DNA of 64,000 nt, taken from positions 434-64,433 of the forward strand of contig CAZLPW010000005.1 in the NCBI GenBank assembly GCA_964561495.1. The letters run 5' to 3'. This DNA is from an uncultured bacterium (GTDB lineage Bacteria > Fidelibacterota > Marinisomatia > Marinisomatales > UBA1611). How positions within the stretch are numbered: position 1 is the stretch's first letter; each line of letters starts with the position of its first letter. Shown one piece after another: positions 1 to 64,000 of this stretch. The notes below the pieces were generated by a model. It saw only the letters and a list, made by a program, of their open reading frames with translations, had not been told where the DNA came from and searched no databases. Position numbers and translations under genes: made by a program.

Positions 1-396
1 AAAGTTTATCCATCCAAGTATCAATAAAAAAACCCCTGCTGTAAAAGTTTTTGAACGATATGGAATATAGTTAGATGTCAATCTAACATAGCAGTGCACG
101 TAGCGGGAGATAACAAATAGCCACGCAAAAATTATATCGAGAAAATTAATCTTTCCTATAGACACAATGAGTGAAATTAATAAATAAAAAATAATTGGCA
201 ATTCAAACTGATTTTTAAGTGTTTGCCTATATATCTCTAAATATTCAGGCGCTTCTCCTTTATATAATTTTGCATAACCTTTATTAACATCTTTATTCCG
301 ATATGCTCTAACCGTTTTCCTTCTTGATTTTTCATACAAATACAATGTTAATAAAATATTAATTACTACGGGATATATAATTAATTGATTATCCAT
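1..396 (-). CDS. MAPEG-family membrane protein; the C-terminus runs off the left edge of the window
   Basis: Not in the ORF track because no stop lies in the window. The minus strand is open from ATG 396..394 down to position 1: MDNQLIIYPVVINILLTLYLYEKSRRKTVRAYRNKD...IFAWLFVISRYVHCYVRLTSNYIPYRSKTFTAGVFLLILGWINF. It shows hydrophobic helices and an R-x-x-H loop as in MAPEG/YecN-like proteins. Confidence 0.55.
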   Translation of the reverse strand, partial: MDNQLIIYPVVINILLTLYLYEKSRRKTVRAYRNKDVNKGYAKLYKGEAPEYLEIYRQTLKNQFELPIIFYLLISLIVSIGKINFLDIIFAWLFVISRYVHCYVRLTSNYIPYRSKTFTAGVFLLILGWINF

Positions 397-455
397 CTGA
401 TGAAGTTACATAATTGAATAAAATAAACAATATTCAAAACTACACATCATCTATA

Positions 456-486
456 TTTTTTGTTTGTGAGATGGTTACTAGATTTA
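456..486 (+). promoter_or_regulatory. Copy a of the recurrent 31-nt intergenic box (TTTTTTGTTTGT-N11-TAGATTTA); promoter-like, with TTTG and TAnnTTT(G/A) elements
   Basis: TTTTTTGTTTGTGAGATGGTTACTAGATTTA. It matches copy d at 27 of 31 positions and lies 72 nt upstream of the ATG at 559. Confidence 0.45.
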
Positions 487-558
487 TGCAATAAAAGGCA
501 ATATCTATTGATAATTCCTTTGGATATAAAAGATTAAAATTTTAATAAACACAATATA

Positions 559-852
559 ATGGCAAATAATTATAAAAATATTGGTCGCGATCGAATTAAT
601 GAAATATTTGAGGAAGGCTGGAACAAAATTGAGTTCATTGAAATTGTTTTTCGTGAATGGACTAAACTAAATAAAGAAGTTTTAAACAAAGAGTATACTA
701 TTCAAAAAGGTATGTCAAGACAAGATGGTGATGTAGACGAATTTTCATTATGGCTGGTTGATAATATATACTTACAGATTTTTTGTCAAGGCAGTGACAA
801 CACCATTGTAAAAGAATTCTGTATTAAACATTTTGGTTATAAGGATGTGTAG
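559..852 (+). CDS. hypothetical protein (97 aa)
   Basis: An intact ORF that abuts the next gene. I recognised no family. Confidence 0.55.
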   Translation: MANNYKNIGRDRINEIFEEGWNKIEFIEIVFREWTKLNKEVLNKEYTIQKGMSRQDGDVDEFSLWLVDNIYLQIFCQGSDNTIVKEFCIKHFGYKDV

Positions 853-854
853 AT

Positions 855-1415
855 TTGAATATACGTAGATATTTTACACTACTATTATTCTTTGGATTGA
901 CTTATGGGCAAACTTTTGACCCTATGAATGGCGAAGAGATAGAACCTCAATACGACCCTAATACTGGAAAATTGATAAAAACCTCAGTTGTAAATAATGA
1001 TGGTAAGGTTTTATTATTAGAAGAAAGAGCAATCTCTGATGCAAAGTCAATGAATCTGTCTCACTGGGTACTTTACACACCTATAGCTGGGGCAACATTT
1101 TTTAGCTATTTATTTACTACCGCAGGGGTTATGAATACTTTTTGGGAGACTGGTTTAGCTGGAAGAAGGTTCGGGAAGCACTTACTTTGGACAACTGGTG
1201 GAGCTACTAGCTTAGTTTTACCGTATCTAATATTACAGCAGAGTGAAAAAGTGATTTATCCTAATGATATCATTAGTGAATCTGAAAAGGAGATATATAA
1301 ATCTGCTTATTATAATAAATTAATTGAGCGTCGGATTCTATATTCGATTATTGGATTACCTATATCCGCTGGGATTGGTTTTTTAACACTAATATCTTTA
1401 TTTCAGGGTTTTTAA
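855..1415 (+). CDS. hypothetical secreted/membrane protein (186 aa, TTG start)
   Basis: The TTG start gives an intact signal-like N-terminus (NIRRYFTLLLFFGLTYGQ). Hydrophobic segments occur in the middle and at the C-terminus. Confidence 0.6.
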   Translation: MNIRRYFTLLLFFGLTYGQTFDPMNGEEIEPQYDPNTGKLIKTSVVNNDGKVLLLEERAISDAKSMNLSHWVLYTPIAGATFFSYLFTTAGVMNTFWETGLAGRRFGKHLLWTTGGATSLVLPYLILQQSEKVIYPNDIISESEKEIYKSAYYNKLIERRILYSIIGLPISAGIGFLTLISLFQGF

Positions 1416-1437
1416 TTCAAGAATAAGATTCGTGGGG

Positions 1438-1467
1438 TTTTTGTTTCTAGGATGATGGTTAGATTTA
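1438..1467 (+). promoter_or_regulatory. Copy b of the recurrent intergenic box
   Basis: TTTTTGTTTCTAGGATGATGGTTAGATTTA. It has the same register as the other copies: GTTTxT, then 11 nt containing ATG at positions 4-6, then TAGATTT. Confidence 0.4.
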
Positions 1468-1552
1468 CGAATGAAAGAAAAAAGAATTAACTATTTATCC
1501 TGTACATTTGATAATCCAGTCCGAGAAAATGATTTTCTTGAACTTTCATAGT

Positions 1553-1583
1553 TTTTTTGTTTGTAAAATGATAGGTAGATTTG
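1553..1583 (+). promoter_or_regulatory. Copy c of the recurrent intergenic box, 10 nt upstream of the yggT-like ATG
   Basis: TTTTTTGTTTGTAAAATGATAGGTAGATTTG. It ends in an exact TAnnTTTG. Confidence 0.45.
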
Positions 1584-1593
1584 GAAGTAATCA

Positions 1594-1851
1594 ATGAATT
1601 ATCTGCTATATAAAATAATCGATAATGCCTTCAACCTTTTACAGATAATGATAATAATAAGGGTTGTTTTGAGTTGGGTTCCCCATGACCCTTATAACCA
1701 ATTAATACAATTACTGTATCAAATCACAGATGTAATACTAAAGCCCATTAGAGAGGTTCTTCCATTACAAAGTATGGGTATTGATTTCTCTCCTGTTGTC
1801 GCATTTTTTTTACTTGGGTTTGTTAAAAAATTTTTATTAATAGCAGTATAA
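1594..1851 (+). CDS. yggT: YggT-family (Ycf19-like) small membrane protein
   Basis: 85 aa. The pattern IIRVVLSWVPHDPYN...ITDVILKPIREVLP...GIDFSPVVAFFLL matches the YggT signature (R-x-x-LSW ... P-x-R ... D-x-SP). Confidence 0.8.
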   Translation: MNYLLYKIIDNAFNLLQIMIIIRVVLSWVPHDPYNQLIQLLYQITDVILKPIREVLPLQSMGIDFSPVVAFFLLGFVKKFLLIAV

Positions 1852-1885
1852 GGATTGGAATAAAAATTATATAATTAATTTTACA

Positions 1886-1963
1886 ATGCATATTTTAGGG
1901 ATATCTTCTTTTTATCATGATAGTGCAGCATGTATTTTATAAAATGGAAAGATTATAGCGGGG
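1886..1963 (+). pseudogene. Relic of the 5' end of a NodU/CmcH-type carbamoyltransferase gene
   Basis: MHILGISSFYHDSAACIL*NGKIIAG matches the conserved carbamoyltransferase N-terminus (MxILGIS..YHDSAA.L...G.I.AA). There is an in-frame TAA at 1940-1942, and the similarity ends where box copy d begins. Confidence 0.6.
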
Positions 1964-1994
1964 TTTTTTGTTTGTGACATGGTTGTTAGATTTG
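1964..1994 (+). promoter_or_regulatory. Copy d of the recurrent intergenic box
   Basis: TTTTTTGTTTGTGACATGGTTGTTAGATTTG. It lies 67 nt upstream of the ATG at 2062. Confidence 0.45.
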
Positions 1995-2061
1995 GATGTG
2001 CTTCCTTTTATTAAAGCAATTAGATAGAAACTAAAATTGTCAAACATATATAAGAAAATAA

Positions 2062-2625
2062 ATGTCAGCATTTGAATTTGTAACAGTTTTATTCTCTGTC
2101 ATTGTAGGGCTTGCTATTTCTCACTTATTAAAAGCAGTTTCTGATCTGATAGAAATTCATTCCCGTGTAAAAACATATTGGGTTAATAATCTTTGGATAG
2201 TTACCGTATTTATTTGGGATATTTTTACCTGGTGGGGAATGTGGGAATTAAATAATCTTGAAATGTGGAAATATCCATCATTTTTTCTAATAGTAATAAA
2301 TCTAAGTGGGATATATTTAATGACAACTTTAGTCTTACCTAAGTCTACTGAATCAGGGATAGTTGATTTGGAAAAACATTATTTTTTAGTTCATCGAATT
2401 TTTTTTATTACTACTGCGTACAATTTTGCATCAATTATATTGATAAATCATTTCCTATTTTTCAAACCCTTATTTTCTCCATTTACTATTATGCCTTTTC
2501 TTCTGACAATCCTTTCAGCGCTTGGGATAATAACCAAGTCTCGCTGGTATCATGGATTTTTATCAGTTTTTACATTTATATCTCTAATTATATTTATGTC
2601 GCTCGATATAACTATAATTAGATAA
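2062..2625 (+). CDS. hypothetical polytopic membrane protein (187 aa)
   Basis: There are about six hydrophobic segments. I recognised no family. Confidence 0.6.
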   Translation: MSAFEFVTVLFSVIVGLAISHLLKAVSDLIEIHSRVKTYWVNNLWIVTVFIWDIFTWWGMWELNNLEMWKYPSFFLIVINLSGIYLMTTLVLPKSTESGIVDLEKHYFLVHRIFFITTAYNFASIILINHFLFFKPLFSPFTIMPFLLTILSALGIITKSRWYHGFLSVFTFISLIIFMSLDITIIR

Positions 2626-2742
2626 GCATTAGATTGATTGAGTGGTATAAAACAAAACTGTAATCAGATATTGGGTCAAATTTTTAAAATTTTTCAATCG
2701 AGGCTAATATAATTTTACATACTTTGGTTATAAATTTGATGA

Positions 2743-3213
2743 ATGAAAACTGCTATTTTTGTTGATGTGCAAAATATCTACTATACAACCAGAGATCAGT
2801 TTGGACGATCATTTAACTACAAATCTTTTTGGAATCAAATAGAGTCTGAAGATAAAATAATTAAAGCAACCGCTTACGCGATAGATAGAGGTGATGAGAA
2901 ACAACAAAAATTTCAGTATGCTCTAAAGACTATAGGGTTCAATATAAAACTAAAGCCCTATATATCTAGGATAGATGGTAGCACAAAGGGAGATTGGGAC
3001 GTGGGTATAACTATAGATATTTTAGATTCAGCTGAAGAAGTAGAAAAAATTATACTTCTCTCAGGCGATGGTGATTTTGATTTACTTGTCCAAAAAGTGA
3101 TAGATAAATATGGATGTATTGTAGAAATATATGGAGTAGAAAGCCTCACTGCAGACTCTCTTATAGAATCTGCATCAAAATTTTATCCAATATCAAATGA
3201 GTTTTTAGTTTAA
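2743..3213 (+). CDS. NYN-domain (LabA/DUF88-like, PIN-related) protein
   Basis: AIFVDVQNIYY ... LLSGDGDFDLLVQKV shows the typical NYN/LabA acidic motifs. Confidence 0.8.
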   Translation: MKTAIFVDVQNIYYTTRDQFGRSFNYKSFWNQIESEDKIIKATAYAIDRGDEKQQKFQYALKTIGFNIKLKPYISRIDGSTKGDWDVGITIDILDSAEEVEKIILLSGDGDFDLLVQKVIDKYGCIVEIYGVESLTADSLIESASKFYPISNEFLV

Positions 3214-3274
3214 TTGTTTTTAACCTTAATTATGATAAAATATTAATCAATTAGACAAATCTATATTCATTGAT

Positions 3275-3305
3275 GTTTTTTTTTATAAGATGATTTGTAG
3301 ATTCA
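3275..3305 (+). promoter_or_regulatory. Copy e (degenerate) of the intergenic box, ending 3 nt before the ATG at 3309
   Basis: GTTTTTTTTTATAAGATGATTTGTAGATTCA followed by GAC-ATG. Confidence 0.35.
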
Positions 3306-3308
3306 GAC

Positions 3309-4289
3309 ATGGCATGGCCCAAGAACTTTCAATGTATTCCTAATCAGAATTGGGTTGATGAACCTTTACAAAAACTAGCTAAAAAATATGATACCGTTGA
3401 AGAACATGGCTGGTATGATAATCTAAATATTACAGTATCCCAGCTTTCTAAAACATTCGGCCCTAATGATATTATCATTGATTATTCTGGTGGTACTGGG
3501 ATTTTAACCTCTAGATTAATGCGAACAATGAAAAATAATTGTCCGCAAATAATTATAGTAGACTCATCTCCAAAGTTTTTGCGACTTGCTCTTGAAAAGT
3601 TTTGTACAGATGAACGAGTTGCATTTCGTTTAATCCCATTTGATCGAAAGGAAAAACGATTGGCCACTCTAGAAGAATGTATAGATGATAGTATTTTGAA
3701 AAGAGGTGTTGATGGAATTGTATCAACGAATGCAATTCACCTATATTATGAGCTAGATAAGACTCTGCGTTCTTGGAAAGAAATCCTACGCCCCGATGGA
3801 TATTTACATGTGCAATCTGGAAACATTCGAAATCCTAACAACAAAGACTCTTGGATTATTGATGAAACTGTTGAGCACCTAAACGATGCAGCTATTCGCC
3901 TTGTAAGTTCACAAGATTCATTTATATCTCTTCGTAAATTTTTGGATAATGATGAACATATGAAAGCACATGACAAGCTCCGGAAAAAATATTTTTTACC
4001 AGTAAGAGACCTAGATTATTATACTAAGTCCCTAATAGAGACCAGATTTGAAATTAAGGATATTCAGTGTCACCCAATCAATGCAAGTGTCGATGAATGG
4101 TATGACTTTCTCTCAGTCTATCATGAGGGCGTATTAGGCTGGGTAGGCGGCGCAGAAAAAGTAAACAATCAAAAAGTTTCGTCACACTTTGTTTCACTAA
4201 GAAAGGCACTTATGCGTTTAGCTATGGAAGATATATTTAAGGGGAGTGATAGTTTCCAAGCAGCTTGGACATATATCACTGCCCAATAG
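3309..4289 (+). CDS. class I SAM-dependent methyltransferase
   Basis: Motif I is IIIDYSGGTGILTS. It is followed by the acidic post-I loop (IIVDSS) and LRPDGYL. Confidence 0.6.
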   Translation: MAWPKNFQCIPNQNWVDEPLQKLAKKYDTVEEHGWYDNLNITVSQLSKTFGPNDIIIDYSGGTGILTSRLMRTMKNNCPQIIIVDSSPKFLRLALEKFCTDERVAFRLIPFDRKEKRLATLEECIDDSILKRGVDGIVSTNAIHLYYELDKTLRSWKEILRPDGYLHVQSGNIRNPNNKDSWIIDETVEHLNDAAIRLVSSQDSFISLRKFLDNDEHMKAHDKLRKKYFLPVRDLDYYTKSLIETRFEIKDIQCHPINASVDEWYDFLSVYHEGVLGWVGGAEKVNNQKVSSHFVSLRKALMRLAMEDIFKGSDSFQAAWTYITAQ

Positions 4290-4326
4290 TTTAGTACTCT
4301 TAATAATCCAAAAAAGTAAATAAAAA

Positions 4327-5160
4327 ATGACTATAGATAATTTGTCTTTTCAGATTAACGATAAAATCCAATTAAATACAAAGCTATGGTCGCCTAAAAA
4401 AAATATAAAAGCAGTAATTATTATCGTCCATGGTCTTGCAGAACATATTGGTCGTTACAACCATGTTGGTGATTTCTTTTCTTCATCTGGATATGCTGTT
4501 GAAGGCTATGACCTAAGGGGGCACGGAAATTCCGATGGGAAAAAAGTATACATGGATTCAATATTTGAACATGTATCCGATCTAAAAAAATTTGTGGCTC
4601 ATATAAAAATTAAATACCCTGAAAAAAAAGTGTTCATCCTAGGTCATAGTATGGGCGGTGAAATAGCTTGTCTTTTTTCGATAAAATATCAGACTGAAAT
4701 TTCAGGTTTAGTCCTAAGCGGTGCTGTAATTAAAATAAGTGATGATATCTCGCCACTGCTCCAAAAGCTATCTGGATTTATAGCAGCTATTTTACCAAGT
4801 CTTCCTACAACAAAGATTGATAGTAGTGGCATATCCCAGGATAAAAAAATAGTTGAATTATATAATAATGACCCTCTTGTATATAGAGGAGGAACCCTAG
4901 CACGAACTGGTTCAGAAATTATAAACGGAACAAAACATATAAACAAAAATATGAAACAAATTATAAGTCCAATACTAATATTGCATGGCACATCAGACCG
5001 TTTAGCAGATCCAAAAGGAAGCTCTAAATTATATGATGGTATTTCATCTGATGATAAAACAATAAAGCTCTATGAAAATTACTATCACGAAATTCTTAAT
5101 GAGCCTGATAAAGAAAAAGTAATGCATGATATTCTGGAGTGGATTACCAAAAGATGTTAG
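4327..5160 (+). CDS. alpha/beta hydrolase, lysophospholipase/monoacylglycerol-lipase family
   Basis: VHGLAEHIGRY, the nucleophile elbow GHSMGG, and the C-terminal HG.SD...YHE triad context. Confidence 0.8.
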   Translation: MTIDNLSFQINDKIQLNTKLWSPKKNIKAVIIIVHGLAEHIGRYNHVGDFFSSSGYAVEGYDLRGHGNSDGKKVYMDSIFEHVSDLKKFVAHIKIKYPEKKVFILGHSMGGEIACLFSIKYQTEISGLVLSGAVIKISDDISPLLQKLSGFIAAILPSLPTTKIDSSGISQDKKIVELYNNDPLVYRGGTLARTGSEIINGTKHINKNMKQIISPILILHGTSDRLADPKGSSKLYDGISSDDKTIKLYENYYHEILNEPDKEKVMHDILEWITKRC

Positions 5161-5249
5161 AAAAATTATGTTATTAGATTCAGGTTTTTTAGTCTGTTTT
5201 AGATTAAATATTTGCTACCTAATTTTTTATTAAAATATTTTTATTTTAA

Positions 5250-6728
5250 ATGAGAAAAAAATATATACTAGCATTAGACCAAGGTACTACAAGCTCTAGA
5301 GCAATTATTTTTGATAAAACAGGTACAATAAAATCCACAGCACAAAAAGAATTTCAGCAAATTTTTCCTCGTTCTGGTTGGGTAGAACATGATCCATTAG
5401 AAATATGGTCATCTCAATTAAAAGTCATGAATGACTGCCTAGTAGGGATTGATAAGAATGAGGTTGCTGCAATTGGTATTACTAACCAACGGGAGACTAC
5501 TGTAGTTTGGGATAGGGCTACTGGTAAACCAGTTTACAATGCTATTGTTTGGCAAGATCGACGTACTGCAAATACAACAGATCGATTAAAGAAAGATGGG
5601 AAGGAAAGCCTTTTTCAAAAAAAGACGGGTTTAATTTTGGACCCTTATTTCTCAGGAACAAAAATTAATTGGATTCTTGAAAATGTCAAAGGACTTCGGA
5701 AAAAGGCTGAAAAAGGTGTACTTGCTTTTGGTACAATTGATTCCTGGCTAGTTTGGAATCTAACTAAAGGAAAACACCACATTACTGATGTAACTAATGC
5801 ATCTAGGACCTTATTGTATAATATCCATAAAATGGAATGGGATAAGGAATTGCTAAATATCCTTAGTATACCAAATAAGATGCTCCCAAAAGTTTACCCA
5901 AGCAGTTTAATCTATGGTAAAACCTCTAAAGATGTAATCGGATCTGAAATATTAATCAGTGGTATCGCAGGCGATCAACAGGCTGCACTTTTTGGGCAGA
6001 ACTGTATTAAACCTGGAATGGTAAAAAACACATACGGAACTGGTTGCTTTATGCTAATGAATACTGGTAAAAATCCAGTAAAATCAAGTCAAACCCTGCT
6101 CACGACAATTGCCTGGCAAATAGGCAACAAAGTAGAATACGCTTTAGAAGGAAGCGTCTTTATTGGTGGTGCAGTTGTCCAATGGCTTAGGGATGGCTTA
6201 GGTATTATAAAATCATCTGAAGAAATTGAAAAAATTGCTTCAAAAGTAGATAATGCAGGAGGGGTCTATTTTGTTCCAGCTTTCTCAGGTCTTGGAGCTC
6301 CACATTGGAACCCTCATGCTAAGGGAACGATAGTAGGTCTGACTCGGGGCACTACTAGTGAGCATCTAGCCCGCGCAGCTTTAGAAGCTATCGCATATCA
6401 AAGCCTTGATCTAATTAAAGCAATGGAATTGGATTCCAATATCAAACTAAAGCAATTGCGGGTAGATGGTGGTGCCTCAGTGAACAATCTTCTAATGCAA
6501 TTTCAGGCAGATTTAGTTAGGGTTCCAATTATACGACCAAAGATAACAGAAACAACAGCACTTGGTGCTGCATATCTCGCAGGTCTGGCAGTTGGTTTTT
6601 GGAAAAATCAATCTGATATATCTAAACAGTGGAGATCAGAAAAACAATTTGACTATAAAAAATCTGAAAATAAAATTAAAACGCTGCACCAAGGCTGGCT
6701 AAAGGCAGTAGAAAAATCTAATGTATAA
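5250..6728 (+). CDS. glpK: glycerol kinase
   Basis: [31 protein letters not shown] and the FGGY C-terminal motifs. The protein is full length at 492 aa. Confidence 0.97.
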
Positions 6729-6766
6729 TTGATAAATTTATAATTTACAATAAATTAAAATAACAA

Positions 6767-7141
6767 ATGAAAACTTACTTAATAATTGGTGCCTCTCTTG
6801 CAGGCCTAGCAGTGTTAATTGGTGCCTTTGGTGCTCATGGTTTAAAAGCCAGAGTATCATCTGAAGATCTAGGTGTTTTTGAAACTGCTACTCGATACCA
6901 TATGTATCACTCTTTGGGTATTATTTTGATAAGTATTCTTGGGATCACAAAAAATTTTCCAGATGACATTCTATTGATGCCAGCGTACCTTATGATCGCT
7001 GGTGTTATAATTTTTTCTGGTTCTCTTTATATTTTGGTTTTAACAAATATACGCTGGCTAGGAGCGATTACGCCTTTTGGAGGTGGTCTATTGATATTTA
7101 GTTGGTTCCTCTTGGCTTTTAATATCTACCGCTCTCTGTAA
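6767..7141 (+). CDS. DUF423 (YgdD-like) membrane protein
   Basis: 124 aa with four TM segments. GAFGAHGLK ... ATRYHMYHSL is the DUF423 signature. Confidence 0.8.
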   Translation: MKTYLIIGASLAGLAVLIGAFGAHGLKARVSSEDLGVFETATRYHMYHSLGIILISILGITKNFPDDILLMPAYLMIAGVIIFSGSLYILVLTNIRWLGAITPFGGGLLIFSWFLLAFNIYRSL

Positions 7142-7163
7142 TAAATGATAATTATTAAAATAA

Positions 7164-7205
7164 AAAGCCCTTTATAAGAATATTATAAAGGGCTTTTTAT
7201 TTTTT
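7164..7205. terminator. Bidirectional rho-independent terminator between convergent genes
   Basis: A perfect 14-bp stem pairs AAAGCCCTTTATAA (7164-7177) with TTATAAAGGGCTTT (7183-7196) around a 5-nt loop. It is flanked by an A-run upstream and a T-run downstream. Confidence 0.85.
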
Positions 7206-7220
7206 GTTTTGATACTTAGC

Positions 7221-9824
7221 TTATTTCAATAAAATCATTTTTTGAGTCTGTCTATATGAACCAGAAATAAGCTCAGAAAAATACACTCCGCTCGCGAATC
7301 TACTTGCATCCCACTGGGCCTCATATCTGCCTACTTGTAGCTTACCATTAATGAGCGTTGCAACATTTCTCCCTGATATATCATAAACCTTAAGCGTTGT
7401 CACATCTCCTGGATTAGATCCTACATCAAATCGTATGGTTGTCACAGGATTAAATGGATTAGGATAGTTGGCATATAAATTGAATTCCTTAGGCATTGAG
7501 GAATTTGGTTCATCAAGACTCGCATATGACTCTACGGATGACATGATCCTAGTCATGACAAATTTAAATTCTTGCAAATCTTCTAGCTCACCCAAACCAG
7601 TTTGATCAGCAAGAACCTCTAGGCATTCTTCATAAGAATAGTACCCTGATTCTTCACAAGGATAATCACTCTGACTCGCATATAGAAGGGTGTCTTCCTC
7701 TATAAAATACGATAATTCTAGAAAATCAGACTCACCATATTCATCAGGATCATAGGTCAAAAATACTGAATCGGTAGTAGCATACCATTGGAAATGATTT
7801 GTATCTGTATAGGCATCGTAATAATAATAATCATCATACTCAGTGACAATTTCCATACCAGTTGAATCTCCATAAAGATAAAGACTGAAATCAAAATCAT
7901 CATCGCCACCAAACATATCACCCTGCATATTTACCGCTGTCTCTTCTCCAGCAGTAAAGTGCCACATCGATGGACCAATTGTCCCTGATAGAGACATAGC
8001 TTCAGCTCCTGTTGAATCATAGAGACTTAGATTATTAAAGGTAATTGTAAAGGCAGCTGTGTCTACGCTTGACATCGAATTAAGGTCAGCATCTATGGCT
8101 TCAGACTCTATAACATCATCTCCAGAAAATGTAATGCCCTCCACCCAATCAATAACAATATCACCACTTTCAGAATCCGAAGTTGAAAAACCTACAAGTG
8201 TTGGATTTTCGATCCCAAGACTATCAGGAGGAAAACCAAACATAAGCATGAAAAAATCCATAAAGGTCATGTTCATGATAATAATTTCAGGCCCATCATC
8301 TTCATCTTCTTCATAAAGCTCTCCCCACTGAAGGCTTGAGAGAGCGGTGTAGCTTTCGTTATCATTATATCCCTCAGGCTGAGCCCCGCCATAGACGTAA
8401 AGCCCGTCTAGGTATACTGAGGAAGAGTGTCTCCGCCCTTCCATGTTACTTGTTTTATCATAGAACTCATTATCACCAGGGTGGTATACACCAGAGAACT
8501 CAATATTACCATAATCGCCAATAATATAGATCAACTCGCCGTCGGTTGAAACAGAATGAGCTGATATTGTAGTTGACATTTGTCCTACAGTCTCCCAGAC
8601 ATCACTATCAATGTAATATGCGTTGATATCAGATGAGACCTCACCATTGTAGCCACCAAAGGTATACAAGACACCATCCACTACTACACCATTTGTATTA
8701 ATCGAGTCTGGCATATCAGCTAAACGAGTCCAAGACTCATCTTGAGGGTCAAACACATAAAGATGGTTTGAATAGCTTGACCCATCACCTCCACCAAAAA
8801 TATAAATCTTATCATTCCAGACTGCACTCCCTCCATAGGTTACTGGATATGGATTGGGAGTTGTACTAATAGAAACCTCTCCAGTAGTGGTATTTATTAT
8901 TTCCACAGCATTTGTATCTGTTCTGCCATTAAAGAGATAAATATTACCACCCATATACTCAGCAACGGTATATCGACGAGGAATTAAATTTTCTCCAAAC
9001 ATCTCCCAGGTATCTGTGTCAGGGTTATACCTTTCACCGTGAGTGTGCCATACTGTTGAATCCCCAACTGCATCAAAATCTGCTCCACAAAAGGAGTAAA
9101 TAAATTGACCATCTGTAGCATAGGCCGCACCATAGCGAGCGTAGTTCATATTAGATCTACTTTCAAAGATTAAAGTGTCCTCGTGGGTCCGTGTTCGACC
9201 ATCATCATCACCATTACATCCAGGCCCATCTTGCCACCCGTACCAGTCACAGCCCTGGTTAATGCAGTCACCTTCATTGTTGTAGTTTCCGCAGCCATCT
9301 TCCCCATCACAGGGATCGCAATCCTCACACCCAGATCCATTGCTACCATACCACTCACATCCTTGACTAGCTAAGCAATCGCCCTCGCTATAGTAGTTGC
9401 CACATCCGTCTGCTCCGTCACAAGGTTCACAGGCCTCATCGCCGTCTCCTCCATCCATCATTTCTGGATCAAATAAATACTTTAGCTCTGTTGAATAATC
9501 ACTGGCAGTTGCAGTGATCGAGCCTTCAGCCTCTTCCATACCCGCTATTGACATAGGATTTATCATACTCTGATCGCTACCTACTGTAACATGAAATAAC
9601 ATCTCGTCTTTTACTAATTCCCATTCACCATAAAGATCACCCATATCCCTTGAAGAAGTACGCGCTGATGAGCGATAGGTTTGTCTTAGTTTATTTAAAT
9701 CTTCTATAGAATGAATATTATATTCTTTTTGAATTTGATTTTTTAGCTTCCTAAGCTGTTCAGGCATTTTGTCACTTCCGAAACAAATTGCAAACATCGA
9801 AATATATATAACTATTTTTCTCAT
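7221..9824 (-). CDS. Secreted Kelch-repeat protein with a duplicated Cys-rich acidic module and a T9SS C-terminal sorting domain
   Basis: It has a signal peptide and Kelch-like blades (IYSFCG, IYLFNGR, KIYIFGGGDG, LYTFGGYNG, LYVYGG). The C-terminus is NYPNPFNPVTTIRF...GVYF...QKMILLK. Confidence 0.8.
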   Translation of the reverse strand: MRKIVIYISMFAICFGSDKMPEQLRKLKNQIQKEYNIHSIEDLNKLRQTYRSSARTSSRDMGDLYGEWELVKDEMLFHVTVGSDQSMINPMSIAGMEEAEGSITATASDYSTELKYLFDPEMMDGGDGDEACEPCDGADGCGNYYSEGDCLASQGCEWYGSNGSGCEDCDPCDGEDGCGNYNNEGDCINQGCDWYGWQDGPGCNGDDDGRTRTHEDTLIFESRSNMNYARYGAAYATDGQFIYSFCGADFDAVGDSTVWHTHGERYNPDTDTWEMFGENLIPRRYTVAEYMGGNIYLFNGRTDTNAVEIINTTTGEVSISTTPNPYPVTYGGSAVWNDKIYIFGGGDGSSYSNHLYVFDPQDESWTRLADMPDSINTNGVVVDGVLYTFGGYNGEVSSDINAYYIDSDVWETVGQMSTTISAHSVSTDGELIYIIGDYGNIEFSGVYHPGDNEFYDKTSNMEGRRHSSSVYLDGLYVYGGAQPEGYNDNESYTALSSLQWGELYEEDEDDGPEIIIMNMTFMDFFMLMFGFPPDSLGIENPTLVGFSTSDSESGDIVIDWVEGITFSGDDVIESEAIDADLNSMSSVDTAAFTITFNNLSLYDSTGAEAMSLSGTIGPSMWHFTAGEETAVNMQGDMFGGDDDFDFSLYLYGDSTGMEIVTEYDDYYYYDAYTDTNHFQWYATTDSVFLTYDPDEYGESDFLELSYFIEEDTLLYASQSDYPCEESGYYSYEECLEVLADQTGLGELEDLQEFKFVMTRIMSSVESYASLDEPNSSMPKEFNLYANYPNPFNPVTTIRFDVGSNPGDVTTLKVYDISGRNVATLINGKLQVGRYEAQWDASRFASGVYFSELISGSYRQTQKMILLK
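9216..9431 (-). repeat. Tandem duplication encoding a Cys-rich module (C-x2-C-D-G-x-D-G-C-G-N-Y-x2-E-G-D-C-...-Q-G-C-x-W-Y-G)
   Basis: Residues about 132-203 of the Kelch protein: CEPCDGADGCGNYYSEGDCLASQGCEWYG followed by CDPCDGEDGCGNYNNEGDCINQGCDWYG. Confidence 0.75.
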
Positions 9825-9915
9825 GTTATTCCCTTTTTATTTGAGTTTAATCTTATACACAAAGACACTTTAAATCCTAAACGTATATGGTAAAATAGAG
9901 CATTAATTAGGCTAA

Positions 9916-10386
9916 TTATTTTGGAAGAAAAATAGGAATTGGAGTGACTCCAAAAAAACCGTATTGTTTTTCTATATCATTACCAAAAAACACCTTATCA
10001 TATGTTAATAGTCCAAACCCACCTATCCAGTATTTATGTTTTTTAAAAGTTTCTCCTTTGCTATTAATCAATTTTCCTCTTCCGAAACCAGCCAACATAA
10101 AAGATAATTGAGTATCAAAATATTGATATTTAATTACAGGCTTTCCTTTCTCATAATTCCTTCTTACACCAAAGGTTCTGCCTAAAAACAAAGGGAATGT
10201 GTCTTCGAAGTGAAGACCAATCTTAAAACCTGTGCCAATAGTTATTTGGTAGGATATAGACAGTCCTTTGTTAGTGTTGTATCCAATTTGAAGACCAGGG
10301 CTGATATATGGATTTAGTGATTGGTGGTTCCCATCATGTCCTAAGACTGAACTAATAAAAAACAATAAAAATATATGAGATTTCAT
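9916..10386 (-). CDS. hypothetical secreted protein, possibly a small beta-barrel
   Basis: Signal peptide MKSHIFLLFFISSVLG and alternating Gly/aromatic-rich strands. I prefer the ATG at 10386 over the track's TTG at 10392. Confidence 0.55.
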   Translation of the reverse strand: MKSHIFLLFFISSVLGHDGNHQSLNPYISPGLQIGYNTNKGLSISYQITIGTGFKIGLHFEDTFPLFLGRTFGVRRNYEKGKPVIKYQYFDTQLSFMLAGFGRGKLINSKGETFKKHKYWIGGFGLLTYDKVFFGNDIEKQYGFFGVTPIPIFLPK

Positions 10387-10460
10387 TATCAAATATAATC
10401 AGATTTCAAAGATTACTATCTAAAAAAAAATATGATTTTTTGGATTTTAAATTATGAAAG

Positions 10461-10491
10461 TGTTTTAATAATTCGGTGAGTTGTAGATTTA
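10461..10491 (+). promoter_or_regulatory. Copy f (weak) of the intergenic box
   Basis: TGTTTTAATAATTCGGTGAGTTGTAGATTTA. The register is the same, with GTG in place of ATG. Confidence 0.3.
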
Positions 10492-10573
10492 TAGCAAACT
10501 AAATACCGTCTTTGGACTTTGTACTTATTGTTTAAAAGAAGGTTTATTTGACAAAAAAATCAGAGAAAAACTA

Positions 10574-11347
10574 ATGCCAGTCTTTTATACTAAAAACAGC
10601 TATTGGGTTTTATACATTATAATTTTCTTGTTTTTTATTAACAGCTGTAAAGGCCCTAACAAAGCACCTTTTAAGGGAACTATTTTTTTAGACCCTGATA
10701 TCATAAAAGAGACCGACTCTTCTGCTTTTGAAAATATATACTACAATGGGCAAGGCATAAGAACAATGTTTGATAGAAGATCAGATGATTGGATTCAAGC
10801 AAACGTCTTTCTTTTTCCTGCAAAATACAAAGATAGTCTAGATATTGAGGTTCAGGTTAATCCAGAGTTTAAAAGTCCTGAAATTGCCATGGAATACGCA
10901 GAAAAATATGCAATAGCGATTGGTAGAATATCTAAAGAACTAAGAAAAGATATCGAAACTGTCTGGATACACAGAGGTATGGAATTATTTGGAGGTGGTA
11001 ACAATAACATTTTAATCCACACTGATTACTCAGAAAAACATTACGAAAAACAAGGCATACTTGAAGAGACTCTCGTTCACGAAGCGTCACACACCTCTCT
11101 TGATAAAGATCACTCAAAAAGTAATGAGTGGAAAACAGCTCAAAAGATGGATGAAATTTTTATATCAGACTATGCCCGAGACAATCCAGACAGAGAAGAT
11201 ATTGCTGAAAGCTATCTTACTTATTTGGCCATACGGTATAGACCTGAAAGAATTTCTGATTCACTAAAAGCTATTATAGAAAACACTATCCCAAATAGAA
11301 TTAAATATTTTGACAGCCAGTCTTTTGAAATGTATCCAATAGAATAA
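10574..11347 (+). CDS. hypothetical lipoprotein with an HExxH motif (possible zinc metallopeptidase-like protein)
   Basis: Lipobox-like FINSC and the motif LVHEASHTSLD. I recognised no family. Confidence 0.4.
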   Translation: MPVFYTKNSYWVLYIIIFLFFINSCKGPNKAPFKGTIFLDPDIIKETDSSAFENIYYNGQGIRTMFDRRSDDWIQANVFLFPAKYKDSLDIEVQVNPEFKSPEIAMEYAEKYAIAIGRISKELRKDIETVWIHRGMELFGGGNNNILIHTDYSEKHYEKQGILEETLVHEASHTSLDKDHSKSNEWKTAQKMDEIFISDYARDNPDREDIAESYLTYLAIRYRPERISDSLKAIIENTIPNRIKYFDSQSFEMYPIE

Positions 11348-11403
11348 AATTTTTCATTGAAAATATTAAACTAAATTAAAGACACTATTCTGGAGAAGAT
11401 ATT

Positions 11404-11877
11404 TTGAGATCAATTCAAGATTGGTTAGACATGTATGGGGAGAGTCACCAGAACCCAATAAATAAAAAAATTCACTGGGTCTGCGTACCTGCAATTATGT
11501 TCAGCATTGTTGGTCTGTGGTGGTCTATTCCGCATAAAGGAATACCCTTTACATTTTTTGATATCCAACTTAACTGGGCTATCATATTAACTATATTGAT
11601 TTCTTTTTACTATCTCTGGCTTTCCCTATCAATGGCGATAGGAATGTTTTTTGTTGGCCTTTTCCTTTTAATCGGAAACTATTTTTTAGATCTTAGTTTT
11701 GATTTTGCTCTGTGGAAAATTTCTTTAATTATATTTATCATCGCTTGGATTGGACAATTTATTGGTCACAAAATAGAAGGGAAAAAACCATCATTCTTTG
11801 AGGATATTCAATTTCTTCTGATTGGGCCTGCTTGGCTATTATCATTTATTTATAATAAATTGGGAATCAAGTATTAA
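11404..11877 (+). CDS. DUF962 / Mpo1-like membrane protein (TTG start)
   Basis: DMYGESHQNPINKKIHWVCVP ... IGHKIEGKKPSFFEDIQFLLIGP is the characteristic family pattern. Confidence 0.8.
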   Translation: MRSIQDWLDMYGESHQNPINKKIHWVCVPAIMFSIVGLWWSIPHKGIPFTFFDIQLNWAIILTILISFYYLWLSLSMAIGMFFVGLFLLIGNYFLDLSFDFALWKISLIIFIIAWIGQFIGHKIEGKKPSFFEDIQFLLIGPAWLLSFIYNKLGIKY

Positions 11878-11914
11878 ACTTTAACATTTTTTAGACTAAA
11901 AAAGGATAGAACTA

Positions 11915-12472
11915 ATGAATTACTTTCGTTTAATTATATTAATACTGACTTTAATTATATCAGGGTGTACAGTAGACGATGACACTAACGCACTTTCAAA
12001 TGATGAATCTGATTGCGATGACCAACCTTACAATCCAACAGGCTACACGTTCACCCTTGTTTCAGCTGAGTCATACTCCTCTCAAACAGAAGGTGATTTT
12101 TTTAATGATCCAACATGTACTGGTGAAATTGATAATACAATTAATGCAATGGAAAACCCCTACGTTGAAGATGGTTGGGCTTGGACTTTTGATGCCGACA
12201 GCATCTATTACACCTGGAATGGTAATGGCTCATCATTTCAAGCTAATAATGGATGGGAACTTTGTAACACAACTATAACAAGAACTTTTGGAATAGGTTA
12301 TCTTGGTGGTGATTATATCCTAACATCAGACTCTACTTTTTATGTTGATTATGAAGCAGACTGTTGGTTTGGTGGTCTTTTTGATGATAATAAAGAAGAC
12401 TGTGAGAGCAATGATGGGACTTGGTATTATTGCACAAGAGGATATTTTGAAGGCACATCCTCAACAAATTAA
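11915..12472 (+). CDS. hypothetical lipoprotein (185 aa)
   Basis: Lipobox LIISGC and an acidic, Cys-containing mature region. Confidence 0.55.
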   Translation: MNYFRLIILILTLIISGCTVDDDTNALSNDESDCDDQPYNPTGYTFTLVSAESYSSQTEGDFFNDPTCTGEIDNTINAMENPYVEDGWAWTFDADSIYYTWNGNGSSFQANNGWELCNTTITRTFGIGYLGGDYILTSDSTFYVDYEADCWFGGLFDDNKEDCESNDGTWYYCTRGYFEGTSSTN

Positions 12473-12726
12473 TATCGATATCCTTCTTGTGCACTTTTTA
12501 ATTTATAGAAAGAAATCGTAATGTCTGCAAGGCAGGGTACGCTCATATTATATTGCCTTATATAGAGATTTATAATCACCCTGCCTTACATCAGTATTGA
12601 AAAAAGACGACGTTATTAAAACTAAGCTAACTGACCTTGCCACAGTAGAAGTAAAACCGGGAGATTGGAAATACGACTATGGGGAGTACGGACAAAGCCA
12701 GAATAGCTTAGCCTAATTATTAAATT

Positions 12727-13242
12727 TTAGATACCAAATTCATCTTTTATTAGCTCTGCCCATATAATTAACCTTTCTTCGGTTAATTCCTCCTCATTAT
12801 CATTATCAAGTCCCAGACCAAGAAATTCATCACCATCTAAGGCTAATGAAGTGTCAAACTCATACCCTTCTGTAGGCCACCTACCAATTAAAGATCCTCC
12901 ATTTTCCATAAATGGCTTACCAAGAAGACCAATCGCATCAAGAAAATTATCGGCATATCCAACCTGATCTCCGCATCCAAAAAAGGCAGCTGTAATACCA
13001 GAAAAATCTAATTCTTTATACTTCTCATAAATAAAATCCCAGTCATCTTATAATTCACCAATGTGCCAGGTCGGGCATCCAATAATAAGGCGCTTATAAT
13101 CAAGCATTTTTTTAGGATCTGTATCGGCTATATTATATTCATCAACCTCACAACCTTCAGACACCATATAGTCTTTAAGAAATCCTGCTGCTGCTTCTTG
13201 ATTCCCAGTATTGCTACCCCAAAAAAGGCCAATTTTTTCCAT
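12727..13242 (-). pseudogene. fldA: Long-chain flavodoxin interrupted by one in-frame TAA
   Basis: The two track ORFs (13048..13242 and 12727..12909) are one reading frame: MEKIGLFWGSNTGNQE...IIGCPTWHIGEL*DDWDFIYEKYKELDFSGITAAFFGCGDQVGYADNF...GRWPTEGYEFD...ELIKDEFGI. The stop at 13048-13050 sits where E. coli FldA has Gln (GEAQCDW). Confidence 0.85.
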
Positions 13243-13372
13243 TAGGTCTCCTGTAATTTTAAATTTTAGGGTCTAATATTATAGTAAATGAGACCCATTA
13301 GCAATAATTTTTGCAAATTATTTATATCTTTTTTGCCACTAAAATAAAATTTGAAATAGAATAATTTTTCTA

Positions 13373-14710
13373 TTATGAATTTGTATCAATATATTTGTTT
13401 ATATTGAATTTTGATTTACATCCATTATAGTTCATATAGCGAATTTTTCCATATATCTCTCGCTCAAACCATGCGCGATCGTGTATACCGCCAATACTCC
13501 ATGCAATCCCTGTATATCCGTTTGCATCTCTCCCATCTAACTCATATTTATTATTCAAATATATAGCATTATATAACGCAATCTCTGGTTTCACTGTCCA
13601 TTCCAAAATTTTCTTTGCCCAATACATTCTCATATATCCGTGCATTTTTCCATTATATACCATCTCTCTTTGAGCAGCATTCCACAACTGATCATGCGTT
13701 TCGGCGGCTTCAAATTGTTCTATCGGATATATATATTCTCTTTCATCGTTTCTATGATCATTCAATGATATTTGAGCCCAGCTATGAAAACCATCAAACT
13801 GATCATAATTAGGTTCGTACTCACAGAAATTATCTGACAGCTCTCTACGAATAATCAACTGCTCTAAAAAAGCATCTTTATCATCTAGTAAAAGATTTGA
13901 TTTTTGAATTTCAAATGCAACTCTCTGTGCTGAAATTTGACCATAATGAATATATGGGCTGAGGTTGCTTAGTGCACTTTTTGTTGGGTCATTTCGACCA
14001 TTGCCATAATTCATTAGATCTATTTTTAAAGTATCTAATCTTTTTAACGCTTGAGACTCTCCAGGTCTAATCCAGCTAACTTCTTTCACATTTTTATCAA
14101 GGTATAAATTTTTATCAGCCTCTTCCCAATTAATTTTATTATTAATTTTTGCATCATACGGGTGTCTAATACATCGAGGTATATCCGTTAAATAATTAGA
14201 AAGCTTACTTTTTATTTTAGGCCGAATAGTATAAGCAGCATATTCTTTTTTATTTGAAGACTCCCAGACTGGAACAATATTATGCGCGTCTACCTGAGTG
14301 ATTGGGATATTAGTCTTGGTTAAAATTTTTTTTAGTCTCAATTTGTGAATCTTTAGAGGAGAATAATCAACTACGAGATGTCCTACAAAATTTTTCTCTA
14401 TAAAAGAGGCTATAGAAATTTCAGCGAGACCATTAAAAAGAAAAAACGGAATATTCAAATTTTGTAATTGTTTTTCCATCTCAATTAATCCTTTAAACAA
14501 AAACCTATAATTCCGAATATTTACAATTTCATATTCACCATTATATTGAAAACAAATTAAAAGAGGGACTCTATTTTTAAGAGCAATTTCTTGAGCTTTT
14601 AATAGTGCCCAATTATCTTGCACACGTTTATCTCTGACCATCCAATATGCAACCACTTTACCATTAAACGAACCAGCACTTAATATCCTAGATCTTCCAA
14701 AAAATTCCAT
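13373..14710 (-). CDS. phr: class II CPD deoxyribodipyrimidine photolyase
   Basis: VVAYWMVRDKRVQDNWALL ... GKMHGYMRMYWAKKILEW ... GGIHDRAW are class II photolyase hallmarks. Confidence 0.92.
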   Translation of the reverse strand: MEFFGRSRILSAGSFNGKVVAYWMVRDKRVQDNWALLKAQEIALKNRVPLLICFQYNGEYEIVNIRNYRFLFKGLIEMEKQLQNLNIPFFLFNGLAEISIASFIEKNFVGHLVVDYSPLKIHKLRLKKILTKTNIPITQVDAHNIVPVWESSNKKEYAAYTIRPKIKSKLSNYLTDIPRCIRHPYDAKINNKINWEEADKNLYLDKNVKEVSWIRPGESQALKRLDTLKIDLMNYGNGRNDPTKSALSNLSPYIHYGQISAQRVAFEIQKSNLLLDDKDAFLEQLIIRRELSDNFCEYEPNYDQFDGFHSWAQISLNDHRNDEREYIYPIEQFEAAETHDQLWNAAQREMVYNGKMHGYMRMYWAKKILEWTVKPEIALYNAIYLNNKYELDGRDANGYTGIAWSIGGIHDRAWFEREIYGKIRYMNYNGCKSKFNINKYIDTNS

Positions 14711-14740
14711 ATTTCTAGTTTATTGTATAAAATCTAGCTT

Positions 14741-15625
14741 TTATTGCAATATTTTTTTCAATTGTGAAAATGTATAAAAGGTATAATCAATTTTACCCTT
14801 TAGTTTGGGAAAAAGATTTAAGCCTCTCCCTCCAAAAATAGTTTTAACTTGAAAAAGCTTAGCGGATTTCACTATTGAAAGAACCTGTTTTTCTGTTTTG
14901 ATTAAATTATCCCTGGCTGTGGCCATGCAGCATTGACGGTCACAAAGAAAAAATATAAGTGTATCAACTGATTTTTGTTTTAAGACACCTTTCAAATCAC
15001 CAATTTCCGCGTGAGACCCAGCGTTAAATGTATTGTACCCACTATGCCTAGATATTACCTCAGACATAATGACCCCAAGGTCTGGGAGATTATCTTCAAA
15101 ATTAATGCACAATGCAGCTTTTTCTTTAGAAATTGAGTTCGGTATATTTTGATTATATCCTTCAATAATCCGAGTGATTAGCTTGCGGCTTATATAGGCA
15201 TCAAGGTGTGTTATATTCTTATTTTGAAGCGCATCTTCTACTAAGTCACTTGCTGGCTCTACAATCTCATCGAAAATCATATCAACAGGAATATTTTTCA
15301 TATATGCGCTATTTAGAATTATAGAAACGCTTAATTCATCTGCCTCTATGCTCGAATCTGCCAAAATATTGACCAGCTTGGTATAACTATTGTTGTTAAA
15401 GTAGTTATATATCGTTTTATGGGAAGAATTTTCAAGTCCAAGGTCTAAATTTTTTATAGATTTTTGATTTTTTTTAAAATATTCTCTAATATTGAGCATT
15501 GTAAATTTTCTATGACCTCCAGGAGTCTTTTTACAAGATATTGTACCATTTTCGGTCCATCGTTTTAAAGTAGAAACATTAATACCTAAAATATCGGCTA
15601 CATCTTTTGAATTAAGATATCTCAT
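14741..15625 (-). CDS. MerR/excisionase-type HTH regulator with a C-terminal B12-binding-like (CarH/LitR-like) domain that lacks the His ligand
   Basis: The N-terminal HTH is YLNSKDVADILGINVSTLKRWTENG. The C-terminal Rossmann-like segment ALCINFEDNLPDLGVIMSEVISRHSGYNTFNAG aligns with the GE-x-H-E-x-G region of B12-binding domains, but Pro/Leu replace His. Confidence 0.5.
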   Translation of the reverse strand: MRYLNSKDVADILGINVSTLKRWTENGTISCKKTPGGHRKFTMLNIREYFKKNQKSIKNLDLGLENSSHKTIYNYFNNNSYTKLVNILADSSIEADELSVSIILNSAYMKNIPVDMIFDEIVEPASDLVEDALQNKNITHLDAYISRKLITRIIEGYNQNIPNSISKEKAALCINFEDNLPDLGVIMSEVISRHSGYNTFNAGSHAEIGDLKGVLKQKSVDTLIFFLCDRQCCMATARDNLIKTEKQVLSIVKSAKLFQVKTIFGGRGLNLFPKLKGKIDYTFYTFSQLKKILQ

Positions 15626-15794
15626 ATAATAATATACCTCATTGAAATATTAAATTATAATTTAATTTGAGCGATATGAACTTTTTGATTATTATAATTT
15701 AATTGAATTAAAATATACGGAGGGAGGCATTAAAAAAGGAATTAAAACCTATCCCTCCTCCCATTTAATACGTGCTTAAATACTAAAAAAATAA

Positions 15795-16355
15795 TCACCT
15801 TCCTGTAACTAAGGACAAAATATCTGAACTCAATGGACTTACGGCACTGCGAAAGAATCTAATTAAATGACCTTTCTCATCTATAAGATATTTACAAAAA
15901 TTCCAGGATGGCGGGCTTGAGTTCCACCCATTTTTTGTTTTATCTGTTAACCAATCATATAATGGATTCTTTGGATTGATTTTAATATTAGCTTTCTCTA
16001 AAATAGGAAATGTAACATTGTAATTCATTTTACAAAATTTTAATATCTCAGATGATGATCCTGGCTCCTGGCTCCCAAAATCATTACAAGGAACTGCTAT
16101 TACTACAATTTTTTCGCTATATGAATCATATAACTCTTGAAGCTCCTTGTACTGCTTTGTATATCCACATTTAGACGCTACATTGACTATGAGAATTTTT
16201 TTTCCGCGATATTTTTTAAAATTTAATTCATTTCCATTAATATCCTTTAATATAATATCATACACGGAAGAATGTGGCTTAATATCTTGACCAGGTGCTT
16301 TAGTGTTTTTCCCAACTAGCATTGCCACTGCCCCAGAAATAAATGTTGCAAACAT
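15795..16355 (-). CDS. gpx: glutathione peroxidase (Cys-type)
   Basis: ILIVNVASKCGYTKQY ... VPCNDFGSQEPG ... WNFCKYLIDEKG. Confidence 0.92.
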   Translation of the reverse strand: MFATFISGAVAMLVGKNTKAPGQDIKPHSSVYDIILKDINGNELNFKKYRGKKILIVNVASKCGYTKQYKELQELYDSYSEKIVVIAVPCNDFGSQEPGSSSEILKFCKMNYNVTFPILEKANIKINPKNPLYDWLTDKTKNGWNSSPPSWNFCKYLIDEKGHLIRFFRSAVSPLSSDILSLVTGR

Positions 16356-16393
16356 TATTTTTTTTAAAGCAATATTGAACTTTAAAAAAAAAT

Positions 16394-16711
16394 CTATGAT
16401 GTAGGAAAATTTCTTATGTTTAATCTTCTAACCTTAACATCTCTTTCTAAATTTGCGAGATTAGCTGAGTTCAATCTTTTGGACTCTTGTAGCTTTAAAT
16501 AATCAGAAATATAAGAATCAATCTCTTTTGACTGAACAATGAGCTTGCTCAAATTATGTCTAGGCCTTATCCTGGAATAAGTCTTACTAGATTGATCGAT
16601 TGATAATCTCCTAAAAATATATTCCCCTAAAGATTTTGCATCAGTTGTCCATTTAGTTTCAATCCATTTTTGTGTTTTATATCTATTTTTTCTCAGTGCA
16701 GGTTTTTTCAT
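16394..16711 (-). CDS. hypothetical basic protein (105 aa)
   Basis: An intact ORF in the same orientation as its neighbours. I recognised no family. Confidence 0.45.
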   Translation of the reverse strand: MKKPALRKNRYKTQKWIETKWTTDAKSLGEYIFRRLSIDQSSKTYSRIRPRHNLSKLIVQSKEIDSYISDYLKLQESKRLNSANLANLERDVKVRRLNIRNFPTS

Positions 16712-16732
16712 TTTTTACTCCTTTTAAAATTT

Positions 16733-17050
16733 TTATTTTAAAGCTGATGCCCTATCAATTTTTTCAATTACATTCCCGCTGGGATCATTTTCATATTTAA
16801 AAAATATACCGTCCCTGTGTCTCTTTGCTCTTTTATCTTTTTTTATTGTAGGATCAATAATAGCAAAATGATTTGGGTGCTCTCCTTTCGTAACCAGAGC
16901 TAGGCATATATTATCAAAATCTAAAAGCCCCCATGTTTCATCTTGATAAATTAGACTACAACTAAATTTTTTGGTGTACCACTCTAAATCACGAACCAAG
17001 TTCTTTGTTATAACTGCTGTATGATCTAATCTCACCTTATTAAACCTCAC
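16733..17050 (-). CDS. small VOC/glyoxalase-like protein
   Basis: VRLDHTAVITKNL ... HPNHFAI follows the pattern of a single VOC module. Confidence 0.5.
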   Translation of the reverse strand: MRFNKVRLDHTAVITKNLVRDLEWYTKKFSCSLIYQDETWGLLDFDNICLALVTKGEHPNHFAIIDPTIKKDKRAKRHRDGIFFKYENDPSGNVIEKIDRASALK

Positions 17051-17322
17051 CCAACTACTTCAGAATTCCTGTAATATTTATTCTTCATTCTAATTTTACA
17101 ACGCGGACAAACCTTTTTTATTTTCCCATATCTTGGTACGCTATCATAATATTTAAATTCAATAGTATCATTAAACTCACGAACCTGCCACACCATTTTA
17201 CAGCTAGGGCATGCCTTTAAATCATTGTCAGCTTTTTTAGCATCAAAATTATAACTAGTAGATTTATCATCACTAATTTGGACCTTATCAGATCCTTGGG
17301 CGATAGATTCTAAAATATTCAT
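17047..17322 (-). CDS. zinc-ribbon protein (two CxxC pairs)
   Basis: CPSCKMVW ... CPRCK. I prefer the ATG at 17322 (MNILESIAQG) because GAGGA lies 6 nt upstream. The track's 29-aa N-terminal extension looks spurious. Confidence 0.5.
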   Translation of the reverse strand: MNILESIAQGSDKVQISDDKSTSYNFDAKKADNDLKACPSCKMVWQVREFNDTIEFKYYDSVPRYGKIKKVCPRCKIRMKNKYYRNSEVVG

Positions 17323-17592
17323 ATTTATCCTCTTAATTTGACTTATTTTATATATAACACAATATAAAAGGCAAGTTTTTTTTGAACGTTTTGAGCGATT
17401 CTTCAACATATTACTGTTTTATATTCATTTTATTTTAATTACTAGCTAGGATATATGAATTAAATAAATATTATGAAAAAGTTGAAAATTTTTATGATAT
17501 TTGTTATAATGAATCGAAACGTGTTTGTAAATTGTTGATGTAGAATTAACAATTATAGGTTCATAAACTCTAAATTAATTTGGCTTGTAAAA

Positions 17593-18189
17593 ATGCATAC
17601 TAATCATAAACAACTTATCCAATCAATGGTACTCACATTCTTGGTTATTATATTAGCATTCTCCAGGATAATTCCTCATATGCCAAATTTTTCTCCACTA
17701 GGGGCGGTATGTTTATTTGGAGCTACCCATTTCTATCGAAAGTGGCAGGCTTTCCTTGTTCCAATATTTGCCACATGGCTAAGCGATTTATACTTAAACA
17801 ATTATATATATAATTCAAGGCAAGAAGATTTCATATGGTTTTACCAAGGATTTCATTGGCAATATATAAGCTATTTTTTTATTGCCTCTTTAGGACTGAT
17901 CTTATTTAAAAAGAAAATTAATCCAGTGCGATTATTTAGCGGAGCTATTGGAGCCAGCATAATATTTTTTCTTATTTCTAATCTAGGAGTTTGGGTGTCT
18001 GGCGGTTTGTATTCTAAAAATATTTATGGGCTTATAAATTGCTATACTGCTGGAATACCATTTATAAAGGGTACTATTATTGGCAATTTATTTTACGCGC
18101 CAATAATTTTTTATAGCTATTATTTTCTTCAAATTAAATTTTCTGTACTCCATATTAAATCTAAACAATATTCCTTGGGGTTAAATTAA
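17593..18189 (+). CDS. polytopic membrane protein, DUF6580-like putative transporter component
   Basis: SRIIPHMPNFSPLGAVCLFGATHF resembles the conserved N-terminal helix-loop of that family. This assignment is from memory. Confidence 0.45.
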   Translation: MHTNHKQLIQSMVLTFLVIILAFSRIIPHMPNFSPLGAVCLFGATHFYRKWQAFLVPIFATWLSDLYLNNYIYNSRQEDFIWFYQGFHWQYISYFFIASLGLILFKKKINPVRLFSGAIGASIIFFLISNLGVWVSGGLYSKNIYGLINCYTAGIPFIKGTIIGNLFYAPIIFYSYYFLQIKFSVLHIKSKQYSLGLN

Positions 18190-18288
18190 AAACTGAGAAA
18201 ATTTTCAATAGTAAAATAAATTAATTCAATTCCTTTTTTTTATTACATTACGGGGTTTAATTTCAAACGATATATATAATTTTATCAG

Positions 18289-18570
18289 ATGCTAAAAACA
18301 ATTATAACTATATTATTTTTGACTGGTTTTGCTTTTGCACAAAATCCGAACCCTTGCGAGGATCCTATTTTTGACAAAATAGAAATGTCGGATATTCACG
18401 ATCTTACTGAGCGTGAATTCGAATATTGGAAAATTATGTCAAAAGAATGTGAACGATACAGTGATGAAAAGAGGGAAGAATATATTCAGGCAAAAAGACA
18501 AAAAAACATCGGAAAGAGCCTTGATGCCTGTTATTACATTTTTTTACTAGCTCTCTGGTTCGCTGCTTAA
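18289..18570 (+). CDS. hypothetical small secreted/anchored protein
   Basis: Signal peptide LFLTGFAFAQ and a C-terminal hydrophobic tail. Confidence 0.5.
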   Translation: MLKTIITILFLTGFAFAQNPNPCEDPIFDKIEMSDIHDLTEREFEYWKIMSKECERYSDEKREEYIQAKRQKNIGKSLDACYYIFLLALWFAA

Positions 18571-18572
18571 AT

Positions 18573-19481
18573 CTAATTAGCGCCAGCCTGTTTAATCAAA
18601 GATCTCGTTAGTTCAGGTTCATCTGTAATTATACCGTATGGACTTTCATTTATGCTTTCAATGATTTCTTTTTTATTATTGGGGGGCCATAGAAAAACAG
18701 GGTAGCCTTTTTTTATTAAGTTTCTAACGGTTCCCTTATCAACAGTAATTTCAGCACTAAGTAGATCGGGTTTAATAACTCTGCGCATTAAATTTCTGCA
18801 AAATTCGCTCCGTAAAACCCATGGGATACCTTTAGAATCAGTAGGATGTATTTCCTTCAATATTTCTGGATCCACATCTATATCTTTAAAAATAAACATT
18901 GTCTTTATTTTAGGATCTATTTTTTTTAATCTCCAAAGAACTACTGGATTAAAAGAACTTAGATATGCCCAGTCGTAGGCATTATATTTTTTAATTAGGC
19001 TTGCGGCAAGCTCTTCACTACCGTCACTCTCAACCGTGCTCACCTTTAGCTCAACAAAAACAATCAATCTGCCATCAACAAGTTGGAGCATCTCTTCGTA
19101 AGTAGAAATTTTTTCACCAGTATATTTTTCATCAAATTTATATCCCATATCAAGCTGCCTAAGCTCAGCCAGTGTTTTGTCTTTAAGGGGACCAATTCCA
19201 TCAGTCAAACGATCTAGTTTAGGATCATGAAATATAACTAACTCTCCATCAGATGTCATTTGCCCATCTAGATCAACACCATCCATACCAGAATCAATAG
19301 CTATCTTTACAGCAGATATACCATTATCAGGAGCATTGTTACCAAACCCTCTATGAGCAACAACAAGTATTTCGGAAGCAGGTATGTTATTTACGTTTTT
19401 ATAATTTGGTCGATAAATCACTACCGAAGCAATTATAAAGAATGTAAAAAAAGATATTAGAAAAAATTTTTGTGTATTCAT
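18573..19481 (-). CDS. membrane-anchored glycerophosphodiester phosphodiesterase
   Basis: VVAHRGFGNNAPDNGISAV...GVDLDGQMTSDGELVIFHDPKLDRLTDG. Confidence 0.88.
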   Translation of the reverse strand: MNTQKFFLISFFTFFIIASVVIYRPNYKNVNNIPASEILVVAHRGFGNNAPDNGISAVKIAIDSGMDGVDLDGQMTSDGELVIFHDPKLDRLTDGIGPLKDKTLAELRQLDMGYKFDEKYTGEKISTYEEMLQLVDGRLIVFVELKVSTVESDGSEELAASLIKKYNAYDWAYLSSFNPVVLWRLKKIDPKIKTMFIFKDIDVDPEILKEIHPTDSKGIPWVLRSEFCRNLMRRVIKPDLLSAEITVDKGTVRNLIKKGYPVFLWPPNNKKEIIESINESPYGIITDEPELTRSLIKQAGAN

Positions 19482-20950
19482 GGACTTCTCCTATTTGAGT
19501 AATAATCATAGAATTTATTTATAAAGAGCTCTTTAGGATCATATTCAAGCTTTTTTGCAAAAAATTGGTCAATCTCAGGGTAGGCAGATTTCATTTGGTT
19601 TTTAGTATAAAATTTTTGATAGGTCAGATAATAAATACCATCATTTTTTAGCGCTAGATCAACCAACGATCTTGTCATTTTTTCAGCATTATGCAGCCCA
19701 GGAGAAGACAATTTTTGGTTTGAGTAAACAACAATAGAAAAAGCTTCTTTTTTTCCATAGGTTAAAAAAGTTTCATTATTCTTTGGTACATAACGAATTG
19801 TAACACCCAATAAATTTACTTTTTGTTCATTTAAAATCACACGCAAACCATCAATAAAAGAAACAAAATTATCAATCGGGATAAAATATTCTTGTATTAT
19901 ATCACTATTGTAGGGAGAGATATGATCTAAGAATTTTAAAGGAGCTGTAGGCGGCCTCATGGAATTATTTCTTGTTATAAAATATTTTTTATCAACCTCA
20001 GCAACTAATTTTTTTTGTAAATACCACCTAAGATCTTTGCCTAAATCATATTCTCTAGATAATGAAAAGAAAAATTTATCTCGAATAACATTTTTCTCCC
20101 CTAATAAATGATATATTCCGTCATCAGATTTTTTTTGAATATCTGTTGTCTTCCATAAATTAACAATAGTCTCGCGAAGAAAGGAGCCTGATGAAATAGA
20201 TGGCCGAGCTATAAATAGCTCAACTTTAGGATCTCCAATAATATTTTCCCTAAAAAATTTTGGGAAATCTTTATAATCTAGTAATAGTGCCTCTTTCTCA
20301 AGAATATTATTTTTCTTTAGTCTGATTCTAACATCTGTAATGATACCAAATAATCCGTACCCTCCTATTACTAAACTAAACAACTCTTGATTTTCATCTC
20401 GACTTACACTAACAATTTCTCCTGTCGAAAGAAGTAACCGAAAATCTTCGATCGTTTCTACAATCAAACTATTTCTGGGATCTCTGCCATGCACATTAGA
20501 ACTCATTGATCCGCCAACAGTAAAAATATTAGAGGACTGCATAGCGCGTATGGCTAGATTATGTGGATTGATAAATTCTTGAATTTGCGCCCAGGTGACT
20601 CCGCTCTGAACATGTATAATTTTATTAGCTGTGTCTAATGATAATATTTTATTGAGGCCAGTCATATCCAATAAGAGCGCCCCATCAAAAAATGCATGAC
20701 CACCCTGGCTGTGCTTAGTCCCAGCCATTGATACCTTCAAATTTTCTTTATTAGCACGTTTTATTACATTTCGAATTTTTTCTATGGAGTCCGCTAAAAT
20801 AATTTCTTTAACATAAGTAGGGTTCATTCGACTAATATCATTGACTAAAACACCCTGGCTAGTATTTTCTTGAGGCAAAAAAAATGAAACAATTCCGAGT
20901 ATTAGAAAAACAATAAAAAATGGAACATATCTTGTTAGTTTTTTATTCAT
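19478..20950 (-). CDS. membrane-anchored FAD-linked oxidase (PCMH / FAD_binding_4 type)
   Basis: An N-terminal TM helix, then VSMAGTKHSQGGHAF and GVTWAQIQEF. Its stop overlaps the GDPD start in an ATGA. Confidence 0.75.
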   Translation of the reverse strand: MNKKLTRYVPFFIVFLILGIVSFFLPQENTSQGVLVNDISRMNPTYVKEIILADSIEKIRNVIKRANKENLKVSMAGTKHSQGGHAFFDGALLLDMTGLNKILSLDTANKIIHVQSGVTWAQIQEFINPHNLAIRAMQSSNIFTVGGSMSSNVHGRDPRNSLIVETIEDFRLLLSTGEIVSVSRDENQELFSLVIGGYGLFGIITDVRIRLKKNNILEKEALLLDYKDFPKFFRENIIGDPKVELFIARPSISSGSFLRETIVNLWKTTDIQKKSDDGIYHLLGEKNVIRDKFFFSLSREYDLGKDLRWYLQKKLVAEVDKKYFITRNNSMRPPTAPLKFLDHISPYNSDIIQEYFIPIDNFVSFIDGLRVILNEQKVNLLGVTIRYVPKNNETFLTYGKKEAFSIVVYSNQKLSSPGLHNAEKMTRSLVDLALKNDGIYYLTYQKFYTKNQMKSAYPEIDQFFAKKLEYDPKELFINKFYDYYSNRRSP

Positions 20951-21022
20951 ATATTTTTCGTATTCTTAAGGCAAAAGTTAGAAACCAAAGACAGTTAGCA
21001 AATTAAAATTTTTTCCTAAAAA

Positions 21023-22333
21023 ATGATAAAAGAAATTTTAAAGAATTATTTGCAATTACCTAGACCGATCCATTATCTAATTATGGTGCAATTTTTCTTG
21101 AATATTATACATGTAGCATTTGTATTAATATTAAATATTTACCTACGAAAAAAAGGCTTTAGTGATCCCCAAATTGCAAATTATAATTCTTTACGGTTTT
21201 TGGGCGTTCTTATGTTCGCTCTTCCATTTGGAATTTTTATTAAGTCCAGAAACCTTAAACCTTTTTTCATATTATCTTCATTTATGGTTCCATTTTTTAG
21301 TTTACTATTAATTAATTCAATTGATAGAGATTTAAACCAACTTATTCCATTTGGTTTTTTTGGGTGGGGTCTTTCAATGATGCTAGTAAATGTATGCTCA
21401 TTACCTTTTATCTTGAGGAACACTAGCGAAAAGAACAGCATTGAGTCACTATCATTAAGCTTTTCAACATGGTCATTGGCTATGATGTTTAGTGGAATTG
21501 TAATAAGTGGCTTAAAATCAATTGAGTCAATTAACATATTGAATTATTACATATACTTCAATGAATATACATTGCTCCTTTTAATCTCATTCTTAAGTTT
21601 TTTATCTGTACCTTTTTCTATTTCAATTACTGAAAAGAAACAACCAAAAAATAATAAAACTAACAATCAGTCATTTACTTTAATTCTAAAATCATATGAC
21701 TGGGATTTAATAATCAAAGCAATTACTCCTCATATAGCAATTTCAATAGGCGCTGGTCTAACCATCCCTTTTATTAACCTTTTTTTTAATTCTATTTTTA
21801 ATCTTGACAGTGACAGCTTTAGTCTTCTTGGAAGTATAACATCATTAATTGTTTTTATATCAGCCTTATTCGTACCAACAATCAAAAATAAATTTGGTTA
21901 TTGGGTTTCCATTGTATTAGTCCAATCTTGTTCAATAATCTGCCTACTAACTTTGGCTTTTACTGAAATATTTTCGTCTTACAACATCAGTACGTCTATA
22001 GCTATTTTGGCATTCATTTTTCGCCAACCACTTATGCATATGGCTCACCCTTCAACTAATGAATTAACAATGAATTACGTTGGAAAAAACAATCAGGAAC
22101 TGATAAGTGCGCTAACTTCCAGTTTGTGGAGTGCCTCTTGGTATATAAGTGCGAAACTATTTCAATTGCTCCGTGAAAAAGGTTATGAATACTATAAAAT
22201 ATTTTTTATCACAGCTTTTCTTTATGTTATTGGAACAATCCTCTATTCAATTATAATATTGTCCTATAATAAAAAAAAGGCAGATAGAATATCTGAAAAA
22301 AAACGAATTTTAACTTTGGACAGTTTAGAATAA
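21023..22333 (+). CDS. MFS transporter
   Basis: About 12 TM segments, with a basic loop after TM2 (YLRKKGFSD). Confidence 0.65.
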   Translation: MIKEILKNYLQLPRPIHYLIMVQFFLNIIHVAFVLILNIYLRKKGFSDPQIANYNSLRFLGVLMFALPFGIFIKSRNLKPFFILSSFMVPFFSLLLINSIDRDLNQLIPFGFFGWGLSMMLVNVCSLPFILRNTSEKNSIESLSLSFSTWSLAMMFSGIVISGLKSIESINILNYYIYFNEYTLLLLISFLSFLSVPFSISITEKKQPKNNKTNNQSFTLILKSYDWDLIIKAITPHIAISIGAGLTIPFINLFFNSIFNLDSDSFSLLGSITSLIVFISALFVPTIKNKFGYWVSIVLVQSCSIICLLTLAFTEIFSSYNISTSIAILAFIFRQPLMHMAHPSTNELTMNYVGKNNQELISALTSSLWSASWYISAKLFQLLREKGYEYYKIFFITAFLYVIGTILYSIIILSYNKKKADRISEKKRILTLDSLE

Positions 22334-22401
22334 ATCCGCAAACTATTACCATTAAGCATCTATTTAATTTGGTATTATGTTTTTATACCAGAGAATTTTA
22401 A

Positions 22402-23202
22402 ATGATCGGAAATACAATGAAAAATAAAAAAGAGTTCAATAAGATATATGAAAACAGCTTGGAAAAACTTCAAATAGAATTGGTTAAACTTCAAGATTGG
22501 GTAATAAATCATAATAAAAAAATTGCTGTTATCTTTGAAGGCAGAGATGCAGCTGGAAAAGGGGGAACTATTAAACGCTTAATCGAGAATCTAAACCCTC
22601 GATATTGTAAAGTTATCGCACTAGCAGCACCTACAGAAAAAGAAAAATCTCAGTGGTATTTTCAGCGTTATGTTCCACACCTACCCGCAGGGGGGGAAAT
22701 AATTATTTTTGACCGTAGCTGGTATAATAGATCAGGAGTTGAAAAGGTAATGGGCTTTTGTACAGAAAGAGAGTATATTAATTTTTTACAAACTTGCCCA
22801 GAATTTGAAAGAATGATAATTAGCTCTGGCATTAAACTTATAAAATATTGGTTCTCAGTTAGTGCTGAAGAACAAATGAAACGATTTAAAAGCCGAGCTG
22901 ATGATCCTACTAAAGGCTGGAAACTAAGCCCGATGGATTTGGAATCAGTTAACAGATGGGATGAATATTCAAAAGCTAAGGATAATATGTTCGAACACAC
23001 TGACACCCAGTTTGCACCTTGGCATGTGGTAGAGTCTGACAACAAGAAAAAAGCGCGAATAAACTGCATTACACACTTTTTGAGCCAAATCCACTACGAA
23101 GAGATTGATCATGAAGAGGTAATCCTACCAAAAAGAACTCAACAAAAAAACTACGACAGACCACCAAGATCTAATTACAACTATGTCCCTGAGGTGCTCT
23201 GA
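22402..23202 (+). CDS. ppk2: polyphosphate kinase 2
   Basis: VIFEGRDAAGKGGTIKRL ... YFQRYVPHLPAGGEIIIFDRSWYNR. Confidence 0.93.
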   Translation: MIGNTMKNKKEFNKIYENSLEKLQIELVKLQDWVINHNKKIAVIFEGRDAAGKGGTIKRLIENLNPRYCKVIALAAPTEKEKSQWYFQRYVPHLPAGGEIIIFDRSWYNRSGVEKVMGFCTEREYINFLQTCPEFERMIISSGIKLIKYWFSVSAEEQMKRFKSRADDPTKGWKLSPMDLESVNRWDEYSKAKDNMFEHTDTQFAPWHVVESDNKKKARINCITHFLSQIHYEEIDHEEVILPKRTQQKNYDRPPRSNYNYVPEVL

Positions 23203-23260
23203 TATAACAAAATAATTACGAAATTATTTAGATTTAAAAAGCTTTATAGTAATTATTAAA

Positions 23261-24427
23261 TCAATCTACTATTATTTTTAACTGTCTAGAAACCATATCA
23301 ACAGTCACTGAATTATCTTCTTTTAGATTTGAGTTGAAATAAACTAAGAGCATCCTATTTAGTACATTTTTTATTTTGTCTTTATTATATGTACTCATAT
23401 GAGGAAGAACTAATTTGATTGCTAAAGATGCAGATTGAGATCCATCCATAAAATCAAAATGCTGCATACGCTTAACAGCGTAGTGAGCATGAATTCCCTC
23501 TGAATTATTCATTAGTTTTTCCATTTTTTTATAGTTATCAGAAAATAAGCCCCAACTTTTTCTTCCAATATGTAAAAATGGTATTTTTAAACCATTATTT
23601 AATTGGTTATCAGATAGAGGAATAAACCACCCATCAAGACCGGCTGAAACATTAATTCTAGTATCCAATTGAACAGATAAAACAGTTGTCGCAACTCCAA
23701 AAGAATGCCCAAACATTCCTACTCTAGAAGTATCTATAATACTGAATAGAGGTATCGAACTGTATTCGTCCCAAATTTTATCTAAAACAAATTTCACATC
23801 AGATACTCTGGCAGATAATTTTTTTTGAGTAATCTTATCTGCTAATATTGGGTCTCCTACTTTTTTAGCATCATCAGAAACATATGAGGCTATCGTACCA
23901 TCACTAAAAACAGTTATAACAGCATCGTAGGAATGATCAACAGAAACTACAACATAGCCATGGCTTGCTAGTTCCTCAAATTGAACGGTGTTCTGGCTTT
24001 TATAACCACCTTTGCCATGTGAAAAAATAATTAAGGGATATTTAGCTTTATCTAATAGAGGTTGGAGATTACTATAGGAATTAGTTTTAACATTTAGAGC
24101 CTCATTCAAAAATTTAGCTGGTATCTTGTATTCCTTACTTAATTCATCGATAATAGTTTGGTTATCACAATATAGAAATCGTTCATTTGATTTATCTAAC
24201 ATTCCAGGATACCAAAACTGTACCATTATCCGTCGATTTTTGGTTGAATCTAGAGAAAATTCATCTTTGTGATCCACATTAACCCAATCAAACTGTCTAG
24301 TGCCAACAGTATATAATCCATTTGGTTTGGGTATATCATGAAGTCTGAATAGCCCAGTAGAAGAACATCCATTTAGTGTTAAACAAAAATAAAATAAAAA
24401 GAAACTGTGAAAAAACGATTTGTTCAT
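23261..24427 (-). CDS. lipoprotein alpha/beta hydrolase, PAF-acetylhydrolase-like lipase
   Basis: Lipobox LNGC. YPLIIFSHGKGG and the nucleophile elbow GHSFG. Confidence 0.65.
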   Translation of the reverse strand: MNKSFFHSFFLFYFCLTLNGCSSTGLFRLHDIPKPNGLYTVGTRQFDWVNVDHKDEFSLDSTKNRRIMVQFWYPGMLDKSNERFLYCDNQTIIDELSKEYKIPAKFLNEALNVKTNSYSNLQPLLDKAKYPLIIFSHGKGGYKSQNTVQFEELASHGYVVVSVDHSYDAVITVFSDGTIASYVSDDAKKVGDPILADKITQKKLSARVSDVKFVLDKIWDEYSSIPLFSIIDTSRVGMFGHSFGVATTVLSVQLDTRINVSAGLDGWFIPLSDNQLNNGLKIPFLHIGRKSWGLFSDNYKKMEKLMNNSEGIHAHYAVKRMQHFDFMDGSQSASLAIKLVLPHMSTYNKDKIKNVLNRMLLVYFNSNLKEDNSVTVDMVSRQLKIIVD

Positions 24428-24490
24428 ATATAATTTTATATTGATTATTTATCCATTTCAATCAAAAGGAATAGTACTATAATTTTACAT

Positions 24491-25075
24491 ATGAATGATA
24501 AAATAAAATTGACCCTATTGTTTTCCTTGTTTTTCAATATATGTTTCTCATCTGAACTATCATACCCTCTTCCAAAAAATATGCCTATCCACACAAAAAT
24601 TTTATGGGGTGAAAAAGGTTTTTTCAGGGTTACTGGAATTGCTCCAGAAAATCGTATAGATGAATTAAAACTGAGGACATCTATGCTTCAGTTACATCAA
24701 AAATTAGCTCTTATCTCTTGGGCATCATTTGCATACCAAAGTTTTATAGGTAACCAAATGGTAAATGGAAACTATGAAAATATTGATCTTCATAAAAAAT
24801 TAAGTATCCCTGTATGGTCTATGTATATGGCATCAGCATCATTAAGCTATTTTTCTCCACCAGGGCTAAAATATTCTAAAAAATTAGATTCAATGAAATT
24901 ACATCGCTGGCTAAGCTATTTGCATTTTTCAGGAATGGCACTAATACCAGTCCTAGGCTATAATATTGCTCAATCAACTAATTATCAGCAGGCCGTTGAA
25001 TTGCACCAACGCGTTGCAATGGCGACTCTTTTTTCAATGTCTTTATCAGCTATATTAACTTTTTTACCTTATTAA
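24491..25075 (+). CDS. His-rich membrane protein, possibly haem-binding
   Basis: It has a signal or TM segment and hydrophobic segments carrying LHQKL, LHRWLSYLHFSG and LHQRVA. I recognised no family. Confidence 0.5.
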   Translation: MNDKIKLTLLFSLFFNICFSSELSYPLPKNMPIHTKILWGEKGFFRVTGIAPENRIDELKLRTSMLQLHQKLALISWASFAYQSFIGNQMVNGNYENIDLHKKLSIPVWSMYMASASLSYFSPPGLKYSKKLDSMKLHRWLSYLHFSGMALIPVLGYNIAQSTNYQQAVELHQRVAMATLFSMSLSAILTFLPY

Positions 25076-25076
25076 A

Positions 25077-25598
25077 ATGAAAAAATTTATCAGCATATTA
25101 TTTTTATTTTGTATATCATATTCGCAAAAATATAATCATTTTGAAGGAACTGTAACTTACTACGGAAGTCACCCACTTCATGATTGGAAAGGAATAAGCT
25201 CATCAATAAATGGGGAGATTTTATTTGAGCCCGATAAAGATAATTATAGTTGCATGATTGAGATACCTGTTGAATCATTTAAAAGTAAAAATGGGAACAG
25301 AGATTCTAATATGTTGATCTATGCCAACGCATTAGAATTCCCAAAAATTCTTTTTAAATCATCAAGCATTAATATAGAATCAGATTCAGCTAGAATTACG
25401 GGTATCATCAAATTTTCAGGAAAAGAAAAAAAAATTATTACAAATGCAGCAATAAAAACTAATGATGAATTTCATGTATACGGCGATTTTTCAATTAACC
25501 TATCAGACTTTGATATTAAGAGGCCCTCCCTTATGTTCCTTAAAATAAATGATTCAATAAAGATAGAATACAACATGAAGGCAAAAAATGAAAAATAA
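25077..25598 (+). CDS. YceI-like periplasmic protein
   Basis: Signal peptide. HPLHDWKG ... SFKSKNGNRDSNM matches the YceI pattern. Confidence 0.75.
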   Translation: MKKFISILFLFCISYSQKYNHFEGTVTYYGSHPLHDWKGISSSINGEILFEPDKDNYSCMIEIPVESFKSKNGNRDSNMLIYANALEFPKILFKSSSINIESDSARITGIIKFSGKEKKIITNAAIKTNDEFHVYGDFSINLSDFDIKRPSLMFLKINDSIKIEYNMKAKNEK

Positions 25599-26052
25599 AA
25601 TTAATCGAAGAGAATTTATTAAACTATCTGGAAAGACAGCTTGCGCTTGCTCAATGATAGGAACCTCGGTAATACTAACTAATTGCGGAGAATCAAATCC
25701 CACTTCTCCAATAGATACAACTGGAGAAAGTGAAAATTTCAATCTAAATGAAGACCCTTACACAGTACTAAAGACTGTGGGTGGTTCTGCTGTAACAACT
25801 GGAAATACTATTGATAACAAAGGTTTATTATTATATCGCGAATCTGAATCTAATATAACTGCGTTTACACGAAATTGTACGCACGCGGGTTACGAACTTT
25901 TATCCTTTGAAAATGGTAAATCATATTGCTCATCTGGACACGGTGGTGAGTTCAACCTACAGGGCGAGGCTATAAGCCCCCCTGCAACTGGAAGCCTTAA
26001 AGAATATGAAACAGAGTTAAATGGAACCACTCTAAAAGTATTCGGCGGGTAA
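25588..26052 (+). CDS. Tat-exported Rieske [2Fe-2S] domain lipoprotein
   Basis: Twin-arginine leader NRREFIKLSG and lipobox-like LTNC. The cluster ligands are CTHAGYELLSFENGKSYCSSGHGGEF. Confidence 0.8.
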   Translation: MKNKINRREFIKLSGKTACACSMIGTSVILTNCGESNPTSPIDTTGESENFNLNEDPYTVLKTVGGSAVTTGNTIDNKGLLLYRESESNITAFTRNCTHAGYELLSFENGKSYCSSGHGGEFNLQGEAISPPATGSLKEYETELNGTTLKVFGG

Positions 26053-26071
26053 AATTAATTTTTAGAATTGG

Positions 26072-26467
26072 GTGAAGATATTTTTTCAACAAAAAAAAGT
26101 CGGCAAACGATTATTTATCCTTGTAATACTTATGGGAGCATATGGATTTTTTATGCACCAAAAGGAAGAAGAAAAATATACAGCTGAACCTTTACTAATG
26201 TTATCTTCAAAAGATCTATTCTGGCGATTTGAGGTTGGTGAAGGAAATAGCATTGTTGGTGAAATTGTATCTGTTAGTGGAATGGTAACAGACATATCTG
26301 ACACCTCAATATCGCTAAATAATTCAGTGATATGCTGGATAGAAAAAAAATCCATAAAAAAAACACTAAATAAAAATGATACAATATCATTAAGAGGGCG
26401 CTGTTTAGGTTTTGATAAAGTCCAAAAAAAGGTTCAACTAGATTATATAAAAATTTTGGACAGCTAA
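26072..26467 (+). CDS. hypothetical membrane-anchored protein (GTG start)
   Basis: One N-terminal TM segment. The remainder may be an OB-fold-like beta domain. Confidence 0.45.
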   Translation: MKIFFQQKKVGKRLFILVILMGAYGFFMHQKEEEKYTAEPLLMLSSKDLFWRFEVGEGNSIVGEIVSVSGMVTDISDTSISLNNSVICWIEKKSIKKTLNKNDTISLRGRCLGFDKVQKKVQLDYIKILDS

Positions 26468-26473
26468 AAAACC

Positions 26474-28813
26474 TTATTTTAGATATAAAATTTTCCTTTT
26501 TATTCTTTGATTTTTATTATCATTTATATTTATAAAATAAACACCTGAACTAATTTCTTGATTCCCAATATCCCATCTGATTGTATTTAAGCCTGATGAT
26601 ATACGGATATCTTTTTTCTCAGAAACAACTTCCCCTAATAATGAGATCAATTGTATCTCGAAATTCTGACTCGCTTTTTGAACTATAATTTCTAAATTAA
26701 TAATTGAGTTAAATGGATTCGGATATATTGAGTTTAGTCTATAAGAACCAATTACATTTTTTTTCGGATCTAGATCCAGTACCTGATTTTGCCCAGAAGG
26801 TGAAGGCGTCATATAATCCCAACCATTGTACATGCCCGATCTTCCATAAGAAATATCACTACTCTGCTCAGGAAATGTCAGTGAGTCTATAATTGTGTTT
26901 CCATCAGGCGCAACCAACGCTAAGAATTCCCCACCTGCACTTAATTTAAAATTGGTATGTAAAAATCCTTGTGACTGATCCTCGTCACACCAAACAAGCA
27001 TAAACTCTCCAGGGTTTAAAATTGGTGTAGTTTGAGGAAACTGCCATTTTGTTAAATTATCTACCCTATCCGTTAGATAATGGCCACTTAAGTCAGCTTC
27101 GAAACCGCTTGATGGAGTAAGCTCCAACCAGTCATCATATTCACCGTATTCATCCGTATTTATCTGATCATTTTTTGCTAGAATTTCATTAATCTTTACA
27201 TTGGCTTCGCCTGATGATTCAACGACTCTAAAATTTTTATATCCAGATGATGGAAAACGATCAATATCTCCATTATAATTAGCAGTAAAATAACCAACGT
27301 AGTCGCCGATTTCTGAAAGACTCAATTGCATCTCCCAGTAATCATTTTTTTCTACTAGGTGCGTCATAGGTTCTGGAGAAAAAACAAGATTAATAGTCTC
27401 CCAATTTGTTGACACATCAAGCTTAAAATGAAATTTTATTTCATCTATGCCCGAAGGGCCAAATGCCGATGCTCCGATAACAAATGTTTCGTTTAATAAA
27501 ATAATATTTTTTTCAATTTCTGCTTGATATATAATTGGCTCTGAGCCGCTATAATATAGCTGACTATTTAATGATCCGTTCCTTGAACTAATAAATTCCA
27601 TAATACCCTGTTTTACATGCTGGTTTTCAAATGAAAATCCAAAACTATTTTGATAATCTTGAATATTAAAACCATAATCATATGTTCTATACGCATCATT
27701 AATTGCAGAAATATAGTTGCTCTCTTTGAGAGTCTCTAGTCTATACTCGATTGAAGACACTGGGTGATATGTTATAATTGTATCTGAATATAATATAGTA
27801 TTATAAAAATCAAGAAAATGTGTGAATAAATTTCTGTATCTTATTTCTGAAAATAAATATTCTGTTAGTGGTCTTGGTCCATCATTAATTAATTCATATT
27901 CATAGGGGTCAATCGTAGACCAATCAATACCAAACCAGTCAACACTAAATGTATTATCATAGTCAAACGGTATCCAATGAAAAATATCTTTTTCGGGTTC
28001 ATGATAAAGATAAAAATTATTTATATTAGAACGATAATCATCCCAGCTACCAGTCAAAATATTCATCGCAAGATACTGGAGCGTCTCTTTAACATTTAAA
28101 ATAAATTCCAATGAATCTGGTTCCTGATCTATGATTCTAATTAATCTTGCTAGTTTGGAATAGTCATAAATTTCTTTATTAGTCTTTAGTTCATAGGGCC
28201 TATCATCGCCCCAATAAGGCTGGTAATCTTCCGCATTATTACCACGATATGTAAGATCTGCAGGCCATATACATTTCCAAAGGTTGCCGCTACCATCAGC
28301 ATAGTTTCTATCAATAAAACTATCATCAATATGTTCAACCGAGACATATAGTCCATAATATTCTTCGTTAATATATAGTTCAGCATGTGCAGCCCTTGAA
28401 GATACCATCCCTATTTCTTGGTACAGATCCCAACATATTTTTGATCTAACGATAGAGGGATCATTATGTTCACCGTTAAGATTAAGTTTTTCAATACCAA
28501 AAAAATTTCTCCCTGATTTAAAATGATTAAAGTCTACTTTAAATGATTTTTTTGCCGCATTTCTAGATGTGTTTCCCCTCAGCCTAAAACCGATTGAATC
28601 TGTACTTTCATTTATGTAAGCATTTTGAAAAGAAAAACTAGCTACATGTAGAGAGTCACTATATACATTATCATACATCCAATCTATTTTGTCTTGGTCA
28701 ATGTATATATTGATTACAGCTATTTCAGAGTCATCATAGACTCTCCAGCTATCATCACCATAGACAAAATAGGATATAAATATAAATAAAATTATTTTTT
28801 TAAAATTCTGCAT
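26474..28813 (-). CDS. CotH kinase-family protein with a lamin-tail domain and a T9SS C-terminal sorting domain
   Basis: CotH core: FRLRGNTSRNAAKKSFKVDF...LNLNGEHNDPSIVRSK...AELYINEEYYGLYVSVEHID. LTD: INEILAKND...DDWLEL. CTD: IYPNPFNSIINLEI...ILYLK. The ATG at 28813 gives a clean signal peptide. Confidence 0.82.
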   Translation of the reverse strand: MQNFKKIILFIFISYFVYGDDSWRVYDDSEIAVINIYIDQDKIDWMYDNVYSDSLHVASFSFQNAYINESTDSIGFRLRGNTSRNAAKKSFKVDFNHFKSGRNFFGIEKLNLNGEHNDPSIVRSKICWDLYQEIGMVSSRAAHAELYINEEYYGLYVSVEHIDDSFIDRNYADGSGNLWKCIWPADLTYRGNNAEDYQPYWGDDRPYELKTNKEIYDYSKLARLIRIIDQEPDSLEFILNVKETLQYLAMNILTGSWDDYRSNINNFYLYHEPEKDIFHWIPFDYDNTFSVDWFGIDWSTIDPYEYELINDGPRPLTEYLFSEIRYRNLFTHFLDFYNTILYSDTIITYHPVSSIEYRLETLKESNYISAINDAYRTYDYGFNIQDYQNSFGFSFENQHVKQGIMEFISSRNGSLNSQLYYSGSEPIIYQAEIEKNIILLNETFVIGASAFGPSGIDEIKFHFKLDVSTNWETINLVFSPEPMTHLVEKNDYWEMQLSLSEIGDYVGYFTANYNGDIDRFPSSGYKNFRVVESSGEANVKINEILAKNDQINTDEYGEYDDWLELTPSSGFEADLSGHYLTDRVDNLTKWQFPQTTPILNPGEFMLVWCDEDQSQGFLHTNFKLSAGGEFLALVAPDGNTIIDSLTFPEQSSDISYGRSGMYNGWDYMTPSPSGQNQVLDLDPKKNVIGSYRLNSIYPNPFNSIINLEIIVQKASQNFEIQLISLLGEVVSEKKDIRISSGLNTIRWDIGNQEISSGVYFININDNKNQRIKRKILYLK

Positions 28814-30158
28814 AGAAAAAATCGTGGCTATAAGGCTCAAGCTGAACTATAAAGATTGAGCCTGTTTCAAGATTATAATTTAGATTTTTTATCAAAGAAT
28901 TTAGTTTTTTTATTTTTACTGGTATTTCAACAGGTATTGACATAGTCGAAGCGCTATTATTGATCGCCACAATCATAATTTCATCAAAATATATTTTCCC
29001 TACTATTAAAAAAGGACCTTTCGAATGCAATACTAATAAGTCACCAATAGCAAGCGAAGGGTAGGTCTTGCGAAGCAAGTTTAGTTTCGAAAAAACTTTT
29101 TTTAATTTCAGCTCTTCCTCGTTCAGTTCAAAACGCATCATTCTCCTATTCCCCGGATCGCCCTCTCCCATGAGCGCAATCTCTTCTCCATAATAAATTA
29201 TCGGTACTCCCGGTAAGGATAAATTAAAAGCATGAAAATTCGCAAGTTTATTGTAAGTAGTTTTATTAATAATTGGTTCAGCTGGATCTTTGAAAGAGCG
29301 TTCGGTTCCATTTTCACTAAATTTAATCTGTCCATCAGCATAGGCTGAGAATCTTAACTGGTCGTGACTGCTTGTAATGTTACCCATCAAATTAATTGAC
29401 CCAAATTTTTTTCTGTTTCTAATAAGGATAGATTTTATATCATTAAAGTTTGATTGGTCACTTGCAAATTTTTCACGAACATTGAAATAAATATCAAAAT
29501 TAAACTGAGCATCAAGCTCTGATGGATTTACATAGCTACCTATTAGGTCATTTGAACCAAATGTTTCCCCAATCTGATACAGATTCCGATCAGGAAATTC
29601 CTTCTTAAGCTGCTTTGTTAGCCTCATCCAAAATTCATGGGGTACATGCTTAACAGCATCTTGTCGAAAACCATCAACGCTGTATGTTTCCACCCACCAT
29701 ATTGCATCGTTTACTACCTGCGTAATTGCCTCAGGTGATTTTGAATAATCAAAAGAGGGCAAGAACTCATCAAACCAAGTTGTTAATCTAGTATCACCAT
29801 CCCAAAGACGTATATTTTTTCGTCCATCTGGAAGTTGAATACTCCCAAACCATTCGGGGCTTCTTTTAACATAAACATGATCCTGATGCACATGGTTGCT
29901 AACAAAATCTAGTAAAACTCTGATCTCATTCTTATGTAAATATTCAATTAATTCTTTAAGATCATCAGAACTTCCAAAACGTTTTTCTATTAATCTTGGT
30001 TTAACAGGCCAATAACCGTGATAACCAGTAAATGAATGGTTAGGGCTAACCCACTCTACCCAACTAGTATCGGTTTGCTCTTGGATAGGAGACAACCATA
30101 GTGAGGAAATATTTAAATCCTCAAAATATTTTTCTTCTGCCTTTTTTTTTGATTCCAA
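28800..30158 (-). CDS. GH13 alpha-amylase-family catalytic domain (downstream part of a frameshifted gene)
   Basis: GH13 regions I-IV: DFVSNHV, DGFRQDAVKHV, YQIGETFG and ITSSHDQ. The frame opens only at a TTG within the overlap with the upstream ORF. Confidence 0.85.
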   Translation of the reverse strand: MESKKKAEEKYFEDLNISSLWLSPIQEQTDTSWVEWVSPNHSFTGYHGYWPVKPRLIEKRFGSSDDLKELIEYLHKNEIRVLLDFVSNHVHQDHVYVKRSPEWFGSIQLPDGRKNIRLWDGDTRLTTWFDEFLPSFDYSKSPEAITQVVNDAIWWVETYSVDGFRQDAVKHVPHEFWMRLTKQLKKEFPDRNLYQIGETFGSNDLIGSYVNPSELDAQFNFDIYFNVREKFASDQSNFNDIKSILIRNRKKFGSINLMGNITSSHDQLRFSAYADGQIKFSENGTERSFKDPAEPIINKTTYNKLANFHAFNLSLPGVPIIYYGEEIALMGEGDPGNRRMMRFELNEEELKLKKVFSKLNLLRKTYPSLAIGDLLVLHSKGPFLIVGKIYFDEIMIVAINNSASTMSIPVEIPVKIKKLNSLIKNLNYNLETGSIFIVQLEPYSHDFFYAEF

Positions 30159-31146
30159 CTAAATCCCCTCCATTAAAATTAGCTAAAGAATGTAACTTAG
30201 GATCTTTTATTGGTTTATTGTTATTTATGTCTCCATCAAAAAACCTGTCGATCATTGTATTATAAATAATTTCAAAATGCCATGACTTATCGTTTGAGTT
30301 TAAAGGGCTACCATTAAGAAGAATTGTTTGGTTTTCCAAAATTGGACGACCCTTTGTATCTACTGCTAAGATTCGCAACAGACCATTATCTATAGATCGG
30401 ATATTTATTTTTATTCCACCATCCTCAAGCGGATCCGTCTTATCAGGATGTAGCCGGGAATTATCTAATAAAACTATCCAGTCTAAAACGCTTGATCCAT
30501 CAGAAGGTGACAGGTATTTATATGTTAACCAGTTACCACTGTGATTGGTCTTTATTAAAGCCCCAGACTCTGATGAAGCACTATCAGAAAGATCCAAAAT
30601 AGAGTTCCACCCGCCTATATTATTTGATATAAAAACACTGTTCCCTGGATCTATTAATTCTTCCCCATTAACAACAAATTTGTATTCATGTTTCTTCGGC
30701 TCCATAAATACATTTTTTTCATATTGATTATTTTTTTGGCTTTCCATTCTTAATTCGTCCCTTGACCAATCATTAAAGCCTCCCATAACATAAACTTTAT
30801 CGCCATCTTTACCTTGATAATGAAACCTGTGGTCAATCATTTTTTCCACTCGTATATAAATCTCAAATTTTTCTCCATCTATGAGCATATTTATAGGATA
30901 AAGACCTGGTTCCAAACGTTCTGAATTAATATTTATTTCATATTTATTGATAGAGATACCTTGTGTTTGGTTTAAAAGAAATACTGAGCTGTTTTCTCTA
31001 ATTAGATATTTTCCTAAATCAAAAGATTTTGTACTGCCTTGTGAAACTTCGATAACTGGAACAGGATAAATTTTTTGTGCCTCTTCTTTTCCACAAGAAA
31101 AAAATAAGAAGAATAAAAATATGATGACTTTTTTATCGCTGAACAT
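30121..31146 (-). CDS. N-terminal part of the same GH13 lipoprotein (signal/lipobox plus a CBM48/E-set-like domain)
   Basis: Lipobox FFSCG. The domain KVYVMGGFNDWSRDELRMES...HEYKFVVNGEELIDP. It ends ...MIDRFFDGD...FNGGDLVGIKKK just before the A9 run. Confidence 0.8.
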   Translation of the reverse strand: MFSDKKVIIFLFFLFFSCGKEEAQKIYPVPVIEVSQGSTKSFDLGKYLIRENSSVFLLNQTQGISINKYEININSERLEPGLYPINMLIDGEKFEIYIRVEKMIDHRFHYQGKDGDKVYVMGGFNDWSRDELRMESQKNNQYEKNVFMEPKKHEYKFVVNGEELIDPGNSVFISNNIGGWNSILDLSDSASSESGALIKTNHSGNWLTYKYLSPSDGSSVLDWIVLLDNSRLHPDKTDPLEDGGIKINIRSIDNGLLRILAVDTKGRPILENQTILLNGSPLNSNDKSWHFEIIYNTMIDRFFDGDINNNKPIKDPKLHSLANFNGGDLVGIKKKGRRKIF

Positions 31147-31181
31147 TAACCGTAATTTAGTAAGCGATTGCTGAATTATTA

Positions 31182-33200
31182 ATGAGATATAACATTATAA
31201 TAAGAAAAAAAATAATTCCTGTCTTTTTTATTATTGCAAGCTTAATTATAAACTTTAGTTGCATAAAATCTGCTCCTAAAATTGGTCTCTCTTATGGTGC
31301 CTTCCTTCGTCCTGACGGTATCGAATTTCGTCTCTATGCACCATCTAGTGATTCTGTCAATCTAGTAATATTTTCTAATCCAGAAGACTCAATCGGGACT
31401 GAATTCTCTATGGAACCTAATTCCGATGGCGAGTGGTTTGCTTTTATTGACAGCATTAAGGCTGGTTCTATATATGGCTACAGATTATTTGGGGAAAAAA
31501 ATGACTCAAATATCGTTGTAGCGGATCCGTATTCAAAAGCTGCAATAACTCAAAATAAATGGAGACATATAGCAAAGAGTTTGGTCATAGAGTCTGATTT
31601 TAATTGGGAGGGAGATACTTGGAAAACCATTAACCCTAGAAACTTAGTTATATATGAGGCTCACTTAAGAGACATGACTGTTCATCCTTCTTCGGGAACA
31701 AAATCTAAGGGAACATACCTTGGCTTTATCGAAAACAATCAGAATGGAGGTTTGGAGCACCTAAAGAGTCTTGGTGTCAATGCAGTACAATTTTTACCCT
31801 TATGGGATTTTGCAAACTTTGAAATTCCATACAAAAAGCAGGCAGATATATTTTATAATGACTGGAACCCATACGAAAGAAATCACTGGGGCTATATGCC
31901 TACCTTCTTTTTTGCTCCTGAAACCTACTACTCAACAGAAGGTACTGATACTCCAGAGGCCTGGAACGGTAAAAAAGGTAAAGCCGTTAATGAGCTAAAG
32001 GAAGTGGTAAAAACCTTACACCAAAATAATATAGCTGTAATCATGGATGTTGTAGTTAATCATGTATCAAACTATGACTACCACCCACTTAAATATATAG
32101 ACAGAGATTTATATTTTAAAATGGATGAGAACGGTAACTACATCAGTCAGTGCTGTGGTAATCTGCTTAATACCGATGAACCGATCGTAAGAGACTACAT
32201 CATTGAAAGTCTTATATACTGGATGACAGAATATCATATAGATGGATTTCGTTTTGATCAGGCTCATCTTATATCCAACGAAACAGCACAAATAATTTTG
32301 GAACGGCTTCGAAACATTAATCCAAGGGTCTATATTTATGGAGAAGCTTGGGATAACAAAGGCTCTAAATTTTCAGAAATGGGCTGGGGCTCTTTCAACG
32401 CACATTTTAGAGACGTACTAAGAGGCGATCTCTGGGACTATTCAAAAAAAGGATTTTTATTCGGATCTTATAGACCCAATGAAAATAAGGACGAACTAGT
32501 TAATATAATTTCTGGCACCAGCCTAGGTCCTAAAGGAATCTATAAAGAACCAGAGCATGCTATAAACTTTCTTGAGGTCCATGATGATTATTGTTTTAGT
32601 GACTATCTACGATTCTCATCTGGAAGAAATAAACCAGATGATATTATAACGGATAAACTCGAGCATATAAAACTTTCAGATGTAATTTTGAGAATGAACA
32701 CACTGGGTGCTACTGTGTTATTTACAAGTTTAGGAATCCCACTGATCCATCAGGGACAAGAGTGGGGGCATACACAAGTTATTGCAAAAACAAATTATCC
32801 TGATCAGAACGCAGGTAAAATGGATAGGAATCCTTACAATAAAGATAATGAAACAAACTGGGTTAACTGGAATGAGGTTAAGCAAAATCAACTTTTATTT
32901 GACTACTACAAAGGACTAATTAAAATAAGAAAAAAATATTCGCAACTACGGAATTCTTCGGCTAGCCAGATAGAGTTTTTAGATTTAGAAAATGAGTTTG
33001 GACTCGGCTATATATACGATAATAGTTTGGCTATCTATCTCAATGGAGATCCAAATAATTCTATTAGTATAAAACTTTTAGATGGAAAATGGTTGCAACT
33101 TTCTAACTCCACTAAGGTCGATGTAAACGGAATTCGAGTTGCTGAAGGATATGTAAATATTCCTCCTACAAGTGGGGCAATCTTTGTAAAAGAAATATAG
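31182..33200 (+). CDS. pullulanase-type GH13 debranching enzyme
   Basis: CBM48-like N-terminus (IEFRLYAPSSDSVNLVIF...GSIYGYRL), then YEAHLRDMT, VIMDVVVNHV, IDGFRFDQAHL, YGEAWD and FLEVHDD. Confidence 0.85.
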   Translation: MRYNIIIRKKIIPVFFIIASLIINFSCIKSAPKIGLSYGAFLRPDGIEFRLYAPSSDSVNLVIFSNPEDSIGTEFSMEPNSDGEWFAFIDSIKAGSIYGYRLFGEKNDSNIVVADPYSKAAITQNKWRHIAKSLVIESDFNWEGDTWKTINPRNLVIYEAHLRDMTVHPSSGTKSKGTYLGFIENNQNGGLEHLKSLGVNAVQFLPLWDFANFEIPYKKQADIFYNDWNPYERNHWGYMPTFFFAPETYYSTEGTDTPEAWNGKKGKAVNELKEVVKTLHQNNIAVIMDVVVNHVSNYDYHPLKYIDRDLYFKMDENGNYISQCCGNLLNTDEPIVRDYIIESLIYWMTEYHIDGFRFDQAHLISNETAQIILERLRNINPRVYIYGEAWDNKGSKFSEMGWGSFNAHFRDVLRGDLWDYSKKGFLFGSYRPNENKDELVNIISGTSLGPKGIYKEPEHAINFLEVHDDYCFSDYLRFSSGRNKPDDIITDKLEHIKLSDVILRMNTLGATVLFTSLGIPLIHQGQEWGHTQVIAKTNYPDQNAGKMDRNPYNKDNETNWVNWNEVKQNQLLFDYYKGLIKIRKKYSQLRNSSASQIEFLDLENEFGLGYIYDNSLAIYLNGDPNNSISIKLLDGKWLQLSNSTKVDVNGIRVAEGYVNIPPTSGAIFVKEI

Positions 33201-33255
33201 TCTAAAATTAAATTTTGAGTTAGAGTTAAAACAAAAGAAAATTTTAATTGCTACA

Positions 33256-35229
33256 CTATCTAAGCAGAATCACTTTCCTTTGAATACTATAGTCTTTGTT
33301 ATTAGCATTAATAATATATATACCACTGCTGCACTCATTACCAAATCTATCAAATGCATCCCACTCTAAAGTATGAGTCCCTGTGGTGAATATATTTTTA
33401 CTCCAACTTTGAATTAGCTCTCCTCTGAGACTGTATACTGAAAAGTTAAGTTCTCCAGGTTCACTGATACTTATATCCATGCTTACTCTGGGATTAAACG
33501 GATTAGGATAGGGTTTGCCCAAATAAAAATTTTCTGATACAATACCACTATTTTTTGTGCCCATCGTTGATTCAAATGTGATACTCTTAATATTAAATCC
33601 TGCCGCAACAATCTGAATTTTTAAAAATTTTTGACCACCACTTATCTCTACTCCCTCGGTGACTATATCCTCCCAATTATACCACCCTCCAGTACTAGAA
33701 ACATCGATAACTCCAAGATTTTGTCCATCTAATCGAGCGAAAAAGATACCCCCAGATTCAGGAGCTGAAATACTAAACTTGACATCATAAATACCAGGGC
33801 TAACATTTTCAATAGTATATCCTAACCACTCACCTGCTGCAGTCCAACCAACTGTGAAAGGAATATTCGGATCTTGATCACTTCCTTCCAAGTCAACACC
33901 ATCATTCCTTCCAACCCATCCTTCATTATATCCGCCATCCCCATCATTCCAATAATCACTATCTGAATAGGATATACCTCTTGCCCCAAAATCATAGTAG
34001 GCTGCTGCAATAGTTCCTGGGATAGCATGAGCAGTGAAAGGTTTTGAAATCTCACCATAATCTGGATCAGTTAATGATGCAATGACTCCTGGTCTAGTTA
34101 TACACTCTTCAATTTTTAGACTATTTGCAAAACTTGTCAGACCCATCCCCGCTATATTAGGATCTGGCTGAGCAATGGCCCCAGTTAAATAATCAATAAT
34201 AGTTTGATATTCAGGAGTTACTACCGCTGAATATGGACTCGTTATTTTATCAACTTTTTTGTGAGTCCAGAAGTTCCAGCCAATGTTATTCTCTTCTAAT
34301 AGTTTAAAAACTTCATAATACCAATGATTTGAGTTCTCTCCCGACTCTCCCATCCAAAGAGGAACACCATAATTACTTCTCATATTTATGTAAGATTGTA
34401 TTGTGGTTATATCAGTCTGCCCCCAATATTTATGGAATGAATAGCCCATATTATCGTCCCACGGAGGTGTAAGACCAGAAAAATCTGTCCCATACCAATT
34501 CCCTTCCACCCAAATTAAATGGTTATTGTCTACTTCCCTTATTGCTTCCGTGATATCAATATATAGTTGCTTAAACTCTTCTAGACTAACATTACCTGGC
34601 AAAACTGGCTCATTGATTAAATCGTAGCCCCCAATAAGAGTCTCACTCGAATAGTATTCTGCTATTTCTCTCCAAATTTGTATGGTTAATTCCTTATTCT
34701 CTTCTTCAAGCCAAAGCCGTGCGGTTCCATCACTATCACTTATAGGACCCCCATTCTGAGCTCCTGGTGCACAGTGCATATCTAAAATTATATACATATT
34801 GTAAGGCTCACACCAACTTATCAGCTCATCGATGATTGCGTAACCTATAGGTATTTGTGTGCCAGTTGAATCATAAAATTGCTTATAGTGAAAGGGCACT
34901 CTAATATGATTAAAGCCCCACTCAGCAATTTGATCAATATCAGCCTGAGCAACGTAATTTTCTCTATATAAAATCCAAAAATCTTCCGCAGCCTCAGGAC
35001 CAATAAGATTTTCTACATGATTCTCAATATCTGTTGGTGATTCAAAACCAGAAATCCAAGCCTGATTATGTAGCATATATCCTTCAGGTACGAGCCAACC
35101 TCCTAACCCAAAGCCCCTCAAAAGAATAGGTTCACCATTGCCATCTACGACTTCTCCACTAATATTATGAAGGAACCCTTGTGAAAAAGATAAACAAGTT
35201 GCTAAAAAAGTAATAATTATTATTCGCAT
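33256..35229 (-). CDS. GH5 beta-glucanase (exo-1,3-beta-glucanase-like) with a CBM6-like domain and a T9SS sorting domain
   Basis: GFNHIRVPF, ILDMHCAPGAQNGG and GYDLINEP. The CBM6-like beta-sandwich contains GWYNWEDI. CTD: YPNPFNPRVSM...KVILLR. The start at 35229 (MRIIIITFLATCLSF) gives a signal peptide; the track start is 35250. Confidence 0.85.
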   Translation of the reverse strand: MRIIIITFLATCLSFSQGFLHNISGEVVDGNGEPILLRGFGLGGWLVPEGYMLHNQAWISGFESPTDIENHVENLIGPEAAEDFWILYRENYVAQADIDQIAEWGFNHIRVPFHYKQFYDSTGTQIPIGYAIIDELISWCEPYNMYIILDMHCAPGAQNGGPISDSDGTARLWLEEENKELTIQIWREIAEYYSSETLIGGYDLINEPVLPGNVSLEEFKQLYIDITEAIREVDNNHLIWVEGNWYGTDFSGLTPPWDDNMGYSFHKYWGQTDITTIQSYINMRSNYGVPLWMGESGENSNHWYYEVFKLLEENNIGWNFWTHKKVDKITSPYSAVVTPEYQTIIDYLTGAIAQPDPNIAGMGLTSFANSLKIEECITRPGVIASLTDPDYGEISKPFTAHAIPGTIAAAYYDFGARGISYSDSDYWNDGDGGYNEGWVGRNDGVDLEGSDQDPNIPFTVGWTAAGEWLGYTIENVSPGIYDVKFSISAPESGGIFFARLDGQNLGVIDVSSTGGWYNWEDIVTEGVEISGGQKFLKIQIVAAGFNIKSITFESTMGTKNSGIVSENFYLGKPYPNPFNPRVSMDISISEPGELNFSVYSLRGELIQSWSKNIFTTGTHTLEWDAFDRFGNECSSGIYIINANNKDYSIQRKVILLR

Positions 35230-36425
35230 GTTAAACATTCTCCAAAACAAACAGGTAGAAGCAAAGTATCCATATCACTAACAGTAAGTGATCTATCATT
35301 ATGTTGCCCAACACTACAATAATCTTCTAAAACCTCCCAGCCACCTTGCCATGTATTTGGGAAATACCCATTTCTGAATTTGTAAGTATAACTAGAATGA
35401 GGAGGAAGTATCAAAGTGATTCCCCAAATACTTGAATCCACTGATTGATTCATCTGAATTCCTCCTGGCTGACCAGAACCTAAATTACCCCCTGACAACC
35501 AAACACCAGTCTCTGAAACATTTTGATTTTTCATATCTACTTTAAAAGTTACACTAACATCTTTATAATTATCAGATTTTTCAAAAACTCTAACATAATC
35601 AACTAACATCCTCATTGGAAAGGCACTAGGAGAAACGCCCTGCGCGCCACCCCAATCTCCACCAATCGCAAGATTTAAGATAATATAATGGGGCTCGTCA
35701 AACGGCCATTTTCCAGTGTCTCCATCACTATCATTGTAAACAAAAAAATAAGCTTCATTATCTATTAGATAGCGCAGATAGTGTGGACTCCACTGAAGAG
35801 AGTAAACATGAAAAGAGTCTGTAGCTGTTGATAAAAATTTTGATCCCGATTTTTGGGTATTGCTCATATGATTGTATTCCTCAGTGTGGATTGAACCATG
35901 TATCATTCCATCATCAAATCCAACATGTTCCATGATATCAATCTCGCCGCAGTCTGGCCAACCAATTGTCGATATACTTTCACCTAGCATCCAAATTGCA
36001 GGCCAAGTTCCCTTACCTTTAGGCAGTTTAGCCCTCACATCAAAACGACCATATGTTCTCGATACCTTATTATCAGTGTTAATTCTACCAGAGGTATAGT
36101 CTGAACTATATTCAGTTCCTGTATAATCAGTACCATAATAACCAGGCTCAACAAGACCCTGTAAAACTAAAATACCATCCTCAAGAAAAATATTGGTGTC
36201 TCTGTCCGTATAGGCCTGTAACTCATTGTTAACCCACCCTGGTTGCCATCTCAGTTTATTCCACTTGGAAATATCTAACTCACTTCCATCAAATTCATCT
36301 GACCATACCAAATCCCAGTCATCATTTTCTAATAAATTTGAATCATTATGCCCTTGTCTTTCATCATCATTTTGACACCCGAAAATTGAAAATGAAAAAA
36401 TCATTATTATTAAGAAATTAATCAT
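35220..36425 (-). CDS. GH16 laminarinase-type lipoprotein with a C-terminal carbohydrate-binding-like domain
   Basis: Lipobox IFGC. WSDEFDG, GRFDVRAKLPKGKGTWPAIWMLG and the catalytic GEIDIMEH (ExDxxE). The C-terminal beta-sandwich is VSVTFKVDM...YTYKFRNG. Confidence 0.9.
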   Translation of the reverse strand: MINFLIIMIFSFSIFGCQNDDERQGHNDSNLLENDDWDLVWSDEFDGSELDISKWNKLRWQPGWVNNELQAYTDRDTNIFLEDGILVLQGLVEPGYYGTDYTGTEYSSDYTSGRINTDNKVSRTYGRFDVRAKLPKGKGTWPAIWMLGESISTIGWPDCGEIDIMEHVGFDDGMIHGSIHTEEYNHMSNTQKSGSKFLSTATDSFHVYSLQWSPHYLRYLIDNEAYFFVYNDSDGDTGKWPFDEPHYIILNLAIGGDWGGAQGVSPSAFPMRMLVDYVRVFEKSDNYKDVSVTFKVDMKNQNVSETGVWLSGGNLGSGQPGGIQMNQSVDSSIWGITLILPPHSSYTYKFRNGYFPNTWQGGWEVLEDYCSVGQHNDRSLTVSDMDTLLLPVCFGECLTCE

Positions 36426-36454
36426 TAAAACCTATTCTTATATTTAGCCAGAAG

Positions 36455-37546
36455 CTATTTCAAAAAAAGGATATCTTCTACCTGAGAGTAGTCTTGATTA
36501 TGAATGCGTAAATAATAAGTTCCAGAAGATACTTGGTTGCCGCTTCTATCTGAGCCATTCCAAAAAATATTATTTTCCCCACGATTTAAAAACTGATATT
36601 CTTGGGATTTTATTTCTTTACCTTTTATATCATATATTGTAAAAGAGATTATCCCAGATTCTGACAAAAACACAGGCAATGTAATATTATGGTTAAATGG
36701 ATTTGGATAGGGACTACCTAAAGATAATTTAGATGGCAATTCTTGAGTTTGAATCAAAAGAGGATCTCCATTATATCCTGTCTCCTGTGGAGTCGTTAAA
36801 CACAGAATGAGATATCCTGACTCAAAAACAACATTGCTATAAATAAGATCTGAGTTATTGCCATCCCAAGTATGATTGGCCTTGGACCAGCGCGATGTAT
36901 CATAGTAGTCGAATTCATCTTCCCAAAATAATATAAAATTATTGTCCGTTCCTGCATTGCCAGAATTTGGCACGTATGCGTAGTATTTAACCCAATCATA
37001 AAAAGCATAGACAGGTAAAATACTTGGATTAAAATCTCCGACCCAGTCATCATAAATAGGTTGCCAAATATTCATCATAAGTTTTTGATAGTGATACATT
37101 GAATCAGCATAAAAATTATTTACTGTTCGAATTAATTGATCATCTATAAAAAATTTGACATCTTCATTAGTCCACTCGATTACGTAGATATGAAAGTCTT
37201 CATGTGGATTGACATTCAGTTCTACCAACTCTGGAAGGTCCCACGCATTTTGTATGATAAGGTTGGTCTGGACTTTATCATCATAATTACCCAACCACTC
37301 AAAATCAATCTCATTCCAATAGCTATTACTTGTGTGCCCTTCTTCCCAAAAATCTCGATAAGTGAAAAATGAACTAACCACACCATTTCCATAGGCAGAC
37401 TTCATTCTTACTTCGAACCTACCATAGCGGTATGTGTCATCTGTCCTTAATTCTCCACCTTTGTATGGTTTACAAAAAACAATAGAAACAAGAACAAAAT
37501 TTATGATAATATTTTTCAGTAAATAATTTTTATTCATAATTAACAA
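36455..37546 (-). CDS. GH16 beta-glucanase (ExDxE, licheninase-type motif) with a T9SS sorting domain
   Basis: YRYGRFEVRMKSA...SSFFTY and NEIDFEWLG. CTD: PYPNPFNHNITL...DILFLK. Confidence 0.88.
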   Translation of the reverse strand: MLIMNKNYLLKNIIINFVLVSIVFCKPYKGGELRTDDTYRYGRFEVRMKSAYGNGVVSSFFTYRDFWEEGHTSNSYWNEIDFEWLGNYDDKVQTNLIIQNAWDLPELVELNVNPHEDFHIYVIEWTNEDVKFFIDDQLIRTVNNFYADSMYHYQKLMMNIWQPIYDDWVGDFNPSILPVYAFYDWVKYYAYVPNSGNAGTDNNFILFWEDEFDYYDTSRWSKANHTWDGNNSDLIYSNVVFESGYLILCLTTPQETGYNGDPLLIQTQELPSKLSLGSPYPNPFNHNITLPVFLSESGIISFTIYDIKGKEIKSQEYQFLNRGENNIFWNGSDRSGNQVSSGTYYLRIHNQDYSQVEDILFLK

Positions 37547-37643
37547 ACTTCGATCATGCTCTAATATTAAAGGATTCTAGGTACATATTTTTATTCTTTT
37601 AACCTCCAAACTTTTACATCTAGTGATTTATTTAAGATATCTT

Positions 37644-39119
37644 TCACCTTATCTTACTTCCAAAATCTAGCCTATCATCTGTTGTTAAAATTGGAAAAGA
37701 AGGGACTAAAATAGGATATGGAACTCCTCTCTGGTTAACCATCATATCCGTGCTGGTTAGCTTAATCTTTTCAAACGCACCCATATTAATTTTTATCGTT
37801 TCGGAGTATGCACTCTGGAGAGAATCTATTATAGGATTCATAAACACCAGCCAATCACCCTGATTATCAATTTGTTGATTTTTTTTCCTTACACTGGATA
37901 CATATTTTTTGCTTTTGGATACATCACTCCACATATTATAGTTCAGATTAACGCTCCAATTTTTATCAAGTCCCTTATTGTAACACTCTTTTGTAACCTC
38001 TATATCTCGGATAAGGTCTGCAATAGCGAATCGCAATTGTTCTGGGAATTCGCTACGATTCATTTTCCGTTTTCTAAAGACAAAAGGATGGGATTTTAAA
38101 TGCTGATTTAACTCCTCAACAGTCCAAGGCTTACCATCATAGTCTAGTATTATAGAGCTGGGATTGATATCATTATCTTCAACATTAAAGGTAAACATAT
38201 TATCATCAATCTTATCATCATCCCAAAGCATCTGGTTCAACATTTTTTTCTTGGATGCATCTACTTTAAAGAAATAATCAGCGGCTTTTTCAGAATAACT
38301 GTAAAAAACATCAGAATTAAGATTCATTTTTTTACCACTCATTAAATCTTTTACTGATTTAAGGTACGCATTTTTTGCTTTTTTATCAGTAAGCCTTTCT
38401 TTTACATCGTTCCATAGAATATTTTTATCGTATTCTGTAATCTTTATCTGGTCCTTCCAGCTAACAACTTTCATCAAAACAAATGTACCTTCCTCACTTT
38501 CAAACGGTCCTAATAACCGACCTTTGAAAATACTTTCACTAAATAAAGCATCATGTATTTCATCTAGCTCTCTGTTAAACCAATCAATTTCTTTCGTAGG
38601 TGCATTTCCGCTCCATAGGACATTATGTATGGAATCTAAAGGCACACCAGAAGAGTCAAGCTTCATTATCTTATTAGCTATTTCGAGATTAGGCAGATTT
38701 AAAAACTGAACCTTTACCATTCTTCCAGAAAACTTATACGCATCTTTTAATTCTTTTTCTGTTAGATTAACTTTTGAATGAAACTCTTCAGAAAAATAAA
38801 TCTGGCGCATTGCCTGCTCTCTCCGCCCCTTTAAAAAAGACTCTAAATTTTTGTCGGGAACATTATCTTCGTTCTTGGCATATTCCATTGCGATTAATTT
38901 TTCACTAATCAACGAATTTAAAATTATTTTTTTGTGAATGTAATTGTCTTGCCTGCAATAGTCAGGACGTATTGTATACTCTGATCTTCTAATGAAGTCT
39001 TGTACCGTAATTATACTAGGACCAACCTTTGCTAGAATGATTTCTTCTGGTATTTGGGAATGCTTTGTACAACTAAAAAAGGAAATAAAAAGGATAACTA
39101 AGCGATATAAAAACCCCAT
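37644..39119 (-). CDS. hypothetical lipoprotein with a SurA-N/chaperone-like N-terminus
   Basis: Lipobox FFSC. ILAKVGPSIITVQDFIRRSEY resembles the N-terminal segments of SurA/PpiD, but I saw no parvulin motif. It is the last gene of the receptor operon. Confidence 0.4.
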   Translation of the reverse strand: MGFLYRLVILFISFFSCTKHSQIPEEIILAKVGPSIITVQDFIRRSEYTIRPDYCRQDNYIHKKIILNSLISEKLIAMEYAKNEDNVPDKNLESFLKGRREQAMRQIYFSEEFHSKVNLTEKELKDAYKFSGRMVKVQFLNLPNLEIANKIMKLDSSGVPLDSIHNVLWSGNAPTKEIDWFNRELDEIHDALFSESIFKGRLLGPFESEEGTFVLMKVVSWKDQIKITEYDKNILWNDVKERLTDKKAKNAYLKSVKDLMSGKKMNLNSDVFYSYSEKAADYFFKVDASKKKMLNQMLWDDDKIDDNMFTFNVEDNDINPSSIILDYDGKPWTVEELNQHLKSHPFVFRKRKMNRSEFPEQLRFAIADLIRDIEVTKECYNKGLDKNWSVNLNYNMWSDVSKSKKYVSSVRKKNQQIDNQGDWLVFMNPIIDSLQSAYSETIKINMGAFEKIKLTSTDMMVNQRGVPYPILVPSFPILTTDDRLDFGSKIR

Positions 39120-39128
39120 TATTCATCA

Positions 39129-40199
39129 CTAGAATGTAAGACCTACAGTATAGGCCTGAATATTACCCAGAATTCCCATGGTCTTGTAAGTATAGTCAAT
39201 GGTCAGTGCTTTATTATTAAGAAAATAAAGTTTAACCCCTGCTCCAGTTGCAAAACCAAAATCTTTATCATCAGTATTTAAATTTTTCATACCACTTTTT
39301 AAACCACCCCTAAGACTGACCTCACCAAATCCAGGAATCTTATTATCTAAAGAGGCACCAATATTTATTGACTCAGCATTATTATTAGGATGAAGAGCAT
39401 CAGCCGAGATAATAAGATCCATACTATTTGTAACTATCGGCTTTAAAGAAATACCTATTCTAAATATAAGAGGCAACTCCCATTCCGAGGTTCTAAATTG
39501 ACCAGCTACATCCCCATAGTTTCCTTCTTCATACTCTGAAATATCAATAGGCTGATAGCTATCAATTCCATCATATTTCATTCTGGTACCATAATTAGAG
39601 ATACTCATACCTATATTCATTCCATCTTTATTTTTACCAGTAAATGAAAAAAAACTTGTATTAACTAACACACCAAGATCAACAGCAAAAGCGCTTGCTG
39701 AGCTGTGCCATATATTTGAGTTAATATATTTTAATGACGATCCGAATGAAAACCAGGAGACAATCTTCCTTGAAAAAGTGAATGCAGCGGCCACATCAGA
39801 AGCTTGAAACAATTCACCAGTACCTTCTTGGTACTCTAGATTCGTTACCTCCATTTCACCATAATCCAGGTGAGTAATACCAAAACCTATGACCCCAACT
39901 TTTGGAATCACCATAGCCCCACCTGCAAACAACATATCTATATCGACAAACCAAGGTTGAATCATAAAAAGCGCTGAAGATTGTTTTAGACTAGATAGTC
40001 CTGCAGGGTTCCAGTATATCGAAGAAACATCATTTGCTACGGCAACATAAGCCTCTCCCATTGCATTTGCCTCACTACCAACACCAATTTCTAAAAAATT
40101 AGCAGCGGTTGTTCCGTAGCGATTTATTGTTTGACTATACATAATATTTAAGCAGGAAAAAGCGAAAATCATTAGAATTATTATAAGATTATTTTTCAT
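39129..40199 (-). CDS. PorV/PorQ-family outer-membrane beta-barrel
   Basis: GTTAANFLEIGVGSEANAMGEAYVAVANDVSSIYWNPAGL is the family N-terminal signature. The protein ends in ...YTVGLTF with a terminal Phe. Its start overlaps the upstream stop in an ATGA. Confidence 0.7.
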   Translation of the reverse strand: MKNNLIIILMIFAFSCLNIMYSQTINRYGTTAANFLEIGVGSEANAMGEAYVAVANDVSSIYWNPAGLSSLKQSSALFMIQPWFVDIDMLFAGGAMVIPKVGVIGFGITHLDYGEMEVTNLEYQEGTGELFQASDVAAAFTFSRKIVSWFSFGSSLKYINSNIWHSSASAFAVDLGVLVNTSFFSFTGKNKDGMNIGMSISNYGTRMKYDGIDSYQPIDISEYEEGNYGDVAGQFRTSEWELPLIFRIGISLKPIVTNSMDLIISADALHPNNNAESINIGASLDNKIPGFGEVSLRGGLKSGMKNLNTDDKDFGFATGAGVKLYFLNNKALTIDYTYKTMGILGNIQAYTVGLTF

Positions 40200-43100
40200 T
40201 TAATCACCGCAAATTTTCCAACTTTTTCTTTACCTGTTTCAATTGAATCTATGTGGTATATATACATCCCAGCAGCTATTTCTAAATTTTCTCTTGTTAA
40301 CATATCCCAATGAATTATGCCATTTTCGGGTTTGTTATTTACAATAATCTCATCAACCAAAACACCACTTACTGTAAAAATTTTGATTCTACAATCTGCA
40401 GGAATGTGAGTAAACATTATGCGTCTACGTTGATTTAAAAACTGATTTGCAACCGCTGACTCCATCATATTCGTCATAACATATGGATTCGGAACTACCT
40501 TAATACTATCCATATCGATCTTAACACTATCTGCGTCTAACTCAGTCTCTTTGTTAATTGTAAACCTAATAGTATCTGTATTAAAAAAAGGCCGCCTCCA
40601 GTCTACCTGAAAAACATCACCAGCTTCAGGATAATTCAAGGCTGAATCAAGTTGAAAATCAATAATAAACGCAGTCGCTCGCCACCTGCTCCCTACAGTA
40701 GCACCGACAAAAATTCTGTCTAATGCAATCTCAAAGGTCCCGTTCTCATTTACATCATGAACTATAAGATCCATTATAGGAAATTGGCCAGTTGCTGTAT
40801 CAATAAATGAAGTATTCTGAACATAAAAATTAACAGCGGGCTCTGTTATTTTATTTGAACCTATTGAACTCCCATTTTCATCTCTTACAGTGCCTGACCT
40901 GGCTATTCCAACATAGGCTGAATCATTATCCGTGAAAACAATATGATACCTCCAAGCGAGCTGAAGTGCTTGCTCAACAGTTGGGGTTACCCTCATGTTA
41001 CCATAACCATTTATCCATCTTGAACTATCAATACTATACTCAGGAAATTCTAAATCTGAATTAATTTCGATTTGCAGACCATCAAAAACATCGGTATATA
41101 TAGTTCGGTCTGGATTTAAAGTCCAAAAGTCTGAGGTATCACGATAGACCAAGTTTTGACCAATATATTTTGATGTATCTTCTGAGTATACCAACACAGT
41201 GCTATCAGTGACGTCAAAAACTTTTATACCATTTGTGACATATTGAAAACCGTATTCATATCCACTTATCGTTTCAATCTTATCTGCTAAAAAGGTTAAC
41301 GCATATTCGTGACCCTGTTTTAGACTTCCTTGTGCGCGGATTAGAGGACTCACTGATCCAGACCCTAGCAAATTTGATGGTATCATATCTAAAGAAGGTG
41401 GAATATAACCTGCGGCACGCTGATGGGGAACAACAACGGCAACATTTTTCCCAACAGAACGTACCTCTTCAGCTTCATCAAGCTCTATAACCGCATTATT
41501 TTCTGATGGTGCAATCCCTGGACCAATATCAGGGGCACCAAAGTCATAGGCTACAACAGCATAGTAATAGGTTCTACCATTTTGAACCGTATTATCTACA
41601 AAGATATGAGATATCCCGTTATCAGTGCCTAGGTTATATCCCATACCATTAACCAAACCAAAATCAGTGAATCCTGTAATCCCATCTACGAGGTCACACT
41701 GATATATCGGTTTCTTGAACATCGGCGTTCCATAACCATCGGTAATTATTTCAGGATCGGACATATATTTATCCGTTGATCTATAGATTTTATATCCCTC
41801 AAAATCATTAATATTTCCGACAAAAGGATCACGCGTCTTTGTATCCGCTACATCATCCCAGGTTAGAATTACTTTATTATCACCAGCTGTAGCAGTAATT
41901 GTTGGCATCTCTGGTGGCTGTGCAAAACGATAGTCTTTTTCGTATATAACCTGAACAATCCTCTTTAATTCATACAAAGCAGGCGCGGTGTGATCTGCCG
42001 AACTAAGGCCCTCAAGAGGATCATATGAATGGAGCTCTGACATCGATATTCTTTCAACTCTTCCCTGATAAAGAGGAAATGGGCCTGATGCAAAGACCTC
42101 AACCAAATTAGATACATTATCAACATACTCTTCAAGCGAGTCCACGCCTATAACACCCCACATTGCCTGATCATTCTTAAACCAGGTTGTTTCATTAGAG
42201 GGAGCGTGGCTGGGTATAGGAAACATACGAAATGCTGTTAAACCAACCATATCAGACTCTGACACATCTGTTGTGTTGAAGTTAGGCTCACAGCCTACAC
42301 CCTCTAAAAAATCTGGCTTGTGATTACACTCTGATCCATCTAAGTCTGGACCGTTATAGTTTAACTCTCCAGGACCAACCCCATCTATACCTATATCATC
42401 ACCATAGCTTTCTGATAGTTGATATATTCCGTCACCATTTAAATCTTCACCATCTTGCCAATCTTGATCCTCATCTGCGTCCCAATGATCTTTAAGATCC
42501 TCAACATTCAGTTTATAAAATTCTAAAAATGCATTCAGATCTGCTATCCCCTCTGTCGCTCCTATAATGGCCGTGGCTTCATTATCTCTTTTCTCATCAA
42601 CCAAACCATCATTATCGTTGTCACGATAATCATAAGCCAAACCAGGACTTTCTAAATAAGCAAAACCCATCACACCCGTTGGGAGTCCACCTGCTCCTAT
42701 CCCATTAATATCCCAGGAATATGCCATATCTATCTGCTTATTAAAATATCCAAGATCATCATCACCGTCTCCACCGATAGAATTATCAAGCCAATAACCA
42801 AAGGCGACGTCCCTCAGATCATAGTCTGAAATATTAGCGATAGAATACTCCCAAAATATTGCGTCTCTGGCCTGTGGATTATTCCATTGAAACCCTCTGA
42901 CTGATACCCTAAGACCAAGACCACCCCAGGGAGCGCCTGGTTGTATGGTTACATCAGGCTTTATATCACCTATATAGTGACCAGGCCTGGGATAGTATTT
43001 GACATCATCTTCTACGCCTAAATATTCTTGATCTTGGGCATCGTTTACGACGTAATAAGATTCTTGATCAGCATAGGTAACTCCTCTACCAAAGCGGCCG

Positions 43101-43666
43101 TTCCACTCGCCCAACCACTTTGTTTCAAATCCAGTGGATGGCCAGCCGTTTAAAGGCCATGAACTAGGTAAATTCGATAAAGCTGGATACTCTCCAGTTT
43201 CATTAAAATATCCAAACGCGGGATAAAAACCCCACTCTACTGTACCAGTAGGATCAAGATCCATTTCCTCTCTGTAGCTAGTTTGTAGATAGTATAGAGT
43301 GTGACGTTCTTTATTAGGATCAAAAAGATCTAATGGATCAGTTATAGGAATGGTGTCCACTGTCCCTGCGTCTCCGTCATCTTCAATATATACCTTCGCG
43401 CCTACCAAGAGACCAATACCATCTGTCATTTTCAAACCATTAGGATTATTCGGCCATTTGGATACGTTTACCCTTGGCCAGTCAGAGAGTTCAGTTGTAT
43501 TTCTAAAATAAATATAAACTCTATTGCCTGTCATATAGCCCTCTTTCTCAGCAGCAATATCACCCGCTGGATCCTCTGGCCCCTGGTACTCTTTACCCTG
43601 CGAAAAAAGAAGATGCAAGGCAAGAAAAAACCAGGCCAATATTTTTACTAAATTTTTATTCAACAT
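40196..43666 (-). CDS. uncharacterised 1156-aa secreted protein with acidic Ca-binding-like repeats, an FN3-like domain and a variant CTD/FlgD-Ig-like tail
   Basis: A signal peptide without a lipobox Cys. DNDNDGLVDE and DADEDQDWQDGEDLNGDG repeats. FN3-like segment PEMPTITATAGDNKVILTWDD...RTYYYAVVAYD. The tail is VVPNPYV...RIKIFTVSGVLV...GMYIYHI...KFAVIK. Its ATG overlaps the receptor's stop (TAATG). Confidence 0.6.
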   Translation of the reverse strand: MLNKNLVKILAWFFLALHLLFSQGKEYQGPEDPAGDIAAEKEGYMTGNRVYIYFRNTTELSDWPRVNVSKWPNNPNGLKMTDGIGLLVGAKVYIEDDGDAGTVDTIPITDPLDLFDPNKERHTLYYLQTSYREEMDLDPTGTVEWGFYPAFGYFNETGEYPALSNLPSSWPLNGWPSTGFETKWLGEWNGRFGRGVTYADQESYYVVNDAQDQEYLGVEDDVKYYPRPGHYIGDIKPDVTIQPGAPWGGLGLRVSVRGFQWNNPQARDAIFWEYSIANISDYDLRDVAFGYWLDNSIGGDGDDDLGYFNKQIDMAYSWDINGIGAGGLPTGVMGFAYLESPGLAYDYRDNDNDGLVDEKRDNEATAIIGATEGIADLNAFLEFYKLNVEDLKDHWDADEDQDWQDGEDLNGDGIYQLSESYGDDIGIDGVGPGELNYNGPDLDGSECNHKPDFLEGVGCEPNFNTTDVSESDMVGLTAFRMFPIPSHAPSNETTWFKNDQAMWGVIGVDSLEEYVDNVSNLVEVFASGPFPLYQGRVERISMSELHSYDPLEGLSSADHTAPALYELKRIVQVIYEKDYRFAQPPEMPTITATAGDNKVILTWDDVADTKTRDPFVGNINDFEGYKIYRSTDKYMSDPEIITDGYGTPMFKKPIYQCDLVDGITGFTDFGLVNGMGYNLGTDNGISHIFVDNTVQNGRTYYYAVVAYDFGAPDIGPGIAPSENNAVIELDEAEEVRSVGKNVAVVVPHQRAAGYIPPSLDMIPSNLLGSGSVSPLIRAQGSLKQGHEYALTFLADKIETISGYEYGFQYVTNGIKVFDVTDSTVLVYSEDTSKYIGQNLVYRDTSDFWTLNPDRTIYTDVFDGLQIEINSDLEFPEYSIDSSRWINGYGNMRVTPTVEQALQLAWRYHIVFTDNDSAYVGIARSGTVRDENGSSIGSNKITEPAVNFYVQNTSFIDTATGQFPIMDLIVHDVNENGTFEIALDRIFVGATVGSRWRATAFIIDFQLDSALNYPEAGDVFQVDWRRPFFNTDTIRFTINKETELDADSVKIDMDSIKVVPNPYVMTNMMESAVANQFLNQRRRIMFTHIPADCRIKIFTVSGVLVDEIIVNNKPENGIIHWDMLTRENLEIAAGMYIYHIDSIETGKEKVGKFAVIK

Positions 43667-46446
43667 TAAAAATTAACACCTAGAGCAAGTTTTACCATCC
43701 TCGGAGCTGAAAACATTGATGGATTTTTTATTCTATCTTCAAAATCATTAAAATCACTGCGATGCCCTGCATAATCTGTCTCCCTTATTATGGCTGTATA
43801 TGCTCTACCAGTTTCACTATTTACGCCATACTCATTTAGCCTGTCTAATAAGTTGTAAATAGTGAGATCTAGATTACCATTATAACGGCCGAAGAGCTTA
43901 AACTTATAATATACTGTTGCGTCAACAGTGTAGTTAGATGGCTTATAATCATTGTTTGGGTATAAATTAATCCTAGACAATACACTCTCGCTCTGCGGCG
44001 AAAAAGTATATGGGGATCCCGAATTATAATATGCAGTTAGTGTAGCACCATATTGAGGGCCAAGATACATCAGAGTACCATTAAGTGTATGTCTCTGGTC
44101 CCAACTCATAGGTATAAAACGATTCACGGGATCCATATTATTCCCAGCTCGGCTAAAAGTCTGCGTCGGGTTATCCGCATTGCCCCTAGTATACTGTAGC
44201 GTATAGTTAATCATACCCTTAATCGAGCCATAGCCCAGATCAAGAGTGACCTCTAAGCCTCGTGCATTCCCATAGTCTTTATTACTGTATAGACCGTACT
44301 CAATCTGGTTATATGTAGAAATAATTTTTGCGCTAAGCAGGTTATATATATCTCGATAAAATAATGCAACATCGAGGTTTAAACCTCTCGCTAGCTCCTG
44401 CCACAAACCAATCTCATATGTGATTGTCTTTTCTGGCTCTAAAAGAACATTCCCCATCGTAGTGGAATAATCGCTAGGAGCAACCAAAAAACTTTTATTC
44501 TGATACATAGAGTAAAGCGGGGGCATCTGAAAAAAGTGACCATAGCTAAAGTGTAAAACAGCTTGATTTCCTAGCTGGTACGCAAACCCTATGCGCGGAC
44601 TTATCTGATCAATAATAGGTGCATCCATGTATTCAGACATCATTGAGTCTGGAAGCACTAACTGATTAGCAGGGTTACGTCTATCAGACGGATAATAACT
44701 TACAGGGTCAAAATAGTCATATCTTACTCCAAAATTAATGACCATATTTTCAAATTCCATTTTGTCTTGAAGGTAAGCTGCTGCTTCCTTTGGCTTAACA
44801 TTATAAATGTCAGCATATACAGTAGAATCAGGAAAAACTTCTGGCTCATAAAGCCAGTAATCAATATTTGACTGTCCATCATATTTATTTCTTATCTGTT
44901 GCCACTTATGTTTTACATCGTGAGTAATTCCCATAAACCCTAGTTTTAGATTATGATTATGAGTTGCCTGCCAGGTTAGATCAAACTTTACTGTCTTATC
45001 GATATCTCTGTGCTTCGTGTGCTCCTTCTGCTGACCACCCGTAAAAAACCCTGAACCATAATTTTCAAGGTGCCTGTCATGAATATACAGGTAAACAGTG
45101 TCGCCCACCTCATGGGGTAAGCCATCATGGTAGATTGGTATATTGGTCCCAAGATAATTAAACAATTGTTCATAGTTAGAACCATCAGCAATGATATAAG
45201 CCATGGGATCTTCGTGGAGATATGTTCCTGTATTATTTTCCATATAGGCTAGCTTGAGCTCATAGAAAAACTTCGGAGTAATCATGTGATTTAATTGAAA
45301 CGCAGAATAATAAGTCTTCTTATGATTTCCTGCTCTGCCATCTGGGTTATATTTCATCGAATGGTCATACCAATACCAAGTATCATCACTGTAAGAATTT
45401 AAAACAGAAAATCTTATCCCTTTGAAAATGTTAAACCCGAGCTTGAGTAATGAAGAAAAATTATCTCCTGTATTCATTGGTACGTAAGAGCTGTCGCCTG
45501 AATAAGTTGACCACCAATCCTCAGGATTATCTGATGTAAAATTACTAACATCATATGGTTTGAACCTTCTAAGACCATTGAGGTGCCCTCTATTATTCTG
45601 CTTACGGAAATTAGTGAAAAAGGTAATCCTTTCACCTACTAATGGACCACCAAAACTAAACTTTAAATCTTCACTCCGATTAAGATTAGGAGATAATCCA
45701 ATAAAAATATCATCACCATTGCTATCTGTACTATTGGTGTAATAAGATGATGTAGCTGCAGAAATCGAACCCTCAAACTTCGGCCCTCCGTCTCTTGTTA
45801 CCATGTTAACAACGCCACTCATAGCGCGCCCATACTCAGCATTAAACGTTCCAGTTATTACCTCTAAATCCTGTACTGCTTCAGGCTGAATATCAACAGC
45901 TGCGCTACCACCGCCAAAAGACTCATCAACCTGTACGCCATCCACCATGTAGGTTACTTCAGTATTCCTACCACCACGAAAGTGTCCATTAACCACTCCA
46001 GCCTGCATGTTAATAACGCTACCAATATTTTCAACAGCAAGTGCCTGAATCTCTTCGCCAGAAATATTCTTAATTGTTCCAGTTTGGTCTTTCTTCTGAG
46101 CCAATCGTGATACCTCAACGTTGACTACCTCACCCTCGATTACAGTTGATTCCATCTCAATATCAAGTGAGCTAGTTCTGTTTACAGAAACAACTAGCTC
46201 ATCTAACTGAACTGATTTGTAGCCTATCATATCAACTTTGAGTGTGTATTTCCCAGGAGGTATATTGATAATTGTAAATCTTCCATAAGCATCGGAGGCT
46301 GTACCATAAGGTGTGTTTAAAAGATAAATATTTGCCCCAGGAAGCGGTCCAATTGTTTCTTTTTCTAAAACAACGCCTGAGACTTTTCCCGTTGTCTGAG
46401 AAAAAGAAACAGAAATCATCAAGGCAAGGACTAAACGTTTTATCAT
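43666..46446 (-). CDS. TonB-dependent outer-membrane receptor with an N-terminal carboxypeptidase-regulatory-like domain (SusC-like architecture)
   Basis: GKVSGVVLEKETIGPLPGANIYL...GRFTIINIPPGKYTLKV, a plug segment (ISGEEIQALAVENIGSVINMQAGV), a long barrel, and the C-terminal ...KLALGVNF. Confidence 0.9.
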   Translation of the reverse strand: MIKRLVLALMISVSFSQTTGKVSGVVLEKETIGPLPGANIYLLNTPYGTASDAYGRFTIINIPPGKYTLKVDMIGYKSVQLDELVVSVNRTSSLDIEMESTVIEGEVVNVEVSRLAQKKDQTGTIKNISGEEIQALAVENIGSVINMQAGVVNGHFRGGRNTEVTYMVDGVQVDESFGGGSAAVDIQPEAVQDLEVITGTFNAEYGRAMSGVVNMVTRDGGPKFEGSISAATSSYYTNSTDSNGDDIFIGLSPNLNRSEDLKFSFGGPLVGERITFFTNFRKQNNRGHLNGLRRFKPYDVSNFTSDNPEDWWSTYSGDSSYVPMNTGDNFSSLLKLGFNIFKGIRFSVLNSYSDDTWYWYDHSMKYNPDGRAGNHKKTYYSAFQLNHMITPKFFYELKLAYMENNTGTYLHEDPMAYIIADGSNYEQLFNYLGTNIPIYHDGLPHEVGDTVYLYIHDRHLENYGSGFFTGGQQKEHTKHRDIDKTVKFDLTWQATHNHNLKLGFMGITHDVKHKWQQIRNKYDGQSNIDYWLYEPEVFPDSTVYADIYNVKPKEAAAYLQDKMEFENMVINFGVRYDYFDPVSYYPSDRRNPANQLVLPDSMMSEYMDAPIIDQISPRIGFAYQLGNQAVLHFSYGHFFQMPPLYSMYQNKSFLVAPSDYSTTMGNVLLEPEKTITYEIGLWQELARGLNLDVALFYRDIYNLLSAKIISTYNQIEYGLYSNKDYGNARGLEVTLDLGYGSIKGMINYTLQYTRGNADNPTQTFSRAGNNMDPVNRFIPMSWDQRHTLNGTLMYLGPQYGATLTAYYNSGSPYTFSPQSESVLSRINLYPNNDYKPSNYTVDATVYYKFKLFGRYNGNLDLTIYNLLDRLNEYGVNSETGRAYTAIIRETDYAGHRSDFNDFEDRIKNPSMFSAPRMVKLALGVNF

Positions 46447-46508
46447 TTTGGAAAAATATTATTAAGGATTAGGTCAAAAGCTATATCAATAATCTACTAA
46501 GATTAAAA

Positions 46509-46538
46509 CAAAAAAAGAGGGGTAAATAAATACCCCTC
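46509..46538 (-). terminator. Rho-independent terminator downstream of the multi-CBM gene
   Basis: The minus strand reads GAGGGGTA-TTTATT-TACCCCTC followed by T7. Confidence 0.8.
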
Positions 46539-46557
46539 CTTCTTATTTTTCTTTATT

Positions 46558-49029
46558 TTATTTCATTAAGACCATCTTCTGAGTAAGCGTTTTCCCCATA
46601 TACGCCAATTTATAAATATACAAACCAGAGGCAATGTTACCTGCATACCAATTGACAGAGTGATATCCAGCCGAGAGTTCTTTATCTACAAGATTCATGA
46701 TCTGCTGACCACGTAAGTTATAAATGGAGAGATTAACAGCCTGTGATTCAGGAATTGAAAATTCAATTGTAGTCCGTGGATTAAAGGGATTAGGATAGTT
46801 CTGGTGTAGTGCAAACTCTTTTACTATGATATCATCATCGGTACTCATAGTTGTGGCCTGATCACCGATCCATGTATTTGACCAAACTTCACAGGTTTGA
46901 TGGGCGTTATCATCATTAGTTCTAGACATAACCATGATTGCTTCCATCCCGTTACCATCATTATCGTGGATCATCGGCTCAAAAGGGATACGCATTCCAT
47001 TAGCTGGAGTCAGCCTAACATCATCGTCAATCACTATTGCATCTAAAGAGATCCGAAACTCAAAAACATAGTCCGGATTAAAAACTTCATGATAATAATT
47101 TCCATCACCATGCAGAGCAAGCGACCCCGCCCCATTATCTGAGGTAGCACCTAATGGATCAAAATATATCTTGTAGTCTGGCTCCTGGCCTCTTTCCATT
47201 CCAACATGCTTTGGGCCACGCTGGTCGTACAAACCTATGCACATTTGAACAACGTCTGAGGTCCACCAACCACCACTCTGATCATCAACGACAACGTTAT
47301 CTAAAATTTCCGCAGCTAGATAAAGATAATCATTATCAATCGCGACGTAAAAAGTGCCGTGCAAATCATTATCATCATCTACTGTACCAAATCCAAGATG
47401 TGGGGTGCCGTATGAATTATCTGTAGCGCCAATCATAAAAGGAGCTATACCGCTATCATACCACTCTGACAAATCACCATCTGCCGCAAAGGTTGAAGGT
47501 GGATCAAGAGATATTGTTGGTACGCCTTTAGCATTGTTCAAAACCGCCGCTTCGGTCACACCTGGGGCGCCAACATTGTTAGACGCATCTTTACAAGCTA
47601 CCGCATAGTAATAACTAACACTATCATCCACTAAAGGGTTAAACAAATAATGTATCGCATTACCAAGGCCCTCTAATACATTAGTAGCAATAATGTCAAC
47701 CGAAGAGTCGTTTATATCTGTGATCGGGGATGCGCTAGCGTATACATTATAGGTTTCTCCATCTTCCCCACCAACATCATCCCATGTTACCAAATTATAG
47801 TTTGATGCAGGTGTTGCAAATATACCCTCAACAGCCTCTGGAGGAACAACATCTAAGACACCCATACTCATAAGAAACATATCATCAAAAGCGTAATCAA
47901 CTTCCACACCATCCCAGCGCGAAGCTACAATAACCGCTGTTACTGTTTCGGCCCCCTGAGGCATTACAAAATCGATTGAGTGCTCTTCCCATTGATCAGT
48001 TAAGTTCAGAAACACATCTCCAGTTGTGCCAACTATTGTTCCTGCCACATCCTTTGCTTCAAGCTTAAATGCTGCACCCGCGATAGTATCACCTAGCACT
48101 ATTTTACCAAAGCCACTGAAACGCCAAGTTTCACTGGGTTGAGCGGGTATGCTATCTTCAGTGTAATAAACTGCCCAATTATCAGTTACACCAATGCTTA
48201 GATAATTATCACCAGCGTAGGCTACTGAAGCATCACTTAGGACTTCGACGTGACCGCCACCCATAGCAGAGCCCCAGCCCATTCCATCATCCTGAGCGTC
48301 AACAAGTTCGAATCCAGGATTTGTCAATTTATTTAACGATCCAGTTAGCCTAAAATCATCTAACACAACTGTGCCTGTTACGTGGTCACCATCTCCACCG
48401 CCACTAACGGAAAATTCGAAATGGAATCCACCAATAACATCCTTATCAAGCTCGCCATTTCCTGTCTCCCCAGCCCATCCAGTAAGATTAAATCCACCGC
48501 CGCCCCAATCATCATTTCGAACAAGAGGCATAGTAACAGTATTCCAGCCAGGTTCATTATCAAGTATATAGATGAAAGAATAATAATACTCTCCCAATCC
48601 ATTGTAATAAACTGAGTCGGAGATATCACCATAATCACTCAAATTTAGTCTTAGATGTACACGACCCGCAGAGTCTTGAGGTACGGAATTATAATAGGAG
48701 AATGAAATACTATCATATCCTGACCAATCCCATGTCGCCAATCCTTGAGTTGAGTCGCTACCTGCTGCCATGTGAAATATCTTTGTATAGCCTCCCCATG
48801 CCTCACTGTTGTGGACACTATAGTCAATTTGCATGGCTCCGTCGCCCTCTACTCCAGGTCCAGATGGAATGTAACTGATAGTCACATTACTAAGAGTTGA
48901 ATCTGAATTCTCAGAACGATCATAGCCCCAGTATCCTTCCTCTGGCGCACTATCAAAATTATTTATCATTTGTCCATTTAAAAAAACAGGCAACAGTATT
49001 AGCATTAATGATTTTAACAGTCTACTCAT
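46558..49029 (-). CDS. non-catalytic multi-domain glycan-binding protein (CBM4/9-like, FN3-like, CBM9/DOMON-like) with a T9SS sorting domain
   Basis: NPGFELVD...GWG is CBM4_9-like, YNVYASASP...YYYAVACKD is FN3-like, and DGDLSEWYD...FYVAIDNDYLYLAAEI is CBM9-like. CTD: NYPNPFNPRTTIEF...KMVLMK. I saw no GH catalytic motif. Confidence 0.6.
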   Translation of the reverse strand: MSRLLKSLMLILLPVFLNGQMINNFDSAPEEGYWGYDRSENSDSTLSNVTISYIPSGPGVEGDGAMQIDYSVHNSEAWGGYTKIFHMAAGSDSTQGLATWDWSGYDSISFSYYNSVPQDSAGRVHLRLNLSDYGDISDSVYYNGLGEYYYSFIYILDNEPGWNTVTMPLVRNDDWGGGGFNLTGWAGETGNGELDKDVIGGFHFEFSVSGGGDGDHVTGTVVLDDFRLTGSLNKLTNPGFELVDAQDDGMGWGSAMGGGHVEVLSDASVAYAGDNYLSIGVTDNWAVYYTEDSIPAQPSETWRFSGFGKIVLGDTIAGAAFKLEAKDVAGTIVGTTGDVFLNLTDQWEEHSIDFVMPQGAETVTAVIVASRWDGVEVDYAFDDMFLMSMGVLDVVPPEAVEGIFATPASNYNLVTWDDVGGEDGETYNVYASASPITDINDSSVDIIATNVLEGLGNAIHYLFNPLVDDSVSYYYAVACKDASNNVGAPGVTEAAVLNNAKGVPTISLDPPSTFAADGDLSEWYDSGIAPFMIGATDNSYGTPHLGFGTVDDDNDLHGTFYVAIDNDYLYLAAEILDNVVVDDQSGGWWTSDVVQMCIGLYDQRGPKHVGMERGQEPDYKIYFDPLGATSDNGAGSLALHGDGNYYHEVFNPDYVFEFRISLDAIVIDDDVRLTPANGMRIPFEPMIHDNDGNGMEAIMVMSRTNDDNAHQTCEVWSNTWIGDQATTMSTDDDIIVKEFALHQNYPNPFNPRTTIEFSIPESQAVNLSIYNLRGQQIMNLVDKELSAGYHSVNWYAGNIASGLYIYKLAYMGKTLTQKMVLMK

Positions 49030-49180
49030 ATTAACTTCTCCCTTACTTTTCTTTCAAGAATATAAAATAACTTGATTCTACATTCCACTCCTTAAAGTCT
49101 AAAAGCATAGCCCTAAGCAGATAAAATATTCCACACACTAACCCCCTACCCTATTAAAAATAATATGTTATATTTAAAAG

Positions 49181-49228
49181 ATGCAATCTTTTTTCATAAT
49201 TTTTAAAAAAATGAAAAAAATTTGCAAT
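49181..49228. promoter_or_regulatory. Imperfect 48-bp palindrome in the divergent control region; candidate LacI-family operator
   Basis: ATGCAATCTTTTTTCAT-N13-ATGAAAAAAATTTGCAAT. Each arm carries a TGCAA half-site-like core. Confidence 0.3.
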
Positions 49229-49288
49229 AATAAATTTTAATTAATATCTTAACCGAATATTTTTTATTTAAAAATTAGTAGATAACTC

Positions 49289-50317
49289 TTGCGCACAACT
49301 CTTAAACACGTATCCGAAGATACTGGACTTTCCATCGCGACTGTATCCAGAGCTCTTCGTCGCAAACGAAGAAACTATTCCTCTAACGAAGAAAAAATCT
49401 ACGCATCAGCACGCAGACTGGGCTATCCATTTATAGGAAAAGATAAACACTCTGGTCAACTAACTATTGCCCTTGTGAGTGAGCTTTTTGGGGGAGAGTT
49501 CTATGCAAATTTTTTGCATGGGTTTTATAAAGCCAGTAAAAACACCTCCTCTGAGGTAGTAATCATTAACCTTGCAAAACATAGTGAAGACCCAATAGAG
49601 TATATTATAAGCTTAAGTAAGAAATATTCAGGAATCTGTCTTTTCCTTCCAAGCTTGGACAATAAAGATTATTTAAAAATAAAGGATGGGGTAGGCCAAT
49701 ATCCTATAGTTACACTCACTCCTATAAAAAATCCAAAGATTGACACAATCACATTTGACTCTTACGCTGGCGGATATATGATAGCCAAACACTTTGAAGA
49801 GCTTGGCTATAAAAATTTTGGTTTTATATCCGGCCCAAAGCATCCAATAATGGGCACATTTAAGCAACCACCTATAGATGCAATTTTTAGGAAAAATGGT
49901 TTTCTTGATCATATATCTGAAAATCCATCTCTCCAACTTGTCTGGACTTTTGATGGCGACTTTTCAAGCTCAACTGGTAGAGTTGCATTTGAAGACTTCA
50001 GCAAACGCAATCTAAATGATGTGGCTATTTTTGGCTGTAACGATGAAACGTGTTATGGGTTTATTAAAGGGGCAACAGAAAATGGTTACAAAGTACCCGA
50101 AGACTTCATTATAGCTGGATACGATAATCTTACATTCTCAGAAATAATAACTCCTGAGCTTACATCAATATATACTGATTTTTTTCTTTTAGGAAGTAAA
50201 GCGATTAAAATGATTGAAAACCTGATTGAGAACGAAAACGATAGCGTTGGCAATATAACTATGGTTCCTGTAAAGATTTTAAAACGAAAAAGTACAAATA
50301 TTCATACTTTGGACTAA
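49289..50317 (+). CDS. LacI-family transcriptional regulator (TTG start)
   Basis: HTH: LKHVSEDTGLSIATVSRALR. It is followed by a periplasmic-binding-protein-like sugar-sensor fold (IFGCNDETCYG, AGYDN). Confidence 0.88.
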   Translation: MRTTLKHVSEDTGLSIATVSRALRRKRRNYSSNEEKIYASARRLGYPFIGKDKHSGQLTIALVSELFGGEFYANFLHGFYKASKNTSSEVVIINLAKHSEDPIEYIISLSKKYSGICLFLPSLDNKDYLKIKDGVGQYPIVTLTPIKNPKIDTITFDSYAGGYMIAKHFEELGYKNFGFISGPKHPIMGTFKQPPIDAIFRKNGFLDHISENPSLQLVWTFDGDFSSSTGRVAFEDFSKRNLNDVAIFGCNDETCYGFIKGATENGYKVPEDFIIAGYDNLTFSEIITPELTSIYTDFFLLGSKAIKMIENLIENENDSVGNITMVPVKILKRKSTNIHTLD

Positions 50318-50335
50318 CTTAAAAGCATAAATAGA

Positions 50336-51616
50336 TTGATTAAAATTGCTTTCACCCTTATCCTATCTGCTATGATTTTTTGCTGTAAAAAAAATGATAA
50401 AGCACCTTCAGATGAATATAGAAAATTAGTTTGGCACGATGAATTTGATAAAAAAGATGTCAACCTGAATGAATGGACGTTTGACATTGGAACTGGAGCC
50501 CCCGAATTTGAGAATTATGGTACTAGCTCACCCAATTTTAAACCTGAAAATTTTCCCGCAGACAACTTTACCGTAAGATGGTCTGGTAAAATAAAAATTG
50601 ATCAGACATCCGACTACACTATTTATATTGTTTCTGATGATGGGGTGAGATTGTTTATTGATAAAAAACTAGTCATAGATAAGTGGACACCTCAACCAGC
50701 TACAGAATCTTTAGGGGAAATTTATCTAGAGGCAAATAAAACCTATCCCATAATTTTAGAATATTTTGAAGAATCTGGTGGAGAAGCATTAATACTAGGT
50801 TGGGAGTCAGAATTATTTGGGAAATGTCTCATTCCCAATAAAAATCTAATATCGGAAAACGGCCAGTCTGGCTTGACTGGCAGATATTTTCCTAACCAAA
50901 CCTTTGACTTTTCTGATTCTAGCAAAATTATAACTAGAATTGACTCAGTCCTAAATTGGGTTTCAGGTGTAGGCTGGGGAAACAATGAGCTCCAATACTA
51001 TACAAATTCAAGTGATAACGTGAGAATTGAAAATGGAAAATTAATTATCGAAGCTAAGAATCAATTGTACAAGGGCTCTGAATACACTTCATCAAGGATT
51101 AAAACTAAAAGTAGTTGGAAATATGGTAGATTTGAAATTTTTGCTCGTTTACCCCAAGGTAGAGGCACATGGGCAGCAGGTTGGGCTCTTCCTACGGACT
51201 GGGTATATGGGCCTTGGCCATTTAGTGGCGAGATTGATATTTTTGAACACGTTGGCCACGAACAAGATTTAATTGTAAGCTCGCTACATAATATTGCACA
51301 CTCTGGTGATGTGTCTAGGTCAGACCAACAAGGTAAAAGTCACCTTGAAAATGCATGTGATAGTTTTAACCTTTATGCACTAGAATGGGAAAAAGATAAA
51401 ATAAAAATATTTGTTAATAACCACCTTCAATTGGAATACAATAAAAATAATCAAGGATGGGAGCGCTGGCCTTTTGATCAACCTTTCCATCTGATATTTA
51501 ATATCGCCATAGGAGGATCATGGGGTGGATTAAAAGGGGTTGACAACAGTATTTTTCCTTCAAAAATGGAAATAGATTATATAAGAGTCTATGAAAAGAT
51601 AGCTGATGGTAGTTAA
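50336..51616 (+). CDS. PA14-domain GH16 laminarinase (exported, lipoprotein-like)
   Basis: PA14: FTVRWSGKIKIDQTSDYTIYIVSDDGVRLFID. GH16: GRFEIFARLPQGRGTWAAGWALP and the catalytic GEIDIFEH. Confidence 0.9.
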   Translation: MIKIAFTLILSAMIFCCKKNDKAPSDEYRKLVWHDEFDKKDVNLNEWTFDIGTGAPEFENYGTSSPNFKPENFPADNFTVRWSGKIKIDQTSDYTIYIVSDDGVRLFIDKKLVIDKWTPQPATESLGEIYLEANKTYPIILEYFEESGGEALILGWESELFGKCLIPNKNLISENGQSGLTGRYFPNQTFDFSDSSKIITRIDSVLNWVSGVGWGNNELQYYTNSSDNVRIENGKLIIEAKNQLYKGSEYTSSRIKTKSSWKYGRFEIFARLPQGRGTWAAGWALPTDWVYGPWPFSGEIDIFEHVGHEQDLIVSSLHNIAHSGDVSRSDQQGKSHLENACDSFNLYALEWEKDKIKIFVNNHLQLEYNKNNQGWERWPFDQPFHLIFNIAIGGSWGGLKGVDNSIFPSKMEIDYIRVYEKIADGS

Positions 51617-53264
51617 ATATTTAAGAAAAAATATTCTCCTCACAGTAGCTATATATTTCATTTTTATTAGCTGTGAAGATGCCAGCTATCAAGAAAAAAG
51701 AGCCTTGACCATATTTCAAGAGTCTCAGGCTTCGTGGGTAAAAAATTTTAATCCTCTTACCCCAGCTGGATCTGCTCGCTGGCCCACGTCTTCAGGAATC
51801 TATGAGCCACTTTTTATTTATAATTCGGTAAAAGCTGAGTATGTGCCCTGGCTCGGATTGGATTATAATTGGAACTCCGAAAATACGATTCTCTTTTTAA
51901 AAACGCGCTCAGGGGTAAAGTGGTCAGATGGAAAACCATTCACAGCAGAGGATGTGGCTTTTACATTTAATCTCAAAAAAATGCACGCTGGATTAGACAC
52001 TCGTGATTCATGGAGCTATTTAAAAGAAGTTAGAGCATTAAATGACTCAACGGTTAAATTTGAGTTTAAACGTGTATATGTTCCTGGATTTGATGATGTT
52101 GTAGGACAGCCAATTGTTGCCAAACACATTTGGAAAGACATCGAGGATCCATTAAAGTTCACAAATCCAGAACCTGTTGGGACAGGGCCTTTCACAGAAA
52201 TCTTACGTTTTGAAAGTCAGATATGGGAATTAGGAAAAAATCTAAATTATTGGCAAAGTGGTAAGCCAGAAATAGAAAAATTAAAGTTCCCCACCTTTCC
52301 TGGTAACGAGCAAGTGACATTAGCTTTGATCAGCGGAAAGTTAGACTGGGCTGGAGCATTTATTCCCGCAATTGATAGAGTCTTTGTTGAAAAAGATCCT
52401 GAAAATCATAAATATTGGTTTCCACAAACTGGACACACAACATTTTTTTATTTAAATACAAAACAATCTACGTTTAAAGATAAAAATGTTAGGAAAGCAA
52501 TCAGCTATGCAATTGACAGAGAGCTTGTTGTCAAAGTTGGAATGTACGACTACACGGTTCCTGCTCATGTGACTGGCGTTTCTGGACAAATGTCAAAATG
52601 GCACCCTCCTGACCTAGTAAAAAGAGAAAACTGGGTTAAGTATAATCCTAAAAAAGCCAATGAAATATTAGATGGCGTTGGTTTTTCCAAAAATAATTCT
52701 GGAATGAGAGAGACTCAAAATGGAGAAATTTTATCCTTCGATATTATAATTGTCAGTGGTTGGAGCGACTGGATAAGATCTGCCCAGATCATTAGTAAAA
52801 ATCTTGAAGAAATTGGAATTAAGGCAAAAGTAAAAACTTATGATTTTGGTGCATGGATAAGCAGAATGCAAAAGGGCGAATTTGATATGGCTATTGGATG
52901 GGCCGAAAAAGGTACTACGCCTTTCCCCTTGTACAAGGGTATGATGGCGTCTGAATACATAAAGCCAGTTGGAACAGTAGCAGATGGTAACTGGCATCGT
53001 TTTAACCATCCGTTGGCAGACTCTTTATTCAGAGAGTTTGAGAAAACCTCAGATAAAAATGAGATACAAGAGATTCTTTTTGGGTTGCAATATTTATTTA
53101 TTGATCAAGCTCCAGCAATACCTTTATTTGCAGAGGCATCTTGGGCCGAGTGTAATACCAAATATTTTACTAACTTTCCCAGTGAAAAAAATCCATATGC
53201 TACACTTTCACCAAATTATCCACCAGAAAATCTTTTTGTTTTAGTCAATCTAAAGAATAAATGA
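51606..53264 (+). CDS. ABC transporter substrate-binding lipoprotein, family 5 (Opp/Dpp type)
   Basis: Lipobox FISC and the typical SBP_bac_5 layout (VKWSDGKPFTAEDVAFTF...). Confidence 0.88.
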   Translation: MVVKYLRKNILLTVAIYFIFISCEDASYQEKRALTIFQESQASWVKNFNPLTPAGSARWPTSSGIYEPLFIYNSVKAEYVPWLGLDYNWNSENTILFLKTRSGVKWSDGKPFTAEDVAFTFNLKKMHAGLDTRDSWSYLKEVRALNDSTVKFEFKRVYVPGFDDVVGQPIVAKHIWKDIEDPLKFTNPEPVGTGPFTEILRFESQIWELGKNLNYWQSGKPEIEKLKFPTFPGNEQVTLALISGKLDWAGAFIPAIDRVFVEKDPENHKYWFPQTGHTTFFYLNTKQSTFKDKNVRKAISYAIDRELVVKVGMYDYTVPAHVTGVSGQMSKWHPPDLVKRENWVKYNPKKANEILDGVGFSKNNSGMRETQNGEILSFDIIIVSGWSDWIRSAQIISKNLEEIGIKAKVKTYDFGAWISRMQKGEFDMAIGWAEKGTTPFPLYKGMMASEYIKPVGTVADGNWHRFNHPLADSLFREFEKTSDKNEIQEILFGLQYLFIDQAPAIPLFAEASWAECNTKYFTNFPSEKNPYATLSPNYPPENLFVLVNLKNK

Positions 53265-54247
53265 ATCAATCTCTTATTTACTTAATCCGTAGACTGGGCT
53301 TTTATTTGTTAGCAGGTTGGGCCGCGATTACTCTAAACTTTTTTATACCAAGGTTAATGCCTGGTGACCCGGCATCAATTATTTTTGCAAGGTTTAGAGG
53401 AAAATTAAAACCTGAAGCAATGAACGCGCTTAGAGAAACCTTCGGTCTCACTGATGAACCATTAATAGGACAATATTGGACATATCTAAAAAGCATATTA
53501 CAAGGTGATTTGGGTATATCTATTGCCTACTTCCCAGAGCCAGTAACAAGCGTAATAGCCTCTGGGCTTTCATGGACTATTTTTCTTGCTGGTACTTCAT
53601 TAATAATCTCTTTTGCAATTGGAACTTTCTTAGGAATTCTGATTGCTTGGAACAGAGGCGGAAAGCTGGACTCGATTTTACCCCCATCTCTGGCATTCAT
53701 AGGCGCATTCCCTTATTTTTGGCTTGCAATGGTTTTTTTGTATTTGTTTGGTTTTAAGCTTGGCTGGTTTCCTTTGGGACATTCATATAGTGACAGTGTA
53801 ACACCTGGCTTAAATATCCAATTTATATTGAGCGCAATCTACCACGCCATACTACCAGCTTTGACTATGATTTTAGTTAGTATTGGAGGATGGATGTTGT
53901 CAATGAGAAACACAATGATTGCCACGTTAGGGGCAGACTATATTAACTTTGCAAGAGCTAAAGGGTTACGATCAAGATTGATAATGCTTAGGTATGCGGC
54001 TCGAAACGCTATACTACCAAATTTTACTGGTTTTGGCATGGCGCTAGGCTTTGTTTTGAGTGGTGCATTGTTAACTGAAATTATTTTTTCATATCCAGGA
54101 CAAGGCTATCTGCTACTCCAAGCAGTTACATCACAGGACTTTCCTCTGATGCAAGGCGTTTTTATGACGATAACTTTTACAGTTTTAGCAGCAAATTGGC
54201 TTGTAGATATTGCAATTCTTTTTTTAGATCCAAGGACTCGAAGCTAG
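53261..54247 (+). CDS. ABC transporter permease (OppB/DppB type)
   Basis: RLGFYLLAGWAAITLNFFIPRLMPGDP, with the EAA-loop region ARAKGLRSRLIMLRYAARNA. Confidence 0.9.
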   Translation: MNQSLIYLIRRLGFYLLAGWAAITLNFFIPRLMPGDPASIIFARFRGKLKPEAMNALRETFGLTDEPLIGQYWTYLKSILQGDLGISIAYFPEPVTSVIASGLSWTIFLAGTSLIISFAIGTFLGILIAWNRGGKLDSILPPSLAFIGAFPYFWLAMVFLYLFGFKLGWFPLGHSYSDSVTPGLNIQFILSAIYHAILPALTMILVSIGGWMLSMRNTMIATLGADYINFARAKGLRSRLIMLRYAARNAILPNFTGFGMALGFVLSGALLTEIIFSYPGQGYLLLQAVTSQDFPLMQGVFMTITFTVLAANWLVDIAILFLDPRTRS

Positions 54248-54251
54248 CACG

Positions 54252-55184
54252 ATGATGATTTACAATAATGATAGTATTTTATACAGATGGGTTAGAGGGG
54301 TTTTAGCAAATAAAAAGGCTATTTTAGGAACTTCCCTTGTAGGCTTTTTTATTTTTTTTTCAATATTTGGTCAGTTATTTACAAAAGATCCTACTGCATT
54401 TTTAAGCACTCCGCTTTCGCCACCATCCACAGATTATTGGTTTGGGACAAACGGACAAGGCCAAGACGTCTTTGCGCAAACAATAGCTGGTAGCCGACAA
54501 ACTTTATTCGTTGGATTTACTACTGGTTTTTTGGTTGTAATTATTGGGTCTTTGATAGGAGGAATTTCTGGTTATTATGGAGGTCGCATAGATGATATTC
54601 TTTCTTTATTAATAAATATTTTTTTAGTAATGCCAGGCCTACCTCTAATGGTTATTCTCGCAAGTTGGTTGCCATCAGGCCCACTCACGCTTATAGGAGT
54701 ATTATCTCTAACTGGTTGGGCATGGAATGCTCGGGTTATTCGTTCCCAGATGATGGCGTTTAAAAATCGTGACTTCGTTTCTGCTGCAATTATTAGCGGA
54801 GAAAGAAATATAAGAATCATAGTTGTTGAGATTATGCCAAGAATGTTATCCCTAATTGCTTCATCCTTCATAGGGGCTACTATTTATTCAATAGGGGCCC
54901 AAGTTGCACTAGAGTTTTTGGGTCTTGGTGATGTTAGCACTGTAACATGGGGTAATAATTTATATTGGGCCAGTAATGATCTCGCACTCCTCACTGGCTC
55001 TTGGTGGACTTTTGTTCCGACAGGCTTGAGCGTTGCGATTATTAGTTTCTCATTAACACTTATAAATTTTGGTATTGATGAGGTCACTAATCCTAGGCTT
55101 ATTTCGGAGCGAATCTGGAAAGAAAAAATTTCAAATAATGATACCATTGACGGTGTTACTCCTGTTAGAAAAATAAATGAGTAA
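54252..55184 (+). CDS. ABC transporter permease (OppC/DppC type)
   Basis: YWFGTNGQGQDVFAQ and the AAIISGERNIRII loop. Confidence 0.9.
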   Translation: MMIYNNDSILYRWVRGVLANKKAILGTSLVGFFIFFSIFGQLFTKDPTAFLSTPLSPPSTDYWFGTNGQGQDVFAQTIAGSRQTLFVGFTTGFLVVIIGSLIGGISGYYGGRIDDILSLLINIFLVMPGLPLMVILASWLPSGPLTLIGVLSLTGWAWNARVIRSQMMAFKNRDFVSAAIISGERNIRIIVVEIMPRMLSLIASSFIGATIYSIGAQVALEFLGLGDVSTVTWGNNLYWASNDLALLTGSWWTFVPTGLSVAIISFSLTLINFGIDEVTNPRLISERIWKEKISNNDTIDGVTPVRKINE

Positions 55185-56814
55185 TTCTATTATATCAGTT
55201 CAAAACCTTTGCGTTAGTTACATAACAAAAGACAGCCCTATTGAGGCTGTGAAAAACGTCTCCTTTGATATTAAAAAAGGAGAGATTTTTGGTCTTGTAG
55301 GTGAATCAGGTAGCGGGAAAAGTACCGTTGTGCAAGCTCTTCTTAGAACTCTCCCACCACCAGGGGTAATTTCAGGAGGCCATGCGTTTTTCAATGAAAA
55401 AGATATTTTTGAATCAACATATGATCAGGTATTGAATTTTCGTTGGAAAGAAATATCTATTGTACTTCAGAGTGCTTTAAATGCATTAAACCCTGTACTT
55501 AAAATTCGAGACCAGATAAAAGATGTGCTTGAGATTCATACAGATATTTCGGAAGATGATATAGATAAGCGCATAAATGAGCTTCTATTACTAGTCGATA
55601 TAGATGCAACTAGATTAGATAGCTATCCGCATCAACTTTCTGGAGGAATGAAACAACGCATTGTGCTTGCAATTGCCCTGGCTCTCATGCCTCCTGTAAT
55701 AATAATGGATGAACCAACTACCGCTTTAGATGTAATTGTTGAGAGAGCTATACTATCTAAGATTATTGATCTAAGAAAAGAGCTGGGCTTTACAATTTTA
55801 TTTATTACTCACGATCTAAATCTTTTATTAGAGTTTGCCAACCGTCTTGCCGTTATGAAAGATGGTAAAATAATAGACCTCGATACTGCACAAAATATAA
55901 AAAATGGAGGCTCTCATCAATATACCGAAAAACTCATTGGTTCCTTGCCCTCTGCCTCGGGTCCAAGGAAAAAAGGACTCCTGTCAAAACCAAAAGAAAA
56001 GATTATTAAAGAAAATCCATTCCTAGAAGTTGTTAACCTTTCAAAAAGCTTTGCTGTATCTGGTTTTTTCAAACCCCAAATGCTTGACGCAGTAAAAGAT
56101 GTGAACTTCAGAATATATCCTGGAGAAATTTTAGGACTAGTAGGTGAGTCTGGTAGCGGGAAAAGTACTATTGGAAAGTTGGTTACAAGGCTTATAAGGC
56201 CAACAGATGGAATTATTAGGATGAATGGGAAAGATATACTGAGTTCTAAAGCAAAAAAAGTTTCGCTTGATTATAGGAGAAGGGTTCAGATGGTATTCCA
56301 AGATCCTTTTAGCTCTTTAAACTCAATACATACTATCTATCATCACCTCTCTCGACCTTTAATTAGACATAGAATAAAAACAGATTCAGAAATGTATGAT
56401 TATGTAATTTATTTATTAGAATCAGTAGGTTTGATTCCAGGTGAGAATTTTGCAACCAAATTTCCGCATGAAATGTCAGGCGGAGAGAGACAACGAGTTG
56501 CAATAGCAAGGGCATTAAGCCTTGGCCCTGAGTTAATTGTCGCTGATGAACCGACTTCAATGCTTGACGTATCAATCAGGATGGAAATTCTTGAAATTTT
56601 TGCTCAAATGCGTATCAAAAAAAATCTGGCAATTATTTTCATTACTCATGATCTCGCATCTGCAAGATACCTAGCTGATAGAATCATTGTATTACAAAAT
56701 GGTCAAATTGTTGAAAAAGGTGCCTCCGAAGAACTTATTCAATCTCCGCAAACTAAATACACAAAACAATTAGTTAAGGCTGCATCCCCTGGCTGGCTAA
56801 AAAATAAAAAATGA
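55177..56814 (+). CDS. fused double ATP-binding protein (OppD-OppF type) of the ABC importer
   Basis: It has two Walker A motifs (GESGSGKST twice), two signature motifs (LSGGMKQR and MSGGERQR) and two Walker B motifs (IIMDEPT and IVADEPT). Confidence 0.92.
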   Translation: MSNSIISVQNLCVSYITKDSPIEAVKNVSFDIKKGEIFGLVGESGSGKSTVVQALLRTLPPPGVISGGHAFFNEKDIFESTYDQVLNFRWKEISIVLQSALNALNPVLKIRDQIKDVLEIHTDISEDDIDKRINELLLLVDIDATRLDSYPHQLSGGMKQRIVLAIALALMPPVIIMDEPTTALDVIVERAILSKIIDLRKELGFTILFITHDLNLLLEFANRLAVMKDGKIIDLDTAQNIKNGGSHQYTEKLIGSLPSASGPRKKGLLSKPKEKIIKENPFLEVVNLSKSFAVSGFFKPQMLDAVKDVNFRIYPGEILGLVGESGSGKSTIGKLVTRLIRPTDGIIRMNGKDILSSKAKKVSLDYRRRVQMVFQDPFSSLNSIHTIYHHLSRPLIRHRIKTDSEMYDYVIYLLESVGLIPGENFATKFPHEMSGGERQRVAIARALSLGPELIVADEPTSMLDVSIRMEILEIFAQMRIKKNLAIIFITHDLASARYLADRIIVLQNGQIVEKGASEELIQSPQTKYTKQLVKAASPGWLKNKK

Positions 56815-58184
56815 TAGAAAATAATGACAAATTCCCTAAAAACTTTATTTGGGGGACCGCAACCTCTAGCTACCAGATAGAAGGAGCATTTGATACTGAT
56901 GGGAAAGGTACTTCGGTCTGGGATACACATAGCCACACTAAAGGAAAAATTAAAAATAATGATACTGGTGATATAGCATGTAACCATTATTCCCTTTGGG
57001 AAGAAGATTGTAAACTATTAAATAATCTAGGTGTTAGCGCATATCGCTTTTCAACAAGCTGGCCAAGAATTTTTCCAAAAGGCATCGAAAGCAAGCCAAA
57101 TATGTTAGGACTAGATTTTTATAGCAGAATAGTGGATACACTTCTGGAGAATGATATTTTACCTTTTCTAACATTAAACCACTGGGATATTCCTCAAGGG
57201 ATTGAAGACTTAGGAGGTTGGCCTAATAGAAATGTTATAGATTATTATCTGGAATATGCTTATTCGCTTTCCAAACATTTAGGTGACCGTGTTAAAAACT
57301 GGATCACTCATAATGAGCCGTGGTGCATAAGCTACAAAGGCTATATTGAGGGTGACTTCCCGCCTGGATTAAAGGACAATTGGTCAAAAAGCATCGCAAC
57401 AACACATCATTTATTACTATCTCATGGTATGGCCATACCAGAAATTAAAAGTAACTCTAAAGAAGCTCAGGTTGGCATAACGCTTAACCTTACTCCTGCT
57501 GTTCCAGCATCTATGAGCACATATGATATTGATGAGTGTAATAGATTTGATGGAGTATTTAATCGGATGTACCTTGATCCATTATTTAAAAAATCATATC
57601 CGAAAGATATTCTTGATTGGCTAATGGAAGACAATCTAATTAAAAAATCTGATGTTGATATTTTAACTGATCAGGATTTGCAAATTATAGGCACAGATGC
57701 AGATTTTTTAGGAGTTAATTATTATAGTAGAGCAATTATAAGAAATAAAAATATTTCCAAAGAAAAAAATCTTCCTGTCGAAATTAAATCCTCAGAGAAA
57801 ACAGATTTTGGATGGGAAGTTCACCCTGAGAGCTTTTATAAATTACTTATTAGAATAAAGAATGATTATTCATTAAAAAAAATATACATTACCGAAAACG
57901 GATGCTCCTATAAGAATGGACCTGACAAAAATAAAATCATTAACGATGATAAACGAATTGATTACCATAGTTCGCACCTATTATCATTGAAAAAAGCTAT
58001 AGACAATGGAGTACCTTGCGATGGGTATTTCGCATGGTCATTGATGGATAATTTTGAGTGGTGCGAAGGTTTTCAACAACGCTTTGGTCTTATCTGGGTT
58101 GACTTTAATTCATTAGAGCGTATTCCTAAAAAAAGTTTTTTCTGGTATAAAAATCTTATTAATAAAAATGGAGTAGAAAAGTAA
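56811..58184 (+). CDS. GH1 beta-glucosidase (cytoplasmic)
   Basis: FIWGTATSSYQIEGA, acid/base THNEPW and nucleophile YITENG. No signal peptide. Confidence 0.95.
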   Translation: MIENNDKFPKNFIWGTATSSYQIEGAFDTDGKGTSVWDTHSHTKGKIKNNDTGDIACNHYSLWEEDCKLLNNLGVSAYRFSTSWPRIFPKGIESKPNMLGLDFYSRIVDTLLENDILPFLTLNHWDIPQGIEDLGGWPNRNVIDYYLEYAYSLSKHLGDRVKNWITHNEPWCISYKGYIEGDFPPGLKDNWSKSIATTHHLLLSHGMAIPEIKSNSKEAQVGITLNLTPAVPASMSTYDIDECNRFDGVFNRMYLDPLFKKSYPKDILDWLMEDNLIKKSDVDILTDQDLQIIGTDADFLGVNYYSRAIIRNKNISKEKNLPVEIKSSEKTDFGWEVHPESFYKLLIRIKNDYSLKKIYITENGCSYKNGPDKNKIINDDKRIDYHSSHLLSLKKAIDNGVPCDGYFAWSLMDNFEWCEGFQQRFGLIWVDFNSLERIPKKSFFWYKNLINKNGVEK

Positions 58185-58187
58185 GGC

Positions 58188-59543
58188 ATGGACAAAAATA
58201 TATCAATTTCCATTACAGCAAAAGATACCAATCAGAGGTTAAAAGATATAGACCCCAAACAATTAACATTTTCCAATGATCATCAATTGCCTACCCTTAA
58301 AATAGATAGCAAACAAAAAAAACAGAGCATCTTAGGTTTTGGAGGAGCCTTTACTGAAGCATCCGCATATGTGTACAGTCAGCTTAATGATGACAAAAAA
58401 AATGAAATTATTAGTGCCTATTTTGGTGAAAATGGTAACCAATATAATTTTGCGCGGACTCATATTAATAGCTGTGATTTTTCTCTTGGAAACTATGCTT
58501 ATTCTGAAGAACCTGGTGATGTTGAATTAAATAATTTTTCTATATCTAGAGATAGAAAATGGCTTATTCCATTTATTAAATCATGCGTTAAACTCGCAAA
58601 AGATCCAGTTTTTATTTTAGCTTCTCCATGGAGCCCTCCAGCGTGGATGAAAACAAATGGTGAAATGAATAATGGAGGAAAACTGATTAATGAATACCAA
58701 AACACTTGGGCAGAGTATTATTGTAAATACATTTTTGAATACGAAAAAGAAGGAATCGATATTTGGGGTATCTCAGTACAGAATGAGCCAATGGCAAAGC
58801 AAACATGGGACTCCTGTATTTATACTTCTGAAGAAGAACGAGATTTTATTAAACATTATTTAGGGCCTGCTTTAGAAAAAAATAATCTAATGCAAAAAAA
58901 ACTAGTAATATGGGATCATAATAGAGATATAATGGTCGAAAGAGCCTCTACTATTTTAAATGATGAAAAGGCATCAAAATATGTATGGGGAACTGGGTTT
59001 CATTGGTACAACGGAGACCACTTTGAGGCCGTCCAAGAAGTTCACGATAAATTTCCAGATAAGAATTTAATTTTCACTGAAGGCTGTCAAGAAAATGGTC
59101 CGCATATTGGATCATGGGCATTAGGTGAACGCTATGCAACTTCAATAATTAATGATTTAAACCGGTGGACAGTAGCCTGGATCGATTGGAATCTTATTTT
59201 AAATGAAAAAGGTGGGCCAAACCATGTAGAGAATCTTTGTAGTGCTCCCATCATTGTAGATACAAAAAAACAGGATATTTTATACCAAAGTTCTTACTAT
59301 TACTTAGGTCATTTTTCTCGATTTATTAAACGCGGAGATAGAATAATTACAACAGATTTGAACAGTCATGATTTGCTTGCATTATCATCTATAGATAGCA
59401 AAGGAACTATAAATACTATTGTTATGAATAAAAAAGAAAAAGCTCTTGGTTTTAAATATTTCAGTGAAAAAAAAAATAAGAATTTTTTACTGCCTCCAAG
59501 ATCAATAATTACCATATCGGAATCAAACTCAGATAATAATTAA
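58188..59543 (+). CDS. GH30 glycosidase (glucosylceramidase / beta-1,6-glucanase family), no signal peptide
   Basis: ILGFGGAFTEASAY, ASPWSPPAWMKTNG, GISVQNEP and LIFTEGC. Confidence 0.88.
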   Translation: MDKNISISITAKDTNQRLKDIDPKQLTFSNDHQLPTLKIDSKQKKQSILGFGGAFTEASAYVYSQLNDDKKNEIISAYFGENGNQYNFARTHINSCDFSLGNYAYSEEPGDVELNNFSISRDRKWLIPFIKSCVKLAKDPVFILASPWSPPAWMKTNGEMNNGGKLINEYQNTWAEYYCKYIFEYEKEGIDIWGISVQNEPMAKQTWDSCIYTSEEERDFIKHYLGPALEKNNLMQKKLVIWDHNRDIMVERASTILNDEKASKYVWGTGFHWYNGDHFEAVQEVHDKFPDKNLIFTEGCQENGPHIGSWALGERYATSIINDLNRWTVAWIDWNLILNEKGGPNHVENLCSAPIIVDTKKQDILYQSSYYYLGHFSRFIKRGDRIITTDLNSHDLLALSSIDSKGTINTIVMNKKEKALGFKYFSEKKNKNFLLPPRSIITISESNSDNN

Positions 59544-59563
59544 TCAAATTTCTTGAAAAAATA

Positions 59564-62500
59564 GTGACCGAATCTTCTCTATATAAAATTTCCGATTTCC
59601 ATCTTATGGATCCATTCTTAATGACCATCACTAGCGGTGGGGACCATTGGATGTATATATCAAGCACAGGCTGCCTTACAGCTGGGAGAAGCAAAGCAGA
59701 GTTCGCACTCTTCCCTTATGTTACTGATGATATACTTCATAGAAATAACAGTTTTACTGGCCCGATTACGATAGTCAGAGTAAGAAAAAAGAATCAACAA
59801 TTAATTTGGGAACCATTCGCAAAGAACACCAATGCATATAATATTATTCGAAATCTTTATAAAAATAGTATTGGTAACGTAATTATTTTTGAAGAAATCA
59901 ATAAAGATCTTGGACTTACTTTTTCCTACCAATGGCAATCCAACTCTGAACAAGGCTTTATAAGAAAATCTCTAATTACCAATCAAAGCAAGAAACAAAT
60001 CGATTTGGATATTCTTGACGGCCTGATGAATATATTACCTGCAGGTATAGAACTTCGAACTACCCAAGAAATGAATAATCTTGCAAATGCATACAAAGTG
60101 ACGGAGTATTTACCTAAAAATAAATGCTCACTCTATTATCTTAATTCATTAATCATGGACAGACCCCAGCCTGGAGAATCATTAAGAGCTAATATCGTAT
60201 CATACTATTCAAATAACAACCCTGAAATATCTGTTTGTGAAAAGGAAATAAACAATTTTAGAGAAAATGGAAAATTCAAAAAAAAATACCACGTTACTGG
60301 TAGACCTGGCTATTTGTTAACTAAATCTAGGTTTAGATTAGAATCTAAAAAAGGGTCAGAGTGGTATTTTTTCGCAGATGTAAATAAAACCCAAAGTCAA
60401 ATTACTCATATAACTAATTGGCTTAAAAACAGCCAAAACATAATCCAGGATGTTGAAAAAGGAATAATTAATAATAATGATAAATTAGTTTTTGCCTTAG
60501 CATCTGCTGATGCTTTTCAACAGACTCGGTCAAATATAAATAATCTACATCATACTGCGAATGTCCTGTTTAATGTTTTAAGAGGCGGGATATTTAATAA
60601 TCAATATGAAATAAATATATCTGATTTTATAAATAATCTTAAAATTAGAAATAAAAAAATATATGAAAACTTTAAGAAAAAATTACCTCTAAATAATAGC
60701 ACCCTTGAGTTGAATGAGTTGATTCATTTTTCAGATAAAACAAAAGATCCTTCGATGATGAGATTATGTCGTGAATATTTACCTCTTACACTAAGCCGCC
60801 GTCATGGTGACCCAAGTAGACCTTGGAATAGATTTGAAATAAAAACAAAAGATGAAAACAATAATGATTTGTTTTACTATGAAGGCAACTGGCGAGATAT
60901 CTTTCAAAACTGGGAGGCTCTAGGTTTAAGCTTCCCTTTAGCAATTGAATCAATGATAGCTAAATTTGTAAACGCAACATCGGTAGATGGTTATAACCCT
61001 TATCGAATAAATAGTGATGGAATAGATTGGGAAGTTAGTGACCCAGATGATCCCTGGAGCTATATAGGCTATTGGAATGATCATCAAATTATTTATTTAC
61101 AAAAACTACTAGAACATTTAAACAACTATGACCATAAAAAATTAAATCAAATTTTTTCTCAAGAAATTTATTCATATGCTAATATCCCGTACAGGTTACG
61201 AACATTTGATAAAATTATATCTAACCCTAAAGAAACTATTGATTTTGACTACGAAAAAAATAAAAAAATATTAGAATCTGTCGAGTCTTACGGTACAGAC
61301 ATAAAACTCATTCAAAATAATAGAGGAAATGTATACCATGTAAATCTTTGCGAAAAATTACTCGTTTTGACGCTTGCTAAGTTCTCAAGCCTTGTTCCAG
61401 ATGGTGGAATTTGGCTAAACACACAAAGGCCCGAGTGGAACGATGCCAATAACGCTTTGGTAGGTTACGGAGCTTCAATGGTAACCGTATATTATTTAAG
61501 AAGATTTCTCAATTTTTTTCAAAATATTTTAAATCAAACTGATATTAAGTCCATATCTATATCTCAAGATGTCAAGGAATGGCTTTTTGAAATAAACGAT
61601 ATATTAATAGAAATAAAGAAAGAACAAAATCTTGGAAAATTGAATGATCAAGATAGAATGAAATTTGTTATAGCGCTAGGAGAATCATTCTCAACTTATA
61701 GATCTAGAGTTTATGACAAAATTTTTAGTAAAAAAGATACATTAAAAACAAAAAAAATATACGAATTCTTAACGCTTGGTAAAAACATATTGAACGATAC
61801 TATAGACTCTAATGAAAAAAAGGGGCTATTTAATGCATATAACATAATAGACTTTAATAAATCCAAAAATAAAGCCCAAATTAATGAACTGGGTATTATG
61901 CTGGAGGGACAAGTTTCTGCTTTAAGTTCTGGAAAATTATCTTTGAATAAAACTATAAAAACAATCAACGCTATATATGATAGTAAACTCTACAGAAAAG
62001 ATCAGAAAAGTTTTATCCTGTATCCCAAAAAAGAATTAATATCATTTCTTGATAAAAACATAATTCCCAATTCTCTTTTTATAAAATGTGCAGTATTAAA
62101 ACAACTGGTTAATTCTGGTGATACTAGGATTATACATAAAGACGTAAAAAACAATCTCCGATTTAATTCAGATTTAATAAATACCCATGTCTTAGAAGAT
62201 TCTTTAAATGAACTAAGAACAACAGATTCTAAGTTTAAAAAATTATCTGATACTGAGTATAAAAGGATACTCGATATTTATGAAACAGTATTTAATCATA
62301 AATACTATACAGGTAGATCTGGTACAATGTTTTCATACGAGGGCATTGGCTCAATTTACTGGCACATGGTTGCTAAACTACTTCTTAGTGTACAAGAGAA
62401 CTACTATTATTTTCATAAACATAGCTCAAACAAACAAAAACTTACTACCCTAGGAAACCTATATTATAAAATAAGAGATGGTCTAAGTTCATCAAAAACA

Positions 62501-62968
62501 CCAAATCAATATGGAGCATTTCCGTTTGACCCTTATTCTCATTCGCCCTCACACTCAGGAGCGCAGCAACCAGGGATGACAGGACAGGTAAAAGAAGAAA
62601 TCCTAACACGATTTGGTGAGCTTGGATGTTTTATAAGAAAACGTGTGATTGTTTTTTCGCCAATTTTACTAAAAAAATCAGAATTTTTGTTTAAGTCTAA
62701 AATTTTTAATTATTATAACGTTTTCAATAATAAATCAGATTTAAAAGTCAAAAAAAACCAACTCGCTTTTACATTTAATCAAGTCCCAATTATTTATGAT
62801 ATTAATCATCAAATTAAAGACGAAATAAGAATAGAATATTTAAGTGGTGAAACAAAATTACTCCGCGGTTCTAAAATTAATTTTGAAATAAGTAAAGAGA
62901 TTTTTAGTAGGAGAGGAAATATTACGAGTATTAAATATTTATTCAATAAAAAACTTTTAAACTTTTAA
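59564..62968 (+). CDS. 1134-aa cytoplasmic protein; putative GH94/GH149/GH161-clan glycoside phosphorylase (beta-1,3-glucan/laminarioligosaccharide phosphorylase candidate)
   Basis: GTG start and no signal peptide. Motifs: RRHGDPSRPWNRF, NWRDIFQNWE, GYWNDHQIIY and TQRPEWNDANNAL. The last resembles the DWND catalytic-Asp region I recall from GH94 phosphorylases. Its size and laminarin-locus context fit bacterial GH149. The family call is from memory and has not been searched. Confidence 0.45.
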   Translation: MTESSLYKISDFHLMDPFLMTITSGGDHWMYISSTGCLTAGRSKAEFALFPYVTDDILHRNNSFTGPITIVRVRKKNQQLIWEPFAKNTNAYNIIRNLYKNSIGNVIIFEEINKDLGLTFSYQWQSNSEQGFIRKSLITNQSKKQIDLDILDGLMNILPAGIELRTTQEMNNLANAYKVTEYLPKNKCSLYYLNSLIMDRPQPGESLRANIVSYYSNNNPEISVCEKEINNFRENGKFKKKYHVTGRPGYLLTKSRFRLESKKGSEWYFFADVNKTQSQITHITNWLKNSQNIIQDVEKGIINNNDKLVFALASADAFQQTRSNINNLHHTANVLFNVLRGGIFNNQYEINISDFINNLKIRNKKIYENFKKKLPLNNSTLELNELIHFSDKTKDPSMMRLCREYLPLTLSRRHGDPSRPWNRFEIKTKDENNNDLFYYEGNWRDIFQNWEALGLSFPLAIESMIAKFVNATSVDGYNPYRINSDGIDWEVSDPDDPWSYIGYWNDHQIIYLQKLLEHLNNYDHKKLNQIFSQEIYSYANIPYRLRTFDKIISNPKETIDFDYEKNKKILESVESYGTDIKLIQNNRGNVYHVNLCEKLLVLTLAKFSSLVPDGGIWLNTQRPEWNDANNALVGYGASMVTVYYLRRFLNFFQNILNQTDIKSISISQDVKEWLFEINDILIEIKKEQNLGKLNDQDRMKFVIALGESFSTYRSRVYDKIFSKKDTLKTKKIYEFLTLGKNILNDTIDSNEKKGLFNAYNIIDFNKSKNKAQINELGIMLEGQVSALSSGKLSLNKTIKTINAIYDSKLYRKDQKSFILYPKKELISFLDKNIIPNSLFIKCAVLKQLVNSGDTRIIHKDVKNNLRFNSDLINTHVLEDSLNELRTTDSKFKKLSDTEYKRILDIYETVFNHKYYTGRSGTMFSYEGIGSIYWHMVAKLLLSVQENYYYFHKHSSNKQKLTTLGNLYYKIRDGLSSSKTPNQYGAFPFDPYSHSPSHSGAQQPGMTGQVKEEILTRFGELGCFIRKRVIVFSPILLKKSEFLFKSKIFNYYNVFNNKSDLKVKKNQLAFTFNQVPIIYDINHQIKDEIRIEYLSGETKLLRGSKINFEISKEIFSRRGNITSIKYLFNKKLLNF

Positions 62969-62977
62969 GAGGAAAAA

Positions 62978-64000
62978 ATGTTAGATATTAAAATAAAAAA
63001 TTTCCATATTTTTTTAAAACTGATCTTGGTTACAGTTTATTTGAATGCTTCAGATCTGTTGAAAGTCAAAAATCAAGTAATCTTAAATAAAGAAAATCAA
63101 CCAGTGTTTTTAAAAGGGTGTAACCTAGGTAATTGGCTAATTCTTGAAATGTGGATGCTTGACTATGCAGGACGAGGTATTCATGATCAAAAACATTTCA
63201 TAGAAATATTGGAAAATAGGTTTGGCATTGTTAAAGCAAATCAATTGATGGAAGTATACAGAAATAATTGGATTACTGAAAAAGATCTAGACATAATTAA
63301 ATCTTTTGGGATGAATACTTTGAGACTTCCATTTGATTACAAAATTTTAATGGACTCAGATCTAAAGCCATTTAAACTAAAAAAAGATGCCTGGAAATGG
63401 ATTGACCATACAATAAACATGGCTCGAAAAAGAGATATGTATGTTATCCTTGATATGCACGGAGCTCCAGGTCGTCAAAGTGGCATGGATCATTCAGGAG
63501 AAGTGGATTATAATAAGCTTTGGGATAGCAAACTATATCAAGAGCAAACGGTTTGGCTTTGGAGACAAATCTCAGATCGTTATAGAAATGATAAAACCGT
63601 CGCAGCCTATGACCTGCTTAATGAGCCTTGGGGAAGTAGTGAAAAAAATCTCAAAAACATAATCCTTAGGATATACAAAGAAATAAGAAAAAATGATGAT
63701 GAACACATAATTGTTTTCCCTGGTCACAGAAGCGGAATAGATTTTTATGAAAATATACGCTCAATCAGATTAGAAAATATAATATACACTATGCACTTTT
63801 ATCCTGGCCTCTTTGGTGGTGGCCCTCCTACTATTTATACACACACTGATTTTATTCAAAATGTAATCCCGTTATGGGAAGAAAAAATGAGACAGTTTGA
63901 TTCACCACTTTTGATTGGAGAGTTTAATGTTGTCTTTAAATCTGCTGGAGCTGGTGAAATGATGCGCCGTTATTTTGATATATACTCTAGTAATCACTGG
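62978..64000 (+). CDS. GH5 beta-glucanase, exported; the 3' end lies beyond the window
   Basis: Not in the ORF track because no stop lies in the window. The frame is open from ATG 62978, which is preceded by AGAGGA. MNTLRLPFDY, ILDMHGAPGRQSG, acid/base AYDLLNEPW and nucleophile LLIGEFN. Confidence 0.85.
   Translation, partial: MLDIKIKNFHIFLKLILVTVYLNASDLLKVKNQVILNKENQPVFLKGCNLGNWLILEMWMLDYAGRGIHDQKHFIEILENRFGIVKANQLMEVYRNNWITEKDLDIIKSFGMNTLRLPFDYKILMDSDLKPFKLKKDAWKWIDHTINMARKRDMYVILDMHGAPGRQSGMDHSGEVDYNKLWDSKLYQEQTVWLWRQISDRYRNDKTVAAYDLLNEPWGSSEKNLKNIILRIYKEIRKNDDEHIIVFPGHRSGIDFYENIRSIRLENIIYTMHFYPGLFGGGPPTIYTHTDFIQNVIPLWEEKMRQFDSPLLIGEFNVVFKSAGAGEMMRRYFDIYSSNHW

What the first reader, a model, noticed from the sequence alone, without database searches (positions are those of the whole stretch)
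33256..64000. 31-kb bipartite beta-glucan locus combining T9SS-secreted enzymes, a TonB receptor, an Opp-type ABC importer and cytoplasmic GH/phosphorylase steps
Two divergent arms share one control region at 49030-49288.
- Minus arm: multi-CBM protein, the receptor operon, GH16 (ExDxE) with CTD, GH16 (ExDxxE) lipoprotein, and GH5-CBM6-CTD.
- Plus arm: LacI, PA14-GH16, SBP5/permease/permease/double-ATPase, GH1, GH30, the 1134-aa phosphorylase-like protein, and an exported GH5.

The implied route has four steps. Enzymes exported by T9SS depolymerise the glycan outside the cell. The TonB-dependent receptor imports the products across the outer membrane. They are trimmed in the periplasm. An ABC transporter then takes up oligosaccharides, which are hydrolysed or phosphorolysed in the cytoplasm. 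Canonical Bacteroidota laminarin PULs instead use SusCD plus MFS-type transport and periplasmic GH3/GH30. This locus mixes FCB-type outer-membrane logic with Thermotoga- or Firmicutes-type inner-membrane logic.
Basis: partly seen in the sequence, partly recalled or inferred. Interest (0 to 1): 0.65.

Follow-up and report, generated by a model that had tools for sequence, protein, structure and literature searches.

The report
Marinimicrobial beta-glucan uptake and breakdown locus
This is a real, conserved gene cluster with which an uncultured marine bacterium (SAR406/Marinimicrobia) most likely captures, imports and digests algal beta-glucans such as laminarin, and its outer-membrane part uses a widespread, undescribed receptor module instead of the textbook SusC/SusD pair.

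Summary
The 1134-aa protein is a GH149 beta-1,3-glucan phosphorylase. By best hits the organism is Marinimicrobia (SAR406). The divergent two-arm layout recurs in at least 10 independent marine contigs whose binding protein is only 60-91% identical, so the linkage is maintained. Other relatives keep the outer-membrane arm but pair it with a Na+/solute symporter and GH3, so the inner-membrane part is swappable. The LacI + Opp-type ABC + GH149 arm matches the published 'type I GH149 cluster' of Proteobacteria, so the hybrid is a recombination of known modules.

The less expected part is the 'receptor operon'. It holds a TonB-dependent receptor, a 1156-aa protein with no Pfam or NCBIfam family, a PorV/PorQ-family barrel and a SurA-like lipoprotein. 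This module is strictly syntenic across many FCB-group phyla, without SusD, next to varied glycan-degrading genes. The large protein's C-terminus resembles only the retained sorting domains of PorU and PorZ. I infer that it is a T9SS-exported partner of the receptor, held on its own PorV-like barrel.

The shared control region carries a conserved TGCA-box cluster. A conserved terminator hairpin separates it from the receptor operon, so co-regulation is unproven.

The parts
46558..49029 (-). 823-aa non-catalytic surface glycan-binding protein (CBM4_9 + CBM9 + T9SS type A CTD)
   Evidence: Pfam (CBM9_1 36.5 bits, Por_Secre_tail 34.6 bits). TIGR04183 matches. A homologue lies upstream of the receptor in orthologous loci.
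46511..46544 (-). Terminator-like hairpin (14-bp stem followed by a T run) between the CBM gene and the receptor gene
   Evidence: A G+C-rich hairpin of different sequence sits at the same position in L004, L005, L008, L013 and Caldithrix L086.
43666..46446 (-). 926-aa TonB-dependent receptor (CarboxypepD_reg N-terminal domain, Plug, beta-barrel); not SusC/RagA by NCBIfam
   Evidence: It lies directly upstream of the 1156-aa family member in 66 of 69 assessable loci.
40196..43666 (-). 1156-aa secreted protein of a large family with no Pfam or NCBIfam model. It has a signal peptide, a beta-rich N-terminal region with invariant Asp-rich DxDxDG-type motifs that I read as Ca-binding (not tested), an FN3-like domain and Ig-like domains. 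Proposed surface partner of the receptor.
   Evidence: No Pfam family. 3203 clusters at 50% identity. AF2 model with mean pLDDT 79.5 and pTM 0.69. Invariant residues are D/G/W/P/N/Y, with no invariant Cys or His.
40199..40519 (-). C-terminal beta-sandwich of the 1156-aa protein (residues ~1050-1156), T9SS-CTD-like. It is closest to the retained CTDs of PorU and PorZ.
   Evidence: NCBIfam PorZ/PorU C-termini. Foldseek: PorZ 5m11 E 3e-7 and PorU 6za2 E 1e-5. Profile against PDB: PorU CTD E 0.021 and PorZ CTD E 0.079. Weak CHU_C or Por_Secre_tail hits in 5 of 20 family members.
39129..40199 (-). 356-aa PorV/PorQ-family outer-membrane beta-barrel (a paralogue, not canonical PorV or PorQ). Proposed anchor for the 1156-aa protein.
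   Evidence: NF033709 197 bits (cut-off 90). The PorV and PorQ equivalogs score below cut-off. It overlaps the upstream gene by 4 nt. It lies directly downstream of the family member in 67 of 73 loci.
37644..39119 (-). 491-aa lipoprotein, SurA-like (N-terminal chaperone domain only)
   Evidence: Lipobox FFSC. SurA_N_2 scores below threshold in the window and three orthologues. SurA_N + PPIC rotamase scoring above the Pfam cut-off is present in the syntenic homologues of L083 and L023, and a marginal rotamase match in L022.
36455..37546 (-). GH16 of lichenase type (EIDFE) with a T9SS CTD
   Evidence: Fibrobacter 1,3-1,4-beta-glucanase, E 5.5e-46.
35220..36425 (-). GH16 of laminarinase type (EIDIME), lipoprotein
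   Evidence: Rhodothermus laminarinase 3iln, E 3.2e-69.
33256..35250 (-). GH5 + CBM6 + T9SS CTD beta-glucanase
   Evidence: CelC; exo- and endo-beta-1,3-glucanases.
49030..49288 (.). 259-bp divergent control region with TGCA boxes (wTGCAAw) at 49181 and 49221 inside a 22-nt imperfect palindrome
   Evidence: The boxes are 16-fold enriched in 14 orthologous intergenic regions, and 0 of 2000 shuffles reach the observed count.
49289..50317 (+). LacI-family regulator
50336..51616 (+). PA14 + GH16 (EIDIFE) lipoprotein
51606..53264 (+). SBP_bac_5 substrate-binding lipoprotein of the oligosaccharide-binding clade
   Evidence: Vibrio chitooligosaccharide CBP, E 3e-77; further SBP5 entries that I recall from memory as Thermotoga sugar-binding proteins.
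53261..55184 (+). Two ABC permeases (OppB/OppC type)
55177..56814 (+). Fused double ABC ATPase (OppD/F type)
   Evidence: two ABC_tran stretches.
56811..58184 (+). Cytoplasmic GH1 beta-glucosidase
   Evidence: 538 bits. No signal peptide.
58188..59543 (+). Cytoplasmic GH30 (glucosylceramidase/SrfJ-like)
59564..62968 (+). GH149 beta-1,3-glucan phosphorylase, cytoplasmic
62978..64000 (+). GH5 with an N-terminal signal or anchor, cut by the window end (615 aa in identical contigs)

Best explanation
This is a beta-glucan (laminarin and mixed-linkage glucan) utilisation locus of a marine Marinimicrobia bacterium. It is built from two modules.

**Module 1, the minus arm, conserved.** T9SS exports a non-catalytic CBM protein and endo-glucanases (lichenase-type GH16 and GH5-CBM6). 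Oligosaccharides cross the outer membrane through a SusD-less TonB-dependent receptor. I infer that this receptor works with the 1156-aa protein. That protein would be exported by T9SS and kept on the surface because its uncleaved, PorU/PorZ-like C-terminal domain binds the cognate PorV/PorQ-family barrel encoded next to it. A SurA-like lipoprotein would assist assembly.

**Module 2, the plus arm, swappable.** It holds a LacI regulator, a PA14-GH16 lipoprotein, an SBP5-type ABC importer, and cytoplasmic GH149 phosphorolysis with GH30 and GH1 hydrolysis. These steps would yield glucose-1-phosphate and glucose.

**Shown:** gene identities, predicted localisation signals, synteny and conservation.

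**Inferred:** substrates, order of steps, the partnership of the 1156-aa protein with the receptor and the barrel, and co-regulation.
For: - Domains and closest solved relatives.
- Localisation signals.
- The bipartite layout is conserved in 10 of 11 metagenome contigs that have enough flank and an SBP5 at least 60% identical.
- The minus arm is conserved with a different inner-membrane arm in L004, L005 and Caldithrix.
- The triad receptor / ~1100-aa protein / PorV-family is adjacent in 57 of 62 assessable loci. In the other 5 it lies within 9 kb.
- The three proteins co-diverge (r 0.77-0.88), and paralogous modules within one genome are equally diverged.
- Neighbouring genes are CTD proteins, LacI, GH3, GH9, GH16, GH30, GH95, SSF and ABC genes.
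- The C-terminal domain matches only PorU and PorZ CTDs, by three methods.
- There is precedent for retained CTDs bound to cognate PorV-like barrels, and for clustered cargo and barrel genes (PMC10202324).
Against: - There are no expression, binding or activity data.
- The Foldseek matches have TM of at most 0.13, and the profile hits are marginal (E 0.02-0.08). The CTD assignment is therefore domain-level and weak in each single test.
- No complex prediction was possible.
- The function of the ~1000-residue N-terminal part is unknown.
- A conserved terminator hairpin and the absence of TGCA boxes upstream of the receptor argue against simple joint control of both arms.
- The lichenase-type GH16 and the GH5 enzymes leave the natural substrate open (laminarin, mixed-linkage glucan or both).
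- The phylum assignment rests on best hits, not on marker genes.
Confidence: 0.7

Rival explanations
1. The 1156-aa protein, the PorV-like barrel and the SurA-like lipoprotein are not receptor partners. Instead they form a locus-dedicated T9SS sorting or attachment sub-complex, analogous to PorU-PorV or PorZ-PorQ, that processes or anchors the CTD-bearing enzymes and CBM protein encoded around it.
For:
- The best structural and profile hits are PorZ and PorU.
- CTD cargo genes are the commonest neighbours, 23 of 88.
- A PPIase-type chaperone is associated in some loci.
Against: - The family has no invariant Cys or His, so it has no C25/PorU-type catalytic dyad.
- The similarity to PorU and PorZ is confined to the C-terminal domain.
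- The pair is always coupled to a TonB-dependent receptor and co-diverges with it.
- Several paralogous modules occur per genome (L021 and L047; L043). This fits substrate-specific uptake units better than secretion machinery.
Confidence: 0.2
2. The two arms are independent neighbours. One is an outer-membrane beta-glucan capture operon. The other is a separate scavenging system for small beta-1,3-oligosaccharides, the type I GH149 cluster. They are adjacent by history and separately regulated.
For: - Relatives carry the same minus arm with SSF/GH3 instead.
- Type I GH149 clusters exist on their own in Proteobacteria (PMC5827456).
- SBP5 operons 68% identical occur without the other arm (L101-L103, L109).
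- A terminator hairpin lies upstream of the receptor operon.
Against: - Divergent linkage is retained in 10 of 11 informative contigs at 60-91% SBP5 identity.
- The plus arm itself carries exported GH16 and GH5 enzymes.
- In L116, enzymes of the minus arm sit in the plus arm.
- Both arms match the same substrate class.
- There is no compositional sign of recent transfer.
Confidence: 0.12
3. The main natural substrate is not laminarin but a mixed-linkage or other beta-glucan, for example algal beta-1,3/1,4-glucan.
For: - The secreted GH16 is lichenase-type.
- The GH5-CBM6 is nearest CelC-like enzymes.
- The Caldithrix orthologous module sits with GH9, GH5 and GH3.
Against: - GH149 is a beta-1,3-specific phosphorylase family (PMC5827456).
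- One GH16 is laminarinase-type by its closest solved relatives, and a second, PA14-GH16, carries the same ExDxxE motif.
- GH30 of the glucosylceramidase/SrfJ type could remove beta-1,6 branches, as reported for Formosa FbGH30 (PMC6246565); this role is not tested here.
Confidence: 0.2

Closest known systems
Bacteroidota laminarin PULs (Formosa, Gramella; SusC/SusD + GH16/GH17/GH30/GH3 + MFS)
   Same: Co-localised regulator, TonB-dependent receptor, surface glycan-binding proteins and GH16/GH30 enzymes. GH149 also occurs in some of these PULs (PMC6246565, PMC5827456).
   Different: This locus has no SusD, and the receptor does not match the SusC/RagA model. Surface proteins are displayed through T9SS CTDs rather than as lipoproteins. 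Inner-membrane uptake is by an SBP5-type ABC importer. Final depolymerisation is cytoplasmic and partly phosphorolytic.
Type I and type II GH149 gene clusters of Proteobacteria (Kuhaudomlarp et al. 2018, PMC5827456)
   Same: The plus arm matches type I: LacI, COG0747-type SBP, two permeases, two ATPase domains and GH149. The presence of a TonB-dependent receptor with GHs matches type II.
   Different: Type I was described as lacking an extracellular laminarinase and an outer-membrane transporter. Here both are present in one divergent locus. The ATPases are fused. The host is Marinimicrobia and uses T9SS.
Vibrio chitin / chitobiose pathway and the Thermotoga maritima laminarin ABC system
   Same: The flow is the same: extracellular depolymerisation, SBP5-type oligosaccharide ABC import, then cytoplasmic glycosidase or phosphorylase. 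The closest solved SBP is the Vibrio chitooligosaccharide-binding protein.
   Different: The polymer differs. Outer-membrane passage is by a TonB-dependent receptor module rather than a porin, or no outer-membrane step at all. The phosphorylase is GH149 rather than GH94.
T9SS cognate-barrel anchoring: PorU-PorV, PorZ-PorQ, and type B CTD cargo with PorP/SprF (review PMC10202324)
   Same: A CTD-bearing protein is encoded next to a PorV-like barrel. The C-terminal domain is most like the uncleaved CTDs of PorU and PorZ.
   Different: The 1156-aa protein has no peptidase dyad, and nothing beyond its C-terminal domain was shown to resemble PorU or PorZ. The barrel is a paralogue below the PorV and PorQ equivalog cut-offs. 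The pair is always coupled to a TonB-dependent receptor in glycan loci.

Membership tests
SusC/SusD-type polysaccharide utilisation locus | SusC/RagA-family TonB-dependent transporter | tested here: not met
   NCBIfam lists no SusC/RagA model among the hits at E <= 0.01. I did not confirm that the library holds that model. Only the generic Plug, barrel and CarboxypepD_reg domains match.
SusC/SusD-type polysaccharide utilisation locus | SusD-family lipoprotein encoded next to the transporter | tested here: not met
   The downstream gene has no Pfam family. SusD is not among the 25 commonest families in 88 neighbours of 25 related loci.
SusC/SusD-type polysaccharide utilisation locus | Co-localised CAZymes and a regulator | tested here: met
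GH149 beta-1,3-glucan phosphorylase | Full-length similarity to characterised members, above the curated cut-off | tested here: met
   NF058639 1442 bits against 1150. Pro_7066 structure 6hq6 E 2e-300 over residues 5-1124.
GH149 beta-1,3-glucan phosphorylase | Conserved catalytic and phosphate-binding residues; phosphorolytic activity | not tested
   Residues were not checked one by one. Activity needs an enzyme assay.
Type I GH149 cluster (PMC5827456) | LacI/AraC regulator + SBP (COG0747) + two permeases + two ATPase domains + GH149 | tested here: met
   definition.
Type I GH149 cluster (PMC5827456) | No extracellular laminarinase and no outer-membrane transporter in the cluster | tested here: not met
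   Secreted GH16 and GH5 enzymes and a TonB-dependent receptor are present.
T9SS cargo with type A CTD | Por_Secre_tail / TIGR04183 domain at the C-terminus, above cut-off | tested here: met
   Met for the CBM protein, GH16-CTD and GH5-CBM6-CTD. Not met for the 1156-aa protein.
PorV/PorQ family | Match to the family model above cut-off | tested here: met
   NF033709 197 bits against 90.
Canonical PorV or PorQ (equivalog) | Match to the equivalog model above cut-off | tested here: not met
   PorV 89 bits against 250; PorQ 93 bits against 220.
PorU sortase / C25 peptidase | Gingipain-like domain with a Cys/His dyad | tested here: not met
   No Peptidase_C25 hit. The T9SS_sortase model matches only residues 1089-1142 at 13.9 bits. 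No invariant Cys or His in the family alignments.
SurA/PpiD-type periplasmic chaperone | SurA N-terminal domain and PPIC rotamase domain | tested here: inconclusive
   SurA_N_2 scores 18.9-24.4 bits (cut-off 28.5) in four orthologues, and no rotamase is detected in them. Both domains score above cut-off in the syntenic homologues of L083 and L023; L022 has only a marginal rotamase match (27.4 against 27).

The most novel reading that the evidence does not exclude
The four-gene unit (TonB-dependent receptor, ~1100-aa CTD-like protein, cognate PorV/PorQ-family barrel, SurA-like lipoprotein) is an undescribed, SusD-independent glycan capture and import machine coupled to T9SS. It would define the PUL equivalents of the non-Bacteroidia FCB phyla: Marinimicrobia, Calditrichota, Ignavibacteriota, Rhodothermia, KSB1 and others. 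The large protein would play the role of SusD or a surface glycan-binding protein, and would be tethered by a retained sorting domain rather than a lipid anchor.
Probability: 0.4. Interest if true: 0.85.

Novelty: new variant of a known kind. Interest (0 to 1): 0.62.

Why it matters
**Carbon cycling.** Laminarin is a major marine carbon flux. SAR406/Marinimicrobia are abundant but uncultured in the ocean, and only one enzyme from the phylum has been characterised (PMC12296878). This locus gives a concrete, conserved route by which they could consume algal beta-glucans. It also shows that the inner-membrane and cytoplasmic strategy is modular within the clade: ABC + phosphorylase in some members, Na+ symporter + GH3 in others.

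**Receptor module.** The receptor / 1156-aa / PorV-like / SurA-like module offers a testable answer to how FCB bacteria without SusD couple surface glycan capture to TonB-dependent import. It would also serve as a genomic marker for finding PUL-like loci outside the Bacteroidia. Cultured carriers exist, including Caldithrix abyssi, Ignavibacterium album and Rosettibacter firmus.

Tried and rejected
- **PorU-like sortase.** Rejected as the identity of the 1156-aa protein. There is no C25 domain and no invariant Cys or His.
- **Classical LacI operator.** I looked for TGnnAnCGnTnnCA and for 14-20 bp palindromes in all intergenic gaps. None is convincing. Only the TGCA-box cluster stands out.
- **Rfam.** Nothing found in the window.
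- **Literature.** Searches combining PorV, TonB, SusD, Marinimicrobia, Ignavibacteria, Calditrichota, Melioribacter and Caldithrix found no description of the module.
- **Recent transfer of the plus arm.** Composition gives no support.
- **Exact-sequence look-ups.** The look-ups for GH149 and for Calab_3088 failed, probably because of start-codon differences. I used neighbouring proteins instead.

Full report
**Observation**

The minus arm holds:
- a CBM4_9 + CBM9 + T9SS-CTD protein (46558-49029);
- a TonB-dependent receptor (43666-46446);
- a GH16 with EIDFE and a CTD;
- a GH16 lipoprotein with EIDIME;
- a GH5-CBM6-CTD protein.

The plus arm holds LacI, a PA14-GH16 lipoprotein, an SBP_bac_5 lipoprotein, two permeases, a fused double ATPase, GH1, GH30, the 1134-aa protein and a truncated GH5.

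Motifs, lipoboxes and the lack of signal peptides on GH1, GH30 and GH149 were read from the translations. The 1134-aa protein is a GH149 beta-1,3-glucan phosphorylase: the NCBIfam equivalog scores 1442 bits against a cut-off of 1150, and PDB 6hq6 matches at E 2e-300. Identical loci were assembled from at least three samples. Beyond the window end, the GH5 is 615 aa. It is followed by a CotH/LTD/CTD protein and a convergent SSF gene.

**Organism**

Homologues of the 1156-aa protein at 73-100% identity come from marine metagenomes. Where they are named, the names are Candidatus (Neo)marinimicrobiota. The nearest species-representative genome is a Neomarinimicrobiota MAG at 85% identity. The assignment to SAR406/Marinimicrobia (now Fidelibacterota, PMC11652737) therefore rests on best hits.

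**Substrate**

- The lipoprotein GH16 is nearest to laminarinases (Rhodothermus 3iln, E 3e-69).
- The secreted GH16 is nearest to Fibrobacter 1,3-1,4-beta-glucanase (E 5e-46).
- The GH5-CBM6 is nearest to CelC-type enzymes and beta-1,3-glucanases.
- The GH30 is nearest to SrfJ and glucosylceramidase-type enzymes.
- The SBP is nearest to the Vibrio chitooligosaccharide-binding protein and to other SBP5 entries that I recall from memory as Thermotoga sugar-binding proteins, not to peptide binders.

Beta-1,3 and beta-1,3/1,4 glucans are the best-supported targets.

**Are the arms linked?**

A metagenome scan with the SBP returned 44 loci. I annotated them by phmmer with the window's proteins. Ten of the eleven contigs with an SBP at least 60% identical and enough upstream flank carry the divergent receptor arm. 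Most also show the full LacI / PA14-GH16 / ABC / GH1 / GH30 / GH149 / GH5 order.

Other Marinimicrobia (L004, L005), and the cultured Caldithrix abyssi, keep the same outer-membrane arm. They pair it with LacI + SSF symporter + MFS or GH3 instead. So the outer-membrane module is conserved and the inner-membrane module is exchangeable.

The ABC + LacI + GH149 arm equals the 'type I' GH149 cluster described in Proteobacteria, and clusters containing a TonB-dependent receptor are 'type II' (PMC5827456). This locus joins the two.

**Regulation**

The 259-bp gap contains a 22-nt imperfect palindrome with TGCAA/TTGCA ends. Across 14 orthologous gaps, wTGCAAw boxes occur at 18.4 per kb, against 1.16 per kb in the window overall. 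None of 2000 shuffles reached the observed count. The region is therefore a conserved control element.

Two findings argue against simple joint control:
- A strong terminator-like hairpin lies between the CBM gene and the receptor gene (46511-46544). A hairpin of different sequence sits at the same place in five other lineages, including Caldithrix.
- No TGCA box and no classical LacI operator lies upstream of the receptor.

Joint control of both arms remains unproven.

**The receptor module**

The 1156-aa protein has no Pfam or NCBIfam family. It nevertheless belongs to a family of 3203 clusters at 50% identity.

In 80 loci from species-representative genomes, the order receptor / family member / PorV-family barrel is adjacent in 57 of 62 assessable cases. 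In the other five the three genes lie within 9 kb. These genomes include Marinimicrobia, Calditrichia, Ignavibacteria and Melioribacteraceae, Rhodothermales and Balneolales, KSB1, Krumholzibacteriia, Eisenbacteria and Stahlbacteria.

Pairwise identities of the three proteins correlate (r 0.77-0.88, Mantel p 0.001). Two modules within one Calditrichia genome are equally diverged in all three proteins: 36%, 37% and 40%. Part of this correlation reflects shared species phylogeny.

Same-strand neighbours are CTD proteins (23 of 88), LacI (8), and GH3, GH9, GH16, GH30, GH95, glycoamylase, SSF and ABC permeases. SusD is not among the 25 commonest families listed.

The fourth gene is SurA-like. Four orthologues give sub-threshold SurA_N hits, and the distant syntenic homologues of L083 and L023 carry SurA_N + PPIC rotamase above cut-off.

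**What the 1156-aa protein may be**

With a two-clade alignment, AF2 gave a usable model (pLDDT 79.5, pTM 0.69). The protein is mostly beta. It has Asp-rich DxDxDG motifs with invariant residues that I read as Ca-binding (not tested), an FN3-like segment, Ig-like domains and a C-terminal beta-sandwich.

Three independent tests pick the same relatives, and only for the C-terminal domain:
- NCBIfam: PorZ and PorU C-termini.
- Foldseek: PorZ 5m11 at E 3e-7 and PorU 6za2 at E 1e-5, with TM of at most 0.13.
- Profile against PDB: PorU CTD at E 0.021 and PorZ CTD at E 0.079.

Each test is weak on its own. PorU and PorZ are the T9SS components whose sorting domains are not cleaved and stay bound to PorV and PorQ. 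Type B cargo genes likewise cluster with cognate PorP/SprF barrels (PMC10202324).

The family has no invariant Cys or His, so a PorU-like peptidase role is rejected. My inference is a surface-tethered receptor partner, functionally in the place of SusD or a surface glycan-binding protein. The rival reading is a locus-specific T9SS sorting sub-complex.

**Novelty**

Literature searches found no description of this module or of a Marinimicrobia beta-glucan locus. The only characterised enzyme from the phylum is a GH16 (PMC12296878). The library covers open-access papers only.

As a whole, the locus is a new variant of known PUL-like systems. The receptor module may be more than that.

Noticed in passing
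window 37644-46446; loci L004-L086: The unit receptor / ~1100-aa unannotated protein / PorV-family barrel (+ SurA-like lipoprotein) is a strictly syntenic, co-diverging module across many FCB-group phyla. It occurs in several paralogous copies per genome (L021 and L047; tandem in L043). The large protein has no Pfam or NCBIfam model despite more than 3000 clusters at 50% identity.
   Followed up: partly
window 46511-46544 (minus strand); same position in L004, L005, L008, L013, L086: A G+C-rich hairpin followed by a T run lies directly after the CBM9-CTD gene and before the receptor gene. Its position is conserved but its sequence is not. It could be a terminator, an attenuator or an mRNA-stabilising element that sets different expression levels.
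   Followed up: partly
window 49503-49519, inside the LacI gene: A perfect palindrome, ATGCAAA-TTT-TTTGCAT, is built from the same TGCA boxes that cluster in the control region. It lies ~210 nt into the lacI coding sequence and may be an autoregulatory operator.
   Followed up: no
window 28800-31146 (minus strand), around 30141-30149: The neighbouring CBM48-like + GH13 alpha-amylase gene is split into 341-aa and 452-aa ORFs that overlap at an A9 homopolymer. The near-identical contigs L001 and L002 call a single 781-aa product. This is either an assembly indel or a genuine frameshift.
   Followed up: partly
window 28800-33200: Alpha-glucan genes (GH13 and a CBM48-GH13 protein) directly abut the beta-glucan locus. 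This adjacency is also present in the near-identical contigs L001 and L002.
   Followed up: no
window 26474-28840; L087 16680-20252: Large CotH + lamin-tail-domain + T9SS-CTD proteins flank the locus on both sides. Their role is unknown.
   Followed up: no
window 35220-36425 (N-terminus of the GH16 lipoprotein): The lipobox Cys is followed by QNDDE. From memory, this resembles the Bacteroidota lipoprotein surface-export signal. The enzyme may be surface-exposed rather than periplasmic.
   Followed up: no
L116 (metagenome contig Ga0233445_1000209): This is a variant of the locus. GH16-CTD, the GH16 lipoprotein and GH5-CBM6-CTD follow GH1 in the plus arm, in place of GH30 and GH149. It shows enzyme shuffling between the arms.
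   Followed up: no
window 7221-9824: An 867-aa Kelch-repeat protein with a T9SS CTD. It is another secreted protein of unknown role in the same window.
   Followed up: no

What the first reader, a model, noticed from the sequence alone, without database searches (positions are those of the whole stretch)
37644..46446. SusD-less glycan-uptake operon: TonB-dependent receptor, 1156-aa unknown protein, PorV-like barrel and SurA-like lipoprotein, translationally coupled
In Bacteroidota PULs the SusC-type receptor is followed by a SusD lipoprotein of about 550 aa. Here the SusC-like receptor, with a carboxypeptidase-regulatory-like N-terminus, is followed by a 1156-aa protein whose ATG overlaps the receptor stop (TAATG at 43664-43668). 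That protein has a type I signal peptide without a lipobox Cys, acidic Ca-binding-like repeats, an FN3-like domain and a variant CTD tail. Next comes a PorV/PorQ-family barrel whose ATG overlaps the preceding stop (ATGA at 40196-40199). Nine nucleotides later comes a 491-aa lipoprotein with a SurA-like N-terminus. The module is embedded among GH16, GH5 and CBM genes.

My hypothesis is that the giant protein is the functional counterpart of SusD or a surface glycan-binding protein. It would be held at the surface through its CTD-like tail by the dedicated PorV-like barrel, forming a receptor complex of a kind not yet characterised.
Basis: inference. Interest (0 to 1): 0.78.

Follow-up and report, generated by a model that had tools for sequence, protein, structure and literature searches.

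The report
SusD-less glycan uptake gene triad
A marine Marinimicrobia laminarin-utilisation locus holds a tightly coupled set of genes (outer-membrane TonB-dependent receptor, unannotated 1156-aa secreted protein, PorV-like barrel) that recurs next to sugar-degrading genes in at least seven named bacterial lineages and probably replaces the SusC/SusD sugar-import pair, though no experiment or paper found here describes it.

Summary
All four ORFs, both overlapping junctions and the glycan context are as described.

The window comes from a Marinimicrobia (SAR406) laminarin locus. It holds GH16 genes, GH5, GH30, GH1, a GH149 phosphorylase, a LacI regulator and an ABC importer.

The receptor → 1156-aa protein → PorV-like order is strongly conserved. 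In 80 genome loci, 51 of 65 fully observable cases keep it. These loci come from Marinimicrobia, Ignavibacteriota, Calditrichota, KSB1, Rhodothermales/Balneola, Krumholzibacteriia and Stahlbacteria. The neighbouring genes point to different glycans: starch, β-glucan, xylan, dextran and mannan.

The 1156-aa family is large (3203 representative clusters) and has no Pfam match and no curated name. A confident AlphaFold model (pLDDT 86.6) is almost entirely β. It is neither a SusD fold nor a recognisable enzyme. It ends in a variant T9SS C-terminal domain whose best matches are PorZ and PorU, the two cargos known to stay bound to PorQ and PorV.

The receptor is not a SusC/RagA-family member by HMM. 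The 491-aa lipoprotein is a SurA/parvulin-like chaperone found in only about a third of loci.

Best reading: a SusCD-analogous import complex that depends on T9SS. Physical interaction was not tested. No paper found describes it.

The parts
46511..46544 (-). Terminator-like GC hairpin plus T-run between the upstream CBM9-CTD gene and the receptor gene. It probably marks the 5' boundary of the receptor operon.
   Evidence: 14-pair stem, 5 GC pairs, T-run; sequence read
43666..46446 (-). TonB-dependent receptor, 926 aa: N-terminal carboxypeptidase-regulatory-like domain, plug and 22-strand-type barrel. It is not a SusC/RagA-family member by HMM.
40196..43666 (-). The 1156-aa 'BIG' protein: Sec signal peptide with no lipobox, and an all-beta multidomain body. 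It belongs to a large unannotated family. Its ATG overlaps the receptor stop (TAATG).
42662..43606 (-). BIG aa 21-335: conserved N-terminal beta-rich domain whose fold is unassigned. Foldseek gives weak similarity to GH94, GH116 and dextran dextrinase; reading this as similarity to their beta-supersandwich parts is an inference.
42242..42661 (-). BIG aa 336-475: acidic, loop-rich insert with invariant DxDxDG-type motifs. Ca-binding is suggested at motif level only. It is the most conserved segment (57% mean pairwise identity).
41432..41911 (-). BIG aa 586-745: conserved FN3/Ig-like beta-sandwich.
40538..41431 (-). BIG aa 746-1043: two beta-sandwich domains. This is the most variable part of the family (24% mean pairwise identity) and a candidate substrate-specific region (inference).
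40199..40537 (-). BIG aa 1044-1156: variant T9SS type-A-like C-terminal domain. It begins with a VVPNPY first strand, followed by an insertion of about 25 aa.
39129..40199 (-). PorV/PorQ-family 14-strand-type barrel, 356 aa. It is a family member but not an equivalog of PorV or PorQ. Its ATG overlaps the BIG stop (ATGA).
37644..39119 (-). 491-aa putative lipoprotein of the SurA/parvulin-PPIase chaperone lineage. The PPIase domain is no longer detectable here. It is an optional fourth member of the module.
46558..49029 (-). 823-aa CBM9/CBM4_9 protein with a canonical T9SS CTD. Homologues sit directly upstream of the receptor in several other loci. It is a candidate surface glycan binder.
33256..37546 (-). 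Downstream enzymes on the same strand: GH16-CTD (36455-37546), GH16 (35220-36425) and GH5-CBM6-CTD (33256-35250).
49289..62968 (+). Divergent arm of the same laminarin locus: LacI regulator, PA14-GH16, Opp-type ABC importer (SBP_bac_5, two permeases, ATPase), GH1, GH30 and a GH149 beta-1,3-oligosaccharide phosphorylase.

Best explanation
The receptor, the 1156-aa protein and the PorV-like barrel together form a dedicated outer-membrane glycan-import module. It does the job that SusC/SusD does in Bacteroidia, but it is built from different parts. In this window it serves laminarin.

Proposed sequence:
1. T9SS-secreted GH16/GH5 enzymes and the CBM9 protein bind and cut laminarin at the cell surface.
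2. The 1156-aa protein crosses the inner membrane through Sec and the outer membrane through the T9SS, using its variant C-terminal domain.
3. It is not released. It stays at the surface next to the receptor because its CTD remains bound to the co-encoded PorV-family barrel. PorU stays on PorV, and PorZ on PorQ, in the same way.
4. Its conserved N-terminal, acidic-loop and FN3 parts contact the receptor. Its variable beta-sandwiches (aa 746-1043) handle the substrate.
5. The TonB-energised receptor imports the oligosaccharides. The Opp-type ABC transporter, GH1, GH30 and GH149 finish the job.
6. The SurA/parvulin-like lipoprotein is an optional assembly chaperone.

Shown: gene anatomy, translational coupling, wide synteny, glycan context, all-beta fold, CTD homology and PorV-family membership.
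Inferred: the physical complex, CTD retention, which domain does what, and T9SS dependence.
For: Operon structure:
- The overlaps are 1 nt and 4 nt, with a terminator-like hairpin just upstream.
- Across genomes, the median gaps receptor->BIG and BIG->PorV-like are both 13 nt.

Synteny:
- The receptor lies immediately upstream in 63 of 73 observable cases.
- The PorV-like gene lies immediately downstream in 59 of 71.
- Both hold in 51 of 65.
- The 80 loci are labelled Marinimicrobia, Ignavibacteriota, Calditrichota, KSB1, Rhodothermales/Balneola, Krumholzibacteriia and Stahlbacteria.

Generic role rather than one substrate:
- Flanking genes carry CBM20, CBM48, GH16, GH66, GH9, GH10, GH3, GH94, GH43, alpha-amylase and GH130.
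- LacI regulators and ABC sugar importers sit in the same operons. The cultured Rosettibacter firmus is one example.

Cognate sets:
- Single assemblies carry several triads: L013+L034 on one Calditrichia chromosome, and L030 with two in tandem.
- The three proteins diverge in step. For L013 vs L034 the identities are 36/37/40%. For the window vs L007 they are 47/45/47%.

The CTD:
- hhalign gives 94.4% probability against canonical CTDs.
- The only NCBIfam hits are the PorZ (E=6e-5) and PorU C-termini.
- The top Foldseek PDB hits are PorZ 5m11 (E=1.8e-7) and PorU 6za2.
- The only profile-vs-PDB hit is the PorU CTD.
- PorU and PorZ keep their CTDs and sit on PorV and PorQ, and cognate PorV-like barrels have been proposed to protect CTDs (PMC10202324).

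Not an enzyme and not SusD:
- No family hit, and an all-beta model with pLDDT 86.6.

Conservation pattern:
- Conserved N-terminal domain, acidic loops, FN3 and CTD against a variable middle.
Against: - No direct or predicted protein-protein contact was obtained.
- The mirror-tree analysis shows all parts co-varying (r 0.4-0.8). The CTD-PorV correlation (0.57) is not specifically elevated.
- The BIG CTD is only modestly more conserved than ordinary CTDs from the same loci (49% vs 40% mean pairwise identity).
- The PorZ/PorU structural matches have very low TM-scores (0.07-0.13). They reflect about one domain, so they may only say 'this is a CTD'.
- CBM-CTD proteins encoded upstream could be the real glycan binders.
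- A few loci reorder the genes, for example L025 and L068 with receptor, PorV-like, then BIG, and L014.
- T9SS core genes are not in the window.
Confidence: 0.55

Rival explanations
1. The glycan-uptake role is the same, but the anchoring is ordinary. The PorV-like barrel is only a dedicated shuttle that carries the 1156-aa protein from the T9SS translocon to the sortase. The CTD is then cleaved, and the protein is either linked covalently to anionic LPS or released, like any type-A cargo. It acts as a surface glycan-binding protein without forming a stable complex with the barrel.
For: The C-terminus is homologous to canonical type-A CTDs. The CTD is only slightly more conserved than ordinary CTDs. 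There is no specific CTD-barrel co-variation. PorV is known as a shuttle (Glew et al. 2017, cited in PMC12578637).
Against: A general PorV would be enough for shuttling, yet each triad carries its own barrel that has diverged as much as its BIG and receptor. BIG and PorV-like starts overlap the preceding stops, which suggests stoichiometric co-production. The generic CTD models (PF18962, TIGR04183) do not reach E<=0.01 on BIG, whereas the PorZ and PorU C-termini do.
Confidence: 0.2
2. The 1156-aa protein, the PorV-like barrel and the SurA-like protein form a local secretion or attachment helper for the many CTD-bearing enzymes of the locus. This would be a PorZ/PorU-like accessory of the T9SS, and the receptor would act independently.
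For: The best structural and sequence matches are PorZ and PorU. The locus is flanked by CTD cargos: 24 of 47 downstream genes and 22 of 42 upstream genes. A chaperone-like PPIase is recurrently associated.
Against: The matches cover only about one CTD-sized domain (TMq 0.07-0.09). BIG has no peptidase domain as PorU does, and no detected beta-propeller as PorZ has. The strictest linkage is to the receptor, immediately upstream in 63 of 73 cases and often overlapping. One attachment complex per cell should be enough, yet genomes carry several diverged triads.
Confidence: 0.12
3. The 1156-aa protein is a new surface carbohydrate-active enzyme, or another hydrolase, whose catalytic domain is not yet in any database.
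For: Foldseek gives high-probability local similarity (0.93-1.00) to GH94, GH116 and dextran dextrinase chains. The N-terminal domain has many invariant acidic residues.
Against: The similarity is TMq 0.15-0.17. BIG has almost no helices, so it cannot share the (alpha/alpha)6 catalytic barrel of those enzymes. The conserved N-terminal domain is shared by loci aimed at chemically unrelated glycans: starch, beta-glucan, xylan, dextran and mannan. That argues against a single catalytic specificity. The invariant acidic residues fall in DxDxDG Ca-type loops.
Confidence: 0.08

Closest known systems
SusC/SusD (RagA/RagB) pairs of Bacteroidota polysaccharide utilization loci
   Same: A TonB-dependent receptor with an N-terminal carboxypeptidase-regulatory-like domain is followed immediately, often with overlap, by a gene for a surface partner. 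The pair is embedded among CAZymes, a regulator and inner-membrane importers. It is multiplied into paralogous sets for different glycans.
   Different: The receptor does not match SusC/RagA models. The partner is a 1100-1200-aa all-beta protein with a Sec signal and a T9SS CTD, rather than a ~550-aa alpha-helical TPR lipoprotein. A third obligatory gene encodes a PorV-family barrel.
PorU-PorV and PorZ-PorQ pairs of the T9SS attachment complex (Porphyromonas gingivalis)
   Same: A T9SS cargo with a CTD is paired with a PorV/PorQ-family barrel. PorU and PorZ retain their CTD and are held on the barrel (PMC10202324). BIG's C-terminus matches PorZ and PorU best. From my own knowledge, not checked here, porU and porV are adjacent genes.
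   Different: BIG has neither the C25-type peptidase of PorU nor a detected propeller as in PorZ. The pair is tied to a TonB-dependent receptor and to glycan loci, and it occurs in several copies per genome. CTD retention was not tested here.
PorP/SprF-family barrels encoded next to type-B CTD cargos (e.g. SprB-SprF in Flavobacterium johnsoniae)
   Same: A dedicated PorV-like barrel is encoded beside the specific cargo it serves (PMC10202324).
   Different: The barrel here scores as PorV/PorQ family (NF033709), and no PorP/SprF family appeared among its hits. The CTD is related to type A rather than type B. In a scan of 25 family members, only 3 gave weak CHU_C hits (best E=0.003), and the window protein gave none.
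SusD-independent TonB-dependent glycan loci (CUT loci) of Gammaproteobacteria such as Xanthomonas
   Same: Glycan-specific TonB-dependent receptors sit in CAZyme operons without SusD (review PMC13543919).
   Different: No conserved surface partner or PorV-like barrel is described for those loci. They have no T9SS.

Membership tests
SusC/RagA family TonB-linked outer membrane protein | Significant match to the SusC/RagA family HMM (TIGR04056; accession from memory) | tested here: not met
   NCBIfam scans at E<=0.01 and E<=10 list 12-13 TonB-receptor models and no SusC/RagA model. PDB sequence hits are only PqqU and YncD plugs, with no SusC-like chain.
SusC/RagA family TonB-linked outer membrane protein | N-terminal carboxypeptidase-regulatory-like extension before the plug | tested here: met
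   PF13715 at E=1.3e-17 covering aa 22-110, and PF13620 at E=8e-16.
SusC/RagA family TonB-linked outer membrane protein | Followed by a susD/ragB gene | tested here: not met
   The next gene is the 1156-aa all-beta protein. The same holds in 63 of 73 related loci.
SusD/RagB | Alpha-helical TPR-based fold of about 500-600 aa and a match to SusD Pfam families | tested here: not met
   No Pfam hit. The AF2 model (pLDDT 86.6) is almost entirely beta-strand with five short helices.
SusD/RagB | Lipoprotein signal peptide with lipobox Cys | tested here: not met
   The N-terminus MLNKNLVKILAWFFLALHLLFSQGKEY has no Cys. The family consensus ends ...AQ.
T9SS type-A CTD cargo | C-terminal domain of about 80-100 aa homologous to Por_Secre_tail (TIGR04183) | tested here: inconclusive
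   Against: PF18962 and TIGR04183 do not reach E<=0.01. For: hhalign of the family CTD against canonical CTDs from the same loci gives 94.4% probability, E=8.5e-8, over 66 columns. The PorZ and PorU C-termini also hit. The first strand plus an insertion of about 25 aa is not aligned.
T9SS type-A CTD cargo | N-terminal Sec signal peptide | tested here: met
   A hydrophobic helix spans aa 2-20 in the model and sequence.
T9SS type-A CTD cargo | Secretion depends on the T9SS, and the CTD is cleaved by PorU | not testable with these tools
   This needs genetics or proteomics. The only indirect evidence is that six other proteins in the window carry canonical CTDs, and that all carriers named to phylum or class belong to FCB-group lineages. 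That these lineages have a T9SS is from my own knowledge.
PorV/PorQ family (NF033709) | Score above the family cutoff over the full length | tested here: met
   197 bits against a cutoff of 90, with aa 30-356 aligned to model positions 1-326 of 326. The only PDB sequence hit is F. johnsoniae PorV 6h3i_F, E=1.4e-8.
PorV (NF033710) or PorQ (NF033711) equivalog | Score above the equivalog cutoff | tested here: not met
   PorV scores 89.2 bits against a cutoff of 250. PorQ scores 92.8 against 220. PorV2 scores 58.2 against 325.
SurA / parvulin-type PPIase chaperones | SurA N-terminal domain | tested here: inconclusive
   The window protein scores SurA_N_2 at E=1.4e-3, 18.9 bits against a cutoff of 28.5. 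Orthologues score 5e-5. Homologues in other lineages score SurA_N_3 at 1e-5 to 4e-4.
SurA / parvulin-type PPIase chaperones | Rotamase (parvulin) domain | tested here: not met
   No Rotamase hit was found in the window protein. Homologues found with a family HMM in L014, L068 and L067 carry clear Rotamase domains (E 1e-15 to 1e-22), and L081 has a weak one. The window protein therefore belongs to the lineage but has lost detectable PPIase sequence.

The most novel reading that the evidence does not exclude
The triad is a previously unrecognised class of outer-membrane nutrient importer. A TonB-dependent transporter works with a large cap or capture protein that is delivered by the T9SS. That protein is held permanently by its uncleaved CTD on a dedicated PorV-family barrel. 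This would be the ancestral or alternative counterpart of SusCD across the non-Bacteroidia FCB phyla, and a main route of laminarin uptake in oceanic SAR406.
Probability: 0.4. Interest if true: 0.88.

Novelty: new variant of a known kind. Interest (0 to 1): 0.74.

Why it matters
SusC/SusD is the hallmark used to find polysaccharide utilisation loci. PULDB and a September 2026 review of glycoside transporters list only Bacteroidota SusCD systems and Gammaproteobacterial receptors, and do not mention this arrangement.

A second conserved receptor-partner system would have three consequences:
1. It would make glycan-uptake loci discoverable in Marinimicrobia, Ignavibacteriota, Calditrichota, KSB1 and Rhodothermales/Balneola, which are currently annotated as 'hypothetical' at this position.
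2. It would give a handle on how abundant ocean SAR406 cells take up laminarin, a major marine carbon flux.
3. It would extend the role of T9SS CTD/PorV-like pairs from secretion and attachment to building a transport machine.

The 1156-aa family has 3203 representative clusters at 50% identity and no annotation. Cultured carriers such as Rosettibacter firmus make it experimentally tractable.

Tried and rejected
- **AF2 with a shallow alignment.** Using 32 sequences at 74-95% identity gave pLDDT 39.5 and was discarded. It was rescued with a 137-sequence alignment that included relatives at 35-42% identity.
- **Mirror-tree co-variation.** BIG subdomains were compared with the receptor and the PorV-like barrel over 46 triads. 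Everything co-varies (r 0.4-0.8), with no CTD-specific signal. The test does not discriminate.
- **'Unusually conserved CTD'.** The difference is only modest, 49% vs 40% pairwise identity against canonical CTDs, so this was not used as an argument.
- **Sequence searches for a solved relative.** phmmer and a family profile of BIG against PDB sequences gave nothing except a marginal PorU CTD hit. The 491-aa protein gave no PDB sequence hit at all.
- **Literature.** Ten searches plus targeted reading found no description of the triad. The reading covered Melioribacter, Caldithrix and SAR406 genome papers, a T9SS review, the Bacteroidota BAM paper and the 2026 glycoside-transporter review. Subscription-only papers were not searchable.
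- **BamG-type barrel.** I considered the PorV-like barrel as a FadL/BamG-type component of the BAM complex. I rejected this because of its strict adjacency to BIG and its PorV/PorQ-family score.

Full report
**1. Observation**

The four minus-strand ORFs are exactly where the finding places them:
- receptor, 43666-46446, 926 aa
- unknown protein, 40196-43666, 1156 aa (called BIG below)
- PorV-like barrel, 39129-40199, 356 aa
- putative lipoprotein, 37644-39119, 491 aa

The junctions read as stated. ...TTT TAATG TTG... gives a 1-nt overlap. ...AAATGAAA... gives a 4-nt ATGA overlap. Nine nucleotides separate the PorV-like stop from the next ATG. A strong terminator-like hairpin at 46511-46544 separates the receptor gene from the upstream CBM9-CTD gene. 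The four genes therefore look like the start of their own transcription unit.

**2. Source and context**

Close homologues of BIG (73-100% identity) come from marine metagenomes and are labelled Candidatus Marinimicrobia or Neomarinimicrobiota.

The locus is a laminarin-utilisation locus. On the minus strand it holds a CBM9/CBM4_9-CTD protein, the four genes, GH16-CTD, GH16 and GH5-CBM6-CTD. On the divergent plus strand it holds a LacI regulator, PA14-GH16 and an Opp-type ABC importer. These are followed by GH1 and GH30. Last is a 1134-aa ORF with no Pfam hit that is a GH149 beta-1,3-oligosaccharide phosphorylase (E=2e-300 to PDB 6HQ6).

**3. The individual proteins**

*Receptor.* It has CarbopepD_reg_2, Plug and TonB_dep_Rec_b-barrel domains. 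NCBIfam lists no SusC/RagA model for it, even at E<=10. PDB sequence hits are only PqqU and YncD plugs. It shares the N-terminal extension with SusC but is not a family member by HMM.

*PorV-like barrel.* It scores 197 bits on NF033709 (PorV/PorQ family, cutoff 90). It is far below the PorV, PorQ and PorV2 equivalog cutoffs. Its only solved relative by sequence is F. johnsoniae PorV.

*The 491-aa protein.* It has an FFSC lipobox-like signal and a sub-threshold SurA_N_2 match. Its close family is all 'hypothetical' Marinimicrobia proteins. More distant homologues in other loci carry SurA_N plus parvulin Rotamase domains. It therefore belongs to the SurA/parvulin chaperone lineage, with the PPIase signature no longer detectable.

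*BIG.* It has no Pfam family. Its only NCBIfam hits are of aa 1084-1156 to the C-termini of PorZ (E=6e-5) and PorU. It has no PDB sequence match.

**4. The BIG family and its structure**

An exhaustive HMMER search of 1.84 billion representatives finds 3203 clusters at E<=1e-3 and 424 at E<=1e-30. Most are 1000-1300 aa. Of 25 diverse members scanned against Pfam, only a few give weak CTD-type hits.

AF2 failed with a shallow alignment (pLDDT 39.5). It succeeded with a 137-sequence alignment that included relatives at 35-42% identity (pLDDT 86.6, pTM 0.78). The model shows:

| Residues | Feature |
|---|---|
| 1-20 | signal helix |
| ~28-585 | large beta-rich N-terminal region |
| ~336-475 | acidic, loop-rich insert inside that region, carrying invariant DxDxDG-type motifs |
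| 586-745 | FN3-like sandwich |
| 746-1043 | two further beta-sandwiches |
| 1044-1053 | short helix |
| 1055-1155 | beta-sandwich CTD |

Conservation is high in the N-terminal domain, acidic loops, FN3 and CTD. It is low in 746-1043, at 24% mean pairwise identity against 36-57% elsewhere.

Foldseek against the PDB ranks PorZ (5m11, E=1.8e-7) and PorU (6za2, E=5e-6) first. Next come FN3 arrays and macroglobulin-type proteins. GH94, GH116 and dextran dextrinase follow at high probability but TMq of only 0.15-0.17. The TM-scores show that each match covers about one domain.

A family profile against PDB sequences hits only the PorU CTD (E=0.03). hhalign of the BIG CTD alignment against canonical CTDs from the same loci gives 94.4% probability over 66 columns. 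The VVPNPY first strand and an insertion of about 25 residues are left unaligned.

BIG is therefore a T9SS-type cargo with a variant CTD. It is not a SusD fold and has no recognisable catalytic domain.

**5. Synteny**

A scan of one genome per species returned 167 confirmed relatives. The best 80 loci were fetched. Their record titles name Marinimicrobia (13), Ignavibacteriota (27), Calditrichota (10), KSB1 (3), Rhodothermales/Balneola (4), Krumholzibacteriia (1), Stahlbacteria (1) and Chlorobiaceae (1). The remaining 20 carry broad labels: 'Bacteroidota' or 'Bacteroidetes' (9), 'Cytophagia' or 'Chitinophagales' (5) and unclassified bacterium (6).

I called ORFs and searched them with the window proteins:
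- The receptor homologue is the immediate upstream neighbour in 63 of 73 observable cases.
- The PorV-like homologue is the immediate downstream neighbour in 59 of 71.
- Both hold in 51 of 65.
- Median intergenic gaps are 13 nt at both junctions, and 4-nt overlaps are frequent.

Exceptions are frameshift-split receptors (L026, L050) and local reorderings (L014, L019, L025, L068, L077).

The neighbouring genes differ by locus.
- *After the PorV-like gene (47 loci):* 24 T9SS-CTD proteins; CBM20 in 10; CBM48 in 6; 'Glycoamylase' in 5; plus GH16, GH66, GH9, GH10, GH3 and GH94.
- *Before the receptor (42 loci):* 22 CTD proteins, CBM9 in 11, alpha-amylase in 3, and GH43.

In cultured Rosettibacter firmus the order is LacI, CTD protein, receptor, BIG, PorV-like, PPIase-like, ABC sugar importer, GH130. 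A 3.7-Mb assembly, GCA_021651095.1, shows the same without the PPIase-like gene. The triad is thus a generic module attached to loci for many glycans, as SusCD is.

The SurA/parvulin-like gene occurs on the same strand in 25 of 80 loci. It usually lies directly after the PorV-like gene or directly before the receptor. It is recurrent but optional.

**6. Cognate sets**

Some assemblies carry several triads:
- L013 and L034 lie on one Calditrichia chromosome.
- L002 and L057 come from one Marinimicrobia bin. L002 is cut before a PorV-like gene and L057 before a receptor, so each is a partial locus.
- L030 has two triads in tandem, the second cut at the contig end.

The three proteins diverge in step. 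L013 vs L034 gives 36/37/40% identity for receptor, BIG and PorV-like. The window vs Ignavibacteriota L007 gives 47/45/47%. The window vs other Marinimicrobia paralogues gives 29-35%. Each BIG therefore keeps its own barrel over long evolutionary distances. A general shuttle would not need this.

**7. Mechanism**

*Shown:* tight operon coupling, conserved order, glycan context, PorV-family membership, CTD homology, and an all-beta non-SusD fold.

*Established knowledge:* PorV binds CTDs. PorU and PorZ retain their CTDs and are held on PorV and PorQ. Cognate PorV-like barrels (PorQ, PorP/SprF) have been proposed to protect CTDs from cleavage (PMC10202324).

*Inferred:* BIG is exported by the T9SS and held on its cognate barrel beside the receptor. 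There it acts as the receptor's extracellular partner, capturing or handing over oligosaccharide. The variable sandwiches would handle substrate and the conserved parts would make protein contacts.

I put this at 0.55. The rivals are:
- an ordinary cleaved and LPS-anchored glycan binder, with the barrel acting only as a shuttle (0.20)
- a local T9SS attachment or biogenesis helper (0.12)
- a new enzyme (0.08)

**8. What did not help**

- The mirror-tree analysis did not discriminate.
- The CTD is only modestly more conserved than ordinary CTDs.
- Multimer prediction could not be run.

**9. Novelty**

Ten full-text searches and targeted reading found no description of this triad. The September 2026 review of bacterial glycoside transporters discusses SusCD and Gammaproteobacterial receptors. 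It does not mention PorV, T9SS, Ignavibacteria or Marinimicrobia. Subscription-only literature could not be searched.

The parts are known kinds: a TonB-dependent glycan receptor, a T9SS cargo and a PorV-family barrel. Their conserved combination, and the BIG family itself, appear undescribed. I rate it a new variant of a known kind, with interest 0.74.

Noticed in passing
window 59564-62968 (+): This 1134-aa ORF (GTG start) has no Pfam hit. It is a GH149 beta-1,3-oligosaccharide phosphorylase: phmmer E=2e-300 to PDB 6HQ6, aligned over aa 5-1124. It completes a phosphorolytic laminarin pathway together with GH1 (56811-58184) and GH30 (58188-59543).
   Followed up: partly
window 51606-56814 (+): The inner-membrane importer of this laminarin locus is of the oligopeptide (Opp/Dpp, SBP_bac_5) type. 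The related mannan-type loci L081 and L082 use the sugar-type SBP_bac_1 instead.
   Followed up: no
window 46558-49029 (-), and L008, L009, L011, L012, L015, L016: The 823-aa CBM9/CBM4_9-CTD protein has strong homologues (E 1e-68 to 1e-154) directly upstream of the receptor in Ignavibacteriota and 'Bacteroidota' MAG loci that also carry GH16. It may be the substrate-specific surface glycan binder of beta-glucan-type triads.
   Followed up: partly
window 28800-31146 (-): Two ORFs overlap by 38 nt in different frames. One is a 341-aa protein with an AMPK1_CBM/CBM48-like domain. The other is a 452-aa alpha-amylase catalytic domain starting at TTG. Together they look like a single GH13 enzyme split by a frameshift or sequencing error. 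With the GH13/CBM48 gene at 31182-33200 they form an alpha-glucan cluster that abuts the laminarin locus.
   Followed up: no
window 26474-28840 (-) and 7221-9824 (-): Two further T9SS cargos are unrelated to glycan use: a CotH kinase with a lamin-tail domain and a CTD, and a Kelch-repeat beta-propeller with a CTD.
   Followed up: no
window 37644-39119 (-); protein P0406: The public (JGI) gene call for the 491-aa protein is 422 aa and starts at an internal Met. Orthologues of 487-497 aa support the longer form with the lipoprotein signal.
   Followed up: partly
L014 622-10250; L030 2-12382; L025; L068: Some loci show variant architectures. L014 has two BIG paralogues in tandem before the receptor. 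L030 has two complete triads in tandem. L025 and L068 have the order receptor, PorV-like, (x), BIG.
   Followed up: no
L082 13305-14336; L083 6404-7435: The PorV-like barrels of these loci also carry a precomputed hit to PF03687 (UPF0164).
   Followed up: no

Follow-up and report, generated by a model that had tools for sequence, protein, structure and literature searches.

Characterised GH149 enzymes and their gene clusters

GH149 enzymes reversibly cleave beta-1,3-gluco-oligosaccharides of DP 2 or more with phosphate, which yields alpha-Glc-1-P, and glucose can serve as the acceptor; the bacterial enzymes are cytoplasmic, and sugar transporters and beta-glucan hydrolases are encoded along with them. 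Two GH149 enzymes have been characterised, Pro_7066 and EgP1, which are 45% identical to each other and are both beta-1,3-glucan phosphorylases (PMC5827456). Pro_7066 is thought to be flavobacterial, and its structure has been solved (PMC6771811). EgP1 is the enzyme of Euglena gracilis; by the description in these papers it has the same conserved active-site residues as the protein analysed here, but it is eukaryotic, has a predicted target peptide and prefers short acceptors (PMC5827456). The relationship of GH149 to GH94 is at the clan level only (PMC6771811). The GH161 enzymes (PapP; PDB 9QQK/9SR2, 9H8V) also belong to clan GH-Q and use the same catalytic logic, but they are shorter (~1040 aa) and unable to cleave laminaribiose (PMC6484121). 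Among the bacterial gene clusters, those of Type I, found in Proteobacteria such as Vibrio, consist of genes for a LacI regulator, a COG0747/family-5 binding protein, two Opp-type permeases, one or more ATPases and the GH149 enzyme (PMC5827456, Fig. 7A). The published Type I clusters encode neither a laminarinase that acts outside the cell nor a transporter of the outer membrane (PMC5827456).

The gene described here is present in the window, the 64,000-nucleotide stretch of DNA that was analysed, which comes from an uncultured low-GC marine bacterium with T9SS-tagged proteins. The gene very probably encodes a cytoplasmic, inverting beta-1,3-glucan (laminaridextrin) phosphorylase of family GH149, clan GH-Q, that acts in a laminarin pathway.

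Organisation of the locus

The operon and the divergent cluster next to it contain the following features.

33256..49029, - strand: divergent outer-membrane/secretion module (domain scans and N-termini)
49289..50317, + strand: LacI-family regulator, first gene of the operon (Pfam Peripla_BP_3/LacI; NCBIfam LacI-family models)
50336..51616, + strand: PA14-GH16 endo-beta-glucanase with a lipoprotein-like signal peptide (Pfam PA14, Glyco_hydro_16; N-terminus LIKIAFTLILSAMIFCC)
51606..56814, + strand: Opp-type ABC importer, comprising a family-5 binding protein (51606-53264), two permeases and a fused ATPase with two ABC domains (Pfam SBP_bac_5, BPD_transp_1 x2, ABC_tran x2)
56811..58184, + strand: GH1 beta-glucosidase without a signal peptide (TIGR03356, 547 bits against a cut-off of 478.5)
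58188..59543, + strand: GH30 enzyme without a signal peptide (Pfam Glyco_hydro_30, 295 bits)
59564..62968, + strand: GH149 gene, a single ORF with a GTG start, stop codon included, encoding 1134 aa (ORF listing)
62978..64000, + strand: GH5 enzyme, the last gene of the operon within the window, signal peptide present (Pfam Cellulase)

The gaps between the operon genes were -11 to +20 nt, and their order (LacI, PA14-GH16, binding protein, two permeases, ATPase, GH1, GH30, GH149, GH5) was kept in L001, the locus of a relative, and on identical marine metagenome contigs. The GH5 gene extends beyond the end of the window and encodes 615 aa on contig L081. The divergent module contains genes for a CBM9/CBM4_9 T9SS protein, a TonB-dependent receptor, a PorV-like protein, two GH16 enzymes and a GH5-CBM6 protein, together with exported proteins of 1156 aa and 491 aa without annotation, for which PDB sequence searches gave no match. 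Adjacency and the common class of substrate suggest that this module is tied to the phosphorylase. The T9SS sorting domains, together with the PorV-like protein, suggest that the bacterium belongs to the FCB group. A polyphosphate kinase 2 gene and alpha-glucan genes were observed elsewhere in the window.

The core of the operon (LacI, COG0747 binding protein, permeases and ATPase domains) corresponds to that of the Type I clusters, which have the same type of transporter. Compared with the Type I clusters, the operon has the additional PA14-GH16, GH1, GH30 and GH5 genes, the two ATPases are fused as one 545-aa protein, and the locus adjoins genes for a TonB-dependent receptor and T9SS-secreted GH16 and GH5 enzymes. 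Features of Type I are thus joined in the window locus with others that are Type II/PUL-like. The joining of T9SS GH16/GH5 enzymes, a TonB-dependent receptor and two unannotated exported proteins to an Opp-type importer and cytoplasmic GH30, GH149 and GH1 enzymes is outside the three cluster types described for GH149.

Gene neighbourhoods were counted in 54 related loci from many phyla, each with at least 15 kb of sequence. Within 10 kb of the GH149 gene, GH16 was present in 35 of the 54 loci and GH1 in 19, and 44 loci had at least one of GH1, GH30 and GH16. The occurrence of bacterial GH149 genes with GH16 and GH30 in laminarin-type clusters, which the initial annotation had noted, agrees with the published description (PMC5827456).

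Scans of positions 49000-64000 for promoters and terminators gave no more hits than chance would (62 where 63.4 were expected and 8 where 8.7 were expected, respectively). The divergent intergenic region harboured one palindrome only (49189-49220), which is AT-rich and 74-79% complementary, and no operator in this region can be claimed from it. An Rfam scan of the window gave no match at gathering thresholds and so no RNA marker for taxonomy, and no phosphoglucomutase gene was present among the window ORFs scanned.

Start codon and localisation of the GH149 protein

The ORF and the four motifs quoted in the initial annotation were found as described. The motifs are located at aa 412-424, 442-451, 502-517 and 620-636 (60797-60835, 60887-60916, 61067-61114 and 61421-61471). 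The GTG start at 59564 is supported by comparison with the protein of L001 (72% identical), because an ATG is present there at the equivalent codon and residues 4-14 are kept (SS[LF]YKISDFHL). Public metagenome gene calls on identical DNA place the start later, giving proteins of 1115 or 1120 aa. An exact-sequence look-up with the 1134-aa protein returned no match, because these public calls begin at later ATGs; the same look-up with the neighbouring GH30 protein identified four contigs with identical DNA. The correction of the start is useful, as the public gene calls shorten the GH149 protein by 14-19 residues.

The highest Kyte-Doolittle value of a 12-residue window within residues 1-40 was 0.98, compared with 2.3-3.0 for the exported neighbours, and the highest value of a 19-residue window over the full length was 1.34. 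By this simple measure the protein has neither a signal peptide nor a membrane helix, as had been stated for the signal peptide. It had also been called the largest cytoplasmic protein of the locus; it is the largest without an export signal, but the exported 1156-aa ORF nearby (40196-43666, - strand) is larger.

Assignment to family GH149

The protein matched the NCBIfam equivalog model NF058639.1 ("1,3-beta-D-glucan phosphorylase, GH149 family") with 1442 bits against a cut-off of 1150, and the alignment covered residues 3-1124 of the protein and positions 14-1130 of the 1134 in the model. In a sequence search of the PDB, Pro_7066 (6HQ6) was matched over the full length with E = 2e-300 and 1002 bits. 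When the protein was aligned to Pro_7066 (6HQ6/6HQ8), identity was 43.4% across 1113 columns and there were 11 gap columns. The proposal that the protein belongs to the GH94/GH149/GH161 clan was therefore borne out and narrowed to GH149; the likeness to the phosphorylase clan on which it depended is present in the equivalog profile and, by sequence, in the solved structure.

A Pfam scan of the protein detected neither GH94 domains nor any other family at E up to 10. Family GH149 is evidently without a Pfam model, so this result does not count against the assignment, which is decided by the NCBIfam and PDB matches. Only three PDB chains were found at E up to 10, namely 6HQ6 (GH149), 9QQK (named as GH161) and 9H8V, which was deposited as a 'cellobiose phosphorylase' and scored 80 bits, equal to 9QQK. 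The matches to 9QQK and 9H8V were limited to three local stretches, in the N-terminal domain, the RHGD/NxRD region and the region from GYWxDH to WxDA, with 80 bits in total compared with 1002 for GH149, and membership of GH161 was rejected. Membership of GH94 was also rejected, from the Pfam result and the limitation of the PDB matches to these three chains.

Pro_7066 is the closest characterised enzyme, at 43% identity. Since Pro_7066 and EgP1 have the same function at a similar distance from each other, the function would also be retained in the query.

Domains and active site

Domain limits and active-site residues were taken from the Pro_7066 structure paper (PMC6771811) and transferred by alignment, and the invariance of residues was counted over 82 aligned family sequences.

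59564..60391, + strand: N-terminal beta-sandwich domain, aa 1-276 (Pro_7066 31-303; 42% identity, 1 gap)
60392..60505, + strand: helical linker, aa 277-314 (alignment to Pro_7066)
60506..62623, + strand: (alpha/alpha)6 catalytic domain, aa 315-1020, with both GH149-specific inserts inside (core segments 46-55% identical to Pro_7066)
60590..60772, + strand: GH149-specific insert Dom1, aa 343-403 (Pro_7066 370-428; query side ungapped)
60893..60898, + strand: RD motif R444-D445, sugar 1-phosphate recognition (Pro_7066 R470-D471; invariant in 82/82)
61436..61444, + strand: WND catalytic-loop motif W625-N626-D627 (Pro_7066 W651-N652-D653; invariant in 82/82)
62039..62302, + strand: GH149-specific insert Dom2, aa 826-913 (Pro_7066 852-938; ungapped)
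62339..62365, + strand: E926 (donor-sugar hydroxyl contacts) to H934 (phosphate recognition) (Pro_7066 E951 and H959; both invariant in 82/82)
62624..62965, + strand: C-terminal jelly-roll domain, aa 1021-1134 (alignment to Pro_7066)

The protein is collinear with Pro_7066 over the full length (1134 compared with ~1156 aa), with the same domain order, identical WND, RD, Glu and His residues and, like Pro_7066, no targeting peptide (PMC5827456, PMC6771811). In the sequence alignment to the solved structure all domains of Pro_7066, including Dom2 and Dom1, which was defined as a domain in PMC6771811, aligned with three gap positions or fewer each. D627, equivalent to D653 of Pro_7066, is predicted to be the catalytic Asp; the initial annotation had correctly recognised the WND region as the one that holds this residue (PMC6771811).

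The conservation of these residues also bears on whether the protein might be a hydrolase instead of a phosphorylase, or a family remnant that is inactive or only binds. Some families of phosphorylases, GH65 among them, include hydrolases (PMC8626586). However, the protein keeps His934, the RD motif and the catalytic Asp, the frame of 1134 codons is unbroken and conserved with L001, and no GH149 hydrolase is described in the papers on the family cited here (PMC5827456, PMC6771811, PMC6484121). The probability of such a loss or change of activity is considered negligible.

Divergence of the sequence

In the family tree, the query and L001 formed the longest internal branch, with a stem of 0.375 compared with a median of 0.026. 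The median identity of the query to the other family sequences was 40.8%, the lowest in the set. The content of FYMINK residues was 40.7% in the query, compared with a median of 18.9%, and the composition was more AT-driven than that of Pro_7066. The long branch coincides with this extreme AT-driven amino acid composition, which appears to explain much of the divergence. In the neighbour-joining tree, the query and L001 were sister to Pro_7066 and L026; this placement may be a compositional attraction, because AT-richness is common to all four sequences.

The surface oligosaccharide-binding site of Pro_7066 was mostly replaced in the query. Y968 alone among its eight residues is identical, K1037 is conservatively changed and the other six differ (E990N, E994K, Y841K, K831Y, E838K and E982K). 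Conservation of this site is low in most of the GH149 family. The GYWGDH motif of Pro_7066 is GYWNDH in the query, with N505 where 79 of 81 family members have Gly. GH161 carries Ser at this position, which therefore tolerates change. With the surface site mostly lost and the motif altered, the chain-length preference could differ from that of Pro_7066.

Among the proteins of the operon, GH149 was the least conserved between the window and L001 (72%, compared with 76-94% for the others). This, the branch common only to these two sequences, the replaced surface site and N505 might indicate a GH149-fold phosphorylase with another preferred substrate (beta-1,6-branched, mixed-linkage, or a different chain-length window), forming a functional subfamily of its own. 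GH94, a related family, holds several substrate specificities. Within GH149, EgP1 and Pro_7066 are already unlike in their chain-length preference (PMC5827456). Such a change of substrate is nevertheless judged distinctly improbable, as the score is above the curated equivalog cut-off, every residue of the donor (-1) subsite and of the phosphate site is invariant, and the family alignment has no indels near the active site. Moreover, the composition explains much of the divergence, the surface site has low conservation in the family anyway, the N505 position tolerates change, and the operon context is that of a classic laminarin locus.

The initial annotation had raised the possibility of a new subfamily. 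This was rejected as unsupported, since the equivalog cut-off was passed, no domain was gained or lost, no domain-level indels were found and the catalytic residues were all kept, while the long branch is confounded by composition. A reading in which the pair formed by the window and L001 would be a functionally distinct GH149 lineage serving a hybrid laminarin pathway is improbable; in it, acceptor or branch tolerance might be different, given that the Pro_7066 surface site is absent and N505 is substituted. By its sequence, the protein of 1134 residues fits GH149, a known family, as a typical member.

Proposed role in laminarin degradation

The most likely role predicted for the GH149 protein is the phosphorolysis of imported laminari-oligosaccharides to glucose 1-phosphate. 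Outside the cell, laminarin would be cut by the GH16 and GH5 enzymes with T9SS tags or lipoprotein signals, and the fragments would pass the outer membrane probably via the adjacent TonB-dependent receptor. They would then be captured by the family-5 binding protein and imported by the Opp-type ABC transporter; the operon would presumably be controlled by the LacI-family regulator. In the cytoplasm, the GH30 enzyme would strip the beta-1,6 branches, the GH149 enzyme would phosphorolyse the linear beta-1,3 chains, and the GH1 enzyme would hydrolyse the remaining disaccharides. The closest NCBIfam model to the GH30 protein was an endo-1,6-beta-glucanase (244 bits, under its cut-off), and the enzyme probably removes branches as a beta-1,6-glucosidase or glucanase.

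In the proposed reaction, inorganic phosphate would attack the beta-1,3-glucosyl unit at the non-reducing end, and the general acid would be D627 of the WND loop. This would yield alpha-D-glucose 1-phosphate and a chain shorter by one unit, down to glucose. Glucose 1-phosphate would enter glycolysis via a phosphoglucomutase, for which no gene was present among the scanned ORFs of the window, and each glucosyl unit would cost one ATP less than by hydrolysis and subsequent glucokinase.

In vitro the reaction runs freely in both directions, and Pro_7066 and EgP1 produce chains up to ~DP 12 (PMC5827456). This, together with the polyphosphate kinase 2 and alpha-glucan genes in the window, might suggest an enzyme that is mainly synthetic in vivo and uses glucose 1-phosphate to build up a beta-1,3-glucan reserve inside the cell. 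That direction is very improbable, as the layout is catabolic: the same operon encodes an importer, endoglucanases that are secreted, a beta-glucosidase and a repressor of the LacI type. High cytoplasmic phosphate also normally favours phosphorolysis. Bacterial GH149 clusters have themselves been interpreted as degradative (PMC5827456).

Publications of 2018-2019 already described the GH149 family together with its mechanism, structure and association with laminarin loci, and proteins of this kind receive their name automatically from the curated NCBI model. The protein of the window therefore adds a data point rather than a concept; in practice it is of use mainly to enzyme-engineering panels, as a sequence that is divergent and AT-rich. 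Laminarin makes up a major part of the carbon in the sea, and ATP is conserved when it is broken down by phosphorolysis. A record of the uncultured lineages with GH149 thus refines models of the consumers of algal storage glucan and of their efficiency.

Family assignment and active site

The predicted 1134-aa protein was compared with profile and structure databases. The initial annotation had proposed a beta-1,3-glucan phosphorylase candidate of the GH94/GH149/GH161 clan and a family-profile search as the check. In a profile search with NCBIfam models, the protein passed the GH149 equivalog model NF058639.1 ("1,3-beta-D-glucan phosphorylase, GH149 family") at 1442 bits (curated cut-off, 1150), its residues 3-1124 aligning with positions 14-1130 of the 1134 in the model. 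A Pfam scan of the protein gave no match. The best PDB match (E = 2e-300, one collinear stretch) was 6HQ6/6HQ8, the bacterial beta-1,3-oligosaccharide phosphorylase Pro_7066, with 483 of 1113 columns identical (43.4%) and just 11 gap columns, counted on a Pro_7066 chain rebuilt from the printed PDB-search alignments. As this crystal structure is collinear and 43% identical, the fold is settled. The GH161 structures 9QQK and 9H8V matched only in three short local stretches, totalling 80 bits. By sequence comparison, the protein is therefore a GH149 member, tied to GH161 and GH94 at clan level only, which is the kinship described in the GH149 and GH161 papers.

In Pro_7066, the catalytic loop carries W651-N652-D653, of which D653 is predicted to be catalytic; R470-D471 recognises the sugar 1-phosphate, E951 contacts a donor-mimicking ligand and H959 recognises phosphate (PMC6771811; PDB chain index = native number + 19). 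Through the alignment these correspond to W625-N626-D627, R444-D445, E926 and H934. All seven residues were invariant among the protein, Pro_7066 and 80 relatives drawn from species-representative genomes, and that the protein is a hydrolase or an inactive remnant is scarcely credible. The four motifs quoted in the initial annotation were all found, and every structural domain of Pro_7066 could be aligned, with at most 3 gap positions each.

Motifs and domains of the GH149 protein (domains from the alignment to Pro_7066)
Residues 1-276: N-terminal beta-sandwich
Residues 277-314: helical linker
[quoted passage not shown]
Residues 412-424: motif RRHGDPSRPWNRF
Residues 442-451: motif NWRDIFQNWE
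Residues 502-517: motif GYWNDHQIIYLQKLLE
Residues 620-636: motif TQRPEWNDANNALVGYG
Residues 826-913: Dom2 insert, GH149-specific
Residues 1021-1134: C-terminal jelly roll

Start codon and localisation

The gene (59564..62968, +) was confirmed as a single ORF of 1134 codons with a GTG start, and has a G+C content of 30% (window, 34%). On public marine metagenome contigs with identical DNA (L081-L083), it is called from later ATGs as 1115 or 1120 aa (alternative starts within 59564-59620 of the window; 11419-11434 on the contigs), which accounts for the lack of any entry when the 1134-aa sequence was looked up exactly. In the closest relative locus (L001), an ATG occupies the very codon of the GTG, residues 4-14 are kept between the two despite nucleotide differences, and similarity to Pro_7066 and the NCBIfam model sets in at residues 3-5. 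The coordinates of the initial annotation, starting at 59564, are therefore better than the public calls, which, judging from these comparisons, are probably 14-19 residues too short. The absence of a signal peptide was likewise upheld, as the highest 12-residue Kyte-Doolittle mean at the N-terminus was 0.98, compared with 2.3-3.0 in exported proteins of the locus. No segment of the whole protein reached transmembrane-like hydrophobicity.

Genomic context

The GH149 gene is the ninth of ten plus-strand genes spaced by -11 to +20 nt, a run separated from a divergent cluster by a 259-nt intergenic region. The gene order was the same in L001 and on the identical metagenome contigs.

Genes of the operon and the divergent cluster
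33256-49029 (-): divergent secreted beta-glucan cluster
49289-50317 (+): LacI-family regulator, no export signal
50336-51616 (+): PA14-GH16, lipoprotein-like signal
51606-53264 (+): family-5 solute-binding protein, signal
53261-54247 and 54252-55184 (+): two permeases, membrane
55177-56814 (+): fused double ABC ATPase, 545 aa, two ABC domains, no export signal
56811-58184 (+): GH1 beta-glucosidase, TIGR03356 above cut-off, no export signal
58188-59543 (+): GH30, no export signal
59564-62968 (+): GH149, no export signal
62978 to beyond the window end (+): GH5, signal peptide

The minus-strand cluster encodes a CBM9/CBM4_9 protein with a T9SS sorting domain, a TonB-dependent receptor with CarboxypepD_reg, a PorV-like protein, two GH16 enzymes (one with a T9SS tail) and a GH5-CBM6 enzyme with a T9SS tail. 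The T9SS-tagged enzymes (C-terminal sorting domains occur on three proteins of the cluster), the PorV-like protein and the receptor suggest an FCB-group organism. The cluster also encodes two exported proteins, one of 491 aa with a lipoprotein-like N-terminus (37644-39119, -) and one of 1156 aa with a signal peptide (40196-43666, -), neither of which had a Pfam or PDB sequence match. Since they are located between the receptor and the T9SS-tagged GH16 enzymes, they could serve the receptor as glycan-binding partners at the cell surface. Promoter and terminator scans of the region were at chance level. The divergent intergenic region contains an AT-rich, imperfect palindrome (49189-49220; 74-79% complementary), at best a weak candidate operator for the LacI-family regulator.

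Among 54 related loci from many phyla, each represented by 15 kb or more of sequence, GH16 was encoded less than 10 kb from GH149 in 35 and GH1 in 19. At least one of GH1, GH30 and GH16 lay within 10 kb in 44 of the 54, and thus the association with beta-glucan breakdown is a property of the family. An anabolic role for the enzyme is very improbable.

Elsewhere in the window, an alpha-glucan-related group upstream (26474-33200) comprises a CotH-LTD protein with a T9SS tail, two GH13 alpha-amylase-family genes and CBM48/AMPK-CBM proteins. A second CotH/LTD/T9SS protein (1190 aa) is encoded just past the window end, at 16680-20252 of the identical contig L081. The Rfam scan of the 64-kb window returned no family, tRNA included, at gathering score.

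Other genes of the window
5250-6728: glycerol kinase
13373-14710: class-2 photolyase
22402-23202: polyphosphate kinase 2

Sequence divergence

The protein and its L001 counterpart were the most divergent of the set (median identity with the remaining sequences 40.8%, where 48% is typical) and, in a midpoint-rooted neighbour-joining tree, occupied the longest internal branch (stem 0.375; median 0.026). F, Y, M, I, N and K together accounted for 40.7% of residues (family median, 18.9%). The pair clustered with Pro_7066 and L026, the other two AT-rich sequences, a grouping that may reflect compositional attraction. The initial annotation had raised a possible new subfamily; this was unsupported, given that the equivalog threshold was passed, that domain-level insertions or deletions were absent and that the composition is extreme. 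The two characterised GH149 enzymes, Pro_7066 and EgP1 of Euglena gracilis, are 45% identical and share the same activity (PMC5827456), and so a 43% distance alone is no argument for a new function.

Altered substrate or chain-length specificity, although unlikely, is the sole rival of the three with any supporting observations. These are the long branch; a GH149 protein that differs more between the window and L001 than any other operon product (72% identity; the other nine, 76-94%); one unusual change in a conserved motif; and the loss of a surface site. The motif GYWGDH reads GYWNDH (residues 502-507, window 61067-61084), and its Gly was found in 79 of 81 sequences, with Asn (N505) in this protein and L001 only. 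The site has Ser in GH161, and therefore tolerates change. Pro_7066 has a remote surface site for oligosaccharide binding, which was not kept here, as of its 8 residues only Y968 is identical and K1037 conservative; in members with less than about 60% identity this site is reported to be poorly conserved (PMC6771811), and it was weakly kept across the whole alignment of 82 sequences.

Proposed mechanism and comparison with known clusters

Beyond the established family membership, catalytic residues, domain set, absent export signal and operon composition, the mechanism proposed is drawn by analogy from characterised GH149 members and from what is established for inverting phosphorylases of clan GH-Q. 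Laminarin would be cut outside the cell by secreted or surface GH16 and GH5, and the fragments would cross the outer membrane via the TonB-dependent receptor and be imported by the Opp-type ABC system. GH30 would then take off beta-1,6 branches, and GH149 would phosphorolyse the linear chains, with GH1 clearing leftover disaccharides. Phosphate would attack the non-reducing-end beta-1,3 linkage with D627 as general acid, yielding alpha-glucose 1-phosphate and a shortened chain, and continuing down to glucose. Phosphorolysis saves ATP, as phosphoglucomutase is used in place of glucokinase, and the saving put forward in the initial annotation would have this basis in general biochemistry. Of the window ORFs that were scanned, none was recognised as a phosphoglucomutase gene.

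The GH149 family dates from 2018 (PMC5827456), and its structure followed in 2019 (PMC6771811); its occurrence in laminarin loci has been published, and it is regularly counted in marine metagenome studies. The core of LacI regulator, COG0747-type binding protein, Opp-type permeases and ATPases and GH149 corresponds to the Type I cluster of PMC5827456, whose transporter was likened by the authors to the Thermotoga laminarin-oligosaccharide importer. Type I clusters have neither an extracellular laminarinase nor an outer-membrane transporter (PMC5827456), whereas the window has both, with GH16/GH5 in the operon and the TonB-dependent receptor in the adjoining minus-strand cluster. They are also described with two separate ATP-binding proteins in place of the single fused 545-aa ATPase. 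This hybrid layout departs modestly from the cluster types already published. Proteins of this kind are named automatically by the curated NCBI model, and the protein described here is an uncharacterised, rather divergent GH149 member from an uncultured marine bacterium.
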